Shown here: piece by piece, positions 1-64,000 of the stretch | Numbering within the stretch: position 1 is the first letter of the stretch | Layout of the letters: the number at the start of each line of letters is the position of its first letter | Origin: Basidiobolus meristosporus CBS 931.73 | Taxonomy: Eukaryota > Fungi > Basidiobolomycota | Reading direction: 5' to 3' | Assembly: GCA_002104905.1 (NCBI GenBank) | Contig: MCFE01000008.1 | Coordinates: forward strand, 1 to 64,000 | DNA length: 64,000 bases | Program-made: the position numbers and the translations under genes | Notes under the pieces: model-generated | Told to the model about the DNA's origin: nothing | What the model saw: only the letters and a program-made list of their open reading frames with translations | Databases searched by the model: none

Positions 1-127
1 CACTGTATGCAGATGAAACGTTTTGTTTGGGATAACCACAACTTACCCTTGTTTTGTGATATAAAAAGCGAAGATCATACACCCAAAAGCTACACTCACT
101 GTACTGCCACTGCCATCAGCTACAATA

Positions 128-721
128 ATGAAGAATCTTGTCTACTTGGTACTAGGAGTTGTTGGTTTGCAACTAGTTGCCGGAGCACCTGAACCAATTT
201 TCTTTGGCCATGGAGGAGGAGCTGGTGGTGGTGGAGGTGACGGAGGTGGTGATGGCGGTAGCGGCGGCGGCGGCGGTGGTGGCGGCGGTGCCGGCGGCGG
301 TGGCGGTAACAATGGGCAAACAATTGTTGTAGTCGGAGGCAAAGGTGGTGGTGGTGGTGGAAGCTGGGGCGGCGGTGGTGGAAGCTGGGGAGGTGGTGGT
401 GGAAGCTGGGGAGGTGGTGGTGCTGGAAGCTGGGGCGGCGGTGGTGGTGGTGGTGCTGGAAGCTGGGGCGGCGGTGGTGGTGGTGGTGGTGCTGGAAGCT
501 GGGGCGGTGGTGGCGCTGGAAGTTGGGGCGGCGGTGGTGGTGGTCGTGGTCGTGGACGCTGGGGTGATGGTGGACGCTGGATTGGAGGCAGCTATAGCGG
601 TGGTGGCTCCAGTAAGAGGTGGAGTGGACGATTCAAAGCGCCTGCCCCTTGGTCTCCTTCTCCGGAGGCTAATCTCTACGAGTATGGGTCGTACAGCGGA
701 GTCCCTGGTTCGCTTAGTTAA
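128..721 (+). CDS. Secreted glycine-rich repeat protein
   Basis: 197-aa ORF with hydrophobic signal peptide (MKNLVYLVLGVVGLQLVAG), then APEP, poly-Gly and about 7 tandem (A)GSWGGGG(G) repeats; GGN codon structure is consistent with this frame. Confidence 0.75.
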   Translation: MKNLVYLVLGVVGLQLVAGAPEPIFFGHGGGAGGGGGDGGGDGGSGGGGGGGGGAGGGGGNNGQTIVVVGGKGGGGGGSWGGGGGSWGGGGGSWGGGGAGSWGGGGGGGAGSWGGGGGGGGAGSWGGGGAGSWGGGGGGRGRGRWGDGGRWIGGSYSGGGSSKRWSGRFKAPAPWSPSPEANLYEYGSYSGVPGSLS

Positions 722-2373
722 AATGGATCATACTGTTGAAGCCTTTTGCAATAAAATTGGAAATTTTTCCAAATTACATAATAGTCAGGTTTTGTTCAAT
801 CGTTAGGAAACCCAGAGCAATAGTATAGCAAGCCACTCATCACAAAGATGAACTAGATATTGACAACAAAATTCCGAAAGACACATATTTAGGAAACAGC
901 TCTTTCGCTATTACTCCAAAAATAGGAATTCACCGGTGAAGTCAGGATGCCGAACAGTTTCTTATTTCATTTTGACTCGTAGTAGTACCAGATGATCAGA
1001 AGATGCTGCACCACCACGCCTACTGAATTTGACCAAGTTTAGACATTCGAGATCACCAACATAAGGAGCCCGCCCTATTCGAAGCCAATTGAATTTTATT
1101 GTGTTATTAACCTTCGAGTAGTTCCCTTGTCTAACTAAACTGGAATGGGGTAAGTTGAATTGGCGAATTGTCTGATGGAGTTGGAGTTCACACCACCTGG
1201 ATTGAAGCATTATTCATTCTTCGAACTTTGTAATGATACGTAGGTCAGGGGCCTAGACCTGGTAATCGCATGAGGAGTATTGGCTAGTTGGCTACCCAAT
1301 TCTTTTACCAACTTGGAAACACCCTCCATTATACTGGTGCAATATGCCATCACCAACATGTTTAATCCCTAGTCCCCAGTAGAATGCTATATTCCAACCA
1401 CAGTACTTGCACAGCTAAACATGCTGCACATGAATAATGTGGTGCTCCATGCTGGTGCTACATACTAATAACGCCCGTTGACATCGCTCCAGACCATGTG
1501 GGCAAGCTCAGCTGATGATCATGTTATAAGGGCAACGGATACCACTGGAAATAAACCTCCGATAAGATGAATATTCCCAAAAGATCACGTTCTACCATAT
1601 AAATATATCCAACCTGTAACTTAACACCGCTTTATTCTTTATGGAATTAACAAGCACTAAGCAAATGTCATGGTTTCCCAAGAGAGGATGAATTATGTCA
1701 TAATTACCGTTAATCTTTGGAGGCCAAATCTATATTTACTTTCAAGGTTCTTGCCGATTAGATTTTCGGCTTGACATACGTTGATGCGGAAATTGCCGAA
1801 ATGCCAACCTAATTTGTTCAACTAAATGTACTAGTCGGGTATGCTCTGATGACTTGGTTTTAGCTGAATGATTAGGTGAAAATCGGGAGAAATTGAAGGG
1901 AAATTCCCAAATATCCTTTGAGGAGGGCGTTGTGTGTAACGTTAGATCGAAAAAGCAGTACTCTGCCTCCCCAAGCAGCAGCTATATCGAGCACCATGGG
2001 CCCAACCGACTTCATAGTGCGGCGTAAGTATATCATTTAGGAGAATTTACCAAGCCAATCAGAGTACTTCTGGCCTTGACTCGAATGAGCATGTAGCTGA
2101 CACTTCCCTAATGATGGTCAGCATTCTTTATACTTACAAATTTGCCAGGGAACACTCCTTTTATAGGAATTTCTTACATTCGCAGCACTCCACATTTGGA
2201 AACTAGCGGTGCATGTATACTTAGAATTGGATATTGTCTAAATACGATAAACGAATAAAGGTGGCTTGATCTATGGATTTTTTATTTACAAGATGCGAAT
2301 TTACAGTACGTCGTGGCCTCATTTGACTATATGCGTGGTCTCAACAGCTCATTTGACTATACGGAGACTCCAT

Positions 2374-2862
2374 TCAATTAAGCAGAAACTTGATTCCCAT
2401 TCGTTCGGTTGATAATACCCCGTCAAAAGGGCGACTGATTCGCACGGCCTCTTCCGTTGTACGTTGCTTGCACTTTGAATGTTTGCACGTTGAATATGGG
2501 TTCGAGGCAGAACTGTCAGGTAGAGTCTTTACTGAGTATGACGAGGCAGATGAATCAGAATCGCTTTCGTGGTCTGGCGACCTTCTTTTGCGTGATACAG
2601 CAGACGGATGATCTAACGCTAAATGGCGGGAGATTTGGTCACTACGCGTGAAGCCTTTGTTACACCCAGGCACAGGGCAGATATGTGGATATTCACCAGA
2701 GTGGATACGGAAATGGCGTTTGTAATTGTCTCGTCGTCCAAAGGTTTTTTTACACACGGGGCATTGGAAGTGGTTCAATTTTTGGTTCCTGCTAGACTTC
2801 ACCTCGCGTGAAAAATAGCTGGGGTCCATTGAACTGGATGTGTACACAAATCGAAAATTCAT
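2374..2862 (-). CDS. Two-finger C2H2 zinc-finger transcription factor, paralog ZF1
   Basis: CPVC..FGRRDNYKRHFRIH-SGEYPH-CPVPGC..FTRSDQISRHLALDH; Ser-rich middle; C-terminus RMGIKFLLN; intronless. Confidence 0.9.
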   Translation of the reverse strand: MNFRFVYTSSSMDPSYFSREVKSSRNQKLNHFQCPVCKKTFGRRDNYKRHFRIHSGEYPHICPVPGCNKGFTRSDQISRHLALDHPSAVSRKRRSPDHESDSDSSASSYSVKTLPDSSASNPYSTCKHSKCKQRTTEEAVRISRPFDGVLSTERMGIKFLLN

Positions 2863-3279
2863 TCTAAAGAGGAGGAATGTGGCAGTTGTCGGTCGACCAT
2901 AGCTCTTATATTCGCACCAACTGATCTAAATTTGTCTGTGCATGGAACATTCCTTCCAAGCAGATTACTCCACCAAATCCTTGGATTCAGTCACTTTGGT
3001 CGTTGACAATATAAATTGTATCAGCCAATTATTAGAAATCGTACCCAATCTAGAATACTGGCCAGACTCGAAATACGGAAGTTTATTAGGATTAATTAAG
3101 GGCGTCAACACAATTATAGTTGAACTCGATACGCATTTGATACAGCGGGATTTCGGAAGGTCTCCGTTCGGCCAAGTCCGAAATCCTCGGTCTGTGAACG
3201 ATCAACGCCAAATGCGGATGTTTGTTAGAGACGCTTTGTTCAGTGGTTATTTTGGATCTAGACAGTCTGGCCAATCTGT

Positions 3280-3579
3280 TCAATTTAATAGGAAGTTAAC
3301 ATTCATAATGTGACTTTCCTTGTCTGGTTCTTTAGTATCGCTCGTTGCACAGCTGCACTCATCACGCTCCTTAGCATCGACGATGCTGGTGGAATGGTAC
3401 ATCACTTCATGGCGCGAGAGCTGATCGCTGCGAGTGAACGATCTATTGCAGTCCATATGGGGGCAGGTGTACAAGTTCTCACCGGTGTGCCGTCGCATGT
3501 GACGTTTGAAGTTGTCTCTTCTTCCAAAAGATTTCCCACACACTAGACATTGGGTCCTTTTGTTCTGCACGGTCATCAT
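3280..3579 (-). CDS. Two-finger C2H2 zinc-finger transcription factor, paralog ZF2
   Basis: CLVC..FGRRDNFKRHMRRH-TGEN-CPHMDC..FTRSDQLSRHEVMYH; ends IMNVNFLLN. The open frame extends to 3627, but a TATAAAT inside that extension (~3605-3611, minus strand) favours the ATG at 3579. Confidence 0.85.
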   Translation of the reverse strand: MMTVQNKRTQCLVCGKSFGRRDNFKRHMRRHTGENLYTCPHMDCNRSFTRSDQLSRHEVMYHSTSIVDAKERDECSCATSDTKEPDKESHIMNVNFLLN

Positions 3580-3799
3580 GAATGCGGACAAGTGAACAGC
3601 CTCATTTATATGGTCCAATTCCCCCATTGTCTAGTATCGGACACTTAGTTTCATAGCGACAGAGGCCTGATCCATTGTGACTGTGCCAAATGTCTATTGT
3701 ATTGTTTACAGCGATTGGAGTCTAGATCTCACATCACATCTTCACTATTGATATAGATGCACAGAAAATCATTCAATACCATCGAGAATTGTACATGAG

Positions 3800-4290
3800 A
3801 GTCTATTGTGTTGTTGCAGCCACATGAACCTATATTAGAGGTTAGGTTCCATTCTTTGTGGCAAGTGTGTGGGGAACTATTTGTATGTCGAATGACCGCA
3901 CTACAAACCCATAGTGGTCGGCGTCTACTGGAAAGGCTTTTTGATCTTCTCAATGTTGATGTATAAATTTTTAGATGCAAGGGCAGTATCGTAACATAAT
4001 GTCCCTGAATTTTGCTCATGTTATTGGGTAGAAATGCTGATTTGGTATTCATTAAAAGAATGCGTGATTTCACTTGCTGGTTTATAGGGTAAGAATGAAG
4101 TATCTGTACTTTCGTAGATCTTACCAAGGCATTCTTTATTTTCCAGGTCGCAGTTCCATGCAGCTCCCTCTCCAAGTGTTGTTATGGGTAATAACGGCAA
4201 AGTGTCAGGATATTCCACAGCCCTAGCGTCACATTGTATGATTTTCAAGTTGGCCGTAATGCTAAAATACATATGAACCACAAATGTTGT
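3800..4290 (-). pseudogene. Possible heavily decayed Ty3/gypsy RT-RNase H relic
   Basis: Across frameshifts and stops, fragments read FAVIT/PITTLGEGAAWNCDLENKECLGKIYE (like the RT C-terminal FAKIAAPLTDLLKK..WT.EC..AF.KLKE) and KPF/VDADHYGF/AVI (like RNase H KPF..TDAS.YG.GAVL). By-eye similarity only. Confidence 0.3.
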
Positions 4291-4349
4291 TGCAATAGCA
4301 TCTCACAATCTGCGAAATAGGTTGGACCCCGAGACCAGTTCTAAACCTT

Positions 4350-4485
4350 TGTTGTAAATAATTGTTTTGCCAATACCATGTGTACGTATAAATATCATTT
4401 CTATATTCAGTAAATCATTAAGTGAAAACCATACAATGTACTTGCTTTCTCACCCACTTCTAATATTTCCTAGACTTTTGCAATA
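4350..4485 (+). mobile_element. Degenerate LTR fragment of the copia family at 6369-11054, opposite orientation
   Basis: gtataaatatcatttctatattcagtaaatcattaagtgaaaacc...tttcctagacttttgcaata aligns with the 3' third of the element-sense LTR (gtataaatactacttttacattcaatcaatcattaagtgaaaacc...ctccaagactcttacaaca). Confidence 0.75.
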
Positions 4486-4976
4486 TATTCTGCTTGTTAC
4501 TCACATGTTTGCATGTAGGGCTCAAACCAAGTATTTATACACAAATGAGATTATACAAAACAAAAGATGCAAACATGTAGAGAAAAGTCCTGAGAAGCAA
4601 TGCTCCAAGCTTAGGGCTCTTTGTATGAGCTTGAATTTTCTGATAAATTACTGTACTTCATTGACATAATGAATTGGTCAATACCATAAAAACCAAAATA
4701 CAATTAGCAGCTTATGACTCAGCAATAAGCTGACAAAAATATTTGATTAATATCTTATATAATGCTAAACTAAGTATTTACAACTTTACATATATACCTA
4801 GCATTCAAACTCATGTAGTAACACTTGGAGTATATAAATATTGTTGGTTTTGTAACTACACTAGAATACTCCATTTACTTAGTCATTTGGGCAGTAGCCT
4901 CTGAGTCTTGAAATAATTATCTGTAGTTTTGGTTGCTGTTAATGTGGAGAAGGTTCTCAAATTTTCATGATGTAGG

Positions 4977-5321
4977 TGTTATATATTTTTGTAACTACAC
5001 CCAAGTATTCACCTAACTTAGTCTCTTTGATTGTTGCCTACAGGTATTAGAGAACTCAGCATATACTTTCTGTCAGGACTTAGAATATACTCTCCAGTGT
5101 AGCAGGTACCTAAAACATGAAGTTTCTCAAAGTTGTTCAAACAGCCCAATCTTTGTATATATGCTCTTGGGACCTTGCTGAGCATATGCCAAGTGAGTCT
5201 GCTTTGCCAAGGATGTACAGGAACTTAAAAACTACTGTTATATTCAATATATCATCAAGTGAAAGCACATGATCTATTTGTTCTTCAAATCACTTCCAAT
5301 ATCTCTAAAACTCTTACAACA
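4977..5321 (+). mobile_element. Diverged full-length solo LTR, same copia family, opposite orientation
   Basis: About 345 bp collinear with the element-sense LTR from TGTT.. through gtattcacctaacttagtc, catgaagtttctcaaagttgttcaaacagccc, gctcttgggacc to cacttccaatatctctaaaactcttacaaca. No TSD recognisable. A further short fragment lies at ~4841-4905. Confidence 0.8.
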
Positions 5322-5825
5322 ACATGAGCCTGATATTTTGCCTAGTCAGTCAAATGACCAAAGGCTTTGTACACATGTACTTACAACCTTTCTAAGTATG
5401 CTATACATGTTAAACCTATCAAGACTATGTAAATATAATAGTACCACCATTGCATTCAGTCAGTAGTTCCTCATGAAAAAGAAATAATTTCAGGCCAGCA
5501 GAATTCCAACATAACATTAGCTGGATCTCAAGTTTACCAAAGCCTACAACTCTCAGTATCTCAGGTACTAGCCATCTGGTAGATAAGTCAATGTATTTCT
5601 TAAAAGGTGACTGGGCTAACCAGCATTGATACCAGACTTGGTAATCACCCACTCACCACTTACCTCAAAGATTACAGCCCAAATTTTGAAGAAGAAACAC
5701 AAGCTGAACGCTAGCAAAATACCACTAGGATACCAGCACAATACTGGCAAATCATCAGAATGAATTCCAATTTAATATTTCTCACAGGGATTAAGTTAAG
5801 CCCCCTGATGCACCAATTCTTGCAG

Positions 5826-6325
5826 TAGTTACAAGAGTTTTGGAGATGTTGGAGGTAATTGGGAGAGCTAATACATTATGTAGCTTACACTTAATGAATC
5901 AAAGATTTCAAAAGTAGTGCTTCAGCTCCAGCAGTCTTGTCAAAACAAAAACATAGACCAACACTTTGCTTACACACTCTTGCACTCTTTCTAAATATAT
6001 TCTAAGTATATTTTAAGCACTGCAGCTACACCCATATATTGACCTGACTTAGCCACCTAGTTAATCATTGCAAACTTCTGAGAATTCTGGCCAAATATCT
6101 TGTTGGGATTTGCTCAAAATGTTTTCTCCAACTCATCAGATACTCAGAGCATGAAATACCAATAAATTGTCCAATCAGCCCAAAGCTTTTGCCACATGCT
6201 CTCAGGACCTTCCTGATCATATACTACATGTTTTTCTTGCCAATAGCATATAATAGTATAAATACTGCTGTTATGTTCAATAAATATAATACTTTTACAT
6301 TCTATGAGCCATAAAGTGAAATCTA
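5826..6325. mobile_element. Two further degenerate LTR relics (~5826-5955 same orientation as the intact element; ~6020-6325 opposite)
   Basis: acaagagttttggagatgttggaggtaattggg...cacttaatga matches the LTR start as read on +; cttgttgggattt, gagcatgaaa, ggacct, gtataaatact, tacttttacattc and aagtgaaa match the element-sense LTR. Boundaries approximate. Confidence 0.6.
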
Positions 6326-6368
6326 CACCATATGCTTGCTTTCCAGATCCCTTGATGTATCTCCAGGA

Positions 6369-6718
6369 TGTTGTAAGAGTCTTGGAGATATTGGAAGTGA
6401 TTTGGAGAACAAGTAGATTATGTGGTTTTCACTTAATGATTGATTGAATGTAAAAGTAGTATTTATACTTTTACCTGGTCTTGGCATTACAAACACATAG
6501 GATAGGTTAAGAAAGGTCCCAAGAACATGTGTGCAAGGTCTGGGGCTGTTTGGACAACTTTGAGAATTTTCATGTTCTGGGTACCTGGTATTTTGGTGAA
6601 AATATTCTAAGTAAATCCCAACAAGGAATTTTGGTCAGTATTCTCTAGGATTTGAAGGTGATGATCTAAGTGACTAAGTTAGGTGAATATTTAGGTGGAA
6701 TTCCGAATTTTTACAACA
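6369..6718 (-). repeat. 3' LTR of copia element (350 bp)
   Basis: Direct repeat of 10706-11054; 8-bp terminal inverted repeat; preceded on the minus strand by purine tract GAGTGGGAG (PPT, + coordinates 6719-6727). Confidence 0.97.
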
Positions 6719-6729
6719 CTCCCACTCAG

Positions 6730-9700
6730 CTAAATGTTCATACTGGCTAGTCCTAATTTTGACCTAAAATATTCAAACTTGTCTCTAGCTAATGGTTTGG
6801 TAAATATGTCTGCAATCATTTCATCTGTAGGACAGTAAACTAATCTAACTAAGTCATTCTCTATAGCTTCTTGTATGAAATGATGTCTAATATCTATGTG
6901 CTTGGTTCTAGGATGAAAAGTTGGATTTCTACCTAATTGTATACATCCTTGATTATCTTGAAATAAAGTAATAGGCGTTTTTTGACATAGGCCTAAATCT
7001 GTAAAGAGCTTTCTTAACCACATTGCTTCTTTTGTAGCTTCACAGGCTGCCATATACTCTGCCTCTGTGGTGGAAAGTGCTATGGTTGGTTGCTTTCTTG
7101 AATTCCATGAAATTGCTCCTTTACAGTAAAGAACGGTGTATCCTGTGGTGGATCTTCTGTCTTCCAAATTTTGTCCCCAGTCAGCATCAGAGTATCCCAC
7201 AAGATCCTGTTCTGAATCATTATAAGTGTATCTTAAGCAGATATCAGCAGTTCCTTTTAGGTATCTAAAAATCTGCTTAACTGCTGCAGTATGATCAGAT
7301 CCATAGTTCTGATTATGTTGGCTGACAACTCCCACTGAATATGAGATATCTGGACATGTTCCAAGCATGATATAAATCAGACTGCCAACCATAGATTGAT
7401 AAGGAAAGTCAGGGCTTTCAGATGGCACCAAGCTCTCTTGATTTGGTTGAGTTTTGACCAAGTCAAGGTTTGTCTCCATTGGGGTAGCTGCCGGTTTACA
7501 GTCTTCCATTTTGTACTTCTTTAGTATATCTTGAATATACTTGGATTGACTTAGGGTGATAGTCTGGGTACTTCTGTCTATGGAGAACTTAATCCCTAAG
7601 TAGTAACTAAGTTCTCCTAGATCAGACATCTTGAACTCCTTAGATAGGCTGGATTTAGTCTCTTCCAATGTTTCTAGGTTATTGGCGGCTATAATAAGAT
7701 CATCCACATATAGAGCTAATAGAACTGAATTTGCTCTATCTGGCTTATAGTATATACTATAGTCAGCATTACTCCTTTTGAAACTCAAAGATTCCAAATA
7801 AGAATCTATCTTGCAATTCCAGGCTCTTGGTGATTGTTTGAGACCATATAGTGACTTTTTAAGCTTGCAGACCAAAAGGGGGTTATTTTGGTCAACAAAC
7901 CCATCAGGCTGGTCCATATACACGTCCTCATCAAGTTCTCCATTCAAAAATGCAGTTTTTACATCCATTTGATGAATAAAAAACTTATATTTGGGTGCAA
8001 TAGCCAGTATTAATCTGATGGAATTAAACTTGGCTACCAGTGCAAAGGTCTCAGTATAGTCAAGTCCTTTTGTTTGAGAGTATCCTTTGGCTACAAGTCT
8101 TGCTTTGTATCTTTCAACTGTACCATCAGCCTTGTATTTTGTCTTGAAGACCCATCTGCATCCAATTGATTTTTGGTTGATTGGTAATTTGACTAAGTCC
8201 CAAGTTTGATTTTCCATCAGGGCCTGATATTCCTCAGTCATTGCAGATCTCCAAAACTTTGTCTGAGGGCTATTTAGGGCCTCTTTTACAGTCTGGGGTT
8301 CATCAATATGGACTGAATAGGCATAGGCTAAGTTTGTACCCTCATTGATATAGTAATTTGGGCTATTTCTTGTCCAATTGGATCTCCGGGCATTTGATAC
8401 TGGAATGATAACTTCTGGGATATTCCTGGGCACTGATTCTGGCTGAACCACGGTTGTAGAGTCCTCTGGAGTGAAAAAAATTTCATTGTTTTGCTCTGAT
8501 TCAATCCTGACAATTGGTGGACTTGAGATCAAATTTTCGTCATCATCTGATGTCATTTTTTGTGAAAATTTTGAATTTTCATCAAACAACACATCCCTGG
8601 ACTTGATAAGCTTCTTTGCTTTGGTATTGTAGAGTCTGTATGCCTTACTCTCATTGCAGTAGCCCAAAAATATGCATTTTACATTTTTTGGCTCAAATTT
8701 TGACTGATTTCCGGCCAGTTTTTTGGCATATGCTGTGCACCCAAATATTCTTAGATGTTCTGTACTTGGTGTGTATCCATACCATGCTTCAAATGGAGTA
8801 GAATCACGAAGTATTCTGTTATAACTCCTATTTTTAAGGTATACAGCAGTGGCAACTGATTCTGCCCAAAAATCATAGGATAATTTTTGATCATGGATCA
8901 TAGATCTTGCCATATCAATTATTGATCTGTTAGCTTGTTCTGCTACTCCATTTTGCTGTGGGGAGTATGGTACAGTAGTCTCTTGCTTTATCCCATGAAT
9001 TTTGCAGAAGTGGATGAAGAGTTTTGAGGTATATTCTCCACCATTGTCAGAGCGTATTTTCTTGATTTTTTCACCAGTTTCTCTCTCCACCATGGCTTTA
9101 AACTCCCTGAACTTAGACAGAGCTTCTTCCTTTCTCTCCATGAAGTAGACCCATGTGTATCTTGTATAATCATCAATAAAAGTGATTAAATACTTCATCC
9201 CGCCAAAGGATAAATTTTGCATAGGTCCACACAGATCTGAGTGAATTAGATCTAATTTTTTCTTAGTTTTGATTAACCCAGAGCTCTTGAACGGTTGTCT
9301 GGCTTGTTTCCCATATATGCAGGCTTCACAGTGCTCCAAATTAGCTGGGGGATCAATTTTCACTCCAGAAATTAGCTGATCTTTGATCATTTTACGCAAA
9401 AAATCAAAATTGATGTGTCCAAATCTCCTGTGCCAAAGCATTGGTGTTTCTTCATTTAAGTTACTTATATTGGCTTCCAGATATGATGGAATATAAGTCA
9501 ACTTGTATAGATTATGATCTCTGATACCCAAAGCAATATGGGCACCATTTTGATCAGTGATCCTGCATCCAGAATTGTCAAAACTGAAACTGAGTCCTTC
9601 TGCTGTGGCCTTGCTTACAGAGAGTAGGTTCTTGGCTATTTCTGGTACATAGAGTACTTCTTTAAAGGTCAGTGTATGGCTTCCTTCACTGCTTCTAAGG

Positions 9701-10701
9701 TTTACTTGGATAGTTCCTTCTCCCACTGCATCAAGTGTTCTATTGTCACCCATGAAAACCTTCTTAATTGGAATTTCTTAATATTGGGTAAAAAGTTCTT
9801 TTTGGTGTGTAAAGTGTTGAGAAGCTCCAGAGTCAATATACCACGTCTGAGAATTCTTGTTTGTGGTCATATTTAGTGTAGATATGACTAGTCTATCTTC
9901 AGTTGTTGCAGCATTTCCATATTCAGGCTTCTTTTGCTGATTATCTTTCTTTTTGAGACACCGGTCTGATGTGTGTCCTTTCCTTTTGCAGTAGTTACAA
10001 AACAGGTTGCTGTTGCCTTTGTAGGGTCTTGGGTACCTCCTTTGTTGGTTATCATTGCTTATTAAAGCATTTTCTTCTTCCTTCTTATTGGCGCTTGATT
10101 TTCTTAATTCTTCATCCAGGAGCCTTCCATATACATAATTTAAGGTCAAATCTTCAGTTCTGGACTCTAGGGCTGATACAAGGCCCTGAAACTTGTCTGT
10201 CAGGCTATTCAGGATAGTAACTATCACATCCTCATCAGTAGTTGGTATGCCCACAGATTCCATCTCATCTACCAGCAGGGTAATTCTGTTAATTAGATTT
10301 TTCATTTCTTCTCCTGGCAGCATCTTTGTAGTAAAGAATTTTTGTCTCAGATACATTTTCTTGGCAGCTGAACATGACTGGTAGGTGTCTTCCAATGCTT
10401 TCCAGGCATTCTTTGCCGTTTTTGCTCTTGAGCATTGAATTAGCAATTTGTCCTTAACATTAAGGCAAATGCAGTTAAAGGCACTTTGTTCTTTCTTCTG
10501 GTACTTTAAGGCTTCCTCTCCCACATTTTTAGGAGGGCATACTTCTCCCATGACAATATCCCAAAGGCCTCTTTCTTGTAGCAGCATCTTCATCTTCACC
10601 TTCCACGCTTGGTAGTTAGATCCATCCAACTTTTCAGCAGAGGGAAAAATTCCAGTAATAGCAGTAGTAGACATTGCAGGGAGTGACAGCTTGGGGCTCA
10701 T
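6730..10701 (-). pseudogene. Copia gag-pol polyprotein interrupted by one in-frame TAA (9778-9780)
   Basis: Gag (KLDGSNYQAW, CNYCKRKGHTSDRC knuckle), PR (WYIDSGASQH), IN (HRRFGH..CEAC, HSDLCGP, DDYTR, RSDNGGEY), RT (MDVKTAFLNG, LYVDD), RH (GYSDADW, KHIDIRHH). ORFs 9778..10833 and 6730..9753 share one frame: ELFTQY*EIPIKKVFMGDN. Probable start is the ATG at 10701 inside the PBS. Confidence 0.92.
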
Positions 10702-10705
10702 AGCC
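10690..10705 (-). other. Primer-binding site, half-tRNAiMet type
   Basis: GGCTATGAGCCCC directly after the 5' LTR resembles the Ty5 (GGTTATGAGCCCT) and Drosophila copia (GGTTATGGGCCCA) PBSs rather than the usual TGGTATCAGAGC. Confidence 0.8.
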
Positions 10706-11054
10706 TGTTGTAAGAGTCTTGGAGATATTGGAAGTGATTTGGAGAACAAGTAGATTATGTGGTTTTCACTTAATGATTGATTGAATGTAAAAGTAGTATT
10801 TATACTTTTACCTGGTCTTGGCATTACAAACACATAGGATAGGTTAAGAAAGGTCCCAAGAACATGTGTGCAAGGTCTGGGGCTGTTTGGACAACTTTGA
10901 GAATTTTCATGTTCTGGGTACCTGGTATTTTGGTGAAAATATTCTAAGTAAATCCCAACAAGGAATTTGGTCAGTATTCTCTAGGATTTGAAGGTGATGA
11001 TCTAAGTGACTAAGTTAGGTGAATATTTAGGTGGAATTCCGAATTTTTACAACA
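10706..11054 (-). repeat. 5' LTR of copia element (349 bp)
   Basis: Direct repeat of 6369-6718; contains GTATAAATA on the element-sense strand. Confidence 0.97.
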
Positions 11055-11084
11055 CAGGAGACATAAAATGATTTGCCAACTTTA

Positions 11085-11225
11085 AAATTCTTCATTCTAA
11101 AGATACCTGAGGTTTTGATAAAAATACTCCTATTCAATCCTGACAAGGAACTTGGGCAGAATTATCAAAGATTTGTCAGCAATGATTGAAGTTACCAAGT
11201 TAGGTGGCTATATGAGTGCAATTAC
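11085..11225 (-). mobile_element. Degenerate partial LTR, same family
   Basis: aatcctgacaaggaacttgggcag...ccaagttaggtgg aligns with LTR aatcccaacaaggaatttggtcag...ctaagttaggtga. Confidence 0.6.
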
Positions 11226-11247
11226 CAAGATTTAAACATCAATAACT

Positions 11248-11594
11248 TGTTGTAAGAGTCTTGCAGATATTGGAAATGATTTGGGAGGATAAGTAGATTA
11301 TGTGGCTTTCACTTAATGACATATTGAATGCAAAAGTTGTATTTATACTTTCACATAATCTTGGCAAAACAAATGCATAGAATATGTTTAGGAATGTCCC
11401 AAGAGCATGTGTGCAAAGTTTGGGGCTGTCTGAACAACTTTGAGAATTTTCATGTTCTAGGTACCTGCTGTTTTGGTGAAAATATTCTAAGTTAATCCCA
11501 ACAAGGAATTTGGTCAGTATACTCTAAGACTTGTAAGTAATAATCTAAGCAACTAAGTTAGGTGAGTATTTAGGTGGAATTATAAATTTTACAA
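11248..11594 (-). mobile_element. Solo LTR, same family, moderately diverged
   Basis: Starts TGTTGTAAGAGTCTTG and is collinear over ~347 bp with 10706-11054 (roughly 85% identity by eye); 3' end altered (ttttacaag); no clean TSD. Confidence 0.9.
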
Positions 11595-14109
11595 GTTTAT
11601 GATTACCAGCATTGCTACATACTATGCATCACCTTGAACTCTATGCATATCTCTGATCAGCAGGACATGTCACTGACAGTGCATAGTGCTTGCCAAAATG
11701 TTTTGCAGTAGAAAGGAGGTGGCATGTATACTAAGAATTTGTCTAGATATTCCCTCTGTAGTATAAGATGAGAATATTCATTGATAGTATTGGCATGAAG
11801 ATTGTAATGATATGATACAGATTGGCCTTTTTTGGTAGTCCATTGTAGAATTTATTCTTAAACAAGTAGGTTTTTAACATGCTCAGCCAGCAGTGGAAGG
11901 TAATTTGGCAATAAGCCGAGTTTTAATTTGTTGAGTACAAGTATAGCATTAGTACTTTCAGTTCAATTTTGTAAATATGGTTGATTATTATATGTTTAGC
12001 ATCTCATCAAAAGAAATATGCAGTTTACAGCTACGGCTTTGAATATGCTATCATTCCAATATTCCCACTGTGGTAAAGATTTGGAAATAGCTTCCTTAAT
12101 GTGCAAAATACAGTCCAAGAAATTGACAAATTATTGAATCAAAATTAATGGAAAATTTGGTGCGAAACAAATGAATTGCGACAGAACTGAGATTAAAAAA
12201 GCGCTATCCCCATGTGGATTAACAACAATATTTTTTCCTTCAGGTATACCTTGCAGAAACAAAATATATAGCGTATTGGAAAAGATATTATAAAATGGTG
12301 TGCAAAGTCAGGACTTTTTTATCACTTCAGTGATTGAAGAAATCTGAAGTTGTGTTGGAAATTAATATAGGAAATATATCCAAATTACGAGATGCAGTAC
12401 TAATCATTTAACAGTCATCTCCACGCTACAACTTGCAGTTGGTCCATGTAGCCTGTAATTAGTGGTATTTATTAGCCGAGTAGCATACTAAATATAAGTG
12501 ATATAGAGTATGGGCAGCAACATCACGCAGCGGAGTTTCATAAGAACAATAGTCTAGATGTTATTCCAAGATTATGTGAAGTGTAACCCTAACTGAGCGC
12601 AGTTGAAAGGAAAACATAACGTGGTTATATGGCATATTCACTATTTGCAATGATCCTTCAAGTATCAGATTCTCTCCTTATCGATGTATTCGTTATTGTA
12701 ATGTAACATTAAGAAACAAGCTATGGCATTAGATAGATATAATGGATAGAAAAGTGAGAAAGCTTCTAATCGACTGAATGAAACTCTTGTAAGAAAGTTC
12801 ACTGGTAGAGTTTATTAAAAGACTCTGTGATACAAATAACTAAGCGCAAAACCTATGTCGGACATTAGCACTTGAGGTAGAAACCCATATGCCGAATGGA
12901 TTATTAGTGATGTCGGAAATGCTCTACTTGTTACATGATTCGCTAGACCCTTTGACTCCATCCCGCATCAAGTCTTCCAAGGAATTTTCTGACTAATTTC
13001 TCAGTTTGTACTTGATAAACAAATATGTAGCATATTATTATCTTGCTGTACCAGTTGGATGCGAAGCATATAATATTGCGTAAATTTAAGAAAATTTTCT
13101 ATGAATATTATTGAAGTAGGTATATACACGTACTCAACGAGATAAAGAAAGCTTATTGTATATTCCATACACAAGTACGCTTGGCCCATCAATACAAGTA
13201 GTTGTATGCAATGGCAAGCTTATTCACCATGTGTAGAACACCAAGTTATAAGCTACCGCATTTAAAGTATAATAGATGCTGACTGTCTATGGAGAAAATA
13301 GTGATCCTTTACCCATCAGAAGAAAAAACAAGTACTAATCTTAAGGGTGTATCATTACCAACTGTAGTGATTGGTTATCTTGATATGGCAGATAAGTGAT
13401 CGATGCTTTGACTGCAATACCAATCATAACCACTAAAGTAGGCTTAAGAATGACAAGCTCTCTACTACCACAGTTACACTCAGCTGCAACTTTACCTTGA
13501 CCATCAAATACTCACTTAAATAATATAAACCTTCAGGCAAAGTGATTGGCTAAAAGGCGATCATTGCCTATCAATCAAGTGTCAACAGCCGAATTTGCTA
13601 CATACTGCTTCATTGAAATAATAAAATATTATATACACTGTCTTGTGTAAATTAGCCAATTCGTCTGCACTACACCAATATAGTTTTATAATGATATTAT
13701 TCAACCAAAAAGGATAGTTAAATGGCGCTCAATGTGATGATACAAGGATAATAGGTTGGTGTATCACCCTATTGTGGGTTACACCAAGTCTATTCTTTTA
13801 CATTCAAGCATTTGATTCCACCACTTCATTGCTAGTGAGCATCAATAGGTACAAATACCATCGAAACCAATACTACTGGTGCATTGATTCCTTGACAAGA
13901 TGACGCTCAGATATATTAGATGTAGCAAAATCATGTACATAAGTTGTAGTAGTTGAATTCAGAAAATCCCTATCGTTGCCGAAAAATGTGAAATGTGAGT
14001 CACATATATTTAAGAGCAGTTACTAAAGAATTAGCATATTACACATCGCAGATCTTTCAAACATACATGAGATCAATATCAATCCAATAGATCGTGCGGC
14101 TCCAAGCCT

Positions 14110-14900
14110 TGGAGTCACTAGAACAGTTACTGTCATATGATCCATGACTTACTGATCTGTGGTCTAATCATCAATATCTGATTGATTTGAATCAGTTCAC
14201 TCACAACCTACATTCACTGTTGTCGCTATGCAGTATAACTCAGCCTCGCTGGTTAGATCTGACACCTACCGAATCAGTGGCTACTCGAGGTTGCAATCAG
14301 GGACATGAATCCGCCAAACCTCAATGAGCCTAGGCGAAAACGGATTGGCCTGTCTCGAGACGTCGGCTTGGCGCATTGAGCATTCCTTCGCATCAAGCAA
14401 ATAGTCACCCTCACCATTCATATCCTCATCCTCATCCTCGCCCTTACCCCTACCCTTACCCTCGCCCTCGCCCCAGCCTCATCCTTACCCTGATCATTGC
14501 TTTCACTCACCCCCTACCCTCGCCCTCGCCCCTCCCGACCTGTCCCTTCTTTCCATCCTTTTCAAGCCAACTTGCTAATCTCCCGATCTTCACTCCCACC
14601 ATTGGTGAGCCCTGACTAAGCTCTTTCCCTTCGTCCGAAAGGATTGGCCGCCCTGAGCAGATCTTCCCTCGCTCGACTCAGCACCGTGACCATACTCGGT
14701 AAGTGTCACTCATCAACCACACACACTCATCACCCCCACAACTTGTATCCGCCCGTACCCACTCAGATCTTTGTTGTTGCGGCCGCTCTTATCAGCAAGT
14801 ACACCCGCACCAGCTCTCCCACAACAATGATCTACATTTTAGTACCGCTACTGAGTGTGAATCTTACCATATTAAGCCATATTCAGTGGTGGATACACCC
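14110..14900 (+). repeat. Long inverted repeat, left arm (~790 bp)
   Basis: Reverse complement of 21194-21966 with only scattered substitutions outside a variable CC(T/C)(CAT/CGC/TAC) hexamer tract; the same small ORFs appear on both strands of the ORF track (14644+/21450-, 14376+/21700-). Confidence 0.95.
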
Positions 14901-16265
14901 TGAGCCGTTCTGCCAGTTGATCTTTGATCATTTTGTAGATCCCAATATTAACGCCAACTCATAAAGTCACCCCCCAATCCATTCTCTACCAATACCAATA
15001 TCAAGACACCAGAAACCCTACAGCTGATTCAGCCGCATCGGAAGTATCGTATCCGTTAGAGTCCTTTTATCGAAGTGAAGAACGTGAACTTTATGAAATT
15101 AAGTATTGCTACGAAGGCGGATGATTGAAATATACAAGCAAGTTTCAATCAGATTTAATCTAATACTAACCTCACGTTCATCAATGCTGCTCATCCTTAA
15201 TCGAGAACCCTCGAATTGCTGTTTGAATTTAGGAAAGTGGGGTTGATGGTGGTGGATACCGATAGATTGCTCATCCAATGAGATACATCCCGTATAATTC
15301 CCGATTGATTTGTGCCTCCAATTCTTTCCGAGTCTTCATGTAATAAGATTGTCACACAGAGGGTGAGGTAAGACAATAGCAGAATTATTCGATCAATCAT
15401 AAGCCTAAGTCCTCGCACTGATCGAATGTTCCAAATGCGAGTCAAGTGACCAATATAGTCTAGATTTGAGTTAATGTTGTGGGTGGCCTTGGTCCCATCC
15501 AGGGGTAATCAGTGAAGCCAGATATACCTGGATTTTACACTGTGAAATCGTGGAAAATCTAGAACTCGATTTACCTTCAAGCCATCCATCGCTAAAGCGG
15601 CTTCGGATAAATCCGCTAAAGAAAGCGTCTTGTGTGAAAGAGTCTTGAGCATCGTTCTTTTCTCACCTAGACTGTCCACACCGATCACGGAATCGGGCCT
15701 AGCTTACAAATCTAGCAATGGCGACATCGTTTGTTGAGCCGAATCCGTAACTAAATATAGGAGATGCACTCCAATTTCTCATCCAGAGCGCTCAATGTTG
15801 ACCATAGCCTAATCAGAGGGGCTTTGCCAAGAACGTGTACCAATCAATTCTGCAGATGGTCTAAGTAATCCCGAGTCGCCATCTCAGCTCTATCGACAGT
15901 TTTAGATTTCACATCGCTCCTCTCTGTTGACTCTTTAACCTAGTCCCCATAAAGTAACTTCTTGATAGGTACACCCAAAAATAACTTATCATCGAGTAGT
16001 GAGAACCAATGGTAGGCACCATTGCAATTATGGCCAATGGGAGCAGGATGACTCACAATAGAAAATACAGGGAATAATTCTTGTTGAATGGATGTTTAAT
16101 GTGAATAAATACATATGTACATTACAAAATATTGGATCTGAAGATGCGTCCAACCAAATGATTCGGCTGACATAGCAGATAAATCACCAAGACGCCCAGG
16201 TGTGCTATTGTACAATTTACTGGTTTCTATGAGGGTTCCTCGATGAAATAGCTACCAAGCTTGCT

Positions 16266-16706
16266 CTAATTGAGCAAGAAATTGAGCTCCATTCGAGACT
16301 CCAGACGGGGTGAGATGAGCACCGTGTCGTTGACCAGGTTCTTGATGCACATGGGCGATTGGGAGAAGGCTTGCTTTCTGTAATCTGGAATGGTGTAGTC
16401 AGGGACCAGATGGTCGGCCACTGTCTGAAGTGAGTCCTCAGAAGTGGCTGATCCACAATCACTCTCGGGTGATCCAGTTCTTGGCGCAAGCTCAGCGTGT
16501 TTGGAGTTCAGGTGTCGTAGGAGCTGATCGCTACGAGTAAATCCTTTGCCACAGTTGGTATGTGGGCAAGGGTGAGGATATTCACCAGTGTGTGTGCGGA
16601 AGTGACGCATGTAGTTATCTTTACGATTGAAGGACTTCTGGCACACTGAGCAGGTGATTTGAATTGGCTTTCTGCGGTAGGTGGTACGAGTAGCTGTGGC
16701 TTTCAT
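16266..16706 (-). CDS. Two-finger C2H2 zinc-finger transcription factor, paralog ZF3
   Basis: CSVC..FNRKDNYMRHFRTH-TGEYPH-CPHTNC..FTRSDQLLRHLNSKH; GSPESD..SEDSLQTV; PMCIKNLVN and terminal RMELNFLLN; TATAAAT ~60 bp upstream. Confidence 0.92.
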   Translation of the reverse strand: MKATATRTTYRRKPIQITCSVCQKSFNRKDNYMRHFRTHTGEYPHPCPHTNCGKGFTRSDQLLRHLNSKHAELAPRTGSPESDCGSATSEDSLQTVADHLVPDYTIPDYRKQAFSQSPMCIKNLVNDTVLISPRLESRMELNFLLN

Positions 16707-19700
16707 GGTGAAGGAATATTAAGAACTACTAAGATTGAATGCCAGTAGAGGGATGATGCCTCCCCTATTTATATTTCTCAGGAGGGCTCTGACACAGGCC
16801 AAGCATTTTTTGATTTGTCCATTCGAATGTTCCACCGCGATCAACTGAATTATGCAAGATACCCCAATGATCGAGTACAGAAAATCCGTACTTCATTGTT
16901 CCCAATTTGTGACTAACCTGCAACCTCACCATCCCTGTTCCGGCCCTCATTCCATGTTGGCTGTGAACTTGATTATTCGGAGAATCGTTTTACTTTGGGC
17001 CATATGACCAAGTCACTTGATCCCCAACACAAAACCAACCTCAGTAACGGCTGTGTAACAAGCTAAAATTCGATTGTTGATATCTATGCTATTGCACCAA
17101 GAACCCATTTGGAGGATTAGGAGGATTATCATCCAAGCTGGAACAAATCAAACGTTTCACCGATTTACCAGCGAAATTGTCACTCCACTGGGATCTCTGG
17201 TGCACAGAGAAGAAGGGTGGATAATGATCTCCGAAGGAATACTCGCTCCTTCCATTTACATCAAGACAAGTTCAACCTCATCAGAAGCTACAGATTAACA
17301 TCGACTGAACCTTTCGTAGGAATGATCCCGGATCGGAACGATCACGATATATCTAGGATGTAGATGAAATCTCACAATATCACTTATCTTTCGATCAGCT
17401 TCCTTCATCCACGTGTAGGGACATTGGCCCAAATCCACTCCTGATTATCCATACTTGTCCGGTACATCGGTGCGGAAGAGGGCGATGGGATGGAATGTGG
17501 CTTAACTGCTGGCATTAGTACAAAATTATCTAGCATCAGGATGGTGTAAGCGAGATTACGCTCGAAGGCGAATCGTTCCATAGAATGAAACCCATCTGCA
17601 GTGCAACGTCAAAACCGGGAATGGAGAAAATGTGGCTTATTGTATATGGGAGTGATTCGCATGCCAAATATAGGCAGAATCCTCACCACAAGCTGGCATA
17701 TTCCATCTATAATCGATATGGACCTTTTTGGCTATCGAAAGCCATCCGTTTCATCGCCTTAATTATCTGGCTACTTGGTATTCGTGAAATGGAGTTGGGA
17801 GCCTTTTTAGATGGTAGGAGGGAAGACGGTCGATACATGAGATCGAATCAATCTAGATGGATTTCGCCATCAATATACCACTCCTTTCAGTTGCGCTTAC
17901 TTTTTTAGCCGCCATATACGCAGACGAAGTTTCTATCAACGCTGGAGGAGGCGAAAGTAAGAATGTCCATTCGTGAATCGCTACGATCAGCCGTCAACCA
18001 ATTAGAAGGAGACCGTTGCTCTCGACTTTTCGGATAAATTCCAAATGGCAGTTACGAATCTGTCCAAAATAGTCCCTACTCCCATTATTGTACAAAGCAA
18101 GAGTGGCGAGGCTATTGGGCCGTTTGTACAGAGTCAATCCGAAGTGCTGAATAGGTATATATATCAATTGAAGGTGCTATATCAAGGTTAGTCCTAAGAC
18201 AACTTATTATTGGGGATTCACAAATTTATTTATTTGGATATACGATAGGGAGAATGGCCGAATATAAATCATCTAAATTTGGATGATAGATTACTTTCGG
18301 TGCACGTATTCTAGAATGAGAGGTTTCAATTTCATTCTAATATATATATAAACTCCATCTTTGACGGAGGTAGAATAACTTCATTGATCCTCGGATGGGA
18401 TGTCATTTTGCTAGCTAAGTTTGCTTGCAGAATGGATAGACGACATTAGCATGGAATGAGTTCGTGGGAAATCTGTTCAGAGAGGTTCTCCTCGGTACAT
18501 TGCACTTGCTTACGAGTTGTGTCACTTCGTGGATAGGTACCAACGGGAAGCGAGTGCCACCCATCATGGTTCCAGGGAATATCATAGCATCAGATTTGGA
18601 TTAGTGGGGAAGACTTACCAGTACATCCGTTCTTAGAAACAATTTCCTAGGCAATTTATGTATTGGATATCCCAATAAAGTGGTGGAGCGTTCCACACCG
18701 ATCAGAATGTTCATAATTTATCCAATAGAAGATAAGCTTCTCCATTAAGAATCTCCTCAGTGTATTTATTAACAATCAATCACCCATAGCATTCAATACC
18801 GAATCGGCACCATGCCTGGACGCAACAAATGAACTCCGCACAGCTGACCCCTAATCCAAGTGACACAGAGCTTGGCGACAGGAACATGATTGAATAAGAG
18901 GGTCATCCTTCTTAAGTACTAATATTTATACAACTAGATGGGGTATGTATGAATTCGTAAGCATGGTTTGAAATTCTGGATGCCGGTCCTGTTCCTGCTC
19001 ATTTGAGGTGCAGCACTTGACCATATTGCTGTTATGAGTTTGCGTACATCAGACTCGGTTGTCGTAACGTGTTTGAAAACCTGTAATGTCACTGCAATGG
19101 ATCTACTCCCCAAGCGGTGGAGTGCTTTCGTTGTCACCAAGCCAGCGGGATTATATCCATATATGCAGCCAAGGTCAATATAGGAAACTATACGAGCAGG
19201 GGCATTTCAAATAGACTTCCTCGAATAATCCCATGGTTGGAGAGGCTTAGTACTTGACAGTTCCAATGAGAGTCTTGGTGAATTGTGTGCTCTTTTCAAG
19301 CCAGTCAAATGTCTGTAGAGATACGGCCTAGGCCTGTAAGTATGAGACATTAAAATTAATCCGATGATTGGTTTGTGTGTCCTCACGTGCTCCAGCCAAT
19401 CTCCTGTGAACTCAATAATGAAGTGTTACAAGAGAAAATGTAGTTCTGGTAAGGAAACGTTTGAAACTAGGTTTCCCAGCTCATTCACCTTTGATAACAT
19501 ACCACTTCCTGACCAAAGTTCTGGGCCCTGTTACACCTCATCAGACTTGGGCAGAAACAACCACAGTTACTCCGCTCTTAGACTTGAATTGATATAAATG
19601 CAGCATATGGATACATATGTAGTGAGTGAATTGTGGTGTTTAAGGAGTAGAGCCGAGAGCTTGGTATTCAACATTTTCCTGGTAACGCAGTTTTTGCTCG

Positions 19701-20073
19701 ACTGAAACAAAGCAGCAACTAACACAGGTAGGTGTACAAGTGGCTTTGAATAGGCTGGGATCAAGGCGATATAGTTCCTCCCAAGTGATATGTATCAATG
19801 ATTTGGCGTTCGCCCGTAAATAGTAATATTTCTAATCAACATCTGTTGAGATTATTAGTCAGCAGCGCTTAGCGGTTAGAAACAGCGACCACCTCCACAT
19901 ATGGCGAACTAAGAATCATTTAGCACCATGATGTGGCTTTTGCAAGAGCGCGGGTTCTAGTGACATTGCTTCGTGTTTATTTTGAAAGCAGAGTGGTGTG
20001 CATATTTACAAGTAATTGATGTTCAATAAATAGAAAATTGTCCATTGGTAAAGCTCTAATGGCAGCAAGTACC

Positions 20074-20484
20074 CTAATTCAGAAGAAAGTCCAGACTCAT
20101 GCGGGTGCTTTTTCCTCCTGCAGAAGAAAAGTGCTGCTTCGAGATGCTACCCATTCTGAGTATCCTGGATGTAAGGTCTGGGAAACATCCGTACGCACGA
20201 ACGGTTTGAAGAGAATCCTCTGAGCAAGAGGAGGTGAAACTATCCGGAGATCCGTTTCTCATGAGAGTTTCGTTATGCTTGGAGGCGATGTGTCTAACGA
20301 GTTGATCACTTCGTGTGAATCCTTTTTTACAGTTGGGATGAGGACATTGATGAGGTAGCTCTCCGGTATGAGAGCGGAAATGTCTCAAGAAATTGTCTTT
20401 GCGATTGAAAGTCTTTGTGCAGAGTGAGCAATTTATTGTGATGGACTTTCTGCGGGAGGCACTGTTGGGTGTGGCGATTTTCAT
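20074..20484 (-). CDS. Two-finger C2H2 zinc-finger transcription factor, paralog ZF4
   Basis: CSLC..FNRKDNFLRHFRSH-TGELPH-CPHPNC..FTRSDQLVRHIASKH; GSPDS..SEDSLQTV; ends RMSLDFLLN; TATAAAT ~50 bp upstream. Confidence 0.92.
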   Translation of the reverse strand: MKIATPNSASRRKSITINCSLCTKTFNRKDNFLRHFRSHTGELPHQCPHPNCKKGFTRSDQLVRHIASKHNETLMRNGSPDSFTSSCSEDSLQTVRAYGCFPDLTSRILRMGSISKQHFSSAGGKSTRMSLDFLLN

Positions 20485-21193
20485 TGTGCTGATGATTTGG
20501 ATTGTGAGTTAATGGAAGTGCGAGTTTTAGGAATATTTATACAATCCGCGAGTAACTCGAGGGATCCCGAGTAAATATTTCTAGAATGCATTATATTGGA
20601 AGGTTCATGTCTCATCTTACCATCCTTAGGAATTAACTTCAGAAGTTTATGCATGAGTGAGACATAGACTATTCAGTAAACCACTACCATTCATTAATTG
20701 GACGCCATTAAAGACATCTTTTAATACTCTGCTCATATTCTTGGCCCGCATGAAGCTTCCTCAGATTTGTAGATCCAATCCGTGATGATTTTGAAACTTC
20801 AAGCCTTAGCGGCACTATTCACCAGAGGGAGCATCAATGGCCAAGTACAATATGCTGGTTGATTGGTAAAGATAGCACCATTCATCCAAACCCGCGATCG
20901 CTATTTTCTACCACTCCATCTCTGTTGCCCCTGTCCGTATCTGAATCTCAAACCGAGCCTGATATACGCCCAACTTGCTGTAACTGGTTGTTGTTGTTGA
21001 GCTAACTCAGTTCGTGAAGTACTGAAACGGGGATACCAAGGAGATTATAATTGAAAAAGATGTATTGAATTATAGCTTCGCCACCAAAAATATGATAACC
21101 CAACATCCCTGCCCTTCCTAACAAGCTTGTTCACGGAAGCCAAGAGAACAGGACCTGTACGAAAAATCTACTACCAGAAAAGATTCTACCTCC

Positions 21194-21966
21194 GGGTGTA
21201 TCCACCACTGAATATGGCTTAATATGGTAAGATTCACACTCAGTAGCGGTACTAAAATGTAGATCATTGTTGTGGGAGAGCTGGTGCGGGTGTACTTGCT
21301 GATAAGAGCGGCCGCAACAACAAAGATCTGAGTGGGTACGGGCGGATACAAGTTGTGGGGGTGATGAGTGTGTGTGGTTGATGAGTGACACTTACCGAGT
21401 ATGGTCACGGTGCTGAGTCGAGCGAGGGAAGATCTGCTCAGGGCGGCCAATCCTTTCGGACGAAGGGAAAGAGCTTAGTCAGGGCTCACCAATGGTGGGA
21501 GTGAAGATCGGGAGATTAGCAAGTTGGCTTGAAAAGGATGGAAAGAAGGGACGAGTCGGGTCGGGAGGGGCGAGGGCGAGGGTAGGGGGTGAGTGAAAGC
21601 AATGATCAGGGTAAGGGCAGGGGTAAGGGCGAGGATGAGGGTGAGGATGAGAATATGAATGGTGAGGGTGACTATTTGCTTGATGCGAAGGAATGCTCAA
21701 TGCGCCAAGCCGACGTCTCGAGACAGGCCAATCCGTTTTGGCCTAGGCTCATTGAGGTTTGGCGGATTCATGTCCCTGATTGCAACCTCGAGTAGCCACT
21801 GATTCGGTGGGTGTCAGATCTAACCAGCGAGGCTGAGTTATACTGCATAGCGACAACAGTGAATGTAGGTTGTGAGTGAACTGATTCAAATCAATCAGAT
21901 ATTGATGATTAGACCACAGATCAGTAAGTCATGGATCATATGACAGTAACTGTTCAAGGGACTCCA
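21194..21966 (-). repeat. Long inverted repeat, right arm (~770 bp)
   Basis: Reverse complement of 14110-14900; shorter hexamer tract and a small duplication (ccgac) relative to the left arm. Confidence 0.95.
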
Positions 21967-23899
21967 TATCTGTAAGGCTGTTACTGGCTTTGATGCGACC
22001 ATATGTTATGGCGGTCATCCCACGCTCTCTTCATCTCCAACACGCTCTCATACACATGGAGACATATGAATCATTGTTGGAGTGTCTATTCTGAAGTGAT
22101 TAAAGGCCTAGTGCCTTGACTGTTTATGTACTTCGGCTAGACGCCATTATATAAGATGGACTGAATGATTCTTAGCGCTATTGGCTTCCATCTGAGTCAA
22201 TGTTGTTGGAAGATCAGCTCAACAAGCATAGGAAATCGAACACCCTACTAATCCTAGCAAGCACTGTGGTACACTATATATGAAGTACTGATAAACTAAC
22301 TGGCAAATATTTGTAAATATCAAGGTACAAGCTATTATATCGTATTTACCAGGCGTCCTATGATAAACCACTTTGTCGTTGATGACTAGGGCACCTATCA
22401 TATGGTGCCTATTTATATCCAGTTTCTGACAAATATCTCGTGCTCAACACTCGATGCATAGTTGCAACATTCGCGATGAGCGTGCTGTTTACTCTAGGCA
22501 CTAAATCCTGAAAACCAATATCCCCAAATTTTGCGAGAATTTGCGGACTAGCTTTCATATTTTATTGAGTAACTTTAACCATTATCGGTGTCGAGGCCAA
22601 GCATAAGGAAATGTTGTATTTCACTAAATTACTAATCAATTTGCTCCCAAGCTTGCTTATACCCCCGTCATCATTTGTTACTTTCCCATGTCAGGTCCAT
22701 TTATGGAATTCTACCTAATGAAGAAATACCGATATTGGTAAGAACTGTCAAACTCCATATATATTTTGAGAAATGTACAAAATTGGAACCATGTAAAAAC
22801 GGAAATATACTATAAAAGTGAATCACATGCTCATGGTATATATATCTCGACAGCAGGAGGTTTCCATAATCAAATCGATTTCAAATATTATCAAACGATA
22901 AGACCCCCCACTCCCTCACTGAATGTCCTCTTAAAATATAAAGTCTTGATTAGGCAAAATTACAAAGAAAACAGAAGGTAGGACTGATCGTCTATTTATT
23001 TAACGGGATGCTACACTCAACACTCAATGGTGGTAGCTATATACACAAATGTGATTCACCCAATGGCACTATGTACACGGAGGAGGTTCACTCACTTGCC
23101 ATTGTCAAGATGATTTGCAGCCGAGTATCCAATTTGTCTTGGCCTCGAATGGTGAAATAGCACATGTTGATGATAAAGGTGAATACGTGATCTGAAAAAA
23201 AAAGAATTAAACAAGTATACTAGTAATGCATTCGATCGGTCAGTACATAACTTGGTGATTCCGTTATCTCTCACCCAAATACGGGTAACCGGCCTGGCAA
23301 AAGTAATTCTGGTTAATCTATGAAAGAGCAAGTCAGTATCCTCCCTTCGATCGGTAAGTCTCATTCCTACACAACTCCCAGGGTTCTGGCTACTATACCC
23401 GTCAGCCATATAGAACTAAGCACTCACCCTCACCGAACGACTCATGCAAATGATCACTGACGCTGAAAGCTAGCTAGTATTCGATCATATGTACGTTAGA
23501 ATGAAATTGCTGTGCATACATATACATACTTATACAGGTTAAGGTTAAGGTTTTATCAATTTATGGCTGAGGGTAGCAAAATACCGCACTTTCTCCTAGA
23601 ATGTGTCATCACCTTCAGTTTTATGAATGTGCCACAACAATTAAATCCCATATATTCTATTGGGAGGATACGTTGGATTTATTTTACTATGAGGTTCAGA
23701 GTTTCATAATATACACGTAGGGTACAGTCAGATTTATTCAGATAGTATGTACAGGTAGGAGCTCTGTCTGTAAAGCCAGTATGATTTCAATTCCGGACGC
23801 CAGCATTGAACGGTATCCTGATTGCATACTCGGTGATTATTTGAGCAGATGTTCCTGGCGGGAGACTAGGGTATGAACAGCAAGGTCCGAGTTCTTTGT

Positions 23900-24439
23900 T
23901 CAGTTTAACAGAAAGTTCAGGTCCATCTGAGATGACCCTTCGGTATCTGAGGAGTGCACCGTCGCTGAAGAATGCTGAATTGTATGCTGGTGGAAGGGGT
24001 CGAAATCAAAACTATTTTGAACAGGCTCCGGAAGCGTGACTAGTGAGTTGCTGGGCTTCTCTGACTTCGAGCTGCTGTCGCGAGTGGCTTCCTTTTTTGG
24101 CTGTGCTTCGTCTTTGGGATAGAAGAAACTATTCTCGTAATAAAATAAGGTCCCGCTTAATGGTTCGTCTCCTTGAGACTGACTCTGAGCCATGTTGGTG
24201 TGAATAGTGACGTGTCGGGCGAGCTGGTCACTTCGAGCAAAGCTCTTTTGGCAGTTTGGGTGTGTGCAATAGAAGGGCCGCTCACCAGTGTGTGTTCTAT
24301 AATGGCGTTTTAAATTATCCAGGCGGCCAAAGGTCTTATCGCAGATAGTGCATGAATATTGGCGATTTGAACGGGGACTTGTTTGTCGCGAAGGAGGTTT
24401 GTCGAGTTCCGGGCTGTGTACGCGGCCAACCATAGGCAT
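23900..24439 (-). CDS. Two-finger C2H2 zinc-finger transcription factor, paralog ZF5
   Basis: CTIC..FGRLDNLKRHYRTH-TGERPF-CTHPNC..FARSDQLARHVTIH; ends QMDLNFLLN; intronless. Confidence 0.92.
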   Translation of the reverse strand: MPMVGRVHSPELDKPPSRQTSPRSNRQYSCTICDKTFGRLDNLKRHYRTHTGERPFYCTHPNCQKSFARSDQLARHVTIHTNMAQSQSQGDEPLSGTLFYYENSFFYPKDEAQPKKEATRDSSSKSEKPSNSLVTLPEPVQNSFDFDPFHQHTIQHSSATVHSSDTEGSSQMDLNFLLN

Positions 24440-25542
24440 AAGGAGAGAAATTAAAGTTACAAGAAAATGTAAAGCAAAGAGACTAACAGCTAGTAATTAG
24501 ACTCATTATAAGGGATGAGAAAAGGTACCACGATGCAGTTTTATATTGGTGGGTAGTTGATCTGTGATCGACCTCAGGTTTGTCCCGATCAATCTTCTTT
24601 GCCTAATGAGTGTGTTGGTGTGATGAATTCATAACTTACCATCCTCATATCGAATAGCTAAAAAAGGAAAACATGCACTTTTGCTGCTTTGGCTAAGCGT
24701 GCTTTAACTCAGGTATTTCTTTGCGTGTTAAAATATGGAAAATTCCTCGATTAAGAAATACTACCATACAGAGTAATCCCTTAATATAATTTACAGTTTT
24801 CAAATATGACACTGTGCTTACTAGTGGTAAGTATAGTCACTCACAATATGTTGGAGCTACGTTGGTTCTACAGCTACCAAAATCATCTGAGTAATCAGTG
24901 GTGATGAATGCCGGCTGGCTTGATAAGGTGATTCTCCCCATGATTTTGGATACCGTTAGCGTGAATGTGTAACAGGGAATATTCCAACTCCATTTGCAAG
25001 TGTCCTCCTTTCATAAAGGGGTAAATTTCTAGTACTCTAGCACCTACTCAACCCCAGCGTTCTGAAAACCTTCCTGAATCTCTGCATTATTACTGTTTTA
25101 TTGACACTCAATCTCGGATGAACTGGTGGTTATGCAATAAACCCAAAATGAGGTTGTTTTCACGACATCAACGTAAGAACATGGGATAAATAGCAATCCA
25201 ATATGTGCAATCAAATCGACGTAGGATGAGAATAAACCGGTCTTCTTGAATCTCCCATCTTGTGTAAACAGCTGTGGAGTTGATTCTCACATTCGTTCTA
25301 TGAAAGCCCTTGTTTCGCGGCAATACGCCACTATCCACTGAAGCCACTGCTGGATACAAGGCGGGATGCCTCGCCTCTGGGTTATCATGTTCACTTTTAA
25401 TCACTGAGATTAATTTGTCTGTAATCATCCTTCGGATACGTTTACTGGCTGTGGCTTCAAATCCGCCATGTACATTTATCATAAATCAATTCATGTAATG
25501 ACGTGGATAAAATAACGAACCTTTTCTCCAGGCTCTCCGAGA

Positions 25543-26992
25543 ATGCCGACACCTTCTATTTTGCGTATTAAGCTTGGGCCGCGGACTCGCTCGTATCTCC
25601 TCTCGTGTGGCTGTAGAGCATTAACCATAACCTTTTCCCTTATTTTCCTGATAACCTTTGTGACGCTTGTCAAGTATCATGCAACTCCTTCCTCCGAAGA
25701 CTACTCTAAACTTACTTTCGATTGGAAGGTAGATCCTTCAAAGTATTTAAGAACGTACGATAGAGATTTCGGCTCCTACAACATTATAATGGACGGACAT
25801 ACTCATACAGTCTATTCGGACGGGAGGTTAACCCCGGAACAGATTATTCAGCTATCTATTGGTAACTGCTAATATAGAAAGCGACTGCGATTCATATTTT
25901 AACGTTGCAATAACAAAAATAGCAAACGGATACAACGCAATCGTAGTGTCCGACCATAACACTATTGACGGGGGGCTGGAAGCTCAAAGAATCGCCCAGG
26001 AAAAGTACAAAGACCAAATAATAGTTATACCGGCCCAGGAGTACAGGTACAGTCTTTATGAGCCTTGTGTGCTCCTTCGCTTACTAACCCCTGACTGCAG
26101 TTCTTGTCGCATTCATATGAATTTTCTCAATATCAATGAGACTATCCCATTTGGGCCCCCGTTCCCAACGAACGAAGACCTACGTAAGGCTATCGATCGA
26201 GTTCATGAGCTGGGAGGACTGGCAGTTGTTAATCATATTCCCTGGTCCAACGCAACCACATATGGGTATCAAGTGGCAACACTCCCCAATCACCCATCAC
26301 GTGAGGAGCTGATGGATATGGGAATTGACGGTATCGAGGTCATCAATGGCAATACGTTTGATCTTCAGAGTCTAGATTTTGTTGAGGAGCATCCGAATCG
26401 CTTTTTCACCATCACTGGTGGTGATGTTCATTACCCAGGGGCAGCTTATGCCTGGACTGTGATGAAGACTGCGAATTTCAGTGCGGCAAGTATTATAGAG
26501 GAACTAAAGAACCGTAGGACCTCCTTTTTATTCGATCCAACAGGGACTCGTCCACGTGTTTACGCACCGATGAATCCCGCTTTTAAGAGAATCGCCCCAC
26601 TGACATATCTTGGGAACTATTTCGGGAACTTCTATGACGATAACCGGGGTATGTACTCGTTCCAAGGGAGCTTTTGTCAGCCTTCACACTTCACTGTGCA
26701 CAAATCGATGTTCTTCTATTTTGTACTCTACGCATTGGCGTTCTTCCTGACATTCGAGGTGACTAGAGCTGGTGTTATCGCCATCTCAATTTTTGGCGGA
26801 AACCAGCTTCGAAATTGGTATAACAAACATAGAGGCAGAAGTACAGGTAGAGGGATCCCTGTTCCATCCGAAGATCATACACAGGATTTGCTATTGCAAA
26901 CACCGGATTCCTCAAGACCAGCATCTCCTGCCAGCTCATTACCTGAGTCATTAACAGGTAACCAACCCCACTCGCCAGAAGAGAGGGTGTAA
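25543..26992 (+). CDS. Membrane-anchored PHP-family (polymerase/histidinol phosphatase-like) phosphoesterase
   Basis: Motifs DGHTHTVYSDG, VSDHN, QEY, NHIPW, GIDGIEV, GGDVH; N-terminal and C-terminal hydrophobic helices; two predicted introns (from ~25863 and ~26047) join ORFs 25543..25872 and 25859..26992. Confidence 0.85.
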
Positions 26993-27723
26993 CTCAAGAG
27001 GTGGCAAACCCTTTTCAGATTGTTGATGTCTGGATATCGGATCTTATCAGCTGCCCTTATATCTCATTATTCTGAAGCCAGTAGACCAATATGTATTCTG
27101 ATCGTCCATCATGTAAATAAGATGATGGCTATTTTCAGTTACATGGGGAAGTTTCAGCACGGTGCCCATTTGAACTTGTGCTCAACACGTTTTGAATAAA
27201 AACGAAAACCAAATATCATCGAATAGTAGGGTTTTATGTAAGGGATCATGATGCTGGCTCTTGGCTGATTGGGGCATCCGCAATTCCGGAGGCTTAGAGA
27301 TTATGTAGGAAATGCATATCTGTACGACTCTGACTCGGAATATGAGTGATGGCAAATGCACCTTTAGTGCGTATCTACACTGACAACAGAACAGTAGCCA
27401 GGTAGGCTGCTTGCTGCTAGGCGCTTTGACCAACTCCACCGAACACGTAGAATCGTAGTTCTGTACTCGCAGTTGTGTACTCGTAAATAGCCAAAACCGT
27501 CCGATATGCTAAATGCAGACGAATCTTTGTACTAACTTCAATAATCCCAACAAACAGTAACCAACAAACATCGAATTGGAACTAGATTCGGCGAACAATA
27601 GAGAATTATGCCAGGAATGAAACAACGCCCCAATGCTAATGTGCAGCGTGCTGAATGACGATGGAGTTGAAGTCATACCGGTATCAATCATGTGGATATT
27701 GGGGCGTTTGGGCGTACCAAGCT

Positions 27724-27799
27724 AAACCTGCTTCTTCTCTCTTTGGGCGAACCAAGTTAAACCTGTTTATCCTCTCACTTGTTAAAGCTAAACCTGCTT
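27724..27799. promoter_or_regulatory. Cluster of three Grainyhead-like sites upstream of the Grainyhead gene
   Basis: AAACCTGCTT (27724), AAACCTGTTT (27759) and AAACCTGCTT (27790), close to the GRH/CP2 consensus AACCGGTT. Confidence 0.4.
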
Positions 27800-28581
27800 A
27801 TCCTCTCACTCCCCCTTGGTTGTTTTCTTTGATTGGGAGGCGTGAGATGAGCCGAACCTTAAGTGAATGCTCCTTGCTAATTTGCAAACATATTTCGTTG
27901 CTAGATCCAGCCATGCAACTCCTGATTCCAACCTGAATGGTCAACCTTTGTCAACACCAATGGAGATAATGAGGACAGTTTGACTGAAAACGAGTTTGAT
28001 GGATGTCAACTCCCTGCAATCATGAACCGGAGAACAATCCATTCGATTAAAGGTAAGACTAATTTGATTGTAAGATGGAAGCCTCAACTTCCTGCCTCCT
28101 GACTGCCTAGTTGGTGCTGCTGACCCGATTCATTGTGTTCGGTTACTCAGCGTATTGCTGATGATCTGTATATTTTTTGGTGTAGATTATGGATATTTTG
28201 CCGCGATGCTCTTCCAGCCAGTACATATTATCCACAATCTTCTAGCTAGCACGCTCCGGATGTTATCCACAATCTTCCAGTTTTGATCACTTATATAAGA
28301 AGCTCATAACCTGTCCAAGTCATGAATTTCACTTTTGAATCCTCTGCTTCTCCTTCACCTACCATTACCTGTTTCCCATACCGACTTCCAACGTCAGTCA
28401 GCATTGGCGATTCCTTGCATACCACCCAAGTCAATCCAGTAACCGGAAAAATCGCGTAGCATTTTCGTGTGGGGTTTATTTTGTACAAACAACATTTCGT
28501 TCTCCGAACATCTGCCTACACTTCAGCCTATCATTACATGGTCAACATCGAGCGGCACTATATTTCCCAGCCATCAGGTGG

Positions 28582-30530
28582 GTGGATATTCCATTCTCTC
28601 GCAACACCCACGCGTGCATTAATGCCGGTTCATTTCCAGACGAATATAGTAGACAACCAGGCAAAGGGTTTGCTAACTTTCCTTACATGAACTCCAACGC
28701 CCAGTACGGTTTCCAACAGCACTTTCAGGGAGTTGACTCACGGTCAGTATTGGTCTCCTCTACCTTCAACGCCGAATGCATTTTCTAACCAAACTGTGCC
28801 GCTTCTTAGTCAACATTTGGTACACCAGTATAAAAGTGAGTCTATATTTCCGGACTCCAGCCAGCAACATTCCTTCCTTGGCCATTCCCAGCTGCTAAAT
28901 CATTCCTCGCTCCCTTCTGTGACCAACGGACAACTCAGTTCATATGGAACGCCTATGCAACATCTCCATGCTGGACATGGGAATCAAGTCCAGCATTCGG
29001 AGCTACATATGCACCAACACCTGAACCACCAATCGCACTACACGCAATCTCCTACTGAGAATATTTCAAACCAAGAATCACCGTTTAGCATGAATTCCAC
29101 TCCCCAATCTAGCGCGCAAGTCAATCCAAATTCGTAAGTACACTCGTCAATTCTGCGGCTCTAATTTTGTCGGTACTAAGCTTCATCGATATTCAGGAAC
29201 ATTCGATTCAGTATTAGCCTGGAGGCTCAAACAGCTGCTGCGCAACGGGTGGATGAAACTCCATTAACCTACTTAAATAAGGGTAAGCAGCCTGATCCAA
29301 ATTGGCGCTGGTTTGTGGACACGGAGTAATTTTGATTTGCCTAATGCTAGGCCAGTACTATGTGATCTCCCTCACCGATAATGATCATGCGGACACTGAT
29401 CTAACTAGCACCCTGAGAATGGCATTCCACGATGATACGCATCGAAAACTGGCGGGAACCTATTGGCAATTCTGGGCTTCCCAGCAGAACTCGCCAAAAA
29501 CCGCAAGAGCACTGGATATAGGTAGGTGGTTCTTTGAGCCGTGATTGACCAGGGTGTTAACACGCCGTTTCGTTGATAGACAAAGCAGCATCCACTGGGG
29601 TAAAGAACGTTGACTGCCCGACCTTTGACAAAGTGACCTTCCAATGGAATGGACGAAAAAGCGCCAAAATCTATGTTAAATTCAACTGTCTGTCCACCGA
29701 TTTCTCCCGCATCAAGGGTGTGAAGGGGATTCCTCTGCGTATTACTATGGAGACCAAAGCCAGTGAAAGTAACCTGTTCTCCGAAAGATCGTTTGCAAAG
29801 GTGAAGCTATTCCGAGATAAGGTATGTGGAGCCACGCATCGTTTACACTGTAGCCCAAGATGCTGACCTATCACACCAGGGTGCCGAGAGAAAGAACAAG
29901 GATGATCAGAGGCATCTTGAGAAAATCTGGGAAAAAATGAGAGGAAAACAACACGACGCAAACCCATTGTTAATGATGTTTGCTCCAGTGAGTCAGGTTA
30001 CTTTATTCGTGGAGAATCTCGTTAACGATCCTTTCGACAGTGAGGAGGTGGTTATTGGTACAGATGATGATGATGTAGAGTCTTCAGGGAAAAGAAAAAG
30101 ACTAGAGATGGCTGGCACTGAGCTAGCCGATCTTTCCGGACTCAATGCTACATATAGCACCCCAACGCGCAAGAGAAGAGCTGGTCGGTATTCTGTGAAT
30201 CAAATCAACGGGCTTCTTGGCACTTGCGCTTACACTCCATCTTTTTCTATTGTAGTATTATGTATTTACGTAAAATTCATCGGAGAAAATGTACACCGTG
30301 CAGTTTACCTTGAACGCCTTACTGTTCAAGACTTGATAGAGAAGCTCGCAGATAAGATGAGCTTGCAGGCGCAGAACGTGTATACAGTATTCCGAGTGAC
30401 AAGTAAAGGACTTTTCGTACGAGTAGACGATACAGTGATATCGCAGATGAACGATGAGCAAGACATGGAGGTGGAGTACGAACGAGATGAAAGCAATGAA
30501 GAAAGTATCACCTTAAAACTGAAGTTCTAA
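28582..30530 (+). CDS. grhl: Grainyhead/CP2-family transcription factor (multi-exon; 5' end uncertain, may start near 28022)
   Basis: Spliced CP2 domain SLEAQTAAAQRVDETPLTYLNKGQYY...FNCLSTDFSRIKGVKGIPLR...KVKLFRDKGAERKNKDD; C-terminal dimerisation region LCIYVK...AVYLERLTVQDL; Q/H/S-rich N-terminus. Confidence 0.9.
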
Positions 30531-31142
30531 ACCAAACATCCATAAGCATGTGGTATCTTTTCATACCCAAGACTATACATATACGCTACACAGGCACCTA
30601 AATAGTTTCTGTATACATTGATCATTGTTGAATACCTAGGCTTCACCTTCACTATATCCTTACCCCCAAGCTCACATTACATACGCTATATCGTCAATTT
30701 GGGATTGTCGTGATTCTAGTATCATACCTAATGTTGAGCGTGCTACTAATGTAAATAACAAAAGCAAAATACATCGTAGTCCATCACAGAGTCCATAATG
30801 CACAACGGATACAAATGCTTACTCCAGAATTGTACCAAATCCATGAATCTTGGGGAATATGCTGGCATGGTTGTAGCCGGGGAAAAATGCCATGAAGCAA
30901 AGGACAGATTCGAGCTCCTAGTGGCTGATGGATTGTCAGGGAAATTGGGTGTCATCCAAAAATCCGTGGTACTCCCATCGGTCGTAATCAAAACCGATCT
31001 CCGTTTTCACTATTTTCCTATTCCAGGGCAGCAACCAACAAGTGCCAGTATTTTTGGAAGGTTGTGAACAGTGTCCAGCAGTAGATTCCATCTCCGGGTT
31101 TTATTCAAAGGGGTACTTTTACAAGAAACAACTCCATAGTGT

Positions 31143-34100
31143 ATGAGTGGCTCACGAAGAGGACGTCCGCAACATCCACGCCAAAAGCAAGTCCGAGTTG
31201 AGACACGTGGAAGCGACACACGTTTCGACTCTCGAGGTACTTTAGTTATCGTGCTTCGTCAAGGGGGGAATCTCGACTGAACCTAATTTTCCCCGTTTTC
31301 GGAATGCTTCTCGATCGATCCTTTTCTTCTATTAGAACAAATCCACCATTTATTGTTGAAAATCTTACGCGAGGACGGGGACGTTTCATATTCAAGAAGA
31401 ATAAATGCCACGAGTCAACTCGCTTCGTGGATTTCTCAGTTAAATAGAAGTGAGCTCACACAAACTGGCGAATTGCTCCTAGGCTATGGTAACGTACCCG
31501 GTCTGGAGGCGGCTCTTGAAGACAACAGGTTAGTGGGAGTGGGCGAAACGTTAACACGTATTTCAGCAGCACGATCTGATTTCTTGTTCAAAACACCAAT
31601 TCATTGATACTCTTCTCGGTGACAAAGAGCACCCGAGAGCTTTTTGCAAGCAGTTACGCAATGCATTTCGTTGATCGGTGTGGGCTTGGGAATAGAAGCC
31701 GGGCCTTACTTTCAATGGACCATCGAACACCTTAATTGGAATACTCCTAGCGCACCACCGGCCATGCTCGAGAAGGAAAAAGAGAAGAAGAAATGGCTTC
31801 TAGTCGCTTTAGGCCAGGTAAAGGAGCACCGATTCGAAGTGATGCGTGTGGGGGATGTGTGTAGTAAACTAATATTTTCCTTTCAAAGACAATTGACAAT
31901 GCTTCTGTAAACGGAGCGTATGACCAGGAATCCACGGCCGCATTTCAGCATTTTATCGCCAATGTCCTGTACGACCTACAAGTATACCTCAACACTTCCG
32001 ACTCCATGGACTGCTTTACAAACGCTTTGGATGTCATGGAGATTATTGGAAGGAAGTATCCTACCGTCTTCTCCGTGACTTTTCAGGTAATTGGCTATGC
32101 ACAAGTTCACTGTTTCTTGCGTAACTAATTCGTGAGGTTGTAGGATACGGTCGAATTATTGATTGGCTGGTACATAGATATCAATGTGCCAAACGCAGTG
32201 AAAATGAAAATATCAGGTAAGTGCACGTTAACCCGTCCCCAATACGCCGATGACGAGAGTAATGGTTATCCTCCCGTAGACCTGTTCATGAGCCTCGACT
32301 TTTGTTGGAGAAATCATTTCTCATTTGCAATTCAACTCCTGAAGCACTTCCTGAGCGATTTGGAGACCTCCTTACCCACATTGGAGGCTGATGGCGACCC
32401 GGTTACACATCTATCCTTGTTGAGGTATGTTTTCATGGCGTGATTAGTGTATGCTAGTTATTCACTTGTGGAAACAGGTGTTTCCAGCTGGTCTTCTGCT
32501 CCATCGCCCCGTGCATCGCGGTTGAACCAGTGTCAGCGGACGAATCTCTACCCATCGAACCACCACCGGCCTTTTTCGATGAACTGGAGCGTATTCGCAC
32601 ATCTATCATCAAATTTATTTACGACATCGGGACTAGGTGCAAAGATTACCAGTGGATATCGGAATGTAAGGTGGCGGTAGTGCGGAAACATTTGACGTGG
32701 CATTAACCCGTTTGCTATTTATGTTAGCTAACCATCTAATCCTTCAAATGAGCAAACTGCGTAAACGTCTGTTCTACTACCATCAACCAATGGCCATTCA
32801 ATGTATCTTAATGGAGTTGGAAATCATTCAGGAGATTCCATCTCCTGAATCACGAAGCCTTGTTGTTCATTGGTTTCGCAAGTTTGACGAGGTAATTCTA
32901 CAATCCACTTGAGATTTCTTGCGCTTCTCTAACCCGTGTTTATGCAGACTATTCGTGAATGGATGCCCAAATTTCATCTCACAGTGTTGCCCCTTTTACT
33001 CAGACCTCAGGCTACGCTCATGCAAGCTCGGTTGATTTATCAAGACGACTCGAGAGTCAGAAACGGGGTGCTGGATATCCTACGACTGGTGATTAAATCG
33101 GCGGATTGTAATCTAAAACATGTGCCGGCGAGTTCAGTGCACGATCTTATTAGCGAGGGGATAACTCTATTCCAAAGCTACATTGCTGGACAGCAGCCAG
33201 AAGCCGAATTCGTGGTTCTACAAGAGATGCTATACGAGGTTGAAGGGGCAAGAATCACGGACATAAGACAACTGTTTGAGGAAGCATGCGAGAAGAAGGG
33301 CGAGTTGCTGCAGTCCATGAGCCCTAGACATGCTCATACGATATTCGTGATGAATGGTTTGATATTGGCAGAATTAGTCAAGGCATTCCCTTCTTATTTC
33401 GAGCATGTCTTTTATTATGTAATTATCCTGTTGTTGAATACACCTAATCCAGTTGACACTTCCATGAATGAACTCCGAAATGGAATGTTGCTCATTTTAG
33501 AACAGCTCTGTCAGAGCCAAAACAACTTCATGTCCAGTACAAGTCACAGCAGCTCTTCCCAGCCTAACATCTCCGAGGACAGGCTTGAAATTATCGCAAA
33601 CCTGATCGGAGTCATACTTCGTACGCGGGAAACGCACGCGAACACAAAATGCATCTTGATCTCTTGGATTGGAAAAATCGTCGATTCTTTTGCAAACCAG
33701 CCTGGCACTAACAACGGCTCCAACCATTCCTGCAGGCTGTTAACTTCCTTGATTAGCGATATCCTTAGTCAACATGGTATGTGGTTAGATTTGAGTTAGT
33801 CCAAGACTACCTGTGCTTATGTTAATGTAATATCAGACTTTAATCTAGTCTTCCGCAAAAGCCACTTGAATATCATCAAGCAATTCGTGATACAATGTGG
33901 AAATCGAGTGGAGAGCGAACCAATCTTCAGAAAATTGCTGGAATGGTAAGGCTCTTTGGTAACGCCTGGTACTTGTGAATGTGACCTCATCCTGTTATTT
34001 ATAGTTCATATGTGTCAGAGCCAAGTGTCCACAACGAGCTCATCCAGATAATGAGCTATTTTGATCCACTATTGACCATGACCTTCAGTGGACCTTCCGA

Positions 34101-37100
34101 GAATCCATTGTTCGAGCTATTCAAGGTGTGTGACTAATATTCGGCATGCTTTATGTTACACTCGTAACATAACGTTCTTTAGACATGTGTCAGAAGCATT
34201 CCGCATCTAGGCACCTTTCGCCCTCAGCATTTTCAGATTGTCATGGACTATCTGGGGATAAGAAACTCCGAACAAGGGCGTGCCAATGGCCTTGCACCAG
34301 ATTGGCGAGAGCGGCTATTCCACTCGTGCCAAGCTGTGGATGGTTTGAGCCACACAAATTTCTTCAATGACTTGAAAACCGGTACGTTCCAAAACGCTTA
34401 TTCCATGAGCACACCATTGATCTTGTTTCATTTTAGACATATCGGAGGGTGAAGCTATACGAATCATTGAAAATTCAGAAGAAATGCTGACCTATTGGGC
34501 TCTGTGGGAAACTGCCAGATACTGTGTTCTTGCTAGATCCAGAACCCCATTTGGGGGCGCTCAGCAGGTAAGGTTTGAATCGTGAGTGTAGCGAAACGGT
34601 ATACTGATCAGTACAATCATGGTTTCCAGACATTTGAGGTGTTTGAAAAAGCCCTGATCACTGCTCTATCTCCTCGCGCTGCCACGAGTAAGCTCTCGAA
34701 TGATATCGACAGCAACAGGTAATTAATCCTGCTGCAAACTGCTTTTATCAGCATTTGACTCATGTCGTATGTTTTCTTGTAAATCCAGTGTAACAGAACT
34801 CCAACGAATCCGAGATTTGATTGTATTTATCGACTTCCTTGAATTCCAAATATACAATGCCGCCGTTGGTACAGCCGTGAGCTCAATCCCACTTGCTCCT
34901 CGAGCCAGTATCGTATTCTTCCGTACAAATCTCAAGGTATGCGAGGATTGGTTCGTGCGAAATCGCAAAAACATCATCCATGTTTCGAGGAAATCTGGCA
35001 TTACTTGCTTGTTGATCCGACACTGCTTTAAATTCATTCGCGAGCAAGTCGCCTTCATCGTCTCCGATATTCTCAAGAATTCGCAGCGTATCACCGATAT
35101 CATTGAGGTGCTAACCATCGTTACGCCTCTGCTTGTAAGCGCTGGTGACGAAGATGGGATTAATGGGTTAATGAACAGTTGCCGCCAGGCCTTTTCTCAG
35201 ATCAAAAACCGGCTGGAAGAAATAATCGCTTCTGTAAAGGAGAGCGCCAACGAAATATCTATAATGCCTAGAGGAATCGAAGAAAAACGCGAAGAGCAGT
35301 CACAGGCAAAGGCTCTTCTAAGTTCTCTTGAAAGGTACCAAAATTTCGAGTGGCTCCAGCCGTCTATGTTCTTAGCTCGGGGAGACATTGAGTTGGCTGC
35401 TAAGGAGAGTGTGCGCTTCTACAACACCATGAAGAATAACACTATCGAGGCGTTTTTGGTGCGGCAGCTTAACGAATGTTACTCACAAATTTCGGATTGG
35501 AAGTCGATGGCTGAATGGGCGCCTATTATCAGCAAGCTACCCGATAATGCATCGTACGAACATTATTCGAAGGCTCTTATCTGCCTCGATGCAAGTAATT
35601 ACAGGGAGGCCGAAAGAGAGTTAAGCAAACTTTCACCAATCTCGAGTATTTCGGTCCTGGCCATGCCACAAGAGATCACCCAAGAATTTCAGCCTACGCT
35701 GCTAAGTACGATCGTTCATAAAATCAGGTGCGAGGCTGACTTTGATACGCCTAAGCCCGGAGGAATTGTATACGACTTCCTGAACATCTTATCGAAGGAA
35801 TCGTTCAAGGACTTTTCCTCTCCGTTGATCGCTTTGCAATTCCTCAACCTTTTCCAAAGCAGATCTGGACGCATGTTGTTTGACTTATCTAACATTACCC
35901 CAGAAATAGACTACATCCACCATAGTCTGCTTCGGGTATTGATGTACCATCGGATTCCTGAGTTTGTTTTGAAGTCTTCATCTGATTTGCCGGGAATCAA
36001 GTCGGTAGTTGATAAAGTTACGCTAACCTCTGCCAAACTCGCTCGCGAGTACACGTGCCTTGAAACGGCAGACGCCATTCTTGCCAGACTACGTCCTGCC
36101 AGATGTTTTGAAGTATTGTATGAAGATGCTGTACTTGCATACCAAATGGGTCACGTAGATTCAGCCTTTGGAAAAATAACCGAAGGAATTCGCAAGGTTG
36201 ACGCTAGCGACCTCGACAAAGCTAGAGCGGCTCTTACAATCGCAGGATGGGCCGCAAAGCTATCGATCCCTGAAGACATATCTCAAGATATCATGTTACT
36301 ATTTAGCGGTGAAGTTGAAAACGATTCTGCCGCACAATCTTATCCGCAAATGGAGACTGAGCATTTGAGATTGGCATGCTACGGCTTTGCAATTCATCAT
36401 AACTCAGACGAGCCTCAATCATGGCTCAAATATGCTCAGCATCTAGATAGCATGATATCGAGTGTGTTGAAGCAGAAGGAGCCGTATCGTTTACCTGCAG
36501 TCGAAGACCAATTGAGAGAGAAGTTGGAGGAATCTGTGTACAATGATCTATTTTCTGACCAGCAATCGTCATTTAAACAAGTAAGTTTTCGATGCCTTGG
36601 TGAATACCTGTATGCAAGCCTAACCAATCTATTGTTAGAAATTCTATCCCGAAGTCCTGCAAAAAGCCCAGACGGACGATCTTTCTTGGTTGGATGGCTA
36701 CGCTCACGACGATCAATATTCGATCGCGCCTGCAGATCTAGAAATCATCAAGTCCGTTGTTTCTGCTTGGAATTCCTCAATTCGACATGATTTCGGCGTG
36801 ATCGTCCAAGCGTATTTCAAATTCCTTGCCAGCTGTGCCATCAATGAGGTGTGTCATGTAGTTGACAATTGCTTTCGCGTCATTCCTAACAATTTTCATC
36901 ATCCAGGGTCAGAAACGTAGTCAATCTAGAGACGGTTTAACAAGTGCACTTCGGATTCTCAAAATCTTGTTCAAATACGGAGGATATCTTAAGGATGTTT
37001 TCGAAGAACAAAATCTGATAAATGCCTGGCCTTGGGATCAAATTGTTCCACAATTGTTTGCCGGCTTACAGCACCCTGATCAGTATGTGCAGGACTTTAC

Positions 37101-40100
37101 CACCAAAATCCTCTGCATATTGGCTGCTGCCTCACCTCAAGCGGTTGCGTATCATGCGATCGTAGAAAGCCTTTCTCCCTCGAATGAGAATAGAAAGAAC
37201 CGAGCTCAAATGATCGTGGAGGCTCTGCACCGAAACAACGATCAGGTGGTACAGGAGATCACCAAGATGGTGTCCGAGTTTCGACGCATCGCAGTCCTTT
37301 GGGAGGATTTGTGGACCGATAAGATCGCGCATCTTCAGCCTGAATTGGCTAGGCGAGCACAACAATTGAAGATCGAATTCGATAAAATTGACCAGAATAT
37401 GGTTTATTCGCTCGCAGAGAAGGACAAGGCTAAATCAGACAGCTATACTGCAATCTTCCAAACTGTGATCACTACCCTAGAGAAATTGTGTGACATGACC
37501 ATCAATTGCACCCCATGTACACCAAGAGAAGAGTGGTTCATTGAGAAATTTAAAGCGCCAATTGAAGATGCCATCACCAACCTGAGAACTCCAAAGCCGC
37601 TCAAGAAAATCAAGGAATGTTGGGAAGCTTTTAAAAAGGTATTGTTTCTGGTTAGTGTCATCAAAGTATTGCATTCTTAAAAGCCTTCCATCCAAAATGT
37701 AGATCGAAACAAAGCTATCCAAGGAATTTATGGGAGGGAAAACCCTAAGCCTGGCCGAGGTGAGCCCATATCTTGCGGAGATGAAGGATAGTATCATCCA
37801 TATCCCCGGCTTGTCTTCCAGCGATGAAGAAATTACTATTCACTCTATCAAAGAAGAGATTCTGGTGATTCCAACTAAAACCAAGCCCAAGAAATTGGTG
37901 TTTGTCGGCTCAGATGGTAAGAGCTATGGATACTTGTTCAAAGGGCTAGAAGATCTCCACTTGGACGAGCGAATGATGCAAATCCTGAGAATCACCAACC
38001 GGCTGCTGAAGAGAGACCCAGAATCTAATCGGAGATCTCTTCGAGCAAGAAACTACGGTGTCATCCCGTTAGGCAATCACTCTGGAATGATCCAATGGGT
38101 CGACAATACATCAACATTGTTCACCCTCTACAGAAAATGGCAGTACCGAGAGGCTGCTTCGAATATACTCATGCAGCCCCAGGACCAAGTAGACAATAAG
38201 GCACCGCCAGCCCATCCATCAAAGCCAAACGACATGTTTTACGAGAAAGTCGCTGCTGCTCTCAAGGAGGCCGGTGTTTCTACTAGTATCCCACGAAAGA
38301 ATTGGCCGATGGAAGTCTTGCGTAAAGTGTATTCAGATCTGGTTTCCGAAACGCCGAGCACTCTTTTGGAAAAAGAATTATGGGCTTCCTGCTCTACCTC
38401 CTCGGTCTGGTACAGGAAATCCAAGTCCTTTGTACGATCACTAGCTGTCATGTCGGTAATCGGGTATATAATCGGCTTGGGTGATCGACACTTGGACAAT
38501 ATTTTGATTGATTTCGTTCAAGGCGAAATCATACATATCGATTACAATATTTGCTTTGAGAAAGGCAAAAGACTGAGAATTCCGGAGACAGTTCCCTTCA
38601 GATTGACTCAAAACTTCCAAGCCGCCCTGGGTATGTCTGGTGTTGATGGGTATTTCAAGCAAGCAAGCTGCCATAGTCTTCGCGTTTTGAGGGAGAACAA
38701 GAAGTCTCTTCTGACCCTGTTGGATGCATTTGTCTACGACCCATTACTAGATTGGAGTCAGGATTCAAAGATTAAGAAGGATGAGCCTCCCCTGGAGGTT
38801 AGCGTGAATTTAGGCTTACTGGCGTCTAGAATGGGTTTGTTTCTATCCTCGTCAATTGATTGTAAGATACGTTTTTTGACGCTTCTGATTATTCGTAGCC
38901 AAGTTTAAAGAGGAACTCGAAACCCATCGCCAAAAACTCGATCAATCTTTAGCTTTGATAGAGATTACCGCGGATGATATCACGTCAGCAGTGGAGAATT
39001 TCCATATACCTTCGGCCTCCTCTAGCTCGCCAGACGCATCTGCTGACATTGCCAGGGACGATCTCGAGTTGTATATCGCCTCTCTCCGTAGCTATCTTGG
39101 TCAATACGAGAACAATCATGAAAACATCGTCACAGCTCTTGACCGGCTAAAGGTATGTCACTCACTTTTCAATTAACTACACTCCAGCATCTCATAATGG
39201 CTGTCCGAATATCTGTAGATCGATACACGCACGTTTTCTGACGATGGAGGTTCTTTTGATTTCTCAGAGCTCATTTCAGAGCTTGATTCCAGCAGCGCAC
39301 TTGCGCAAAAACTCTCCATGCTCGAATCAAATCTACATAAGTGGGAAAAAGACCAGGCCTCTCTAAGAGCCAAGTGTTCCGATCACCTCGAACATTACAA
39401 ACGATACGTGAATGGAGCCCCTCACATTCTTGAGCAGGATTTCTACCTTCGCTGGAAAACAATAATAGAGCCTATTCTACAGTCTGATCTTGAGAACCAC
39501 AGTGTTACTGAGGCATTGAATAGATACGAAAAGCTGAAGCCATCTAGCAGGCCAACATTATCGTCTTGGCAAACTATACTCTCCCAGGCAGCCTTGGATA
39601 CCGCTAAGCTTCAGCAAGTTTACGGACAACTTATCAGTTACCTAGACAATCAGCTTGACCAGAACAAACTCAGGTATGCTGGCAAAGACGAGGGCAATCG
39701 ACTGAATCAAACCCAGCTAGGAGCTGCCTGGACTGCTCTTGTTGAACTGTACCAGCTCTTCGAGAATTACGCTAATGATCCAAGCTTTGATATCTTGGCC
39801 GTGGTTCAACAAAAGTTCGGAATAAGATCCAAGTTTCTTCCTGACACCGATTTAGTAAAGGATGTAGATACCGTTGACACGCTGACCTACATACTGAAAC
39901 AACTTGTAGGGATTATCCGAGGTAATGATGCATTACAATTTCTTCATCAGAAGCCTCACTGACTTTGGACTAACTCACTAGACCATACCACCACCGAGCA
40001 ATCTCTTGAGCAACTACATGACTCAGTCACAAAACTCACCAAACTGCCTCAGGTTGTTTTCAGTTTCGAGACCAATTTATCGGACACGATAATCCCACAG

Positions 40101-42574
40101 ATATTTTCACTGTATCAACATTCGACCGAAATCTTCAACAATCTTGACTCCTCCCTCTGCGATATTCTTGAGGCTTTAACTCCAGAGGCACTAAATCAAT
40201 CTTATGACGACATGGTAATACCTTTGGGAGACTCTTCTTACACGAATCGGATAATAACTCTTCATTGAATAGAATGTCAAGTATCTAGATATGCTGGCTG
40301 GTGTCAATGGTGTAGAAGTAGCCGAAGGTGTTTGCAACTTCGAAAAGAATTTCAACGAAGTCCTACCATGGCTAGAGGTAGCTATATCCAAGTGCATGTC
40401 TTAACAAGAAACTCTGATTGATTGCTGTTTAGCAGACTGTATCCCTCGACTTCCATGAACGGCTATTCCAATGCAAGCTTCAGGTAGGTAGATGAACTAC
40501 CTACTGTATAACCAGATGACTGATGGTTGTATGCAGCTACTTTCCCATATTTTCAGCTCAATTCGCTCGCTTGCTCAGTCTCATGACGATTTGGATTTCA
40601 CCTTGGTTCCCCCTATGTGTTCGTCAGAAGTCCTGAAGAAGGAGCATATGAAGGGCGAAATCTACAATACGATAACAGAGATCCGACACATCGTTCTATT
40701 CGAAGTCCATAACCGGGCCATGGCGCAACTCTGTAAGAGCGCTATAGGAGTGATTCTTGAATCGCTAGAAGCATTGATGGGAAATATCAAAGATAATGAC
40801 AACGCCAACAAGAATTTGATAAAACACTTCGTCAGCACTGGCGTGTGCACACTACCAGACATCCATGCAGAAAGAGCCGTCATTAATCAATATATCTTTG
40901 AAACCTTCAAAGCACATAAGCTCCAAGTGGTATGGGATTGTTCGTTAAATTGTCACCGCTACTGGAATGCTAACCTCTATGCAACTAGATCACTCATCGT
41001 AAACAGCTTCTGGATCGTACCTTTGCATTCCAAAGCTTTTACTTTTCCAAATTCCAGTGGCTTAATAAGCCCTACTTGCTTGGGATTGACGACGTGAAGG
41101 TGAAAATACAATGCCGACTGGCTGGCTGAAATGTGTAGTAACATAATATATAGGTTATTTCGGAGCTAGCTCAAGACAAAATTGATATTCAGAACTCAAA
41201 GACCATGGTAGAAGAGCTCTCTCATTCGCTCCAAGAGATGGAGTCGGATCTTACGAACGCAGCGTGGCCCGACTTGTCTCTGAACGTTTCTGAATCCTTA
41301 TTACAGTCTGTTCGCCACAGTAACAAGTTGCTGGATGCGAAGTTTGACACGGTAAAATTATTTCACTCAGCATCAGCAATATTATTTCTTTGTCTGACGT
41401 GCTAGTGTTAGATTCAAAGTGCTAGTCAACTTATAGATACCATCCTCGATTTCGAAAATATGCGTGGCCCACAAGATGAAAACCCGGAGGAACTCAATAT
41501 CTTGGAGATTTTGAAGGCGTGCCAGATGATATTAAAGCCAAGCAGGTTCGTACTCCACGATACCAATGTCTGAGTAAGTGCACTCACCCCTACTTTAGCC
41601 AAACTCAACCAAGCGCCATCGACAATGTCGTCGTAAAGATGCAGGATCTGAAAGTAATAGCCTCCTATTCTTCGCAACTCAACAGATACTGATCTTTTGC
41701 ATAGTTGGATAGCGTTCAGGATAGCATGCACAAACTTATGAGTGAAATCGGATGGCTTTATACGTCTATGGAAGAAATTCTCAATGAAGTGTCTGGTTTG
41801 GTAAAAGTCTTATACAATCAAACTAATCGTAAGCCTGAGGTGCGGTCCATACATCAACGCTTCAAGGTACCTCTATCTTTTCCCGGATTCATGGATCATG
41901 CTTTAACACGGCACCGCTTCTCTCCAGGCATTTATCATTGTTTACTCCGACTTCTCCTATTATTTTGATACTTTGTTTGAGTCGCTCGAAACCCTATTTG
42001 GCAGTGAAAATGCACAAGAGCAAATAAGGCTTAGCGAACTCAATGATAATATTCAGAATATTGTAGAAAGGGTAGGAGACAACACCAGCCTCCTGCTGAA
42101 GTGCCGCATTAACCTTTGCCTTGGCATATTAGAAAACCGATGCTGAGCTTGCGCTGAAGAAACTCTTCACCTGTTTGTATGCGCTCAGTGAGGATCGCGA
42201 TGAGCCCGAAATATACCGGATTCTGGAGGAGGACGCCGGCTCGGGGATTGATGAATGGGAAGAAGATTACAAGGAGGCCGACAATAAATCTTCAGCAAAC
42301 GTTACCCCAGGCCCGGTTGAAAACAACGATATCAATGGTAAGTCCTATATATGCTCATGAATCGGAAGGAATGCTAACTTGACACCTGATAGCTCGTAAC
42401 CGTCAGAACTATGCACTGAACATAATCGATCGAATCCGGCGAAAACTAAACGGCTTGGATGGCGACAAATATACCTCCATGACCGTAGAGGAACAAGTGG
42501 ATTATGTGTATGAGCAAGCCACCTCCACGGATAATTTGTGTTCAATGTACGAAGGATGGACTTCATGGATTTAA
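31143..42574 (+). CDS. SMG1: SMG1 PIKK-family kinase (nonsense-mediated decay), many introns
   Basis: N-terminal LLKILRED..RR; PIKK core IPTKTKPKKL, YLFKGLEDLHLDERMMQ, GLGDRHLDNIL, HIDYNICFEKGKRLRIPETVPFRLT; very long insertion between the kinase and FATC (LCSMYEGWTSWI, stop 42572-42574), typical of SMG1 rather than TOR, ATM or ATR. Confidence 0.92.
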
Positions 42575-43117
42575 CAGGTAGGAACCCCACTTCAGCTACC
42601 CAGGTGATCAAGCGGAGTTATCTGGTACTCGGCCGAGTCAAGGCCTCAGTCATACGCACTAAGCCGTCCCATGCTGCGGACAGCATGAAGTATAGACGTG
42701 TACAGTCTGCACGTGGTAGACCAAGTTCGCTTGTCATTTCTTCTTGTTAGCGTTTGAATAAATTGAGGTGTTCGTAACCATAACCGTTCTGGAGTTACCC
42801 AAGGCTGATTGAGTTGTCGGCCCAAGATACATCACAGAACAAACCAATCCGGTGCTTTCGCCGTTTGTCGTACAGCTCACTACCATGCAGAGTCGACCCC
42901 ACCGAACTCCAATAATGTTGAATCGCTCGACATCAAGACGCCCATCCATCAGAATATTATTGAGGCCAAGTAAAACTTGCCTTAGTGGAGATTGTGATTT
43001 TCCTTTTGTTATAAGGAGGGCTTCGTTCTCGTCTCACCCATCACTTAAAATCGCAACTTTATTGTTCATGGTTACATCATACAAAGGTAAGCACTTACGG
43101 ATTGGTGTGTAAATAGC

Positions 43118-43495
43118 TTATTCCTCATCAGACTCCTCCTCTTCCTCATCTTGGTTGGCGATGTTGAAGTATCTGAGCTCATAGGTGGTCTTGTTGGTGG
43201 CAATGACACGGAGCCAGTCACGAAGTTGGTGCTTCTTCAAGAACTTCTTGGTGAGGTACTTGAGGTAACGCTTGGAGAAAGCTTGGGTGGAGACAACAGT
43301 GATCTTGGCATCGTCACCACGCTTGATGGAAACAATGTCACCAAGGTTGTTGGTACGGCCTTGGACCTTGATGCGATCGTGAAGGAATTTCTCAAAAGCA
43401 GCGGCATCAAAGATCTTGTCGTTGGCAGGGCCTGAGCAGTCCAAAGTGAACTTGTAGGTAACCTTCTTGGCCTTGTTGGTCTTGGTAACGGGCAT
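43118..43495 (-). CDS. RPL22: 60S ribosomal protein eL22
   Basis: [30 protein letters not shown]...[25 protein letters not shown]...YELRYFNI; acidic tail; strong codon bias. Confidence 0.97.
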
Positions 43496-43993
43496 GACTA
43501 AAGTTTTGAGAAACTCCAAATGTAGAGAAGAGAGAAGGAACCCGTTTGCGCGACAATAATGTATTTATTTTACGGCTCTCCACAGGGCGGGCGATGATTG
43601 GCCACAAGAATCCAAGGAATTTTTTTAACTCCGGGCTCTGCCTGGAAAGCCAGGTCCATGGAAATCAACGATCAGGTAAATATGCGAATTCCATTGCCTC
43701 GACACCGCGTACTCCACTGGATTTTTTTCAACATCGAATCATCCCAGACTCGACCTCTCCTCCCCCAACAAAAACCGTTTGTGAGGATACTCTAGTACAC
43801 TCCAACCCCCTTATTAAGATACTAGACTTGTTTTCAAAGTATATTCAAACTATACATTATTTGGAGTCCTTTAACCCTGGTGTCCATATTCTTACTCTTC
43901 TGTAACATATTAGATATTATCCATCCTGTTCCTTGACACTTGGTGCATCCTCAGCTATTTTCTTGTTTAATTTGTTTCGTTCTTTCAATACCC

Positions 43994-45006
43994 ATGGAAT
44001 CAGCTGTCTTGAGCAACGTTCGTAAACCGTAAGTATTTGCTGGAAGTGTCCCTTACCTGGGTCGGTCCTAAGTGATGATTTATTCCTAGACCAAGTAGAG
44101 CTAACAGCACCCACTCACTTACCAACAACTCTTCTGTCGGTGGCATTAATAATGGTAGCAGATTGAAGCAGCTACAACGTTCAAATTCCAGCACAAGCAC
44201 TGCATCGGCCGGCGTAACAGCCCACAACGTTAATACATATACAATACCGCAAAGCCCCACATCATCTAGCGCCTCTACAGGCATTCATCCTTTGCATTTC
44301 ACCTGGGTGTTTTGGTTTATGCATCGTCAACCTGGCCAGAAAATCACGAATTATGAGAGTGCAATGAAAAAGATCGCCTCGTTTTCTTCGGTAGATATTG
44401 TAGTTGTAAGAAACCATTGGACCTCTTACTGATAGACCCGGTGTTTGCAAAATATAGATTGAGGATTTCTGGGCTGTCTACTCACATCTCCGGCGCCCAC
44501 ACGAACTACCAACCATCAGTGATTATCATCTATTCAAGCAGGGAGTTCGCCCAGTCTGGGAGGTAAGTATTTCAGCCACCATCTATTCCGCCAGCCCAAA
44601 TGTTTAATCGATGCTGATAAGGACGAAGCAAACATCAACGGAGGAAAGTGGATCATTCGATTCAAGAAAGGGCTAGCTTCCCGTTATTGGGAGAATTTGG
44701 TGTTGGCAGTCATTGGGGATCAGTTCGAGGTAGGATCGGAGATATGTGGGGCTGTGCTGTCGATTCGCCATAGTGAAGATATTCTCTCCGTGTGGAATCG
44801 GTCAGCCCACGAAGGCCGTGTCAATCTGAAGATACGGTAATCGCGCTACTTTACCCCTCTTCAGTCTAGCCATCCTCTAATCATTCTTCAGGGATACGCT
44901 GAAACGCACTCTGGATCTACCATCCGATACCATTATGGAGTATAAAACCCACAATGACGCACTCAGGGACAACTCCAGCTTCCGCAACACTGATGTGTAT
45001 AAATGA
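43994..45006 (+). CDS. EIF4E2: eIF4E family member, class II (4EHP/nCBP-like)
   Basis: Spliced product HPLHFTWVFWF...IEDFWAVYSHL...YHLFKQGVRPVWED..N.NGGKW..RFKKGLASRYWENLVLAVIGDQF...YKTHNDALRDNSSFRNT; four predicted introns. Confidence 0.88.
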
Positions 45007-45493
45007 TTTGCTTTTGATTAAAATACCCATTTCTTGCGAAGTCTGCAATTGAATGATGGTTTTTTGGATGTCTGAATCCTCTGAACACAAGGTATGAACA
45101 ATGCACATACACTGCTCTAAAAGATCCATTTTACTCTGTTGTACGGGAATCGCACAACCTCCGTGGCTGATTGAAGAGGTCATGTACTTTATGTACAATA
45201 TTGTAGATGAGGCTATCCCGGAATACGGCCTTGGTTTTATGGGCACGGTGGGTGGCACGGATATTATGGGATGCATGGAACTGACCGGCTAGTTGGCAAT
45301 ATTAGTAAGCTTTTATTGCGGGATTATATGTTTGGCCGCCACATCGTAGCATCATTATACTCGTAGATATGGAGCAAGTCGCAACGAGCTTCTGGATTTC
45401 TTCAAGTTTATATTGAAATGGAGAGATAATCGGAAAAGAAAGAAATACAAGTATCTATAGAATGATAAACATGAATCAAAATCTTTGAGGGAA

Positions 45494-47344
45494 TTAGTGG
45501 CCGTGAGGGTCGCTTTGTTCCTTTTGCTCAGGGATAACCTTGATCATGTCGTCGATACGGAGAATGGAGATGGCTGCCTCGGTGGCTGATTTGAGTGATT
45601 TGATCTTGGACATAGCTGGCTCCAAAACACCGGCGCGCAAGCTATCACGGATCTCTCCCTTGATCAAGTCAAGACCGTACCACTTCAACAACATCTTCTC
45701 TTCGTCGGTGGTGGTTTGGGATTCGTTATGGATGGAGCGCAATCTAGCAACAAGCTCTGTGGAATCTTGGGCAGCATTCACAGAGAGAGTTTTGGGAATA
45801 ACGAGAAGTGCGTTGGCAAATTCGTTGATGGCAAGTTGTTCACGGGAACCAAGGGAAGTGGCGAAATTCTCAAGGTGGATGTTCAATGCGGCTTCAACAG
45901 CACCACCTCCTGGAACGACCACATTGGACTCGAGAGTACGCTTGACCACGCACATGGAATCGTGAAGGGAGCGCTCCATCTCATCGAGCATGTAGTCGTT
46001 GGCACCACGAAGAATAAGGGAGGCGGATTTTTGAGCCTTGGTTCCCTTGATCAAAATGCACTCGTCGTCGGAGATACGCTCTTGGACAACTTGCTCAGCA
46101 TAACCAAGGTAGCTTTCCTCGAAAGATTCCTCTCCGTCCAAGTTGGCAAGAGTAGAGATCATGGTAGCCCCGGTGGCCTTGGCAATTCTTCTCATGTCCT
46201 CCTTGGTAACTCTTCTCACGGCCATGGCACCAGCCTCGACGAAGCACTTGAGGCAGAGGTCATCAATACCCTTGGTTGTCAAGATGACATTGGCACCAGT
46301 ATCAAGAATCTTCTTGATTCTGTCAGTGGTGATTCCGATTTCTCTCTTACGGATATCTTCCAACTTCTCTGGGTCATCAACCAAGATGTTAACACCAAGG
46401 TGCATACGAGCCTTCTGGAGGTTAATATCCAAACAGGCGATCTTAGCATCAGTAATGCGAGTCTTCATGGCGGAAGAGGCAACAGTGCAGTTGAGGGCAT
46501 ATCCATCAACGATCATAGACTCCTTCACACCCTTGCCGTGGGCTTTAAGGATGTTGACTGCCTTAACGGGGTATTTGGCTTCACCTCTGGCATTGACATT
46601 CTTGACGGCAAGCATAGAGTCGACCACCATGTTGGCGAAAAACTCGTCATCCGTACCAATAATCTTACTGGACATGCTGGTCTTGGCGACGTTCATCAAA
46701 CATTCACGTCCAAGGGCATCGACCTTGGAGGTCATCTTGTCAACAATAAACTTGCATGCCTCTTTGCAAGCTTGGCGATAGCCGGAAATAATAACTGTGG
46801 GGTGAATTTTGTTCTTGACGAGTTCGTTGGCACGTTTCAAAAGCTCGGCAGCAATGATGACGACTGAGGTAGTACCATCTCCGACTTCCTTGTCTTGTTG
46901 ATGAGCAAGTTCGACCAAAACACGACCGGCGGGATGCTCCACTTCCAATAGGCCGAGAATGGTGGCACCATCGTTAGTAATGGTCACATCCTGAGCAAGA
47001 GATGCTAATTTAGTCGAGAAACATTGTAAACAATTGTATTATAAACTTACACCAATGTCATCAACCATCATTTTATCCAAACCAACTGGACCCAGAGAGC
47101 TCTTCACGATGTTGGCGATAGAAGAAGCAGCCAAGACTAAAATACAAAGTAATAGTAAGAAACTAGAACCAGATCAAGGATGTACTGGGTCCGTGAAGGA
47201 ATTAGGAGTATTTGGAAAATCGAATTGAATAGGGGGACTGATGGCTACAACTGTGTGGTAATTACCATTTTGACTTCTGACATCCTGACCGGTGGCACGC
47301 TCTCCACCGAGAAACAGGGTAGGATTACTTTCTTTGGCATACAT
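45494..47344 (-). CDS. CCT1: T-complex protein 1 subunit alpha (CCT/TRiC chaperonin)
   Basis: [62 protein letters not shown]; two introns near the 5' end. Confidence 0.97.
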
Positions 47345-47677
47345 ATTGTGCTAGTAACTTTGGAGTAAAACTACACAGGATGTTCGTTCAACAGTAAGTT
47401 GGTACTGCAGGTCAACCTCCCGTATCAGGCGGTTTTTTTTTCTACCTCTCTGAGTAATTAACTCGGAAAAAATCAAACAAGCATTGTTTTTTTTTTGGAA
47501 GATTGTAGAAGGTTAGGGCAAGCAAAGGGATTAGATTTTGATTCGTTAATCAAATTGTTGATATTTTGCTCAGGCAGCGTAATTTCAATGAAGGGGCCGT
47601 GCAGGCAATGCTGTTCCTATGGTATCGTGCTTAACCTAGAAATCCAACTTGATTAACTTAGAAAGATGCTTAAATAG

Positions 47678-48736
<1,059 letters not shown>

Positions 48737-49229
48737 TGTGTTAATTTACTGTTTGAGAAGGATTTAGTCGAATTATAAACTGAACACAGCATTATAAAAT
48801 CTATAATTATATCCTAGTTTATATCTCATTAAATAATGCCCAGTTTAACCGAAATCTACCAAGCCATCAAAACTCAAATCAACGATGAAATCAATTTCTT
48901 CATACGGGGAACAGAACTTGTTGGTTTACGCATGGCATTGGAGATATTACCCTTGTAATATGCAGCAATGCCAGTCGAGATTACAATCCTGGTTTTGATT
49001 CGGCCAATGATGGATCGATTTACTGGCAGGCTCATTTAGGAGTAGAAAAAAAATTGGCTAAAAAAAACGAAATAATCAGGGGGACTAAGCAGGGGGGCCT
49101 TGAAATTTAGTGGCCGAACTGAGGTGTATAAATGTCGCCCATAGGATGTACCTATCCCTCATCCAACACTTGGATCGCAAGTTCCATCTGACAACAGGTA
49201 AAGATCCATTCATTTTATACTCTCCCGAT

Positions 49230-49326
49230 AGTTGAGATGACGAAAACGCGTCTTGATACCCTGAACTTCTTCGGACGTTTCTTGATGAATCAAAATCGCA
49301 TTTAGGAATTCCTCGTTTCTGATCTA
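49230..49326 (+). ncRNA. snR57: Box C/D snoRNA guiding 18S Gm1572-equivalent (snR57-like)
   Basis: C box GAGATGA 49234, D' CTGA 49261, cUUCGg hairpin, C' TGATGA 49283, D CTGA 49319. The 15-nt TAGGAATTCCTCGTT is complementary to conserved 18S AACGAGGAAUUCCUA; the D+5 rule points to the G of AAC[G]AGG. Confidence 0.88.
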
Positions 49327-49484
49327 CTCACTTTCGAGATTACTACTGTTGCTATAAGAACTCTTTCTCATCCATTTCGTTTATTAGATGCTATTAACTT
49401 GAAGTTCATTCAATGATGACATTCAATCGGACATACGGTTTGAAGGTAACTATCAATTTGATGTGCTCCATTGTGTGAGGAACT

Positions 49485-49570
49485 TTTCGTGATGAAAGAG
49501 AAGTTTTGCCAGTTCTGCTACTGAACAACATTGCTGATACTTACTTTACTCTCGCTTACCTTCTGACAAA
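49485..49570 (+). ncRNA. snR61: Box C/D snoRNA guiding 25S Am1133-equivalent (snR61-like), copy 1
   Basis: C GTGATGA 49489, guide GCCAGTTCTGCT 49508-49519 complementary to LSU AGCAGAACUGGC, D' CTGA 49521, C' TGCTGA, D CTGA 49563; external stem ttgtgtgag/ctcacacaa plus ctttt/aaaag. Confidence 0.88.
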
Positions 49571-49724
49571 AGCGACTCACACAATTTAATGTCTTATTTC
49601 GTATGACTAACCAATTCTTCAGTAGTATTATATTCAATACATTGCCACTATTCCTTCAACTACCGTCCGTATCTGTAAACCTACAAGCAATAGGTGAGTT
49701 TCTTGTTATATACGGAGATTCCTT

Positions 49725-49810
49725 TACAATGATGAAAGAGAAGTTTTGCCAGTTCTGCTACTGAACATCATTGCTGATACTTACTTTACTCTCGCTTACC
49801 TTCTGAACAA
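49725..49810 (+). ncRNA. snR61: Box C/D snoRNA guiding 25S Am1133-equivalent (snR61-like), copy 2
   Basis: 77-nt body identical to copy 1 except one base; C ATGATGA 49729, D CTGA 49803; different perfect external stem agattccttt/aaaggaatct. Confidence 0.88.
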
Positions 49811-49956
49811 AAGGAATCTTCTGTCAACAATATTTAACAATTATACTAATAATTTCCCAGATTATCTATAGATATCCTCTATAATATTGCCTGACCCTCA
49901 TTCTTACTGTACAAACACTCATGTAAGTATTCTGAATGATCTTATGAATGAGAAAG

Positions 49957-50024
49957 CTAAATGATGTATTTTCCAATCCGTGTTTCACATGATCTAATGA
50001 TTATACCCTTTTGGACCTGATACT
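49957..50024 (+). ncRNA. snR18: Box C/D snoRNA, U18/snR18-like (LSU A649 region)
   Basis: 13-bp external stem atgaatgagaaag/ctttctcattcat; C ATGATGT 49961; TCCGTGTTTCA 49977-49987 complementary to LSU UGAAACACGGA; C' ATGATT; D CTGA 50017; D' degenerate. Confidence 0.75.
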
Positions 50025-50163
50025 TTCTCATTCATGTTGATACTTTTTGACATCGTACTAATTTACCTTTAGATTTACAGATTGAGATACATATACGCTG
50101 TACATATTCTAATCTGGGCCTTCACTTACAATGTAAGTTATTTACCGTACTGGATATTTCAAC

Positions 50164-50259
50164 CAATGGCGATGATGAGCTCTTGCTGGCACCAGTCGTA
50201 GAAAATTATGACGATAGCTTTCGCGAACCTTTATATACGCATAGGTTCCTGAGCCATTG
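50164..50259 (+). ncRNA. Box C/D snoRNA with guide to 18S CUGGUGCCAGCA (G562 region)
   Basis: Stems caatggc/gccattg and gatatttc/gaaatatc; C ATGATGA 50172; TGCTGGCACCAG 50184-50195; C'-like TGACGA; D CTGA 50249; D' non-canonical. Confidence 0.75.
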
Positions 50260-50351
50260 AAATATCAATCAAAGTTTTTTAAACGATTAAGTTTACTGAC
50301 TATTTCATCAATAGGATCTCCGAAATGTAAATAAATATATTTTATAATCTA

Positions 50352-51146
50352 TTACTCGTCGTTGTTGAATTGAATACGTGTTCTATCTTTGACAGTAGTG
50401 TAATAATCCTGAACCACATCATTGAGATGAATATGCTTGTCAACCTAAAAATTACATTATTATATATCAATCTAGCGACCAGATAACAAGAAGGATTACC
50501 TGAGCTCTAGACTTGAGCAATATTTGTTGAGCTTTTTCTGGACTCAACTCATAACGAGTTATCAGGTAACATAGTACCATAGTTGCTGACCTACCCCTCC
50601 CAGCTGCTAGGTATTAGCGGATGTATTACAGGGAGCGTATTGAAAAGGTTACCCTTGCAATGAACGTAAATCGTCCCGTTATTTTTCTTCACGCAGCTTT
50701 CAATATATTCTACACCGGCACGAATGTTCTCGAGGCTAGGTGTAGTGAAATCTTCAGTCTCCAACCGAACCTGCTCTATATCCAGTTCTTTGTAGAGTTG
50801 ACAAAGCTCGTCAAACTCTCTGCACATATTGACGACGTATTTTACGTTGGCGGTCCGATTTAGCTCTCGGATCAAAGACTCATCAGGTAAAGCGCCTATG
50901 ATAACGGTTTTGTCAACCCTTCATTCAGATTAGTTGCGGCTAAGGTGAGCGTTTCACTTGAGCCTACCGATTCCACCACGTCCAGCCGCTCAAGGGGGAC
51001 AGGGTCTGCGCGAGTAATTTGTTATACCACAGCGAAACGTAAAACTGAGTTCTTGCAACAACGCCAACTTTCGTTCCTTCATTTGCTGGTGGTGAAGTGG
51101 TTGTCATATCTCTTGTGGGATGGAGGCAAAGTTGGAAGGGATTCAC
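50352..51146 (-). CDS. PTPMT1: Phosphatidylglycerophosphatase PTPMT1-like dual-specificity phosphatase
   Basis: Spliced WWNRVDKTVIIGALP...VKYVVNMCREF...LETEDFTTPSLENIRAGVEYI...IYVHCKAGRGRSATMVLCYLI; three predicted introns. The start could also be the ATG at 51107. Confidence 0.88.
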
Positions 51147-51430
51147 AAGACTTAAATGCCCAGATATTTCATCTACGGTTCATGTACCGTGACGATTATG
51201 TACATTGTCAAATCCATCAAGCAATATAATCAACAATTCTGATGGGGATGTTTATATCGAACATGAGTAGAAATATATTAGATGAAACGGAGAATTATAG
51301 CTGACATACGGCACAACTAACTGGCATTGTAACTAGCCCAGGAAACATCGAATATGCAAGGAATTGTGTCACCACCAGTTTTGTTCCGTTTATTAAAACA
51401 AATCTTTGACTTTATACTAGACTATACAAG

Positions 51431-52150
51431 TTAGAATTTCATGGCATGAGGAGCTTGTCCCTTACGAAGAGTGAAGGAAGCATTCAAGTATGAGCGAAGA
51501 TGAGGAACTTGGGCAACGGCAGCCAAGATTTCCTTGTCAACGACCTTTTGATCAGCGGAACGAGACTCAGAAATAACCTTCTTGGGTTGCTTCTCGTCGA
51601 AGAATTCTTCCTCGGTCTTTCCGGCCTTGGAGGTCTTTTCCTTCTTGAAGTAAGCATCATCGAATTTCTCGTCAACCTTGACGTTGGAAAGATCGACCTT
51701 GGTGGAGGTAGCAAGAACATATGCTTGGTTGACACGTCTGAGAGGAACACCGTTAACCTTGTAGGGACCGGTGACCAACAATAAACCAGAGGCGAGTTGC
51801 TTCAAGAAGACGACTCTCTTGCCACGGAAACGACCAGCCAAGAGAACAAGAACAGTACCGGGGGTAATGGTGGCACGAAGCTTGGTTGGCTTGGCGGTCT
51901 TGCGGGAAACCTTGGGTTGGGCGATGTCTTCGGCGGGATACCAACGAGAAGCCTTGTTCAAGGCAACAACGCGCTCTTTACCGTTTTTGTCACCATTAAC
52001 TTGGACAGTTTTGGTGGTTGGGGCGGCGGTGTCGTTCTTGGCAGCGGCGACCTTTTGCTTCTTGTAAAGGGCACGCTTGGCGAAAACGCTAGAGCGGGAC
52101 AGGCGGGTGATGCCTGGGGCGACGAAAGAATTTCTGGGTTTGTGAGACAT
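51431..52150 (-). CDS. RPL6: 60S ribosomal protein eL6 (long N-terminal form)
   Basis: RWYPAED...TPGTVLVLLAGRFRGKRVVFLKQLASGLLLVTGPYKVNGVPLRRVNQAYV...YLNASFTLRKGQAPHAMKF; predicted 5'UTR intron 52168-52248. Confidence 0.97.
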   Translation of the reverse strand: MSHKPRNSFVAPGITRLSRSSVFAKRALYKKQKVAAAKNDTAAPTTKTVQVNGDKNGKERVVALNKASRWYPAEDIAQPKVSRKTAKPTKLRATITPGTVLVLLAGRFRGKRVVFLKQLASGLLLVTGPYKVNGVPLRRVNQAYVLATSTKVDLSNVKVDEKFDDAYFKKEKTSKAGKTEEEFFDEKQPKKVISESRSADQKVVDKEILAAVAQVPHLRSYLNASFTLRKGQAPHAMKF

Positions 52151-52638
52151 GTCCTTTAGAAATACCACTAGAAATCATTGGCAAATTAGTATGTGGATGG
52201 ATGGAAATGTCAGAGCTACTGATATTCTAGAAGAATTCACCAACTCACCAGATGCTAGAGTCTCGAAATCGATCTCTCTTCTGATGTGGATTGAGGAAAG
52301 AGAAAGCAACAGACGTCGTTCTTGGTTATTTATTGCCCCAATCGTGGTGAGTCCACGGCCAACACCAATCAGATGGGTTTACCACCGGATCCCACCGATA
52401 TCCCCGAAGTTATGCAAATCATGGGTGAGTGTTGATTGAATTCTCCAGTAGTTTTATAATGATTTTTAACAACCTGCCGAACGATACTGTACAAATATAC
52501 ATTCACAAAACTGTTCGTAAACTAGGATATTTTGGGAGTGGATTGATGTGTATCTCTGGGTGGTGTGTTCTCCTGGGCTATGGTTGGCGTCGAGGTTGAA
52601 TGTTCGGATTGTAGAAATCGGCGCTTGGCAGGAATATC

Positions 52639-55600
52639 TATTGAGCTGGTCGTTCTTTGCTAGGGCGAGTGGACGGTTGGGATTGGCTACGTTGTGCTTG
52701 ATCTAAGGCTTGCTTTTTCTTTCTCTGTTTGCTCTCGTATTCGTGCCAGTCCCCATCGATGGTAGGAAGCCTAGAGAGCAGACGGGTTAGTCGAGGGGGT
52801 GGCGGCTGTGTTAACCAATATGGGGGCTTACTTTTGGATGGAGCATGCCTCGGGTTCCTCCGAGGTAAAGTATGGATGGCTCAAAGCATCTTGAGCAGTG
52901 GGTCGTTTGGCCGGATTCATGGAGAGAAGCCGTTCAGCGAGGTCAAGTGCGGCTGGGGTCATGATTCTGGAATAGATGGGTTGAGTAATGCGCCTTGTAG
53001 GTAGATATTCGTAGAGGCAAAGTACTTTTTGAAATAATCCTTGAACTTCTTCCCTGATTTGTCTTTGGGTCGAACGAGCCCAAACCATGGCAGTTCCACC
53101 ACCGAGGGCCAGTCTGCCTTGTTGGGTGCACCCATGATCCGGTAGATTTGCTCCAGCTGCGTTATCTCGTCGGATCCTTGGAAGACCGGTTTGCGCATGA
53201 ACAACTCCATCATGATGCAACTGTGGTTCAGACGACCGTTAGTGAAGATAAAAAAGAAATCGAGAGCTTGGCTGACGCACCCTACACTCCAGATATCCAC
53301 CTCCGCACCATATTTCGTTGCCCCGAGCAGGAGCTCCGGTGGGCGGTACCACAACGTGATGACGCGGTTCGTGTAGTCTTTCAATCGGTTGCGTTCATGC
53401 ACTCTGGCAAGTCCAAAGTCCGCAAGCTTGACTTCCCCCTTTCGATTCATCAGGATGTTGGATCCTAGAAATGGGTGAGTGGCCGGTTTTAGGAACAGAC
53501 GGCGGGCTGGGCTTACCTTTGATGTCTCTGTGAAGGACATTTTTGCCGTGTAGATAGTGGATCCCCTCCAGTATCTGCTTCATTAAGCACTTGATATGCG
53601 CATGGCTCAACTCAAGCTTGGGGTAACCAAGAAACCCGGTCAAATCATAATCCATGTAGTCCAGGACCATGTATACTGAGCCTGCTCATCATCACTGAAG
53701 CGTGAGTAGACGTGCGCGGCATCCGTGGCGATTGTATTCCTACCTTTGTGAACGGCAATTTCGTGGATTTTGATGATGTGTTTGTGGCTCATGCTCTGGA
53801 GCAGCTTGATCTCTCGCATCGCAGTAACCGGGAACTGGGGAGATGATCCAACGTTAGCGCGATTCGATACGCCACCATCACACTTCGAACGAATATTTAC
53901 CCCTTCTTTCTCGCTTTCCATTCGGATACGTTTCAAAGCAACGATGATGCCGGTGTGTCTATTTCTTGCCTTGTAAACCTTGCTAGATACACAGAGCAGG
54001 CCTTGTTAGTATGCCGCATGCTATGGACGCATGTTGCTCGATACTTACCCATAAGTTCCTTCCCCGACCTGATCCATTTTTTCATAAATATCTAACGACT
54101 GTGTCTTAGCACTCGATCCTGAAGGGGTTTGTTTGGCATTCGTTGACGGCGTGGTTTCAGCTCGAGCTTTTGGATTCCCCATCTCCTTCACTGTAGGCCT
54201 CGCCGAAGCATTCGGAGTGGTTGGTGGTTGAGGCAGCGAGTCGTTGGGCTTAGATGAAGATGGGGGTGTGGTTATCTCCATGGCTTTGACTTCGGTTGAT
54301 GGCGGCGGAGGTGGCGGAGAGTTCGGGTCATCAAGCTTGGATAGAGATGGTGGTGGCGGGGGCTGCGAGCTCTTGCTCTCAAGGGGAGGTGGAGGAGGTA
54401 CAGGCGTTGATATTAGTGTTGGTGATCTTGTTAGTAGTGGAGGTGGAGGTGGGGTATTGTTTTGATCGTTTTGTGTTTGCTCCGATTTTCTTTCCATTAG
54501 GTCTTGCTTCTCGTACTTTTTGGATATATTAATGGCCGCTTGATGGTAAAGTCCTGAAGAATTCTCGAGTCTCGAACTGTGGCTTCTTGACCAGCTGCTC
54601 GATGCTTTCTGGTGATATCTGGATGATCTCGTATTGCTTCTGGAGCGGCTTCGTGGGGACCGTCTTCTGTATGGATCATAGCCAGAGTATGGGCTTCGCG
54701 ATCGACTCTTAGAGTATCCACCACGATACGAATCGTACGCTCTGTAGGATTTTCTATGTTCGCTTGACCTCCAACTCCAGTGATCGTATTCATGACTTGG
54801 TGACCCTGTACGGCTTCGAGAACGTCGTCGACGAGATTCATAATGTTGATACCGAGGACCCGGACTTCTGGAGCGGTTTCTTGCCATTCTTTTCCCGTTG
54901 TATCGATAAGGACTTGGACTCCGAGATCGCTTTCTATAATGGTATTCCGGACTACGCGAACGTCTGCCTGGACTATAGTGCCACTGCGAACCATATCCAT
55001 GCGGACTTCTAGACCTTGCCCTGGGGGAGTAGCGTCTGTATCGCGTAGACTCATAGGCGTACGATCTAGATTCTTTTCGAAAAGACTGCGTTCTATGTGA
55101 AGGCTCTTCTCTGCCAGAATCTCTACTATCGGATCTCCTTCTAACATCATTGTGTCGAGTTCTGCTGTGCGATTCCTTGTTGCGTGGGATCTCTTGAACA
55201 GTAGTAGAGGCAGGATGTTGCGGATTTGCCGTGGTCTCCTTCTTATTGTCGATGGGGTCATTCTCAACGGTTTTCTTCTCCGTCACAGAATTGTCGTCTT
55301 CATTTTCGGGGGTACTTTGAAAAAGGTCATTCTTAAATACGTTCGACGACTTTCCAGCTGTTCGCTTAACTATGGAAAACCGGACTTTCTCCTTTTCTTG
55401 GATAGCGCACTTGTCAGCCGAACTGGATAAATGTCTTGTATTATAATTATCCGCAGACAAATCAGATTGCAACTGAGGATCGCTATTGTTAGGAAGGACC
55501 GGCTGTGAATTGGTAGCTTCATCACAAGGGTGATCTCCGGAAGGAGTTAATCGACGATTACGATCATTACTGCTGCTAGTCTCAGCATGTAAAGTATACT

Positions 55601-55823
55601 CCTTGGCTGAAATAGAGATGGACGAGGTTTGACTATAAGTAGTGGACTCTATACGAGCATTTTCTTCAACCCCAGACGCGCTCGAAGTAGTCTCCGAATG
55701 CAGAATGGAGTTATTGAGGGTTGAACTTGAGCTGAAACTCTTGGTTACAGAGGAAGTGGTTTTGGATAGTTGATGTGAAGATGTCGAGGACGATTTAGAA
55801 TACTGTTGACGGGAATTGTTCAT
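52639..55823 (-). CDS. CTK1: CTD kinase CTK1/Lsk1/CDK12-like with long RS- and Pro-rich N-terminus
   Basis: VGEGTYGKVYKAR, EKEGFPVTAMREIKLL, LHRDIKGSNIL, LADFGLAR, YTNRVITLWYRPPELLLG, C-terminal DGDWHEYESKQRKK; multi-exon; last exon ends 52639. Confidence 0.9.
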
Positions 55824-56529
55824 TATCTAAAGCCAGGTGAACACTAGATAATTGAGCACGACAGCGAGCACCAGATCTTTTTATCACGCGATATATGCTA
55901 GCGACGATAAGCTAAAGTGATGGACAGGAATTAACAATCAAGCCAATATTACCAAACTAGATCTCGTAGGCTTTACCTTTCTTCACTTGGTCAACAAGCT
56001 GAGAATATATTATGAGATAATACTATTTTCTAATTTGCCAACTCGCCTGAGCAACTTTTTATTTTTATTCCATGTTTAGTTTGGAGATTTAAGTACGATG
56101 AAGATGTGCGAGTTTAACCGCACTAATCAATCACACGCACTAATCACACGATTGAGGAGTTTCCCAATTGGAATTTCCTGGTTTTCAGGAGCGATCTCCT
56201 TAATCGACCCTTTAGTGGCCTCTCACCGTAGGATACATCAATGCTGACAATGGCAGGAGCCAACATGTAAATATAGAATAGAATATCCTAAATCGCCATC
56301 CCGTGGCCAGATATTTACTTGCATAATCTACTAATTCCTTGAATCATGTGAGATCAATTTACTAAACAACGAAAGCATGAACTACGCGGCGGTTTTTGTT
56401 TTATATACATCAAATAAGAGCCGTTGGGAACTCCTAACGCTAAAACCTCACGCAGCCGTTGGTTTTTGTAAATCTTTTCGTGATTTTAAATGAAAAGTCC
56501 AGTTTGCTTGGAGATCTACTGATTCAACC

Positions 56530-59500
56530 ATGACTTCCAATTCACTACTTTTGCGACTTTTCAACTCTGAGTTTTTCACTTCCTGGTTGGCCATCTCGTA
56601 CGTTTTCAAATACCCCGACTCCGTTGGCATCCAGCATTACCTATGCAACGAGCTGAAGAAATTTCCCTTGGCGGAAATCGAGTTTTTTTTACCGCAAATA
56701 TGGTATGGATTTGGGATGCTTGAGACCTCTTCGCCAAGGCGCTTCTCACTGACTTGCTTTTCCCAGCCATTTGTTAATATCCCGCCCGGAGCAGTCCACC
56801 TCGTTAGAAAACTTTCTGCTTGATCGGTGTAAGATCTCCTCGCATTTAGCCATTCTGGTAATTTCCCTGTAGCTCTACCGGTATTGCCCACCTCCCTAAA
56901 GCCCCATTTGCGTAATCTAGACGTTTTGGTATCTCCAGGCGTACATGTCGGATTTATCTGCAGCCCCTCATTCCCCTTCTTACAGACTGTGCAAGCGTAT
57001 GCACAGCCAAGTTCAGAATATTATCTTCACAGAGGGCTGCGATGATAGCACTGAGCTGCCAAAAAGAAAGGCAAAGGTAAGAGAGAATCCCTTTCCGGCA
57101 CTGGTCGGGATGAGCGCGCTTCTAGCTGGAATCGTCAGTCCAGCCTTTGCTCTAGGCGCAGGGCAAATGGCTATAGAACAAGGCAGACGAGCACCGTTCT
57201 ATCCTCCTGTGAAGCAAGTCGACGATAAAGCAAACGTAAACTCCTTAGCAACCGATGAGAAGGGGTCTGCTTCAGAGAGTTTGGGTGCGGAAAATCTAGG
57301 AGCTTCCTTTAATTTGTCTTCAGGCTCCTCTCGAATCCCCACATCCTCCCCTACATTAGAAGATTTACACAAGGGTAGAGCCTTTTCGTTCGGCCACTAT
57401 ATTAAAAGTACCGCTGGAAGACGTAGCTTTGAACGTATATCTACCTTGAACCTTTCTCCTTCGAGATCCTTTGATCGAAGAGAAACCGAGTCGTACTCCG
57501 AAGCTACCTCTCCGGTTCCTGATACAGACTCCGACTTCGAGTATGACCTGTTCCTCGGCACGGAGCCTTCTAGGCGTAAGCAACTCATAGAGGGCCACTA
57601 CTTCCACTCGGAAATGTCCTTTGTGATAGCCTTGGTCGATATATCGAACCGTTTGTGTATGTTGCCGAAGAAAGCAAGAAATATCCTTTTCATTCCAGAG
57701 CGCCTTGTAAAGTGCATGTTGATGCATTTGACTATGCCATCCTTAACTTCACATACTTAGCTCTTTGCATGCCGAACTGTCGCTGCTTAACCACAATTTG
57801 CCTGCTGATGTCTGCATACCTTTGTGGTGCCCAGCAACCGCCGACAACCCCTATCATCATAAAATCGTAAGAATCCCCCCGTCCGATGCGGTTGTGCTGA
57901 ACTCTGCCGAGAAGGTTAGTATTCATGTGCCTGTAATCTAATCCTGACCCTCTCGGTGGCTAAGAAACTCCGCAGGCTCCATATTTGATCATGGTAGAGG
58001 TGATTGAGACAGATGCCGATTTTGACGAATCTGTACTACTGAAGTACAAGCCAGCTGTCCCGGTTCAGACCGAAGAGACTGATTCAGAATCGGATTCCTC
58101 CGACTCTTCTCATGAGCTAACCCAATCTGGTATGAATTGTCGTCCCGACTCTGGGGAACCATTCCATCCGTCTGATTTCCCGTTCCCGTATTAATCATTG
58201 AGTTGACAGGCGCCCCTACTACGGGGGCCAGCCCCAGGTCCCTAGATATCACCGAGTTTGAGGAGATGAAGTCACAGCCCAGCCCCAATACCTCAAAGTC
58301 CAATAAGGAGTACTTCGAAAAGGTCATAACCCGCCGTAGCTCTAGCGCCGCCGACGGATTTGCAGAGCACATGCGCACGGCTGCAGTGATGCTCGCTCAG
58401 CTGACTGAACGCCAGACGAAGGAAACGGGCCGAAGACTATCGAATGCAAAGGCTGCTGATGCATCTGGCTCAGGTAGAAACCAATCAGCCACCGACATGA
58501 TCCGGGAGAAGATCATCCACAAAATGATGGCTTTAGAGGAGGCTAGAATAGCCAAAATGAAACTTGAGGGAATCGGCAGTGGAGTCGGAGGTGATGGAGG
58601 CGAAGGGGGCGGCGGGGAGACCTTGGAGGATGACGGCGTGATCCTCGAGAGCGTGAAGCACAAGGATGATCCGAGCGGTGGGTTGGGCTCGTTTGGCTCT
58701 TCATAAGCATTGTCTGATATCTTGGCCCAAATTTAGCTGCTGTTTTCCAAGAAGATTGGAATGCCAAGAAAGAACGAATCCGCGCATCTTCGCCGTACGG
58801 TAGTCATCCCAACTGGCAACTCTTCCCGGTTATTGTGAAGACTGGCGGTGACCTGAGACAAGAACAGCTCGCACTCCAGTTGATTCTTGTGATGCAGAAA
58901 ATATGGAAAGAGGCCGAGATTGATATATGGGTTAAATAGTAAGCGCAGCTCATTTGAATGGGCGTTGGCTACGTAGTGTGTTAACCTCATTCATTCTTCC
59001 AACAGCTACCGCATCCTAGTCACCTCCGACTCGTCAGGGTTTATAGAGACCATCCGGAACACAATCTCGCTGCATTCCCTTAAAAAGGAAGGGTACACCA
59101 AGCGACTGAATCAACAGGGGGTCGTCTTTACGCTCTACGACTACTTTGTTCAGGTAGTGTGGATTTTGGGTTGTATCCCTTTCGTGAAAGCCTGTAGTAA
59201 TAGCAATGCCTTGTCTAGAAATTCGGCACTCCGGATTCTCCAGAATTTCTGCGTGCTCAGGATAACTTCATGCGTAGTTTGGTTGGGTATTCATTGGTTT
59301 GCTACATACTGCACCTGAAGGACAGGTAGGGAGATCCACAGATTTCACAGACTTGGTCGAATCTAACCCCTCTCCTATCAGACATAACGGGAATGTTCTC
59401 CTCGCAACCGATGGCCATCTCATCCGTTAGTATTCTTGACTATGGTTTGCCGATCGTGACGTTTGACCAGCTCTTCATTTTAGATATTGACTTCGGATTC

Positions 59501-59944
59501 ATGCTGTCCAATACCCCCGGCTCGGTTGGATTCGAAATGGCTCCTTTCAAATTGACCCAGGAGTACCTGGATGTTTTGGGCGGAGTTGAGAGTGAGAAGT
59601 TTGCTGAATTCAAGGCTTTGTTCAAACAGGGCTTCCTTGCTCTTCGCAAGTTTGCCGATAACATTATATTACTGGTGGATATTATGCAAAAAGGTAAAGA
59701 TCCACGCTCATCTAGCCATGTCCCAACCCCAACACTAACGTGCCTGTTCACACAAGACTCGAGCCTTCCATGCTTCTCAAACACCGGGGAATCTACTGTA
59801 GCCGCGTTGCGCGATCGATTCCAGCTCTCGCTGACGGAGACCCAGGTTGATGAGTATTTGGATAAGCTGATCATTAGCAGCTGCTGCAACGTGTTTACTC
59901 GTCTCTACGATACTTTCCAATACTACTCCAACGGAATTTTATAA
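56530..59944 (+). CDS. PIK1: Phosphatidylinositol 4-kinase, Pik1/PI4KB type
   Basis: LLRLFNSEFF..WLAISY..KY..VGIQHYLCNEL..FP..EIEFFLPQI; KDDPS; catalytic KDRHNGN, HIDFGFMLSNTPGSVGFEMAPFKLTQEY, RLYDTFQYYSNGIL; multi-exon. Confidence 0.95.
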
Positions 59945-60242
59945 ATCCGCACAGTGGAAGGAGCAACGAAGTAAACAAAATCGTCACTATGAACGTCATG
60001 TACAGTCCCCACCTCAACATCCCCTTCCCTCATTCACCTCCTCTCCACAACTCGATTTCCCTCGAGACAGATCTTTACCTAACAACCAACCCATTTTTTA
60101 TTTAATTAATCCTTCGTTTCCATCTGTGTCATTTCAAACGAAAAGCCAAAAATAACATCACGAGTTAGTTTCAATCGCTTCCTACGTTTTCGGATGGATT
60201 TTGAATAGATAAAGTGAATTTACCCCTGGGTTTCCCCTTTTG

Positions 60243-61712
60243 TCACGCCTTCCGTCGATAGATTATGGTGTTGAGGTCGTCTCGATCGACGCACCAAGCA
60301 AACCGTTCCCCCAGACAGACCGCAACCTGGGTCCAAAATATGTTCGTTTGGAAGGCGAAGTCAATCTTCAGCTCGTGCAAGGTTGACTTCCCGCTCAGCT
60401 GGCTAATGACGAGAGGGGTGGCTGGGGTGTGTCCAATATCGAGGTACTCCAGGCCCTCGCACGAACTGATCACTCTGCAGAGTGTGCTTTCGATTTGGTG
60501 TAGATCGTTCTCCTGAGGATGGCCTAGCTTGAGCTTTTGAAGTCGGTTGCATCCATTTGCCAGTATCTCAAGATCCACCAGGTTGTAAGAAAGAAAGCTG
60601 AAGGCGACGTTCTTTAGGCTAGGGCAGTGGCTGACCAGGGTGCTGACTAGTTCTGGTTGCAGTCGCACATCAACCGAAAGGTTCAATGTTTGTAACGCCA
60701 CTCCCGAGCTCTCACATAAGTTTATGACTTTGGAGCTGGTGATTGCGGTCTCGCGTATGATCAAATGTCTGAGTGCCGAGAAGCTCCTAGCAGGCACAGC
60801 AAGTCCATCGTTCGATAGACGGTGGCAATTGGTGATCTCAAGGCTTCGCAGGTTGGTGAGCCTCTCTAGCCCATTCAGACATCGGAGATGATTGCACCAC
60901 AGCAACCTGATTTTGACGAATGAGCTATGGTGTTGTGCACGTAGGGCACGAAGCGAATTCTCAAACGACATCTCCAGGGACCTTTCGATCAATAGTTCTT
61001 GGAACGTATTTGGTTGCTGTCGCTGTAGAAGTGTGGCCAGGTCGGCGTCATTAAATGTGTTCTTCGCCCGCACACGGAAAACTCGTAGGTTTTGACAACA
61101 TTGGGCAATATCCAGAACGTTCTTGGAGGTCAATATCGCAGATTGATTTTTGTCGAAATGGATCTCCAGATGGCGCAATCGGTGATATTGCAGCCCGGCA
61201 CTCAATAATAATGGCTGTTGGCGGATGGCGTGTTCGTCGCAAGACAAAGACTCCAGACGCTCGCGGTATCGAGATACCTCAAATAAATGATGGATTTTGT
61301 CTCGCTTGTAGCTTCCGCGAGCGGGTGCGAACTCGTTCCGTAAGGGATCCATAAGAAGAAAGTCCAGCTGGCGTATATAGTCAATATAGTTAGCTCTCCC
61401 CTCCTGCCTATGCCGAAAATCGGCACCAACTAGCGTCGATAACAGGAGTTGTATTCTATATGAGATGTCCGTTGATTCTCGCTCTAGCTCAAATTCCTCT
61501 GGAGATTCAGGGGCGTTAAATGATTGTAAAAATGCAAAGGGTTTAGAATACAACATGCGCAAACTGCGTTCACACCATCCTTTGTCTACTTGGCAGCAAA
61601 AATACAAGGAGGCACAATCCTTTTCAAGCCATTGGAGGATAGAGTCGACACAGTCGAGTGGAAGTGGCTCCTTTGTAACGTGCGAGCGAAGATAAGGAGG
61701 TAAGGAAGTCAT
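60243..61712 (-). CDS. F-box / RNI-like leucine-rich-repeat protein
   Basis: F-box-like LPLDCVDSILQWL..SLYFCCQVDKGW, followed by LxxLxLxxC repeats (LRSLEITNCHRL, LVSHCPSLKNV, CEGLEYLDI); single exon. Confidence 0.8.
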   Translation of the reverse strand: MTSLPPYLRSHVTKEPLPLDCVDSILQWLEKDCASLYFCCQVDKGWCERSLRMLYSKPFAFLQSFNAPESPEEFELERESTDISYRIQLLLSTLVGADFRHRQEGRANYIDYIRQLDFLLMDPLRNEFAPARGSYKRDKIHHLFEVSRYRERLESLSCDEHAIRQQPLLLSAGLQYHRLRHLEIHFDKNQSAILTSKNVLDIAQCCQNLRVFRVRAKNTFNDADLATLLQRQQPNTFQELLIERSLEMSFENSLRALRAQHHSSFVKIRLLWCNHLRCLNGLERLTNLRSLEITNCHRLSNDGLAVPARSFSALRHLIIRETAITSSKVINLCESSGVALQTLNLSVDVRLQPELVSTLVSHCPSLKNVAFSFLSYNLVDLEILANGCNRLQKLKLGHPQENDLHQIESTLCRVISSCEGLEYLDIGHTPATPLVISQLSGKSTLHELKIDFAFQTNIFWTQVAVCLGERFAWCVDRDDLNTIIYRRKA

Positions 61713-61950
61713 AAATGTTGACTAGGCAATGGCTACTTTTCAAGTCCAGGCATAAACGCAGGGATGACTGTGCATCAGTATTACAGTCACATCTAGGAAC
61801 AACCGATCATCGTACCTGATGAAAATAACATGAGCAATCTGAGCTACAAATTTCATGATGAATGAGCATTTAGATTGAAAAATCCTTTTTAATGACCCTA
61901 ACCCTGATAGAATATTGCCTTTCAATTGCTACAGCAAGAATAGACTAATA

Positions 61951-63235
61951 ATGTGGTTTGTTGGACGAGCTGTAGTGACCTTTCGAGGAGGTTTTGCCTC
62001 CAGACCGCTATGTGAACTAGGGAAGAGTCAGTTTCATTCTGGAAAAACGAGCTACGCCTTGAATTCTGCCAACCAAAGAATCATTAAAAGTAACATCAAA
62101 CCAGACTTGAAACCAATCAAGTCGAAAACTCGAAGGGAAACGCCAGGAAAGTCTTATTCTTCCCGGAACCCACATTCTCCTGCCAGTACTGCGAGAAAAG
62201 GTGGAATCCCAAAGGATACGAACCGTGGCACACAACCAGCGAACGACATGGCGCCACCTAGCAAAAAGCAAAAAGCCGAGCCGATTCGCGTAGAATTTAC
62301 GGAAGCCAAACCTGGGAAGAAGCTGGCAGACCTATCCACTGCCATATTCACTAAAAACCCCTACTTCGTACAATCAGCGCCTCGATATACTGATTTCAAA
62401 ATCAAGACACTTCCCGAGGTGCGAGTCAATCAGTATCTTACCTTTATGGGAGAGCATAAATGTATTGTTCGGTTTTTAACTCTGGTACATTAGGTAGCAT
62501 TTGTGGGCAGAAGTAATGTTGGGGTATGGTTGATACTAGCAGTGTGTTTATTATCGATGTTTACTTACTGTGCAGATGTAGAAATCATCCGTTATCAACG
62601 CACTTGCCAACCGAAATCGTTTGGTGAAGACATCCAAGAGTCCTGTAACTATTCCCTTTATATGATCAAATCTTGTGTCAATGCTTACACGCTGCTCTCA
62701 GGGGCACACCAAACTTTTGAATACCTTTTCCATGGCGGACAGGTTGATGCTCGTTGACATGCCAGGTTACGGATTTCGTAGTTGGGACGAGTGGGGTACC
62801 ATGAGCATGGACTATTTTAGAGAAAGCACTCGGTAAGTGCACCCAGACTCCACCAGCAGAAGCCAGGCCTCTAAATTTGCTCCACCAGGCTGCGTCGAAT
62901 TTTTGTACTAATCGAGGCAACTCACGGCTTCAAGGATAAGGATCAGGATTTGATGTCGTTGTTGGATGGGATGGGTGTTTCGTACCAAGTGAGTGCCCAT
63001 ACTTTGGATTGTTCTTGCACCCGCTGACACTTTTCAAAATCAGGTTGTGCTCACAAAAACCGACAAGCTTTCCAAAACCGCGCTGACGCAAATCCGATCA
63101 GATATAGAAGCTGAGCTATCTCAAAACACGATCAGTTGCTTCCCCCAGGTTTTGCCCGTGAGTGCCAGCAAAAAGCTAGGCGTCGTGGAGCTTCGTTGTG
63201 CAATCTTGGATGCATGCCGGATTAACTCTCAATAA
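61951..63235 (+). CDS. engB: EngB/YihA-family GTPase, probably mitochondrial (Mrx8/GTPBP8-like)
   Basis: Spliced G motifs PEVAFVGRSNVGKSS, KTSKSPGHT, DMPGYG, VVLTKTDK, SA; basic presequence-like N-terminus. Confidence 0.88.
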
Positions 63236-63395
63236 AGTGATCAACCCCTAGTCACGTGGCTCCACTCTGTTGAACTTTCCAAATTTGGGTGCGTACGGGT
63301 ACCACTTATGGATCACCCCACTATTGCGGTAAAAGTGAGCAAATAATTTCATCTTAATAAAGAGCTTTGGTAAAGGAGGAAGAAGCGGAACCCCG

Positions 63396-64000
63396 ATGAA
63401 TTCAAAATTGTACATGAACGATTTCGATTTTGAGGCCGATACTGGCAAGCGGCCCAAAGATATTGGTATAACCAGTGGCATAGTACGAGCCGCCATAATG
63501 AAGCCCTTGTATTTTTGGTATAAGACCCCATTGAAGGTTGGTCATATGGAAGTATGCTAGAGTTATCCGAATACTTACCGTTTTCAAAATTCATAGCTCT
63601 TTAGACCGTTGAGAGTAGATTACCTTGGGGTAGTGAAAGCATTGATACCGCCAAAAGAACGCATGGGATACCGCACCTCCTTTGGCATGATCTCTACCGC
63701 AGTCAAACATGGTGGGGTATGGCGAGATACAATGGTGCCTTTTTTCCTCACCTAAGCCTTATTTATTCTGTTGTGTAGTTTGACATTCTTCATCGGTACG
63801 TCCTGCCTCCTCTGTTAGCCAACACTGCCGTTGGCATATCGTTGTTTACTGTATATACCGCGACGCTACTATCTCTGGACCCTGAAACTGGACTCAACCC
63901 GTCTGGGTATAAAACGTTTAGTAATGCCTTTACTGCTGGTGCTTTAGCTGGTGCTGTTTCCTCTACTATAGCAACCCCGCTAGACTCGATACAAGCAAGA
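63396..64000 (+). CDS. Fungal mitochondrial carrier-like protein, truncated by window end
   Basis: Spliced RAAIMKPLYFWYKTPLKLFRPLRVDY...VLPPLLANTAVG...AFTAGALAGAVSSTIATPLDSIQAR, containing the carrier signature P-x-D-x-x-x-x-R. Confidence 0.75.

What the first reader, a model, noticed from the sequence alone, without database searches (positions are those of the whole stretch)
2374..24439. Five clustered C2H2 paralogs all ending in a Matalpha2-like co-repressor motif
Seen: five same-strand, intronless, two-finger genes over 22 kb. Outside the fingers they are largely unalignable, yet all end at the exact C-terminus with MGIKFLLN, MNVNFLLN, MELNFLLN, MSLDFLLN or MDLNFLLN, and ZF3 has a second internal copy (MCIKNLVN). 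Established: the terminal peptide of yeast Matalpha2 (IPIKDLLN) recruits the Tup1 WD40 domain, and the eh1 motif (FSIxxIL) recruits Groucho/TLE. Inference: an expanded family of minimal DNA-binding plus Tup1-recruiting repressors, possibly an undescribed regulatory module in this lineage.
Basis: partly seen in the sequence, partly recalled or inferred. Interest (0 to 1): 0.78.

Follow-up and report, generated by a model that had tools for sequence, protein, structure and literature searches.

The report
Zinc-finger family with corepressor-docking tail
Five tiny DNA-binding proteins clustered in the fungus Basidiobolus all end in the same eight-residue peptide, which matches the piece of yeast Mat-alpha2 that docks the Tup1 co-repressor, so they are probably dedicated gene silencers of an unstudied, lineage-specific family.

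Summary
Five minus-strand, single-ORF, two-finger C2H2 genes of 115-179 aa lie at 2374-24439. Each ends in M-x-[LIV]-x-F-L-L-N followed by a stop (5 observed against 0.01 expected).

The genome is Basidiobolus meristosporus. Fifteen distinct family genes in B. meristosporus and B. ranarum all keep the tail. They do so although synonymous sites are saturated, the linkers diverge and the 3' flanks cannot be aligned, so the peptide is under purifying selection. The ZF3 subfamily also keeps an internal copy, M-x-I-x-N-L-[IV]-x.

A profile of the region after the fingers, searched against 1.84 billion proteins, found only Basidiobolus. AlphaFold gives two confident fingers and a disordered remainder, as expected for a short linear motif.

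New context: a four-finger C2H2 family across Mucoromycota, Glomeromycotina, Mortierella and Kickxellales starts at residue 1 with MDI[RK]xLLN. Conserved positions 1, 3, 6, 7 and 8 coincide with Mat-alpha2 I4, I6, L9, L10 and N11. I4, L9 and L10 are the residues whose mutation abolishes Tup1 WD40 binding.

Most likely these are minimal repressors that recruit Tup1(-Cyc8). Verdict: a new variant of a known kind, of moderate to high interest.

The parts
2374..2862 (-). ZF1 gene, 162 aa, two C2H2 fingers (2608-2763), fast-evolving member
   Evidence: not annotated with this sequence
2377..2400 (-). ZF1 terminal octapeptide MGIKFLLN, followed by stop 2374-2376
3280..3627 (-). ZF2 gene, 115 aa, fingers 3394-3549, shortest linker and longest branch
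   Evidence: public model is only a 71-aa fragment (P0014)
3283..3306 (-). ZF2 terminal octapeptide MNVNFLLN
16266..16706 (-). ZF3 gene, 146 aa, fingers 16497-16652; identical to an NCBI model; B. ranarum ortholog P0005 is 80% identical
16329..16352 (-). ZF3 internal motif MCIKNLVN, conserved in 7 members of the ZF3 subfamily
16269..16292 (-). ZF3 terminal octapeptide MELNFLLN
20074..20484 (-). ZF4 gene, 136 aa, fingers 20275-20430; ortholog P0006
20077..20100 (-). ZF4 terminal octapeptide MSLDFLLN
23900..24439 (-). ZF5 gene, 179 aa, fingers 24200-24352; ortholog P0007 in conserved synteny (PHP, CP2, SMG1 neighbours)
23903..23926 (-). ZF5 terminal octapeptide MDLNFLLN, the end of a ~25-residue block conserved in the ZF5 subfamily

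Best explanation
These genes encode a Basidiobolus-specific, tandemly expanded family of minimal sequence-specific transcriptional repressors. Two classical C2H2 fingers have almost invariant base-contacting residues (finger 1 R-x-D-N-x-x-R, finger 2 R-S-D-Q-L-x-R). The paralogs should therefore read the same short purine-rich site (inference from the canonical recognition code). The rest of the protein is intrinsically disordered. It carries a short linear motif at the extreme C-terminus, M-x-[LIV]-x-[FY]-L-L-N, and in one subfamily a second internal copy. This motif is the same kind of peptide as the N-terminal I-P-I-K-D-L-L-N of yeast Mat-alpha2. Most likely it folds into a short amphipathic helix that plugs the central pocket of the WD40 propeller of the Tup1(-Cyc8) co-repressor, bringing histone deacetylases and masking activators at target promoters. 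Shown here: the genes, their conservation, selection on the peptide, disorder, lineage restriction, and the occurrence of the same octapeptide at the N-terminus of another fungal C2H2 family. Inferred: the partner (Tup1), the repressive outcome and the DNA site.
For: The motif is present in 15 of 15 distinct family genes from two species, and every two-finger ORF in the fetched loci has it. Positions 1, 3, 5, 6, 7 and 8 are invariant or conservative, while positions 2 and 4 vary freely. Synonymous sites between orthologs and paralogs are saturated (pS about 0.8), and Leu, Phe and Asn codons differ between copies. The DNA after the stop cannot be aligned. Linker pN is 0.24-0.68, against 0.08-0.29 in the tail, where the amino-acid differences fall almost only at positions 2 and 4. 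The very divergent ZF1 and ZF2 (branch lengths 1.6 and 3.1) still keep the fingers and the tail. The AF2 model has confident fingers, pLDDT below 50 in the linker and a slight rise at the tail. The same octapeptide (M-D-I-[RK]-x-L-L-N) starts 47 proteins at residue 1, and 50 within the first 20 residues, among the 120 listed homologs of a four-finger fungal family. It is absent from all named animal ZNFs in that list. Literature: alpha2 residues I4, L9 and L10 are required for Tup1 WD40 binding, and the peptide is read as an eh1 variant lacking the initial Phe. Tup-type pockets (Y,L pair) are predicted to disfavour that Phe (PMC4943189; PMC4901127). Met or Ile at position 1 fits this. The alpha2 sequence was verified in PMC10163088 Table 2.
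Against: No binding, repression or expression data exist. No RNA run was listed. No Tup1 sequence could be obtained, so no complex prediction was run. Yeast repression domains are degenerate hydrophobic patterns that often bind Sin3, Cyc8 and Tup1 interchangeably (PMC10163088), so the partner may be another hub. Position 5 is aromatic in the C-terminal class but Asn or Asp in alpha2 and in the N-terminal class, so the classes might not be equivalent. The predicted DNA site GAGGAG shows no enrichment near the cluster.
Confidence: 0.55

Rival explanations
1. The octapeptide is a co-repressor interaction motif, but its main partner is not the Tup1 propeller. It could be a Sin3 PAH domain or the Cyc8/Ssn6 TPR array, or it could bind several hubs redundantly.
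For: Systematic mapping in yeast found minimal repression domains that are disordered, are defined by hydrophobic spacing, and are bound by more than one of Sin3, Cyc8 and Tup1 (PMC10163088). One member's internal motif (MNIQNLVH) superficially resembles the start of the Mad1 SID (recalled from memory).
Against: The published SID consensus patterns listed in PMC10163088 mostly need an Ala-Ala pair or a longer helix, and neither is present. The conserved positions (1, 3, 6, 7, plus Asn 8) match the alpha2 residues mapped genetically to Tup1 binding (PMC4943189).
Confidence: 0.2
2. The terminal peptide controls the protein itself rather than transcription. It could be a degron, a nuclear export signal or a chaperone/quality-control signal that keeps these small factors short-lived or shuttling.
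For: In alpha2 the degradation elements coincide with co-repressor binding sites, and Tup1/Ssn6 protect it from degradation (PMC4591686). The near-obligatory terminal position (13 of 15 end exactly at Asn) would suit a C-degron.
Against: The same octapeptide works internally (ZF3 subfamily) and at the extreme N-terminus (four-finger family), and two members carry 1-2 extra residues after it. A free carboxylate is therefore not required. The spacing does not fit the classical CRM1 NES classes (my pattern check, established consensus).
Confidence: 0.12
3. It is an EAR-like motif (LxLxL / DLNxxP) as in plant C2H2 repressors, binding a LisH/CTLH-type groove of a TOPLESS-like or TBL1/Sif2-like protein.
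For: Some tails contain D-L-N or L-x-F-x-L, and the architecture (small C2H2 plus C-terminal repression peptide) mirrors SUPERMAN/ZAT proteins. EAR binds the TOPLESS N-terminal domain (PMC4646777 abstract; PMC4943189 discussion).
Against: Position 5 is Asn in the internal and N-terminal classes, which breaks LxLxL. The invariant positions are 1, 3, 6, 7 and 8 rather than 3, 5 and 7. The fingers lack the plant QALGGH signature (sequence). Fungal TOPLESS orthologs are not known (my knowledge).
Confidence: 0.05
4. The shared ending is an artefact of recent duplication or gene conversion with no function.
For: The genes are clustered, and a 98.75% identical second copy of the ZF3-ZF4 segment exists.
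Against: Synonymous sites are saturated between the distinct members. Codons for the same residues differ, and the flanks cannot be aligned. Orthologs in B. ranarum and an old paralogous block (L004, 72-78% DNA identity in coding parts only) keep the peptide.
Confidence: 0.02

Closest known systems
Yeast Mat-alpha2 N-terminal Tup1-interaction peptide (MNKIPIKDLLN), read as a modified eh1 motif
   Same: Same spacing and chemistry: hydrophobic residues at positions 1, 3, 6 and 7 and Asn at 8. The alpha2 residues needed for Tup1 binding (I4, L9, L10) map to the invariant Met1, Leu6 and Leu7. Both sit at a protein terminus in a non-domain region of a DNA-binding repressor (PMC4943189, PMC4901127, PMC10163088).
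   Different: The motif is C-terminal (or internal) instead of N-terminal. Met replaces Ile at position 1, and an aromatic residue replaces Asp at position 5. It is attached to C2H2 fingers rather than a homeodomain. Binding has not been tested.
Metazoan eh1 (FxIxxIL) and C-terminal WRPW Groucho/TLE-interaction motifs
   Same: All are short peptides in disordered regions that dock into the WD40 propeller of a Groucho/Tup-type co-repressor. WRPW of Hairy/HES is likewise at the extreme C-terminus. eh1 also occurs on bilaterian C2H2 proteins (PMC4943189).
   Different: There is no initial Phe/Tyr and no WRPW. Fungi have Tup, not Groucho, and the two are argued not to be orthologs (PMC4943189).
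Mig1/CreA/Scr1 two-finger C2H2 repressors that recruit Tup1-Cyc8
   Same: Two classical fingers plus co-repressor recruitment. CRE1/CreA physically interacts with Tup1-Cyc8 (PMC8710005). S. pombe scr1 carries a conserved [VI]xx[IL][LM] candidate motif (PMC4943189). From memory only, CreA/Cre1 N-termini carry V-D-F-x-N-L-L-N-P; this was not verified here.
   Different: These proteins are much smaller (115-179 aa). The finger recognition helices appear different (comparison with Mig1/CreA is from memory). No Mig1/CreA-named protein appears among the listed homologs. The Mig1 effector domain mapped in yeast (residues 481-504, PMC10163088 Table 2) has a different sequence.
Plant SUPERMAN/ZAT-type C2H2 proteins with a C-terminal EAR motif
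   Same: Same design logic: a minimal C2H2 DNA binder plus a terminal repression peptide that recruits a Groucho/Tup1-like co-repressor.
   Different: Different finger subtype, different motif consensus, and a different docking site (TOPLESS N-terminal domain rather than WD40). This is convergent design, not homology.
Uncharacterised four-finger C2H2 family of Mucoromycota/Zoopagomycota starting with MDI[RK]xLLN (e.g. P0201 Rhizopus, P0124 Rhizophagus, P0178 Tieghemiomyces)
   Same: Essentially the same octapeptide at a protein terminus of a fungal C2H2 factor. One metagenomic member (P0204) has MHLNFILN, almost the Basidiobolus tail.
   Different: The motif is N-terminal, with the initiator Met as position 1. 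The proteins have four fingers of a different type and are widely distributed rather than lineage-specific.

Membership tests
alpha2-type (eh1-like) Tup1/Groucho WD40-interaction motif | Hydrophobic residues spaced as positions 1, 3, 6, 7 (IxIxxLL in alpha2, FxIxxIL in eh1) | tested here: met
   All 15 tails fit M-x-[LIV]-x-[FY]-[LV]-[LM]-N; 7 internal copies fit [MV]-x-I-x-N-L-[IVT]-x
alpha2-type (eh1-like) Tup1/Groucho WD40-interaction motif | Lies in a non-domain, disordered part of a sequence-specific transcription factor | tested here: met
   Pfam finds only the C2H2 fingers. In the AF2 model, pLDDT is above 90 in the fingers, below 50 in the linker and about 64 in the last block
alpha2-type (eh1-like) Tup1/Groucho WD40-interaction motif | Motif conserved across orthologs while the surrounding sequence diverges | tested here: met
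   saturated synonymous sites, divergent linkers, and amino-acid changes in the tail almost only at positions 2 and 4
alpha2-type (eh1-like) Tup1/Groucho WD40-interaction motif | Direct binding to the WD40 propeller of Tup1/Groucho | not testable with these tools
alpha2-type (eh1-like) Tup1/Groucho WD40-interaction motif | Motif-dependent transcriptional repression | not testable with these tools
   Needs a reporter assay
canonical metazoan eh1 (FS[VI]xx[IL][LM]) | Phe or Tyr at the first position | tested here: not met
   Position 1 is Met in 15 of 15 tails. This is consistent with the Tup-type pocket predicted to exclude Phe (PMC4943189)
Mig1/CreA/Scr1 glucose-repressor orthologs | Orthology of the finger domain and protein architecture | tested here: not met
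   Outside Basidiobolus the best hits are generic KLF/Sp/poly-ZNF matches over the fingers only. The closest solved structures are generic (ZNF568, WT1, EGR1, KLF4). The post-finger profile finds only Basidiobolus
Plant EAR-motif C2H2 repressors | LxLxL or DLNxxP motif and a QALGGH finger signature | tested here: not met
   No QALGGH is present. Position 5 is Asn in the related internal and N-terminal classes, so LxLxL is not the conserved pattern
Sin3-interaction domain (Mad1/Pf1 type) | Amphipathic helix with the consensus hydrophobic-x-x-hydrophobic-x-A-A | tested here: not met
   There is no Ala-Ala pair in or after the motif, and the protein ends at Asn 8 (consensus from PMC10163088)

The most novel reading that the evidence does not exclude
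The octapeptide M/I-x-[ILV]-x-x-L-L-N (an 'LLN box') is the general, portable Tup1-recruitment motif of fungi. It would be ancient enough to be shared by Mat-alpha2, a pan-zygomycete four-finger family (N-terminal) and the Basidiobolus two-finger family (C-terminal and internal). This would give the first sharply defined sequence consensus for Tup1 docking and allow repressors to be predicted proteome-wide in fungi.
Probability: 0.35. Interest if true: 0.75.

Novelty: new variant of a known kind. Interest (0 to 1): 0.6.

Why it matters
How DNA-binding proteins recruit Tup1-Cyc8 is still poorly defined. Only alpha2 has mapped contact residues. Copley (2016) noted that no yeast factor matches the eh1 consensus and that a motif without the Phe is too degenerate to search for.

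This family, together with the N-terminal MDI[RK]xLLN family found here, supplies a much sharper consensus: Met/Ile at position 1, and Leu-Leu-Asn at positions 6-8. That consensus is under clear purifying selection in three positional contexts.

If it binds Tup1, several things follow. Repressors could be predicted across early-diverging fungi. Eight residues could serve as a portable repression tag. The family would also be a natural example of repressor paralogs that share DNA-reading residues but differ in their regulatory linkers.

Tried and rejected
- A word-indexed search with ZF1 alone found nothing. The alignment query was needed.
- RNA evidence: none was listed by the look-up of sequencing runs for 16000-21000. 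Expression and the intronless reading rest on the intact ORFs and the matching NCBI models.
- Atlas search by features with the post-finger part of ZF3 gave no usable hit. The Atlas search for the four-finger family returned only generic C2H2 names.
- The exhaustive profile search gave one extra hit, P0241. It is a repetitive 987-aa artefact that matches only the Ser-rich part, and I discarded it.
- Complex prediction with Tup1 was not run.
- The predicted binding site GAGGAG/CTCCTC is not enriched in the window or upstream of the five genes. The idea of autoregulation is unsupported.
- Classical CRM1 export-signal spacing, Sin3 SID consensus and EAR LxLxL were checked against the conserved positions and do not fit (consensus lists in PMC10163088).
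However, the second genomic copy (L003, 98.75% identical) has the same internal orientation, so there is no sign of inversion.
- Literature searches for the peptide strings and for Basidiobolus C2H2 factors found no description of this family or of the N-terminal box.

Full report
**1. What is in the sequence**

The window has five uninterrupted minus-strand ORFs:
- ZF1, 2374-2862
- ZF2, 3280-3627
- ZF3, 16266-16706
- ZF4, 20074-20484
- ZF5, 23900-24439

A six-frame scan finds exactly ten C2H2 fingers in this stretch, two per ORF. It also finds the pattern M.[ILV]..L[LV]N at only six places in the whole 64 kb: the five ORF ends and one internal site in ZF3. Pfam sees nothing but zf-C2H2. Block shuffles of the window give a mean of 0.04 occurrences of the stricter motif anywhere and 0.01 next to a stop, against five observed.

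**2. Organism and annotation**

ZF3, ZF4 and ZF5 are letter-for-letter proteins of Basidiobolus meristosporus CBS 931.73 in NCBI and UniRef, named only as hypothetical or C2H2-domain proteins. ZF1 and ZF2 are not in the collection as such. A 71-aa fragment of ZF2 is (P0014). No RNA run was listed, so expression is untested.

**3. The family**

An alignment query recovered seven B. ranarum proteins (P0005-P0011) and nothing else with the tail. I fetched their contigs and rescanned them, which gives 15 distinct genes:
- Three in tandem on B. ranarum L001.
- Two in tandem on L007.
- One each on L002, L005 and L006.
- In B. meristosporus, an old paralogous block on L004 (CP2, PHP, a ZF5-like gene and a ZF3-like gene).
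- In B. meristosporus, a 98.75% identical second copy of the ZF3-ZF4 segment on L003.

The ZF5 ortholog keeps the same neighbours as in the window: PHP-domain gene, CP2/grainyhead and SMG1.

Every two-finger ORF in these loci ends in the motif, and every motif sits in such an ORF. Thirteen end exactly at the Asn. One has one extra residue and one has two, so a free carboxylate at the Asn is not obligatory.

A maximum-likelihood tree shows a ZF5 group (99/99), a ZF4 group (97/99), a poorly resolved ZF3 group, and long branches for ZF1 and ZF2. The two species are interleaved. The duplications therefore predate the split of the two species.

**4. Selection**

Between orthologs and paralogs the proportion of synonymous differences is about 0.8, which is saturated. 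Proportions of nonsynonymous differences are:

| Region | pN |
|---|---|
| Fingers, ortholog pairs | 0.02-0.08 |
| Fingers, more distant paralog pairs | up to 0.29 |
| Linkers | 0.24-0.68 |
| Last eight codons | 0.08-0.29 |

Amino-acid differences in the tail fall almost only at motif positions 2 and 4; the other positions show only conservative swaps. The same Leu, Phe and Asn residues are written with different codons in different copies, and the DNA after the stop has no similarity. The peptide, not the DNA, is what is conserved.

Position table for the 15 tails:

| Position | Residues |
|---|---|
| 1 | M 15 |
| 3 | L 13, I 1, V 1 |
| 5 | F 13, Y 2 |
| 6 | L 14, V 1 |
| 7 | L 14, M 1 |
| 8 | N 15 |

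Seven members of the ZF3 group also keep an internal copy, [MV]-x-I-x-N-L-[IVT]-[NHD].

Two further conserved islands exist. One is a basic arm (RRK) before finger 1. The other is a Ser/acidic island, S-x-[ED]-D-S-[LI]-Q-T-[VI], after finger 2, which resembles a CK2-type phosphorylation cluster (inference).

**5. Structure and DNA reading**

AlphaFold2 with the family alignment gives two confident fingers (pLDDT above 90). The remainder is disordered, with pLDDT about 45 rising to 64 in the last block. This is typical of a short linear motif in a disordered tail.

The base-contacting residues are invariant or nearly so across all 15 genes: R, D, N, R in finger 1 and R, S, D, Q, R in finger 2. 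By the canonical recognition code this predicts a GNG-GAG-like purine-rich hexamer shared by all paralogs. This is an inference. The simplest guess, GAGGAG, is not enriched near the genes.

The closest solved structures are generic classical fingers such as ZNF568, WT1, EGR1 and KLF4.

**6. Distribution**

I built a profile of only the post-finger region from 12 sequences and searched it against 1.84 billion representative proteins. It found two Basidiobolus representatives and one spurious repeat protein. As a family, this is Basidiobolus-specific in current data.

**7. The motif is not restricted to this family**

One weak hit, a Geosiphon four-finger protein, begins MDIKSILN. I searched with it and read the termini of the hits. 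Of the 120 listed proteins, 50 carry M-[D]-[IL]-x-x-[LI]-L-N within the first 20 residues, and 47 carry it at residue 1.

All 50 are fungal or unnamed environmental sequences. The fungal sources include:
- Rhizopus, Mucor, Phycomyces, Lichtheimia, Absidia and Umbelopsis
- Mortierella
- Endogone and Jimgerdemannia
- Rhizophagus, Gigaspora, Ambispora and Paraglomus
- the kickxellalean Tieghemiomyces

None of the named animal zinc-finger proteins in the list has the motif. One metagenomic member (P0204) has MHLNFILN, nearly the Basidiobolus tail. These proteins are all uncharacterised.

The octapeptide is thus an old, portable fungal element used at N-termini, internally and at C-termini.

**8. 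What the motif most likely does**

The alpha2 N-terminus is MNKIPIKDLLN (PMC10163088 Table 2). Mutations at I4, L9 and L10 abolish the interaction with the WD40 repeats of Tup1 (Komachi et al. 1994, as reported in PMC4943189 and PMC4901127). Both reviews read this peptide as an eh1 variant without the initial Phe.

Copley further showed that Tup-type propellers carry a Tyr/Leu pair that would clash with the eh1 Phe. He proposed that Tup proteins bind eh1-like motifs lacking it. The Basidiobolus and N-terminal classes have Met at that position, Ile/Leu/Val at 3, Leu-Leu at 6-7 and Asn at 8. These are exactly the alpha2 pattern, including the three genetically defined contact residues.

The terminal placement parallels WRPW of Hairy/HES. 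I therefore consider recruitment of Tup1(-Cyc8) by a short amphipathic helix docking on the propeller the best explanation, with probability about 0.55. On this reading the proteins are minimal repressors.

**9. Caveats and rivals**

Nothing here shows binding or repression. A Tup1 gene in Basidiobolus is expected, because Tup_N is found in all fungal lineages sampled in PMC4943189, but it was not verified.

- **Another co-repressor hub.** Yeast repression domains are degenerate and frequently bind Sin3, Cyc8 and Tup1 alike (PMC10163088), so a different or multiple hub is a serious rival (0.2).
- **Degron or localisation signal.** This is possible because alpha2 degradation elements coincide with its co-repressor sites (PMC4591686). 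The internal and N-terminal occurrences argue against a pure C-degron (0.12).
- **EAR-like reading.** This fails on the conserved positions (0.05).
- **Gene conversion or chance.** Excluded.

**10. Comparison with the known, and novelty**

The mechanism proposed is of a known kind: a DNA-binding protein with an eh1/alpha2-type co-repressor peptide. The following are new:
- An unstudied, lineage-specific, tandemly expanded family of very small two-finger proteins built around that peptide.
- Its C-terminal and duplicated internal placement.
- The sharper consensus, with Met first and Leu-Leu-Asn last.
- The finding that the same box heads a widespread four-finger family in early-diverging fungi.

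I found no paper describing either family or the box. I rate this a new variant of a known kind, with interest 0.6.

**11. Steps not taken**

No complex prediction was run, because no Tup1 sequence was obtainable within the rules. No reads were laid, because no run was listed.

Noticed in passing
proteins P0019, P0124, P0201, P0178, P0157 and about 45 more: A four-finger C2H2 family across Mucoromycota, Glomeromycotina, Mortierellomycotina, Endogonales and Kickxellales begins at residue 1 with MDI[RKH]xLLN. The initiator Met is motif position 1. All members are uncharacterised. This may be the commonest home of the motif.
   Followed up: partly
window 6371-11054 (LTRs about 6369-6718 and 10706-11054; a third LTR-like copy at 11248-11594): A full-length Ty1/copia-type retrotransposon lies on the minus strand between ZF2 and ZF3. 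It has intact gag (9778-10833) and pol (6730-9753, 1007 aa) ORFs. The element is missing at the corresponding place of the second genomic copy L003.
   Followed up: partly
window 14110-14904 and 21190-21966: Inverted repeat arms of about 800 bp (96-98% complementary) flank ZF3 and ZF4. The 98.75% identical second copy (L003) has both arms and the same internal orientation, so there is no evidence of inversion.
   Followed up: partly
L004:7941-8486 (+) and L004:13922-14365 (-): An old paralogous block in B. meristosporus (CP2, PHP, ZF5-like, ZF3-like; 72-78% DNA identity in coding parts only). The public model of the ZF5-like gene is a 68-aa fragment, but the ORF is complete (181 aa) and ends in MDLTFLLN.
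   Followed up: yes
linker of all family members, e.g. window about 16410-16470 (-) in ZF3: A second conserved island after the fingers, S-P-[ED]-S-D-C-x-S-x-x-S-[ED]-D-S-[LI]-Q-T-[VI]. It is Ser/acidic, like a CK2 cluster. The ZF5 subfamily has instead a conserved S-F-D-F-D-P-F block. Function is unknown.
   Followed up: no
window 128-721 (+): An ORF with a signal-peptide-like start followed by long Gly-rich GGGSW repeats. It is possibly a secreted or cell-wall glycine-rich protein.
   Followed up: no
window 25543-26992 (+), about 29400-32050, and 34769-38908 (+): The neighbours of the cluster are conserved with B. ranarum: a PHP-domain gene, a CP2/grainyhead-type factor, and the multi-exon SMG1 kinase. 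A TCP-1 chaperonin subunit lies at 45494-46987.
   Followed up: partly

Follow-up and report, generated by a model that had tools for sequence, protein, structure and literature searches.

Box C/D snoRNAs encoded in the introns of non-coding genes are well documented in fungi. In Neurospora, C/D snoRNA clusters with one snoRNA per intron reside in UHG-like non-coding host genes, as established by RT-PCR (Liu et al. 2009, PMC2780460). Three such clusters, one of them snR57-snR55-snR61, have been traced across fungi (Luo et al. 2013, PMC3596301). According to that study, every cluster member in euascomycetes, basidiomycetes, and Rhizopus resides in an intron, and the spliced host RNAs have no coding function and little conservation (PMC3596301). 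A positional rule for intronic C/D snoRNAs, which concerns their placement before the branch point, has also been discussed (PMC2780460). Basidiobolus is outside the coverage of the surveys of the snR57-snR55-snR61 cluster, referred to here as fungal cluster II (PMC3596301, PMC2780460), and goes unmentioned in a survey of fungal snoRNAs (PMC5824354).

We analyzed a stretch of 64,000 nt from Basidiobolus meristosporus CBS 931.73 (contig MCFE01000008.1, positions 1 to 64,000 of the forward strand), called the window below. Basidiobolus is a zoopagomycete. Between the genes for a proteasome subunit and a phosphatase, the window contains a locus that is very probably a Pol II-transcribed non-coding host gene with five intronic C/D snoRNAs; its transcription, splicing, and processing, and the methylation guided by its products, we infer from sequence. 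The initial annotation of this DNA had proposed a UHG/GAS5-like non-coding host, and both the sequence and the comparison with B. ranarum fit this proposal. The host gene is well delimited and probably unannotated.

Organization of the locus and its splice signals

The gene order in the window is CCT1, PUP2, an ORF-free stretch of about 1.6 kb, a phosphatase gene, and RPL6, with the snoRNA locus in the ORF-free stretch:

45494-46987, minus strand, CCT1 exon (protein 95% identical to that of B. ranarum and 83% to another B. meristosporus CBS 931.73 sequence)
47786-48736, plus strand, PUP2-type proteasome alpha subunit gene (stop at 48736)
49127-50350, plus strand, predicted snoRNA host gene (TATA box, six short exons, five introns)
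about 50350-51000, minus strand, dual-specificity phosphatase gene (Pfam DSPc family match)
51431-52168, minus strand, RPL6 ORF (90% identical to B. ranarum and B. meristosporus proteins)

The phosphatase is assigned to the DSPc family by Pfam, and its initial name was PTPMT1. The gap between PUP2 and this gene had been described as ORF-free, and the ORF list from 48736 to the phosphatase gene indeed contains frames of at most 53 amino acids. The elements of the predicted host gene are as follows:

49127-49133, plus strand, TATA box TATAAAT, 71 nt upstream of the first 5' splice site
49157-49197, plus strand, exon 1 (start placed about 30 nt 3' of the TATA box, within a pyrimidine-rich run)
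49198-49404, plus strand, intron 1 (GTAAAG ... TATTAAC ... AG; D-box end to branch A 75 nt)
49405-49445, plus strand, exon 2 (the least certain exon; carries the C-box-like AATGATGA and no D box)
49446-49622, plus strand, intron 2 (GTAACT ... GACTAAC ... AG; D-box end to branch A 44 nt)
49623-49693, plus strand, exon 3 (identity to B. ranarum at shuffle level)
49694-49860, plus strand, intron 3 (GTGAGT ... TACTAAT ... AG; D-box end to branch A 43 nt)
49861-49922, plus strand, exon 4
49923-50072, plus strand, intron 4 (GTAAGT ... TACTAAT ... AG; D-box end to branch A 41 nt)
50073-50132, plus strand, exon 5
50133-50314, plus strand, intron 5 (GTAAGT ... TACTGAC ... AG; D-box end to branch A 47 nt)
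50315-50350, plus strand, exon 6, the last (AATAAA at 50330-50335; tail to tail with the phosphatase gene)

To define the introns, 5' splice sites, the C and D boxes, branch points, and AG ends were located by pattern scans and measured. The introns are 150-207 nt long (n = 5), and their C boxes lie 35-43 nt downstream of the 5' splice site. Five introns with one C/D snoRNA each had been reported initially, and five units bracketed by splice signals were recovered here; the same arrangement of one snoRNA per intron holds for all six snoRNAs of B. ranarum, with the borders of intron 1 and exon 2 uncertain in the window. The description of all five introns as canonical applies to introns 3-5, but introns 1 and 2 have non-consensus 5' splice sites, GTAAAG and GTAACT, respectively. 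In a strict splice-signal test four of the five units pass, and the fifth fails solely through GTAAAG.

Where intron 1 ends is ambiguous. In its sole consensus-like branch site, TATTAAC, the A stands only 7 nt ahead of the AG. The intron could instead end with the AG at 49385-49386 and use a non-consensus CTCAT about 47 nt past the D box; this is probably the option adopted in the initial annotation. In the corresponding intron of B. ranarum, a clear CTAAT branch site is followed by a pyrimidine-rich tail to the AG. The spacing of 41-48 nt between D box and branch point, originally claimed for all five introns, is thus seen in introns 2-5 (44, 43, 41, and 47 nt), but intron 1 gives 75 nt, or about 47 nt if CTCAT is used.

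The TATA box reported in the gap is present at 49127, and in B. ranarum TATAAAT occurs 61 nt before the first 5' splice site (locus position 3950), the neighboring sequence being unconserved. Joined, the exons of the window would make a spliced RNA of about 306 nt; the corresponding length for B. ranarum is 427 nt. The longest ORFs of the joined exons, 11 and 51 codons, respectively, are mutually unrelated. Exon 1 is 0.51 identical to its B. ranarum counterpart (0.50 in shuffles), exon 2 is likewise unconserved (0.44 versus 0.43 in shuffles), and GTAAATAAA is common to the last exons of both species. The exons therefore resemble those of known non-coding hosts in that they lack a conserved ORF and are less conserved than the intronic snoRNAs.

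The snoRNAs and their predicted targets

The five introns contain snoRNAs of four types, with the snR61 type present in two copies:

49231-49326, plus strand, snR57-like C/D snoRNA (variant C box GAGAUGA at 49234-49240, D' CUGA at 49261, C' UGAUGA at 49283, D CUGA at 49319)
49484-49569, plus strand, snR61 copy a (Rfam RF00476, 50.2 bits versus a gathering score of 45)
49724-49809, plus strand, snR61 copy b (Rfam RF00476, 51.9 bits versus a gathering score of 45)
49947-50032, plus strand, C/D snoRNA with a U18-type guide (C AUGAUGU at 49961, D CUGA at 50017; 10-bp external stem)
50165-50259, plus strand, snR40/Afu_190-like C/D snoRNA (C AUGAUGA at 50172, D CUGA at 50249)

Of the five C boxes, GUGAUGA, AUGAUGA, AUGAUGU, and AUGAUGA agree with the canonical RUGAUGA or come close to it, and GAGAUGA is a variant; the D box is CUGA in all five. 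The C and D boxes of all snoRNAs are kept in B. ranarum.

Rfam was run at gathering thresholds and then under relaxed conditions (E up to 10). The two snR61 units are the only matches at gathering thresholds, so that three of the four snoRNA types miss the gathering score. The sub-threshold matches (snR57, Afu_190, and snR40) are centered on the guides. In particular, the snR57 model (RF00474) fits the 3' half of the first snoRNA with its D guide (49291-49325) and scores 23.8 bits, short of the 50 bits set for gathering. The Afu_190 (RF01498; 27.3 bits, below 35) and snR40 (RF01201; 16.5 bits, below 50) models match at 50170-50253 and have the GCUGGCACCAGUC guide as their common feature. The U18-type RNA, whose unit with C and D boxes spans 49955-50024, is assigned to no Rfam family, the best match at relaxed E-values being DdR12 with 18.7 bits, and SNORD18 is absent among the matches with E up to 10. 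The Rfam check suggested in the initial annotation for snR57, snR61, and SNORD18 thus gave snR61 twice above the gathering score and snR57 once below it. By its guide and its predicted target G, the snR57-like RNA appears to work like snR57, its Rfam score being below the family threshold.

The cores of the two snR61 copies are 97% identical, and their flanks and terminal stems differ. Since the stem register varies among the snR61 copies, stems were judged by duplex energies. Strong terminal stems were found for four of the five snoRNAs in the window (-8.6 to -13.3 kcal/mol, equalled by 0-1 of 300 shuffles) and for four of the six in B. ranarum. They include those of snR61 copy a (-8.6 kcal/mol, with none of 300 shuffles as good), snR61 copy b (11 bp, -13.3 kcal/mol), and the snR40-like RNA (-12.0 kcal/mol). 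An external stem had been assigned to each snoRNA; this applies to these four but not to the snR57-like RNA, whose stem is weak (-3.9 kcal/mol). Across paralogues and orthologues the stems are built from differing sequences, for example GAUUCCUUU/AAAGGAAUC, GGUUAC/GUAACC, CAAUGGC/GCCAUUG, and AAAAGC/GCUUUU, and these changes are compensatory.

Guide targets were checked against metagenome-derived rDNA of eukaryotes other than Basidiobolus (six complete units); rDNA is absent from the 64-kb window, and a search of viral contigs for rDNA gave nothing usable. The D guide of the snR57-like RNA has 13-15 nt of complementarity to SSU AACGAGGAAUUCCUA in four of the six units, 11 nt in the fifth, and no match of at least 10 nt in the sixth; the fifth nucleotide before the D box is opposite a G. 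Three other guides find their complements in all six units: the D' guide GCCAGUUCUGCU of both snR61 copies (12 nt, LSU AGCAGAACUGGC, fifth nucleotide opposite an A), the U18-type guide UCCGUGUUUCA (11 nt, LSU UGAAACACGGA), and the snR40-like guide UGCUGGCACCAG (12 nt, SSU 530-loop CUGGUGCCAGCA). The initial report of 11-15 nt matches to conserved rRNA was thus reproduced. Shuffled snoRNAs gave 0.18 rDNA matches of at least 12 nt per set of five, and the observed matches are positioned exactly as expected for guides.

The box beside the guide is canonical in the snR57-like and snR61 RNAs and degenerate in the U18-type and snR40-like RNAs. Due to these degenerate D' boxes the predicted target nucleotides of the latter two are uncertain by one to three positions; for the U18-type RNA, the register depends on whether CACA or AUGA is chosen as the D' box. 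The predicted methylation sites are the SSU G in AACGAGG, the LSU A in AGCAGAAC, LSU GAAACACGG, and SSU CUGGUGCC. We take the targets of the window guides to correspond to sites in the yeast rRNA numbering. The S. cerevisiae guides for these sites are snR57 (18S Gm1572), snR61 (25S Am1133), U18 (25S Am649/Cm650), and snR40 (18S Gm562) (PMC5199042). The snR57-like RNA also has a D' guide, identical in both Basidiobolus species, and snR61 also has a D guide; for neither of these second guides was a consistent target found in the six rDNAs with G-U pairs and one mismatch allowed.

Some of the snoRNAs could be decaying pseudo-snoRNAs without guide function, the U18-type and snR40-like RNAs being the candidates, a situation that would be compatible with the host-gene model. 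Neither guide is followed by a canonical D' box, the U18-type RNA has no Rfam family, and its D-side guide is unconserved in B. ranarum. We nevertheless consider such decay improbable. Both species have identical guides, identical C and D boxes, and the same 4-5 nt past the guides, against diverged flanks, and strong compensatory stems occur on both RNAs in the window and on the snR40-like RNA in B. ranarum. Moreover, degenerate D' boxes are frequent in functional snoRNAs.

Conservation in B. ranarum and the mode of expression

The B. ranarum contig JASJQH010000073.1 has the same order of phosphatase, gap, PUP2, and CCT1. On the PUP2 strand, the gap contains one snR57-like, three snR61 (53.9-57.9 bits in Rfam), one U18-type, and one Afu_190-like snoRNA. 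For the 591-aa neighbor gene, the B. ranarum contig ends at that gene and lacks the region towards the snoRNA cluster. The other CCT1 locus of B. meristosporus CBS 931.73 and its three RPL6 loci are not syntenic with the window, and none of the four guides is present there. A search of bacterial and archaeal genome contigs with the PUP2 exon retrieved two stray eukaryote-like contigs, both without snoRNAs.

The snoRNA cores are 83-90% identical between the two species (86% for the snR57-like and 83% for the snR40-like RNA), and the guide and boxes of the U18-type RNA are identical. The intron portions flanking the snoRNAs show cross-species identities of 0.50-0.69 versus 0.46-0.55 in shuffles, and the exons 0.44-0.63 versus 0.43-0.54. 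Each snoRNA of B. ranarum is preceded by a 5' splice site (GTAAGA, GTAAAT, GTGAGT, or GTAAGT) and followed by a branch site (CTAAT, TTAAT, CTAAC, or CTGAT) and a pyrimidine-rich tail to the AG, with 48-61 nt between D box and branch site. Accordingly, GTRAxx lies before and CTRAY and AG lie after each of the 11 snoRNAs of the two species, with similar spacing throughout. The retention of snoRNAs, splice signals, spacing, and pairing while the rest of the sequence drifted is the hallmark of a gene that hosts snoRNAs without coding for protein.

An alternative is that the snoRNAs derive from an unspliced polycistronic transcript, or from individually promoted ones, and are released by an Rnt1-type endonuclease, the splice-like signals being unused. 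S. cerevisiae produces snR57-snR55-snR61 in this manner (PMC3596301), and such a mode would agree with the two non-consensus 5' splice sites among the five and with the ambiguous 3' end of intron 1. However, triplets of splice signals surround all 11 snoRNAs in two species despite shuffle-level drift nearby, with a chance expectation of about 2% per site: around random 85-nt stretches of the window, a comparable set of 5' splice site, branch point, and AG turned up in 1.9% of trials. In addition, the single TATA box seen lies at the 5' end of the host gene, and the intronic mode is the one used in other non-Saccharomyces fungi, including Rhizopus (PMC3596301). Unspliced expression is therefore very unlikely. 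A further alternative would place the snoRNA introns in a long 3' UTR of PUP2, which lies upstream, is also encoded on the plus strand, and leaves 460 nt between its end and the first 5' splice site. This is likewise very unlikely, given that TATAAAT precedes that splice site by 61-71 nt in both species, that both species have a AATTATAAACTGAA block 35-50 nt past the PUP2 stop that resembles a 3'-end signal of PUP2 itself, and that the intervening spacer of about 400 nt is unconserved.

In a separate non-coding host gene, Pol II would start from the TATA promoter and transcribe about 1.2 kb, the five introns included. Splicing would free the snoRNA-containing introns, and the lariats would then be debranched. 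Exonucleases would trim each intron to the snoRNP core; the C/D kink-turn would set the limits of this core, together with the external stem in four snoRNAs. The resulting snoRNPs would direct 2'-O-methylation to four rRNA positions that are conserved. With neither conserved sequence nor ORF, the spliced RNA, about 300 nt long, is probably a disposable carrier.

Relation to described snoRNA host genes

The Basidiobolus locus shares with fungal cluster II the linkage of snR57- and snR61-type snoRNAs on the same strand, the presence of one snoRNA per intron with flanking splice signals, and short, ORF-less, poorly conserved exons (PMC3596301, PMC2780460). It differs in that snR55 is missing, snR61 is doubled in the window and tripled in B. 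ranarum, and the host also holds U18-type and snR40/Afu_190-type snoRNAs. Linkage of snR57 and snR61 without an snR55-type guide had been put forward in the initial annotation and is supported: the snR57-like and snR61 RNAs are linked as in cluster II, and no complement of at least 8 nt was found to the SSU segment taken to hold the snR55 site. Similarly, the characterization of the host as ancestral in style agrees with the intronic state of the cluster across fungi (PMC3596301). The novelty implied by calling the gene hidden was overstated, as spliced non-coding snoRNA hosts are already documented in fungi, with RT-PCR support (PMC2780460, PMC3596301), and the Basidiobolus locus adds an example.

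In S. cerevisiae, the SNR57-SNR55-SNR61 unit has the same snR57/snR61 linkage and the same target sites, 18S Gm1572 and 25S Am1133 (PMC5199042), but it is intronless and processed by endonuclease. The vertebrate UHG and GAS5 genes resemble the Basidiobolus gene as spliced non-coding hosts with one C/D snoRNA per intron, a constrained distance to the branch point, and exons that are less conserved than the introns. They are not orthologous to it, however, and the Basidiobolus introns are tiny (150-207 nt); the pyrimidine-rich run near the presumed start of the Basidiobolus gene may be a 5'-TOP sequence. The D-box to branch-point spacing in Basidiobolus resembles the positional rule for intronic C/D snoRNAs in animals and fungi that is discussed in PMC2780460. 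The original experiments on the branch-point positional rule of intronic C/D snoRNAs were reportedly those of Hirose and Steitz. As for the remaining two snoRNA types, yeast U18 resides in an intron of a protein-coding gene, and yeast snR40 is independent.

The locus is of use chiefly to genome annotation and to work that surveys how snoRNA genes are organized; it opens no new question. The contrast between the two species, in which snoRNAs and splice signals were kept, exons drifted, and snR61 multiplied, makes a clean evolutionary example. More speculatively, the snR57-snR61 linkage in a spliced non-coding host may date from the common fungal ancestor, as may the D-box to branch-point spacing of 41-61 nt, and the orphan second guides, which are perfectly conserved, may direct lineage-specific modifications; we regard this as possible but rather doubtful. 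If it is true, splicing-coupled assembly of C/D snoRNPs with a vertebrate-like positional rule would be ancestral to opisthokonts. With this locus, the range reported for the intronic snR57-snR61 cluster grows to take in an early-diverging fungus with poor annotation, and Basidiobolus would thereby join Rhizopus and Dikarya in having intronic snR57-snR61.

Flanks and presumed start of the host gene

A block conserved between the window and the orthologous locus of B. ranarum (L004, contig JASJQH010000073.1) lies 35-60 nt downstream of the PUP2 stop in both species and is probably the 3'-end signal of PUP2. In the host gene itself, a pyrimidine-rich run is located approximately 25-35 nt 3' of the TATA box, at the expected transcription start, a possible parallel to the 5'-TOP sequences that open the transcripts of vertebrate snoRNA host genes.

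Conserved block and pyrimidine-rich runs
window 48771-48800; L004 ~4255-4290 (-): AATTATAAACTGAA.GCAG.ATTAT, downstream of PUP2
window 49153-49165: pyrimidine-rich run, CCTATCCCTCATCC
L004 ~3915-3925 (-): pyrimidine-rich run, TATCTTTCC

The strain is an exact match to neither of the two public Basidiobolus proteomes. Among the neighbouring genes, CCT1 (window 45494-46987) shows 95% identity to B. ranarum and 83% to the B. meristosporus public proteome, and RPL6 (window 51431-52168), which has three paralogues in B. meristosporus and two in B. ranarum, shows 90% identity to both proteomes. The 591-aa ORF at window 54045-55823 matches no Pfam family; its one relative, at 58% identity, comes from B. 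ranarum. Eukaryotic proteasome alpha-5 fragments were also found in two records filed as bacterial, OZ196155.1 (MAG: uncultured Granulicella sp., chromosome 8; 85% identity over 26 aa) and QNUV01000112.1 (Microbacterium arborescens; 62% over 82 aa), both probably representing mislabelled eukaryotic sequence or contamination.

Second guide regions and a C-box motif in predicted exon 2

In the snR57-like snoRNA the D' guide does not differ between the window and B. ranarum, and the D-side region of snR61 is nearly identical; no target was detected for either among metagenome rDNA stretches (120 in the case of the D' guide).

D' guide of the snR57-like snoRNA
window 49242-49260; L004 ~3824-3842 (-): AACGCGUCUUGAUACC before CUGA

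The region preceding the D box of the snR40-like snoRNA (window 50219-50248) could fold on itself (GAACCU ... AGGUUC) and has no rRNA match; its B. ranarum equivalent differs partly in sequence, its ends being self-complementary as well.

A perfect C-box motif, AATGATGA, is present in predicted exon 2 (window 49412-49430). The 11 nt directly 3' of it have a complement, SSU ACCGAUUGAAUG, in two of the six rDNA units of other eukaryotes; no D box follows the motif in this exon, and B. ranarum shows only vague resemblance to the stretch. The motif sits where the published cluster order (snR57-snR55-snR61) places snR55, and could be either a chance occurrence or the relic of a lost snoRNA.

Duplication of snR61

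The window carries two snR61 copies and the B. ranarum locus three.

snR61 copies
window 49484-49569 (+): snR61
window 49724-49809 (+): snR61
L004 2939-3023 (-): snR61
L004 3205-3289 (-): snR61
L004 3484-3568 (-): snR61

All copies of one species have species-specific bases in common (e.g. GCUACUGA versus GCUUCUGA), which points to independent duplications or else to gene conversion. The intron flanks of the two copies in the window are 49-62% alike. Those of the B. ranarum copies are still 66-74% alike, and the duplications in that species are therefore recent.
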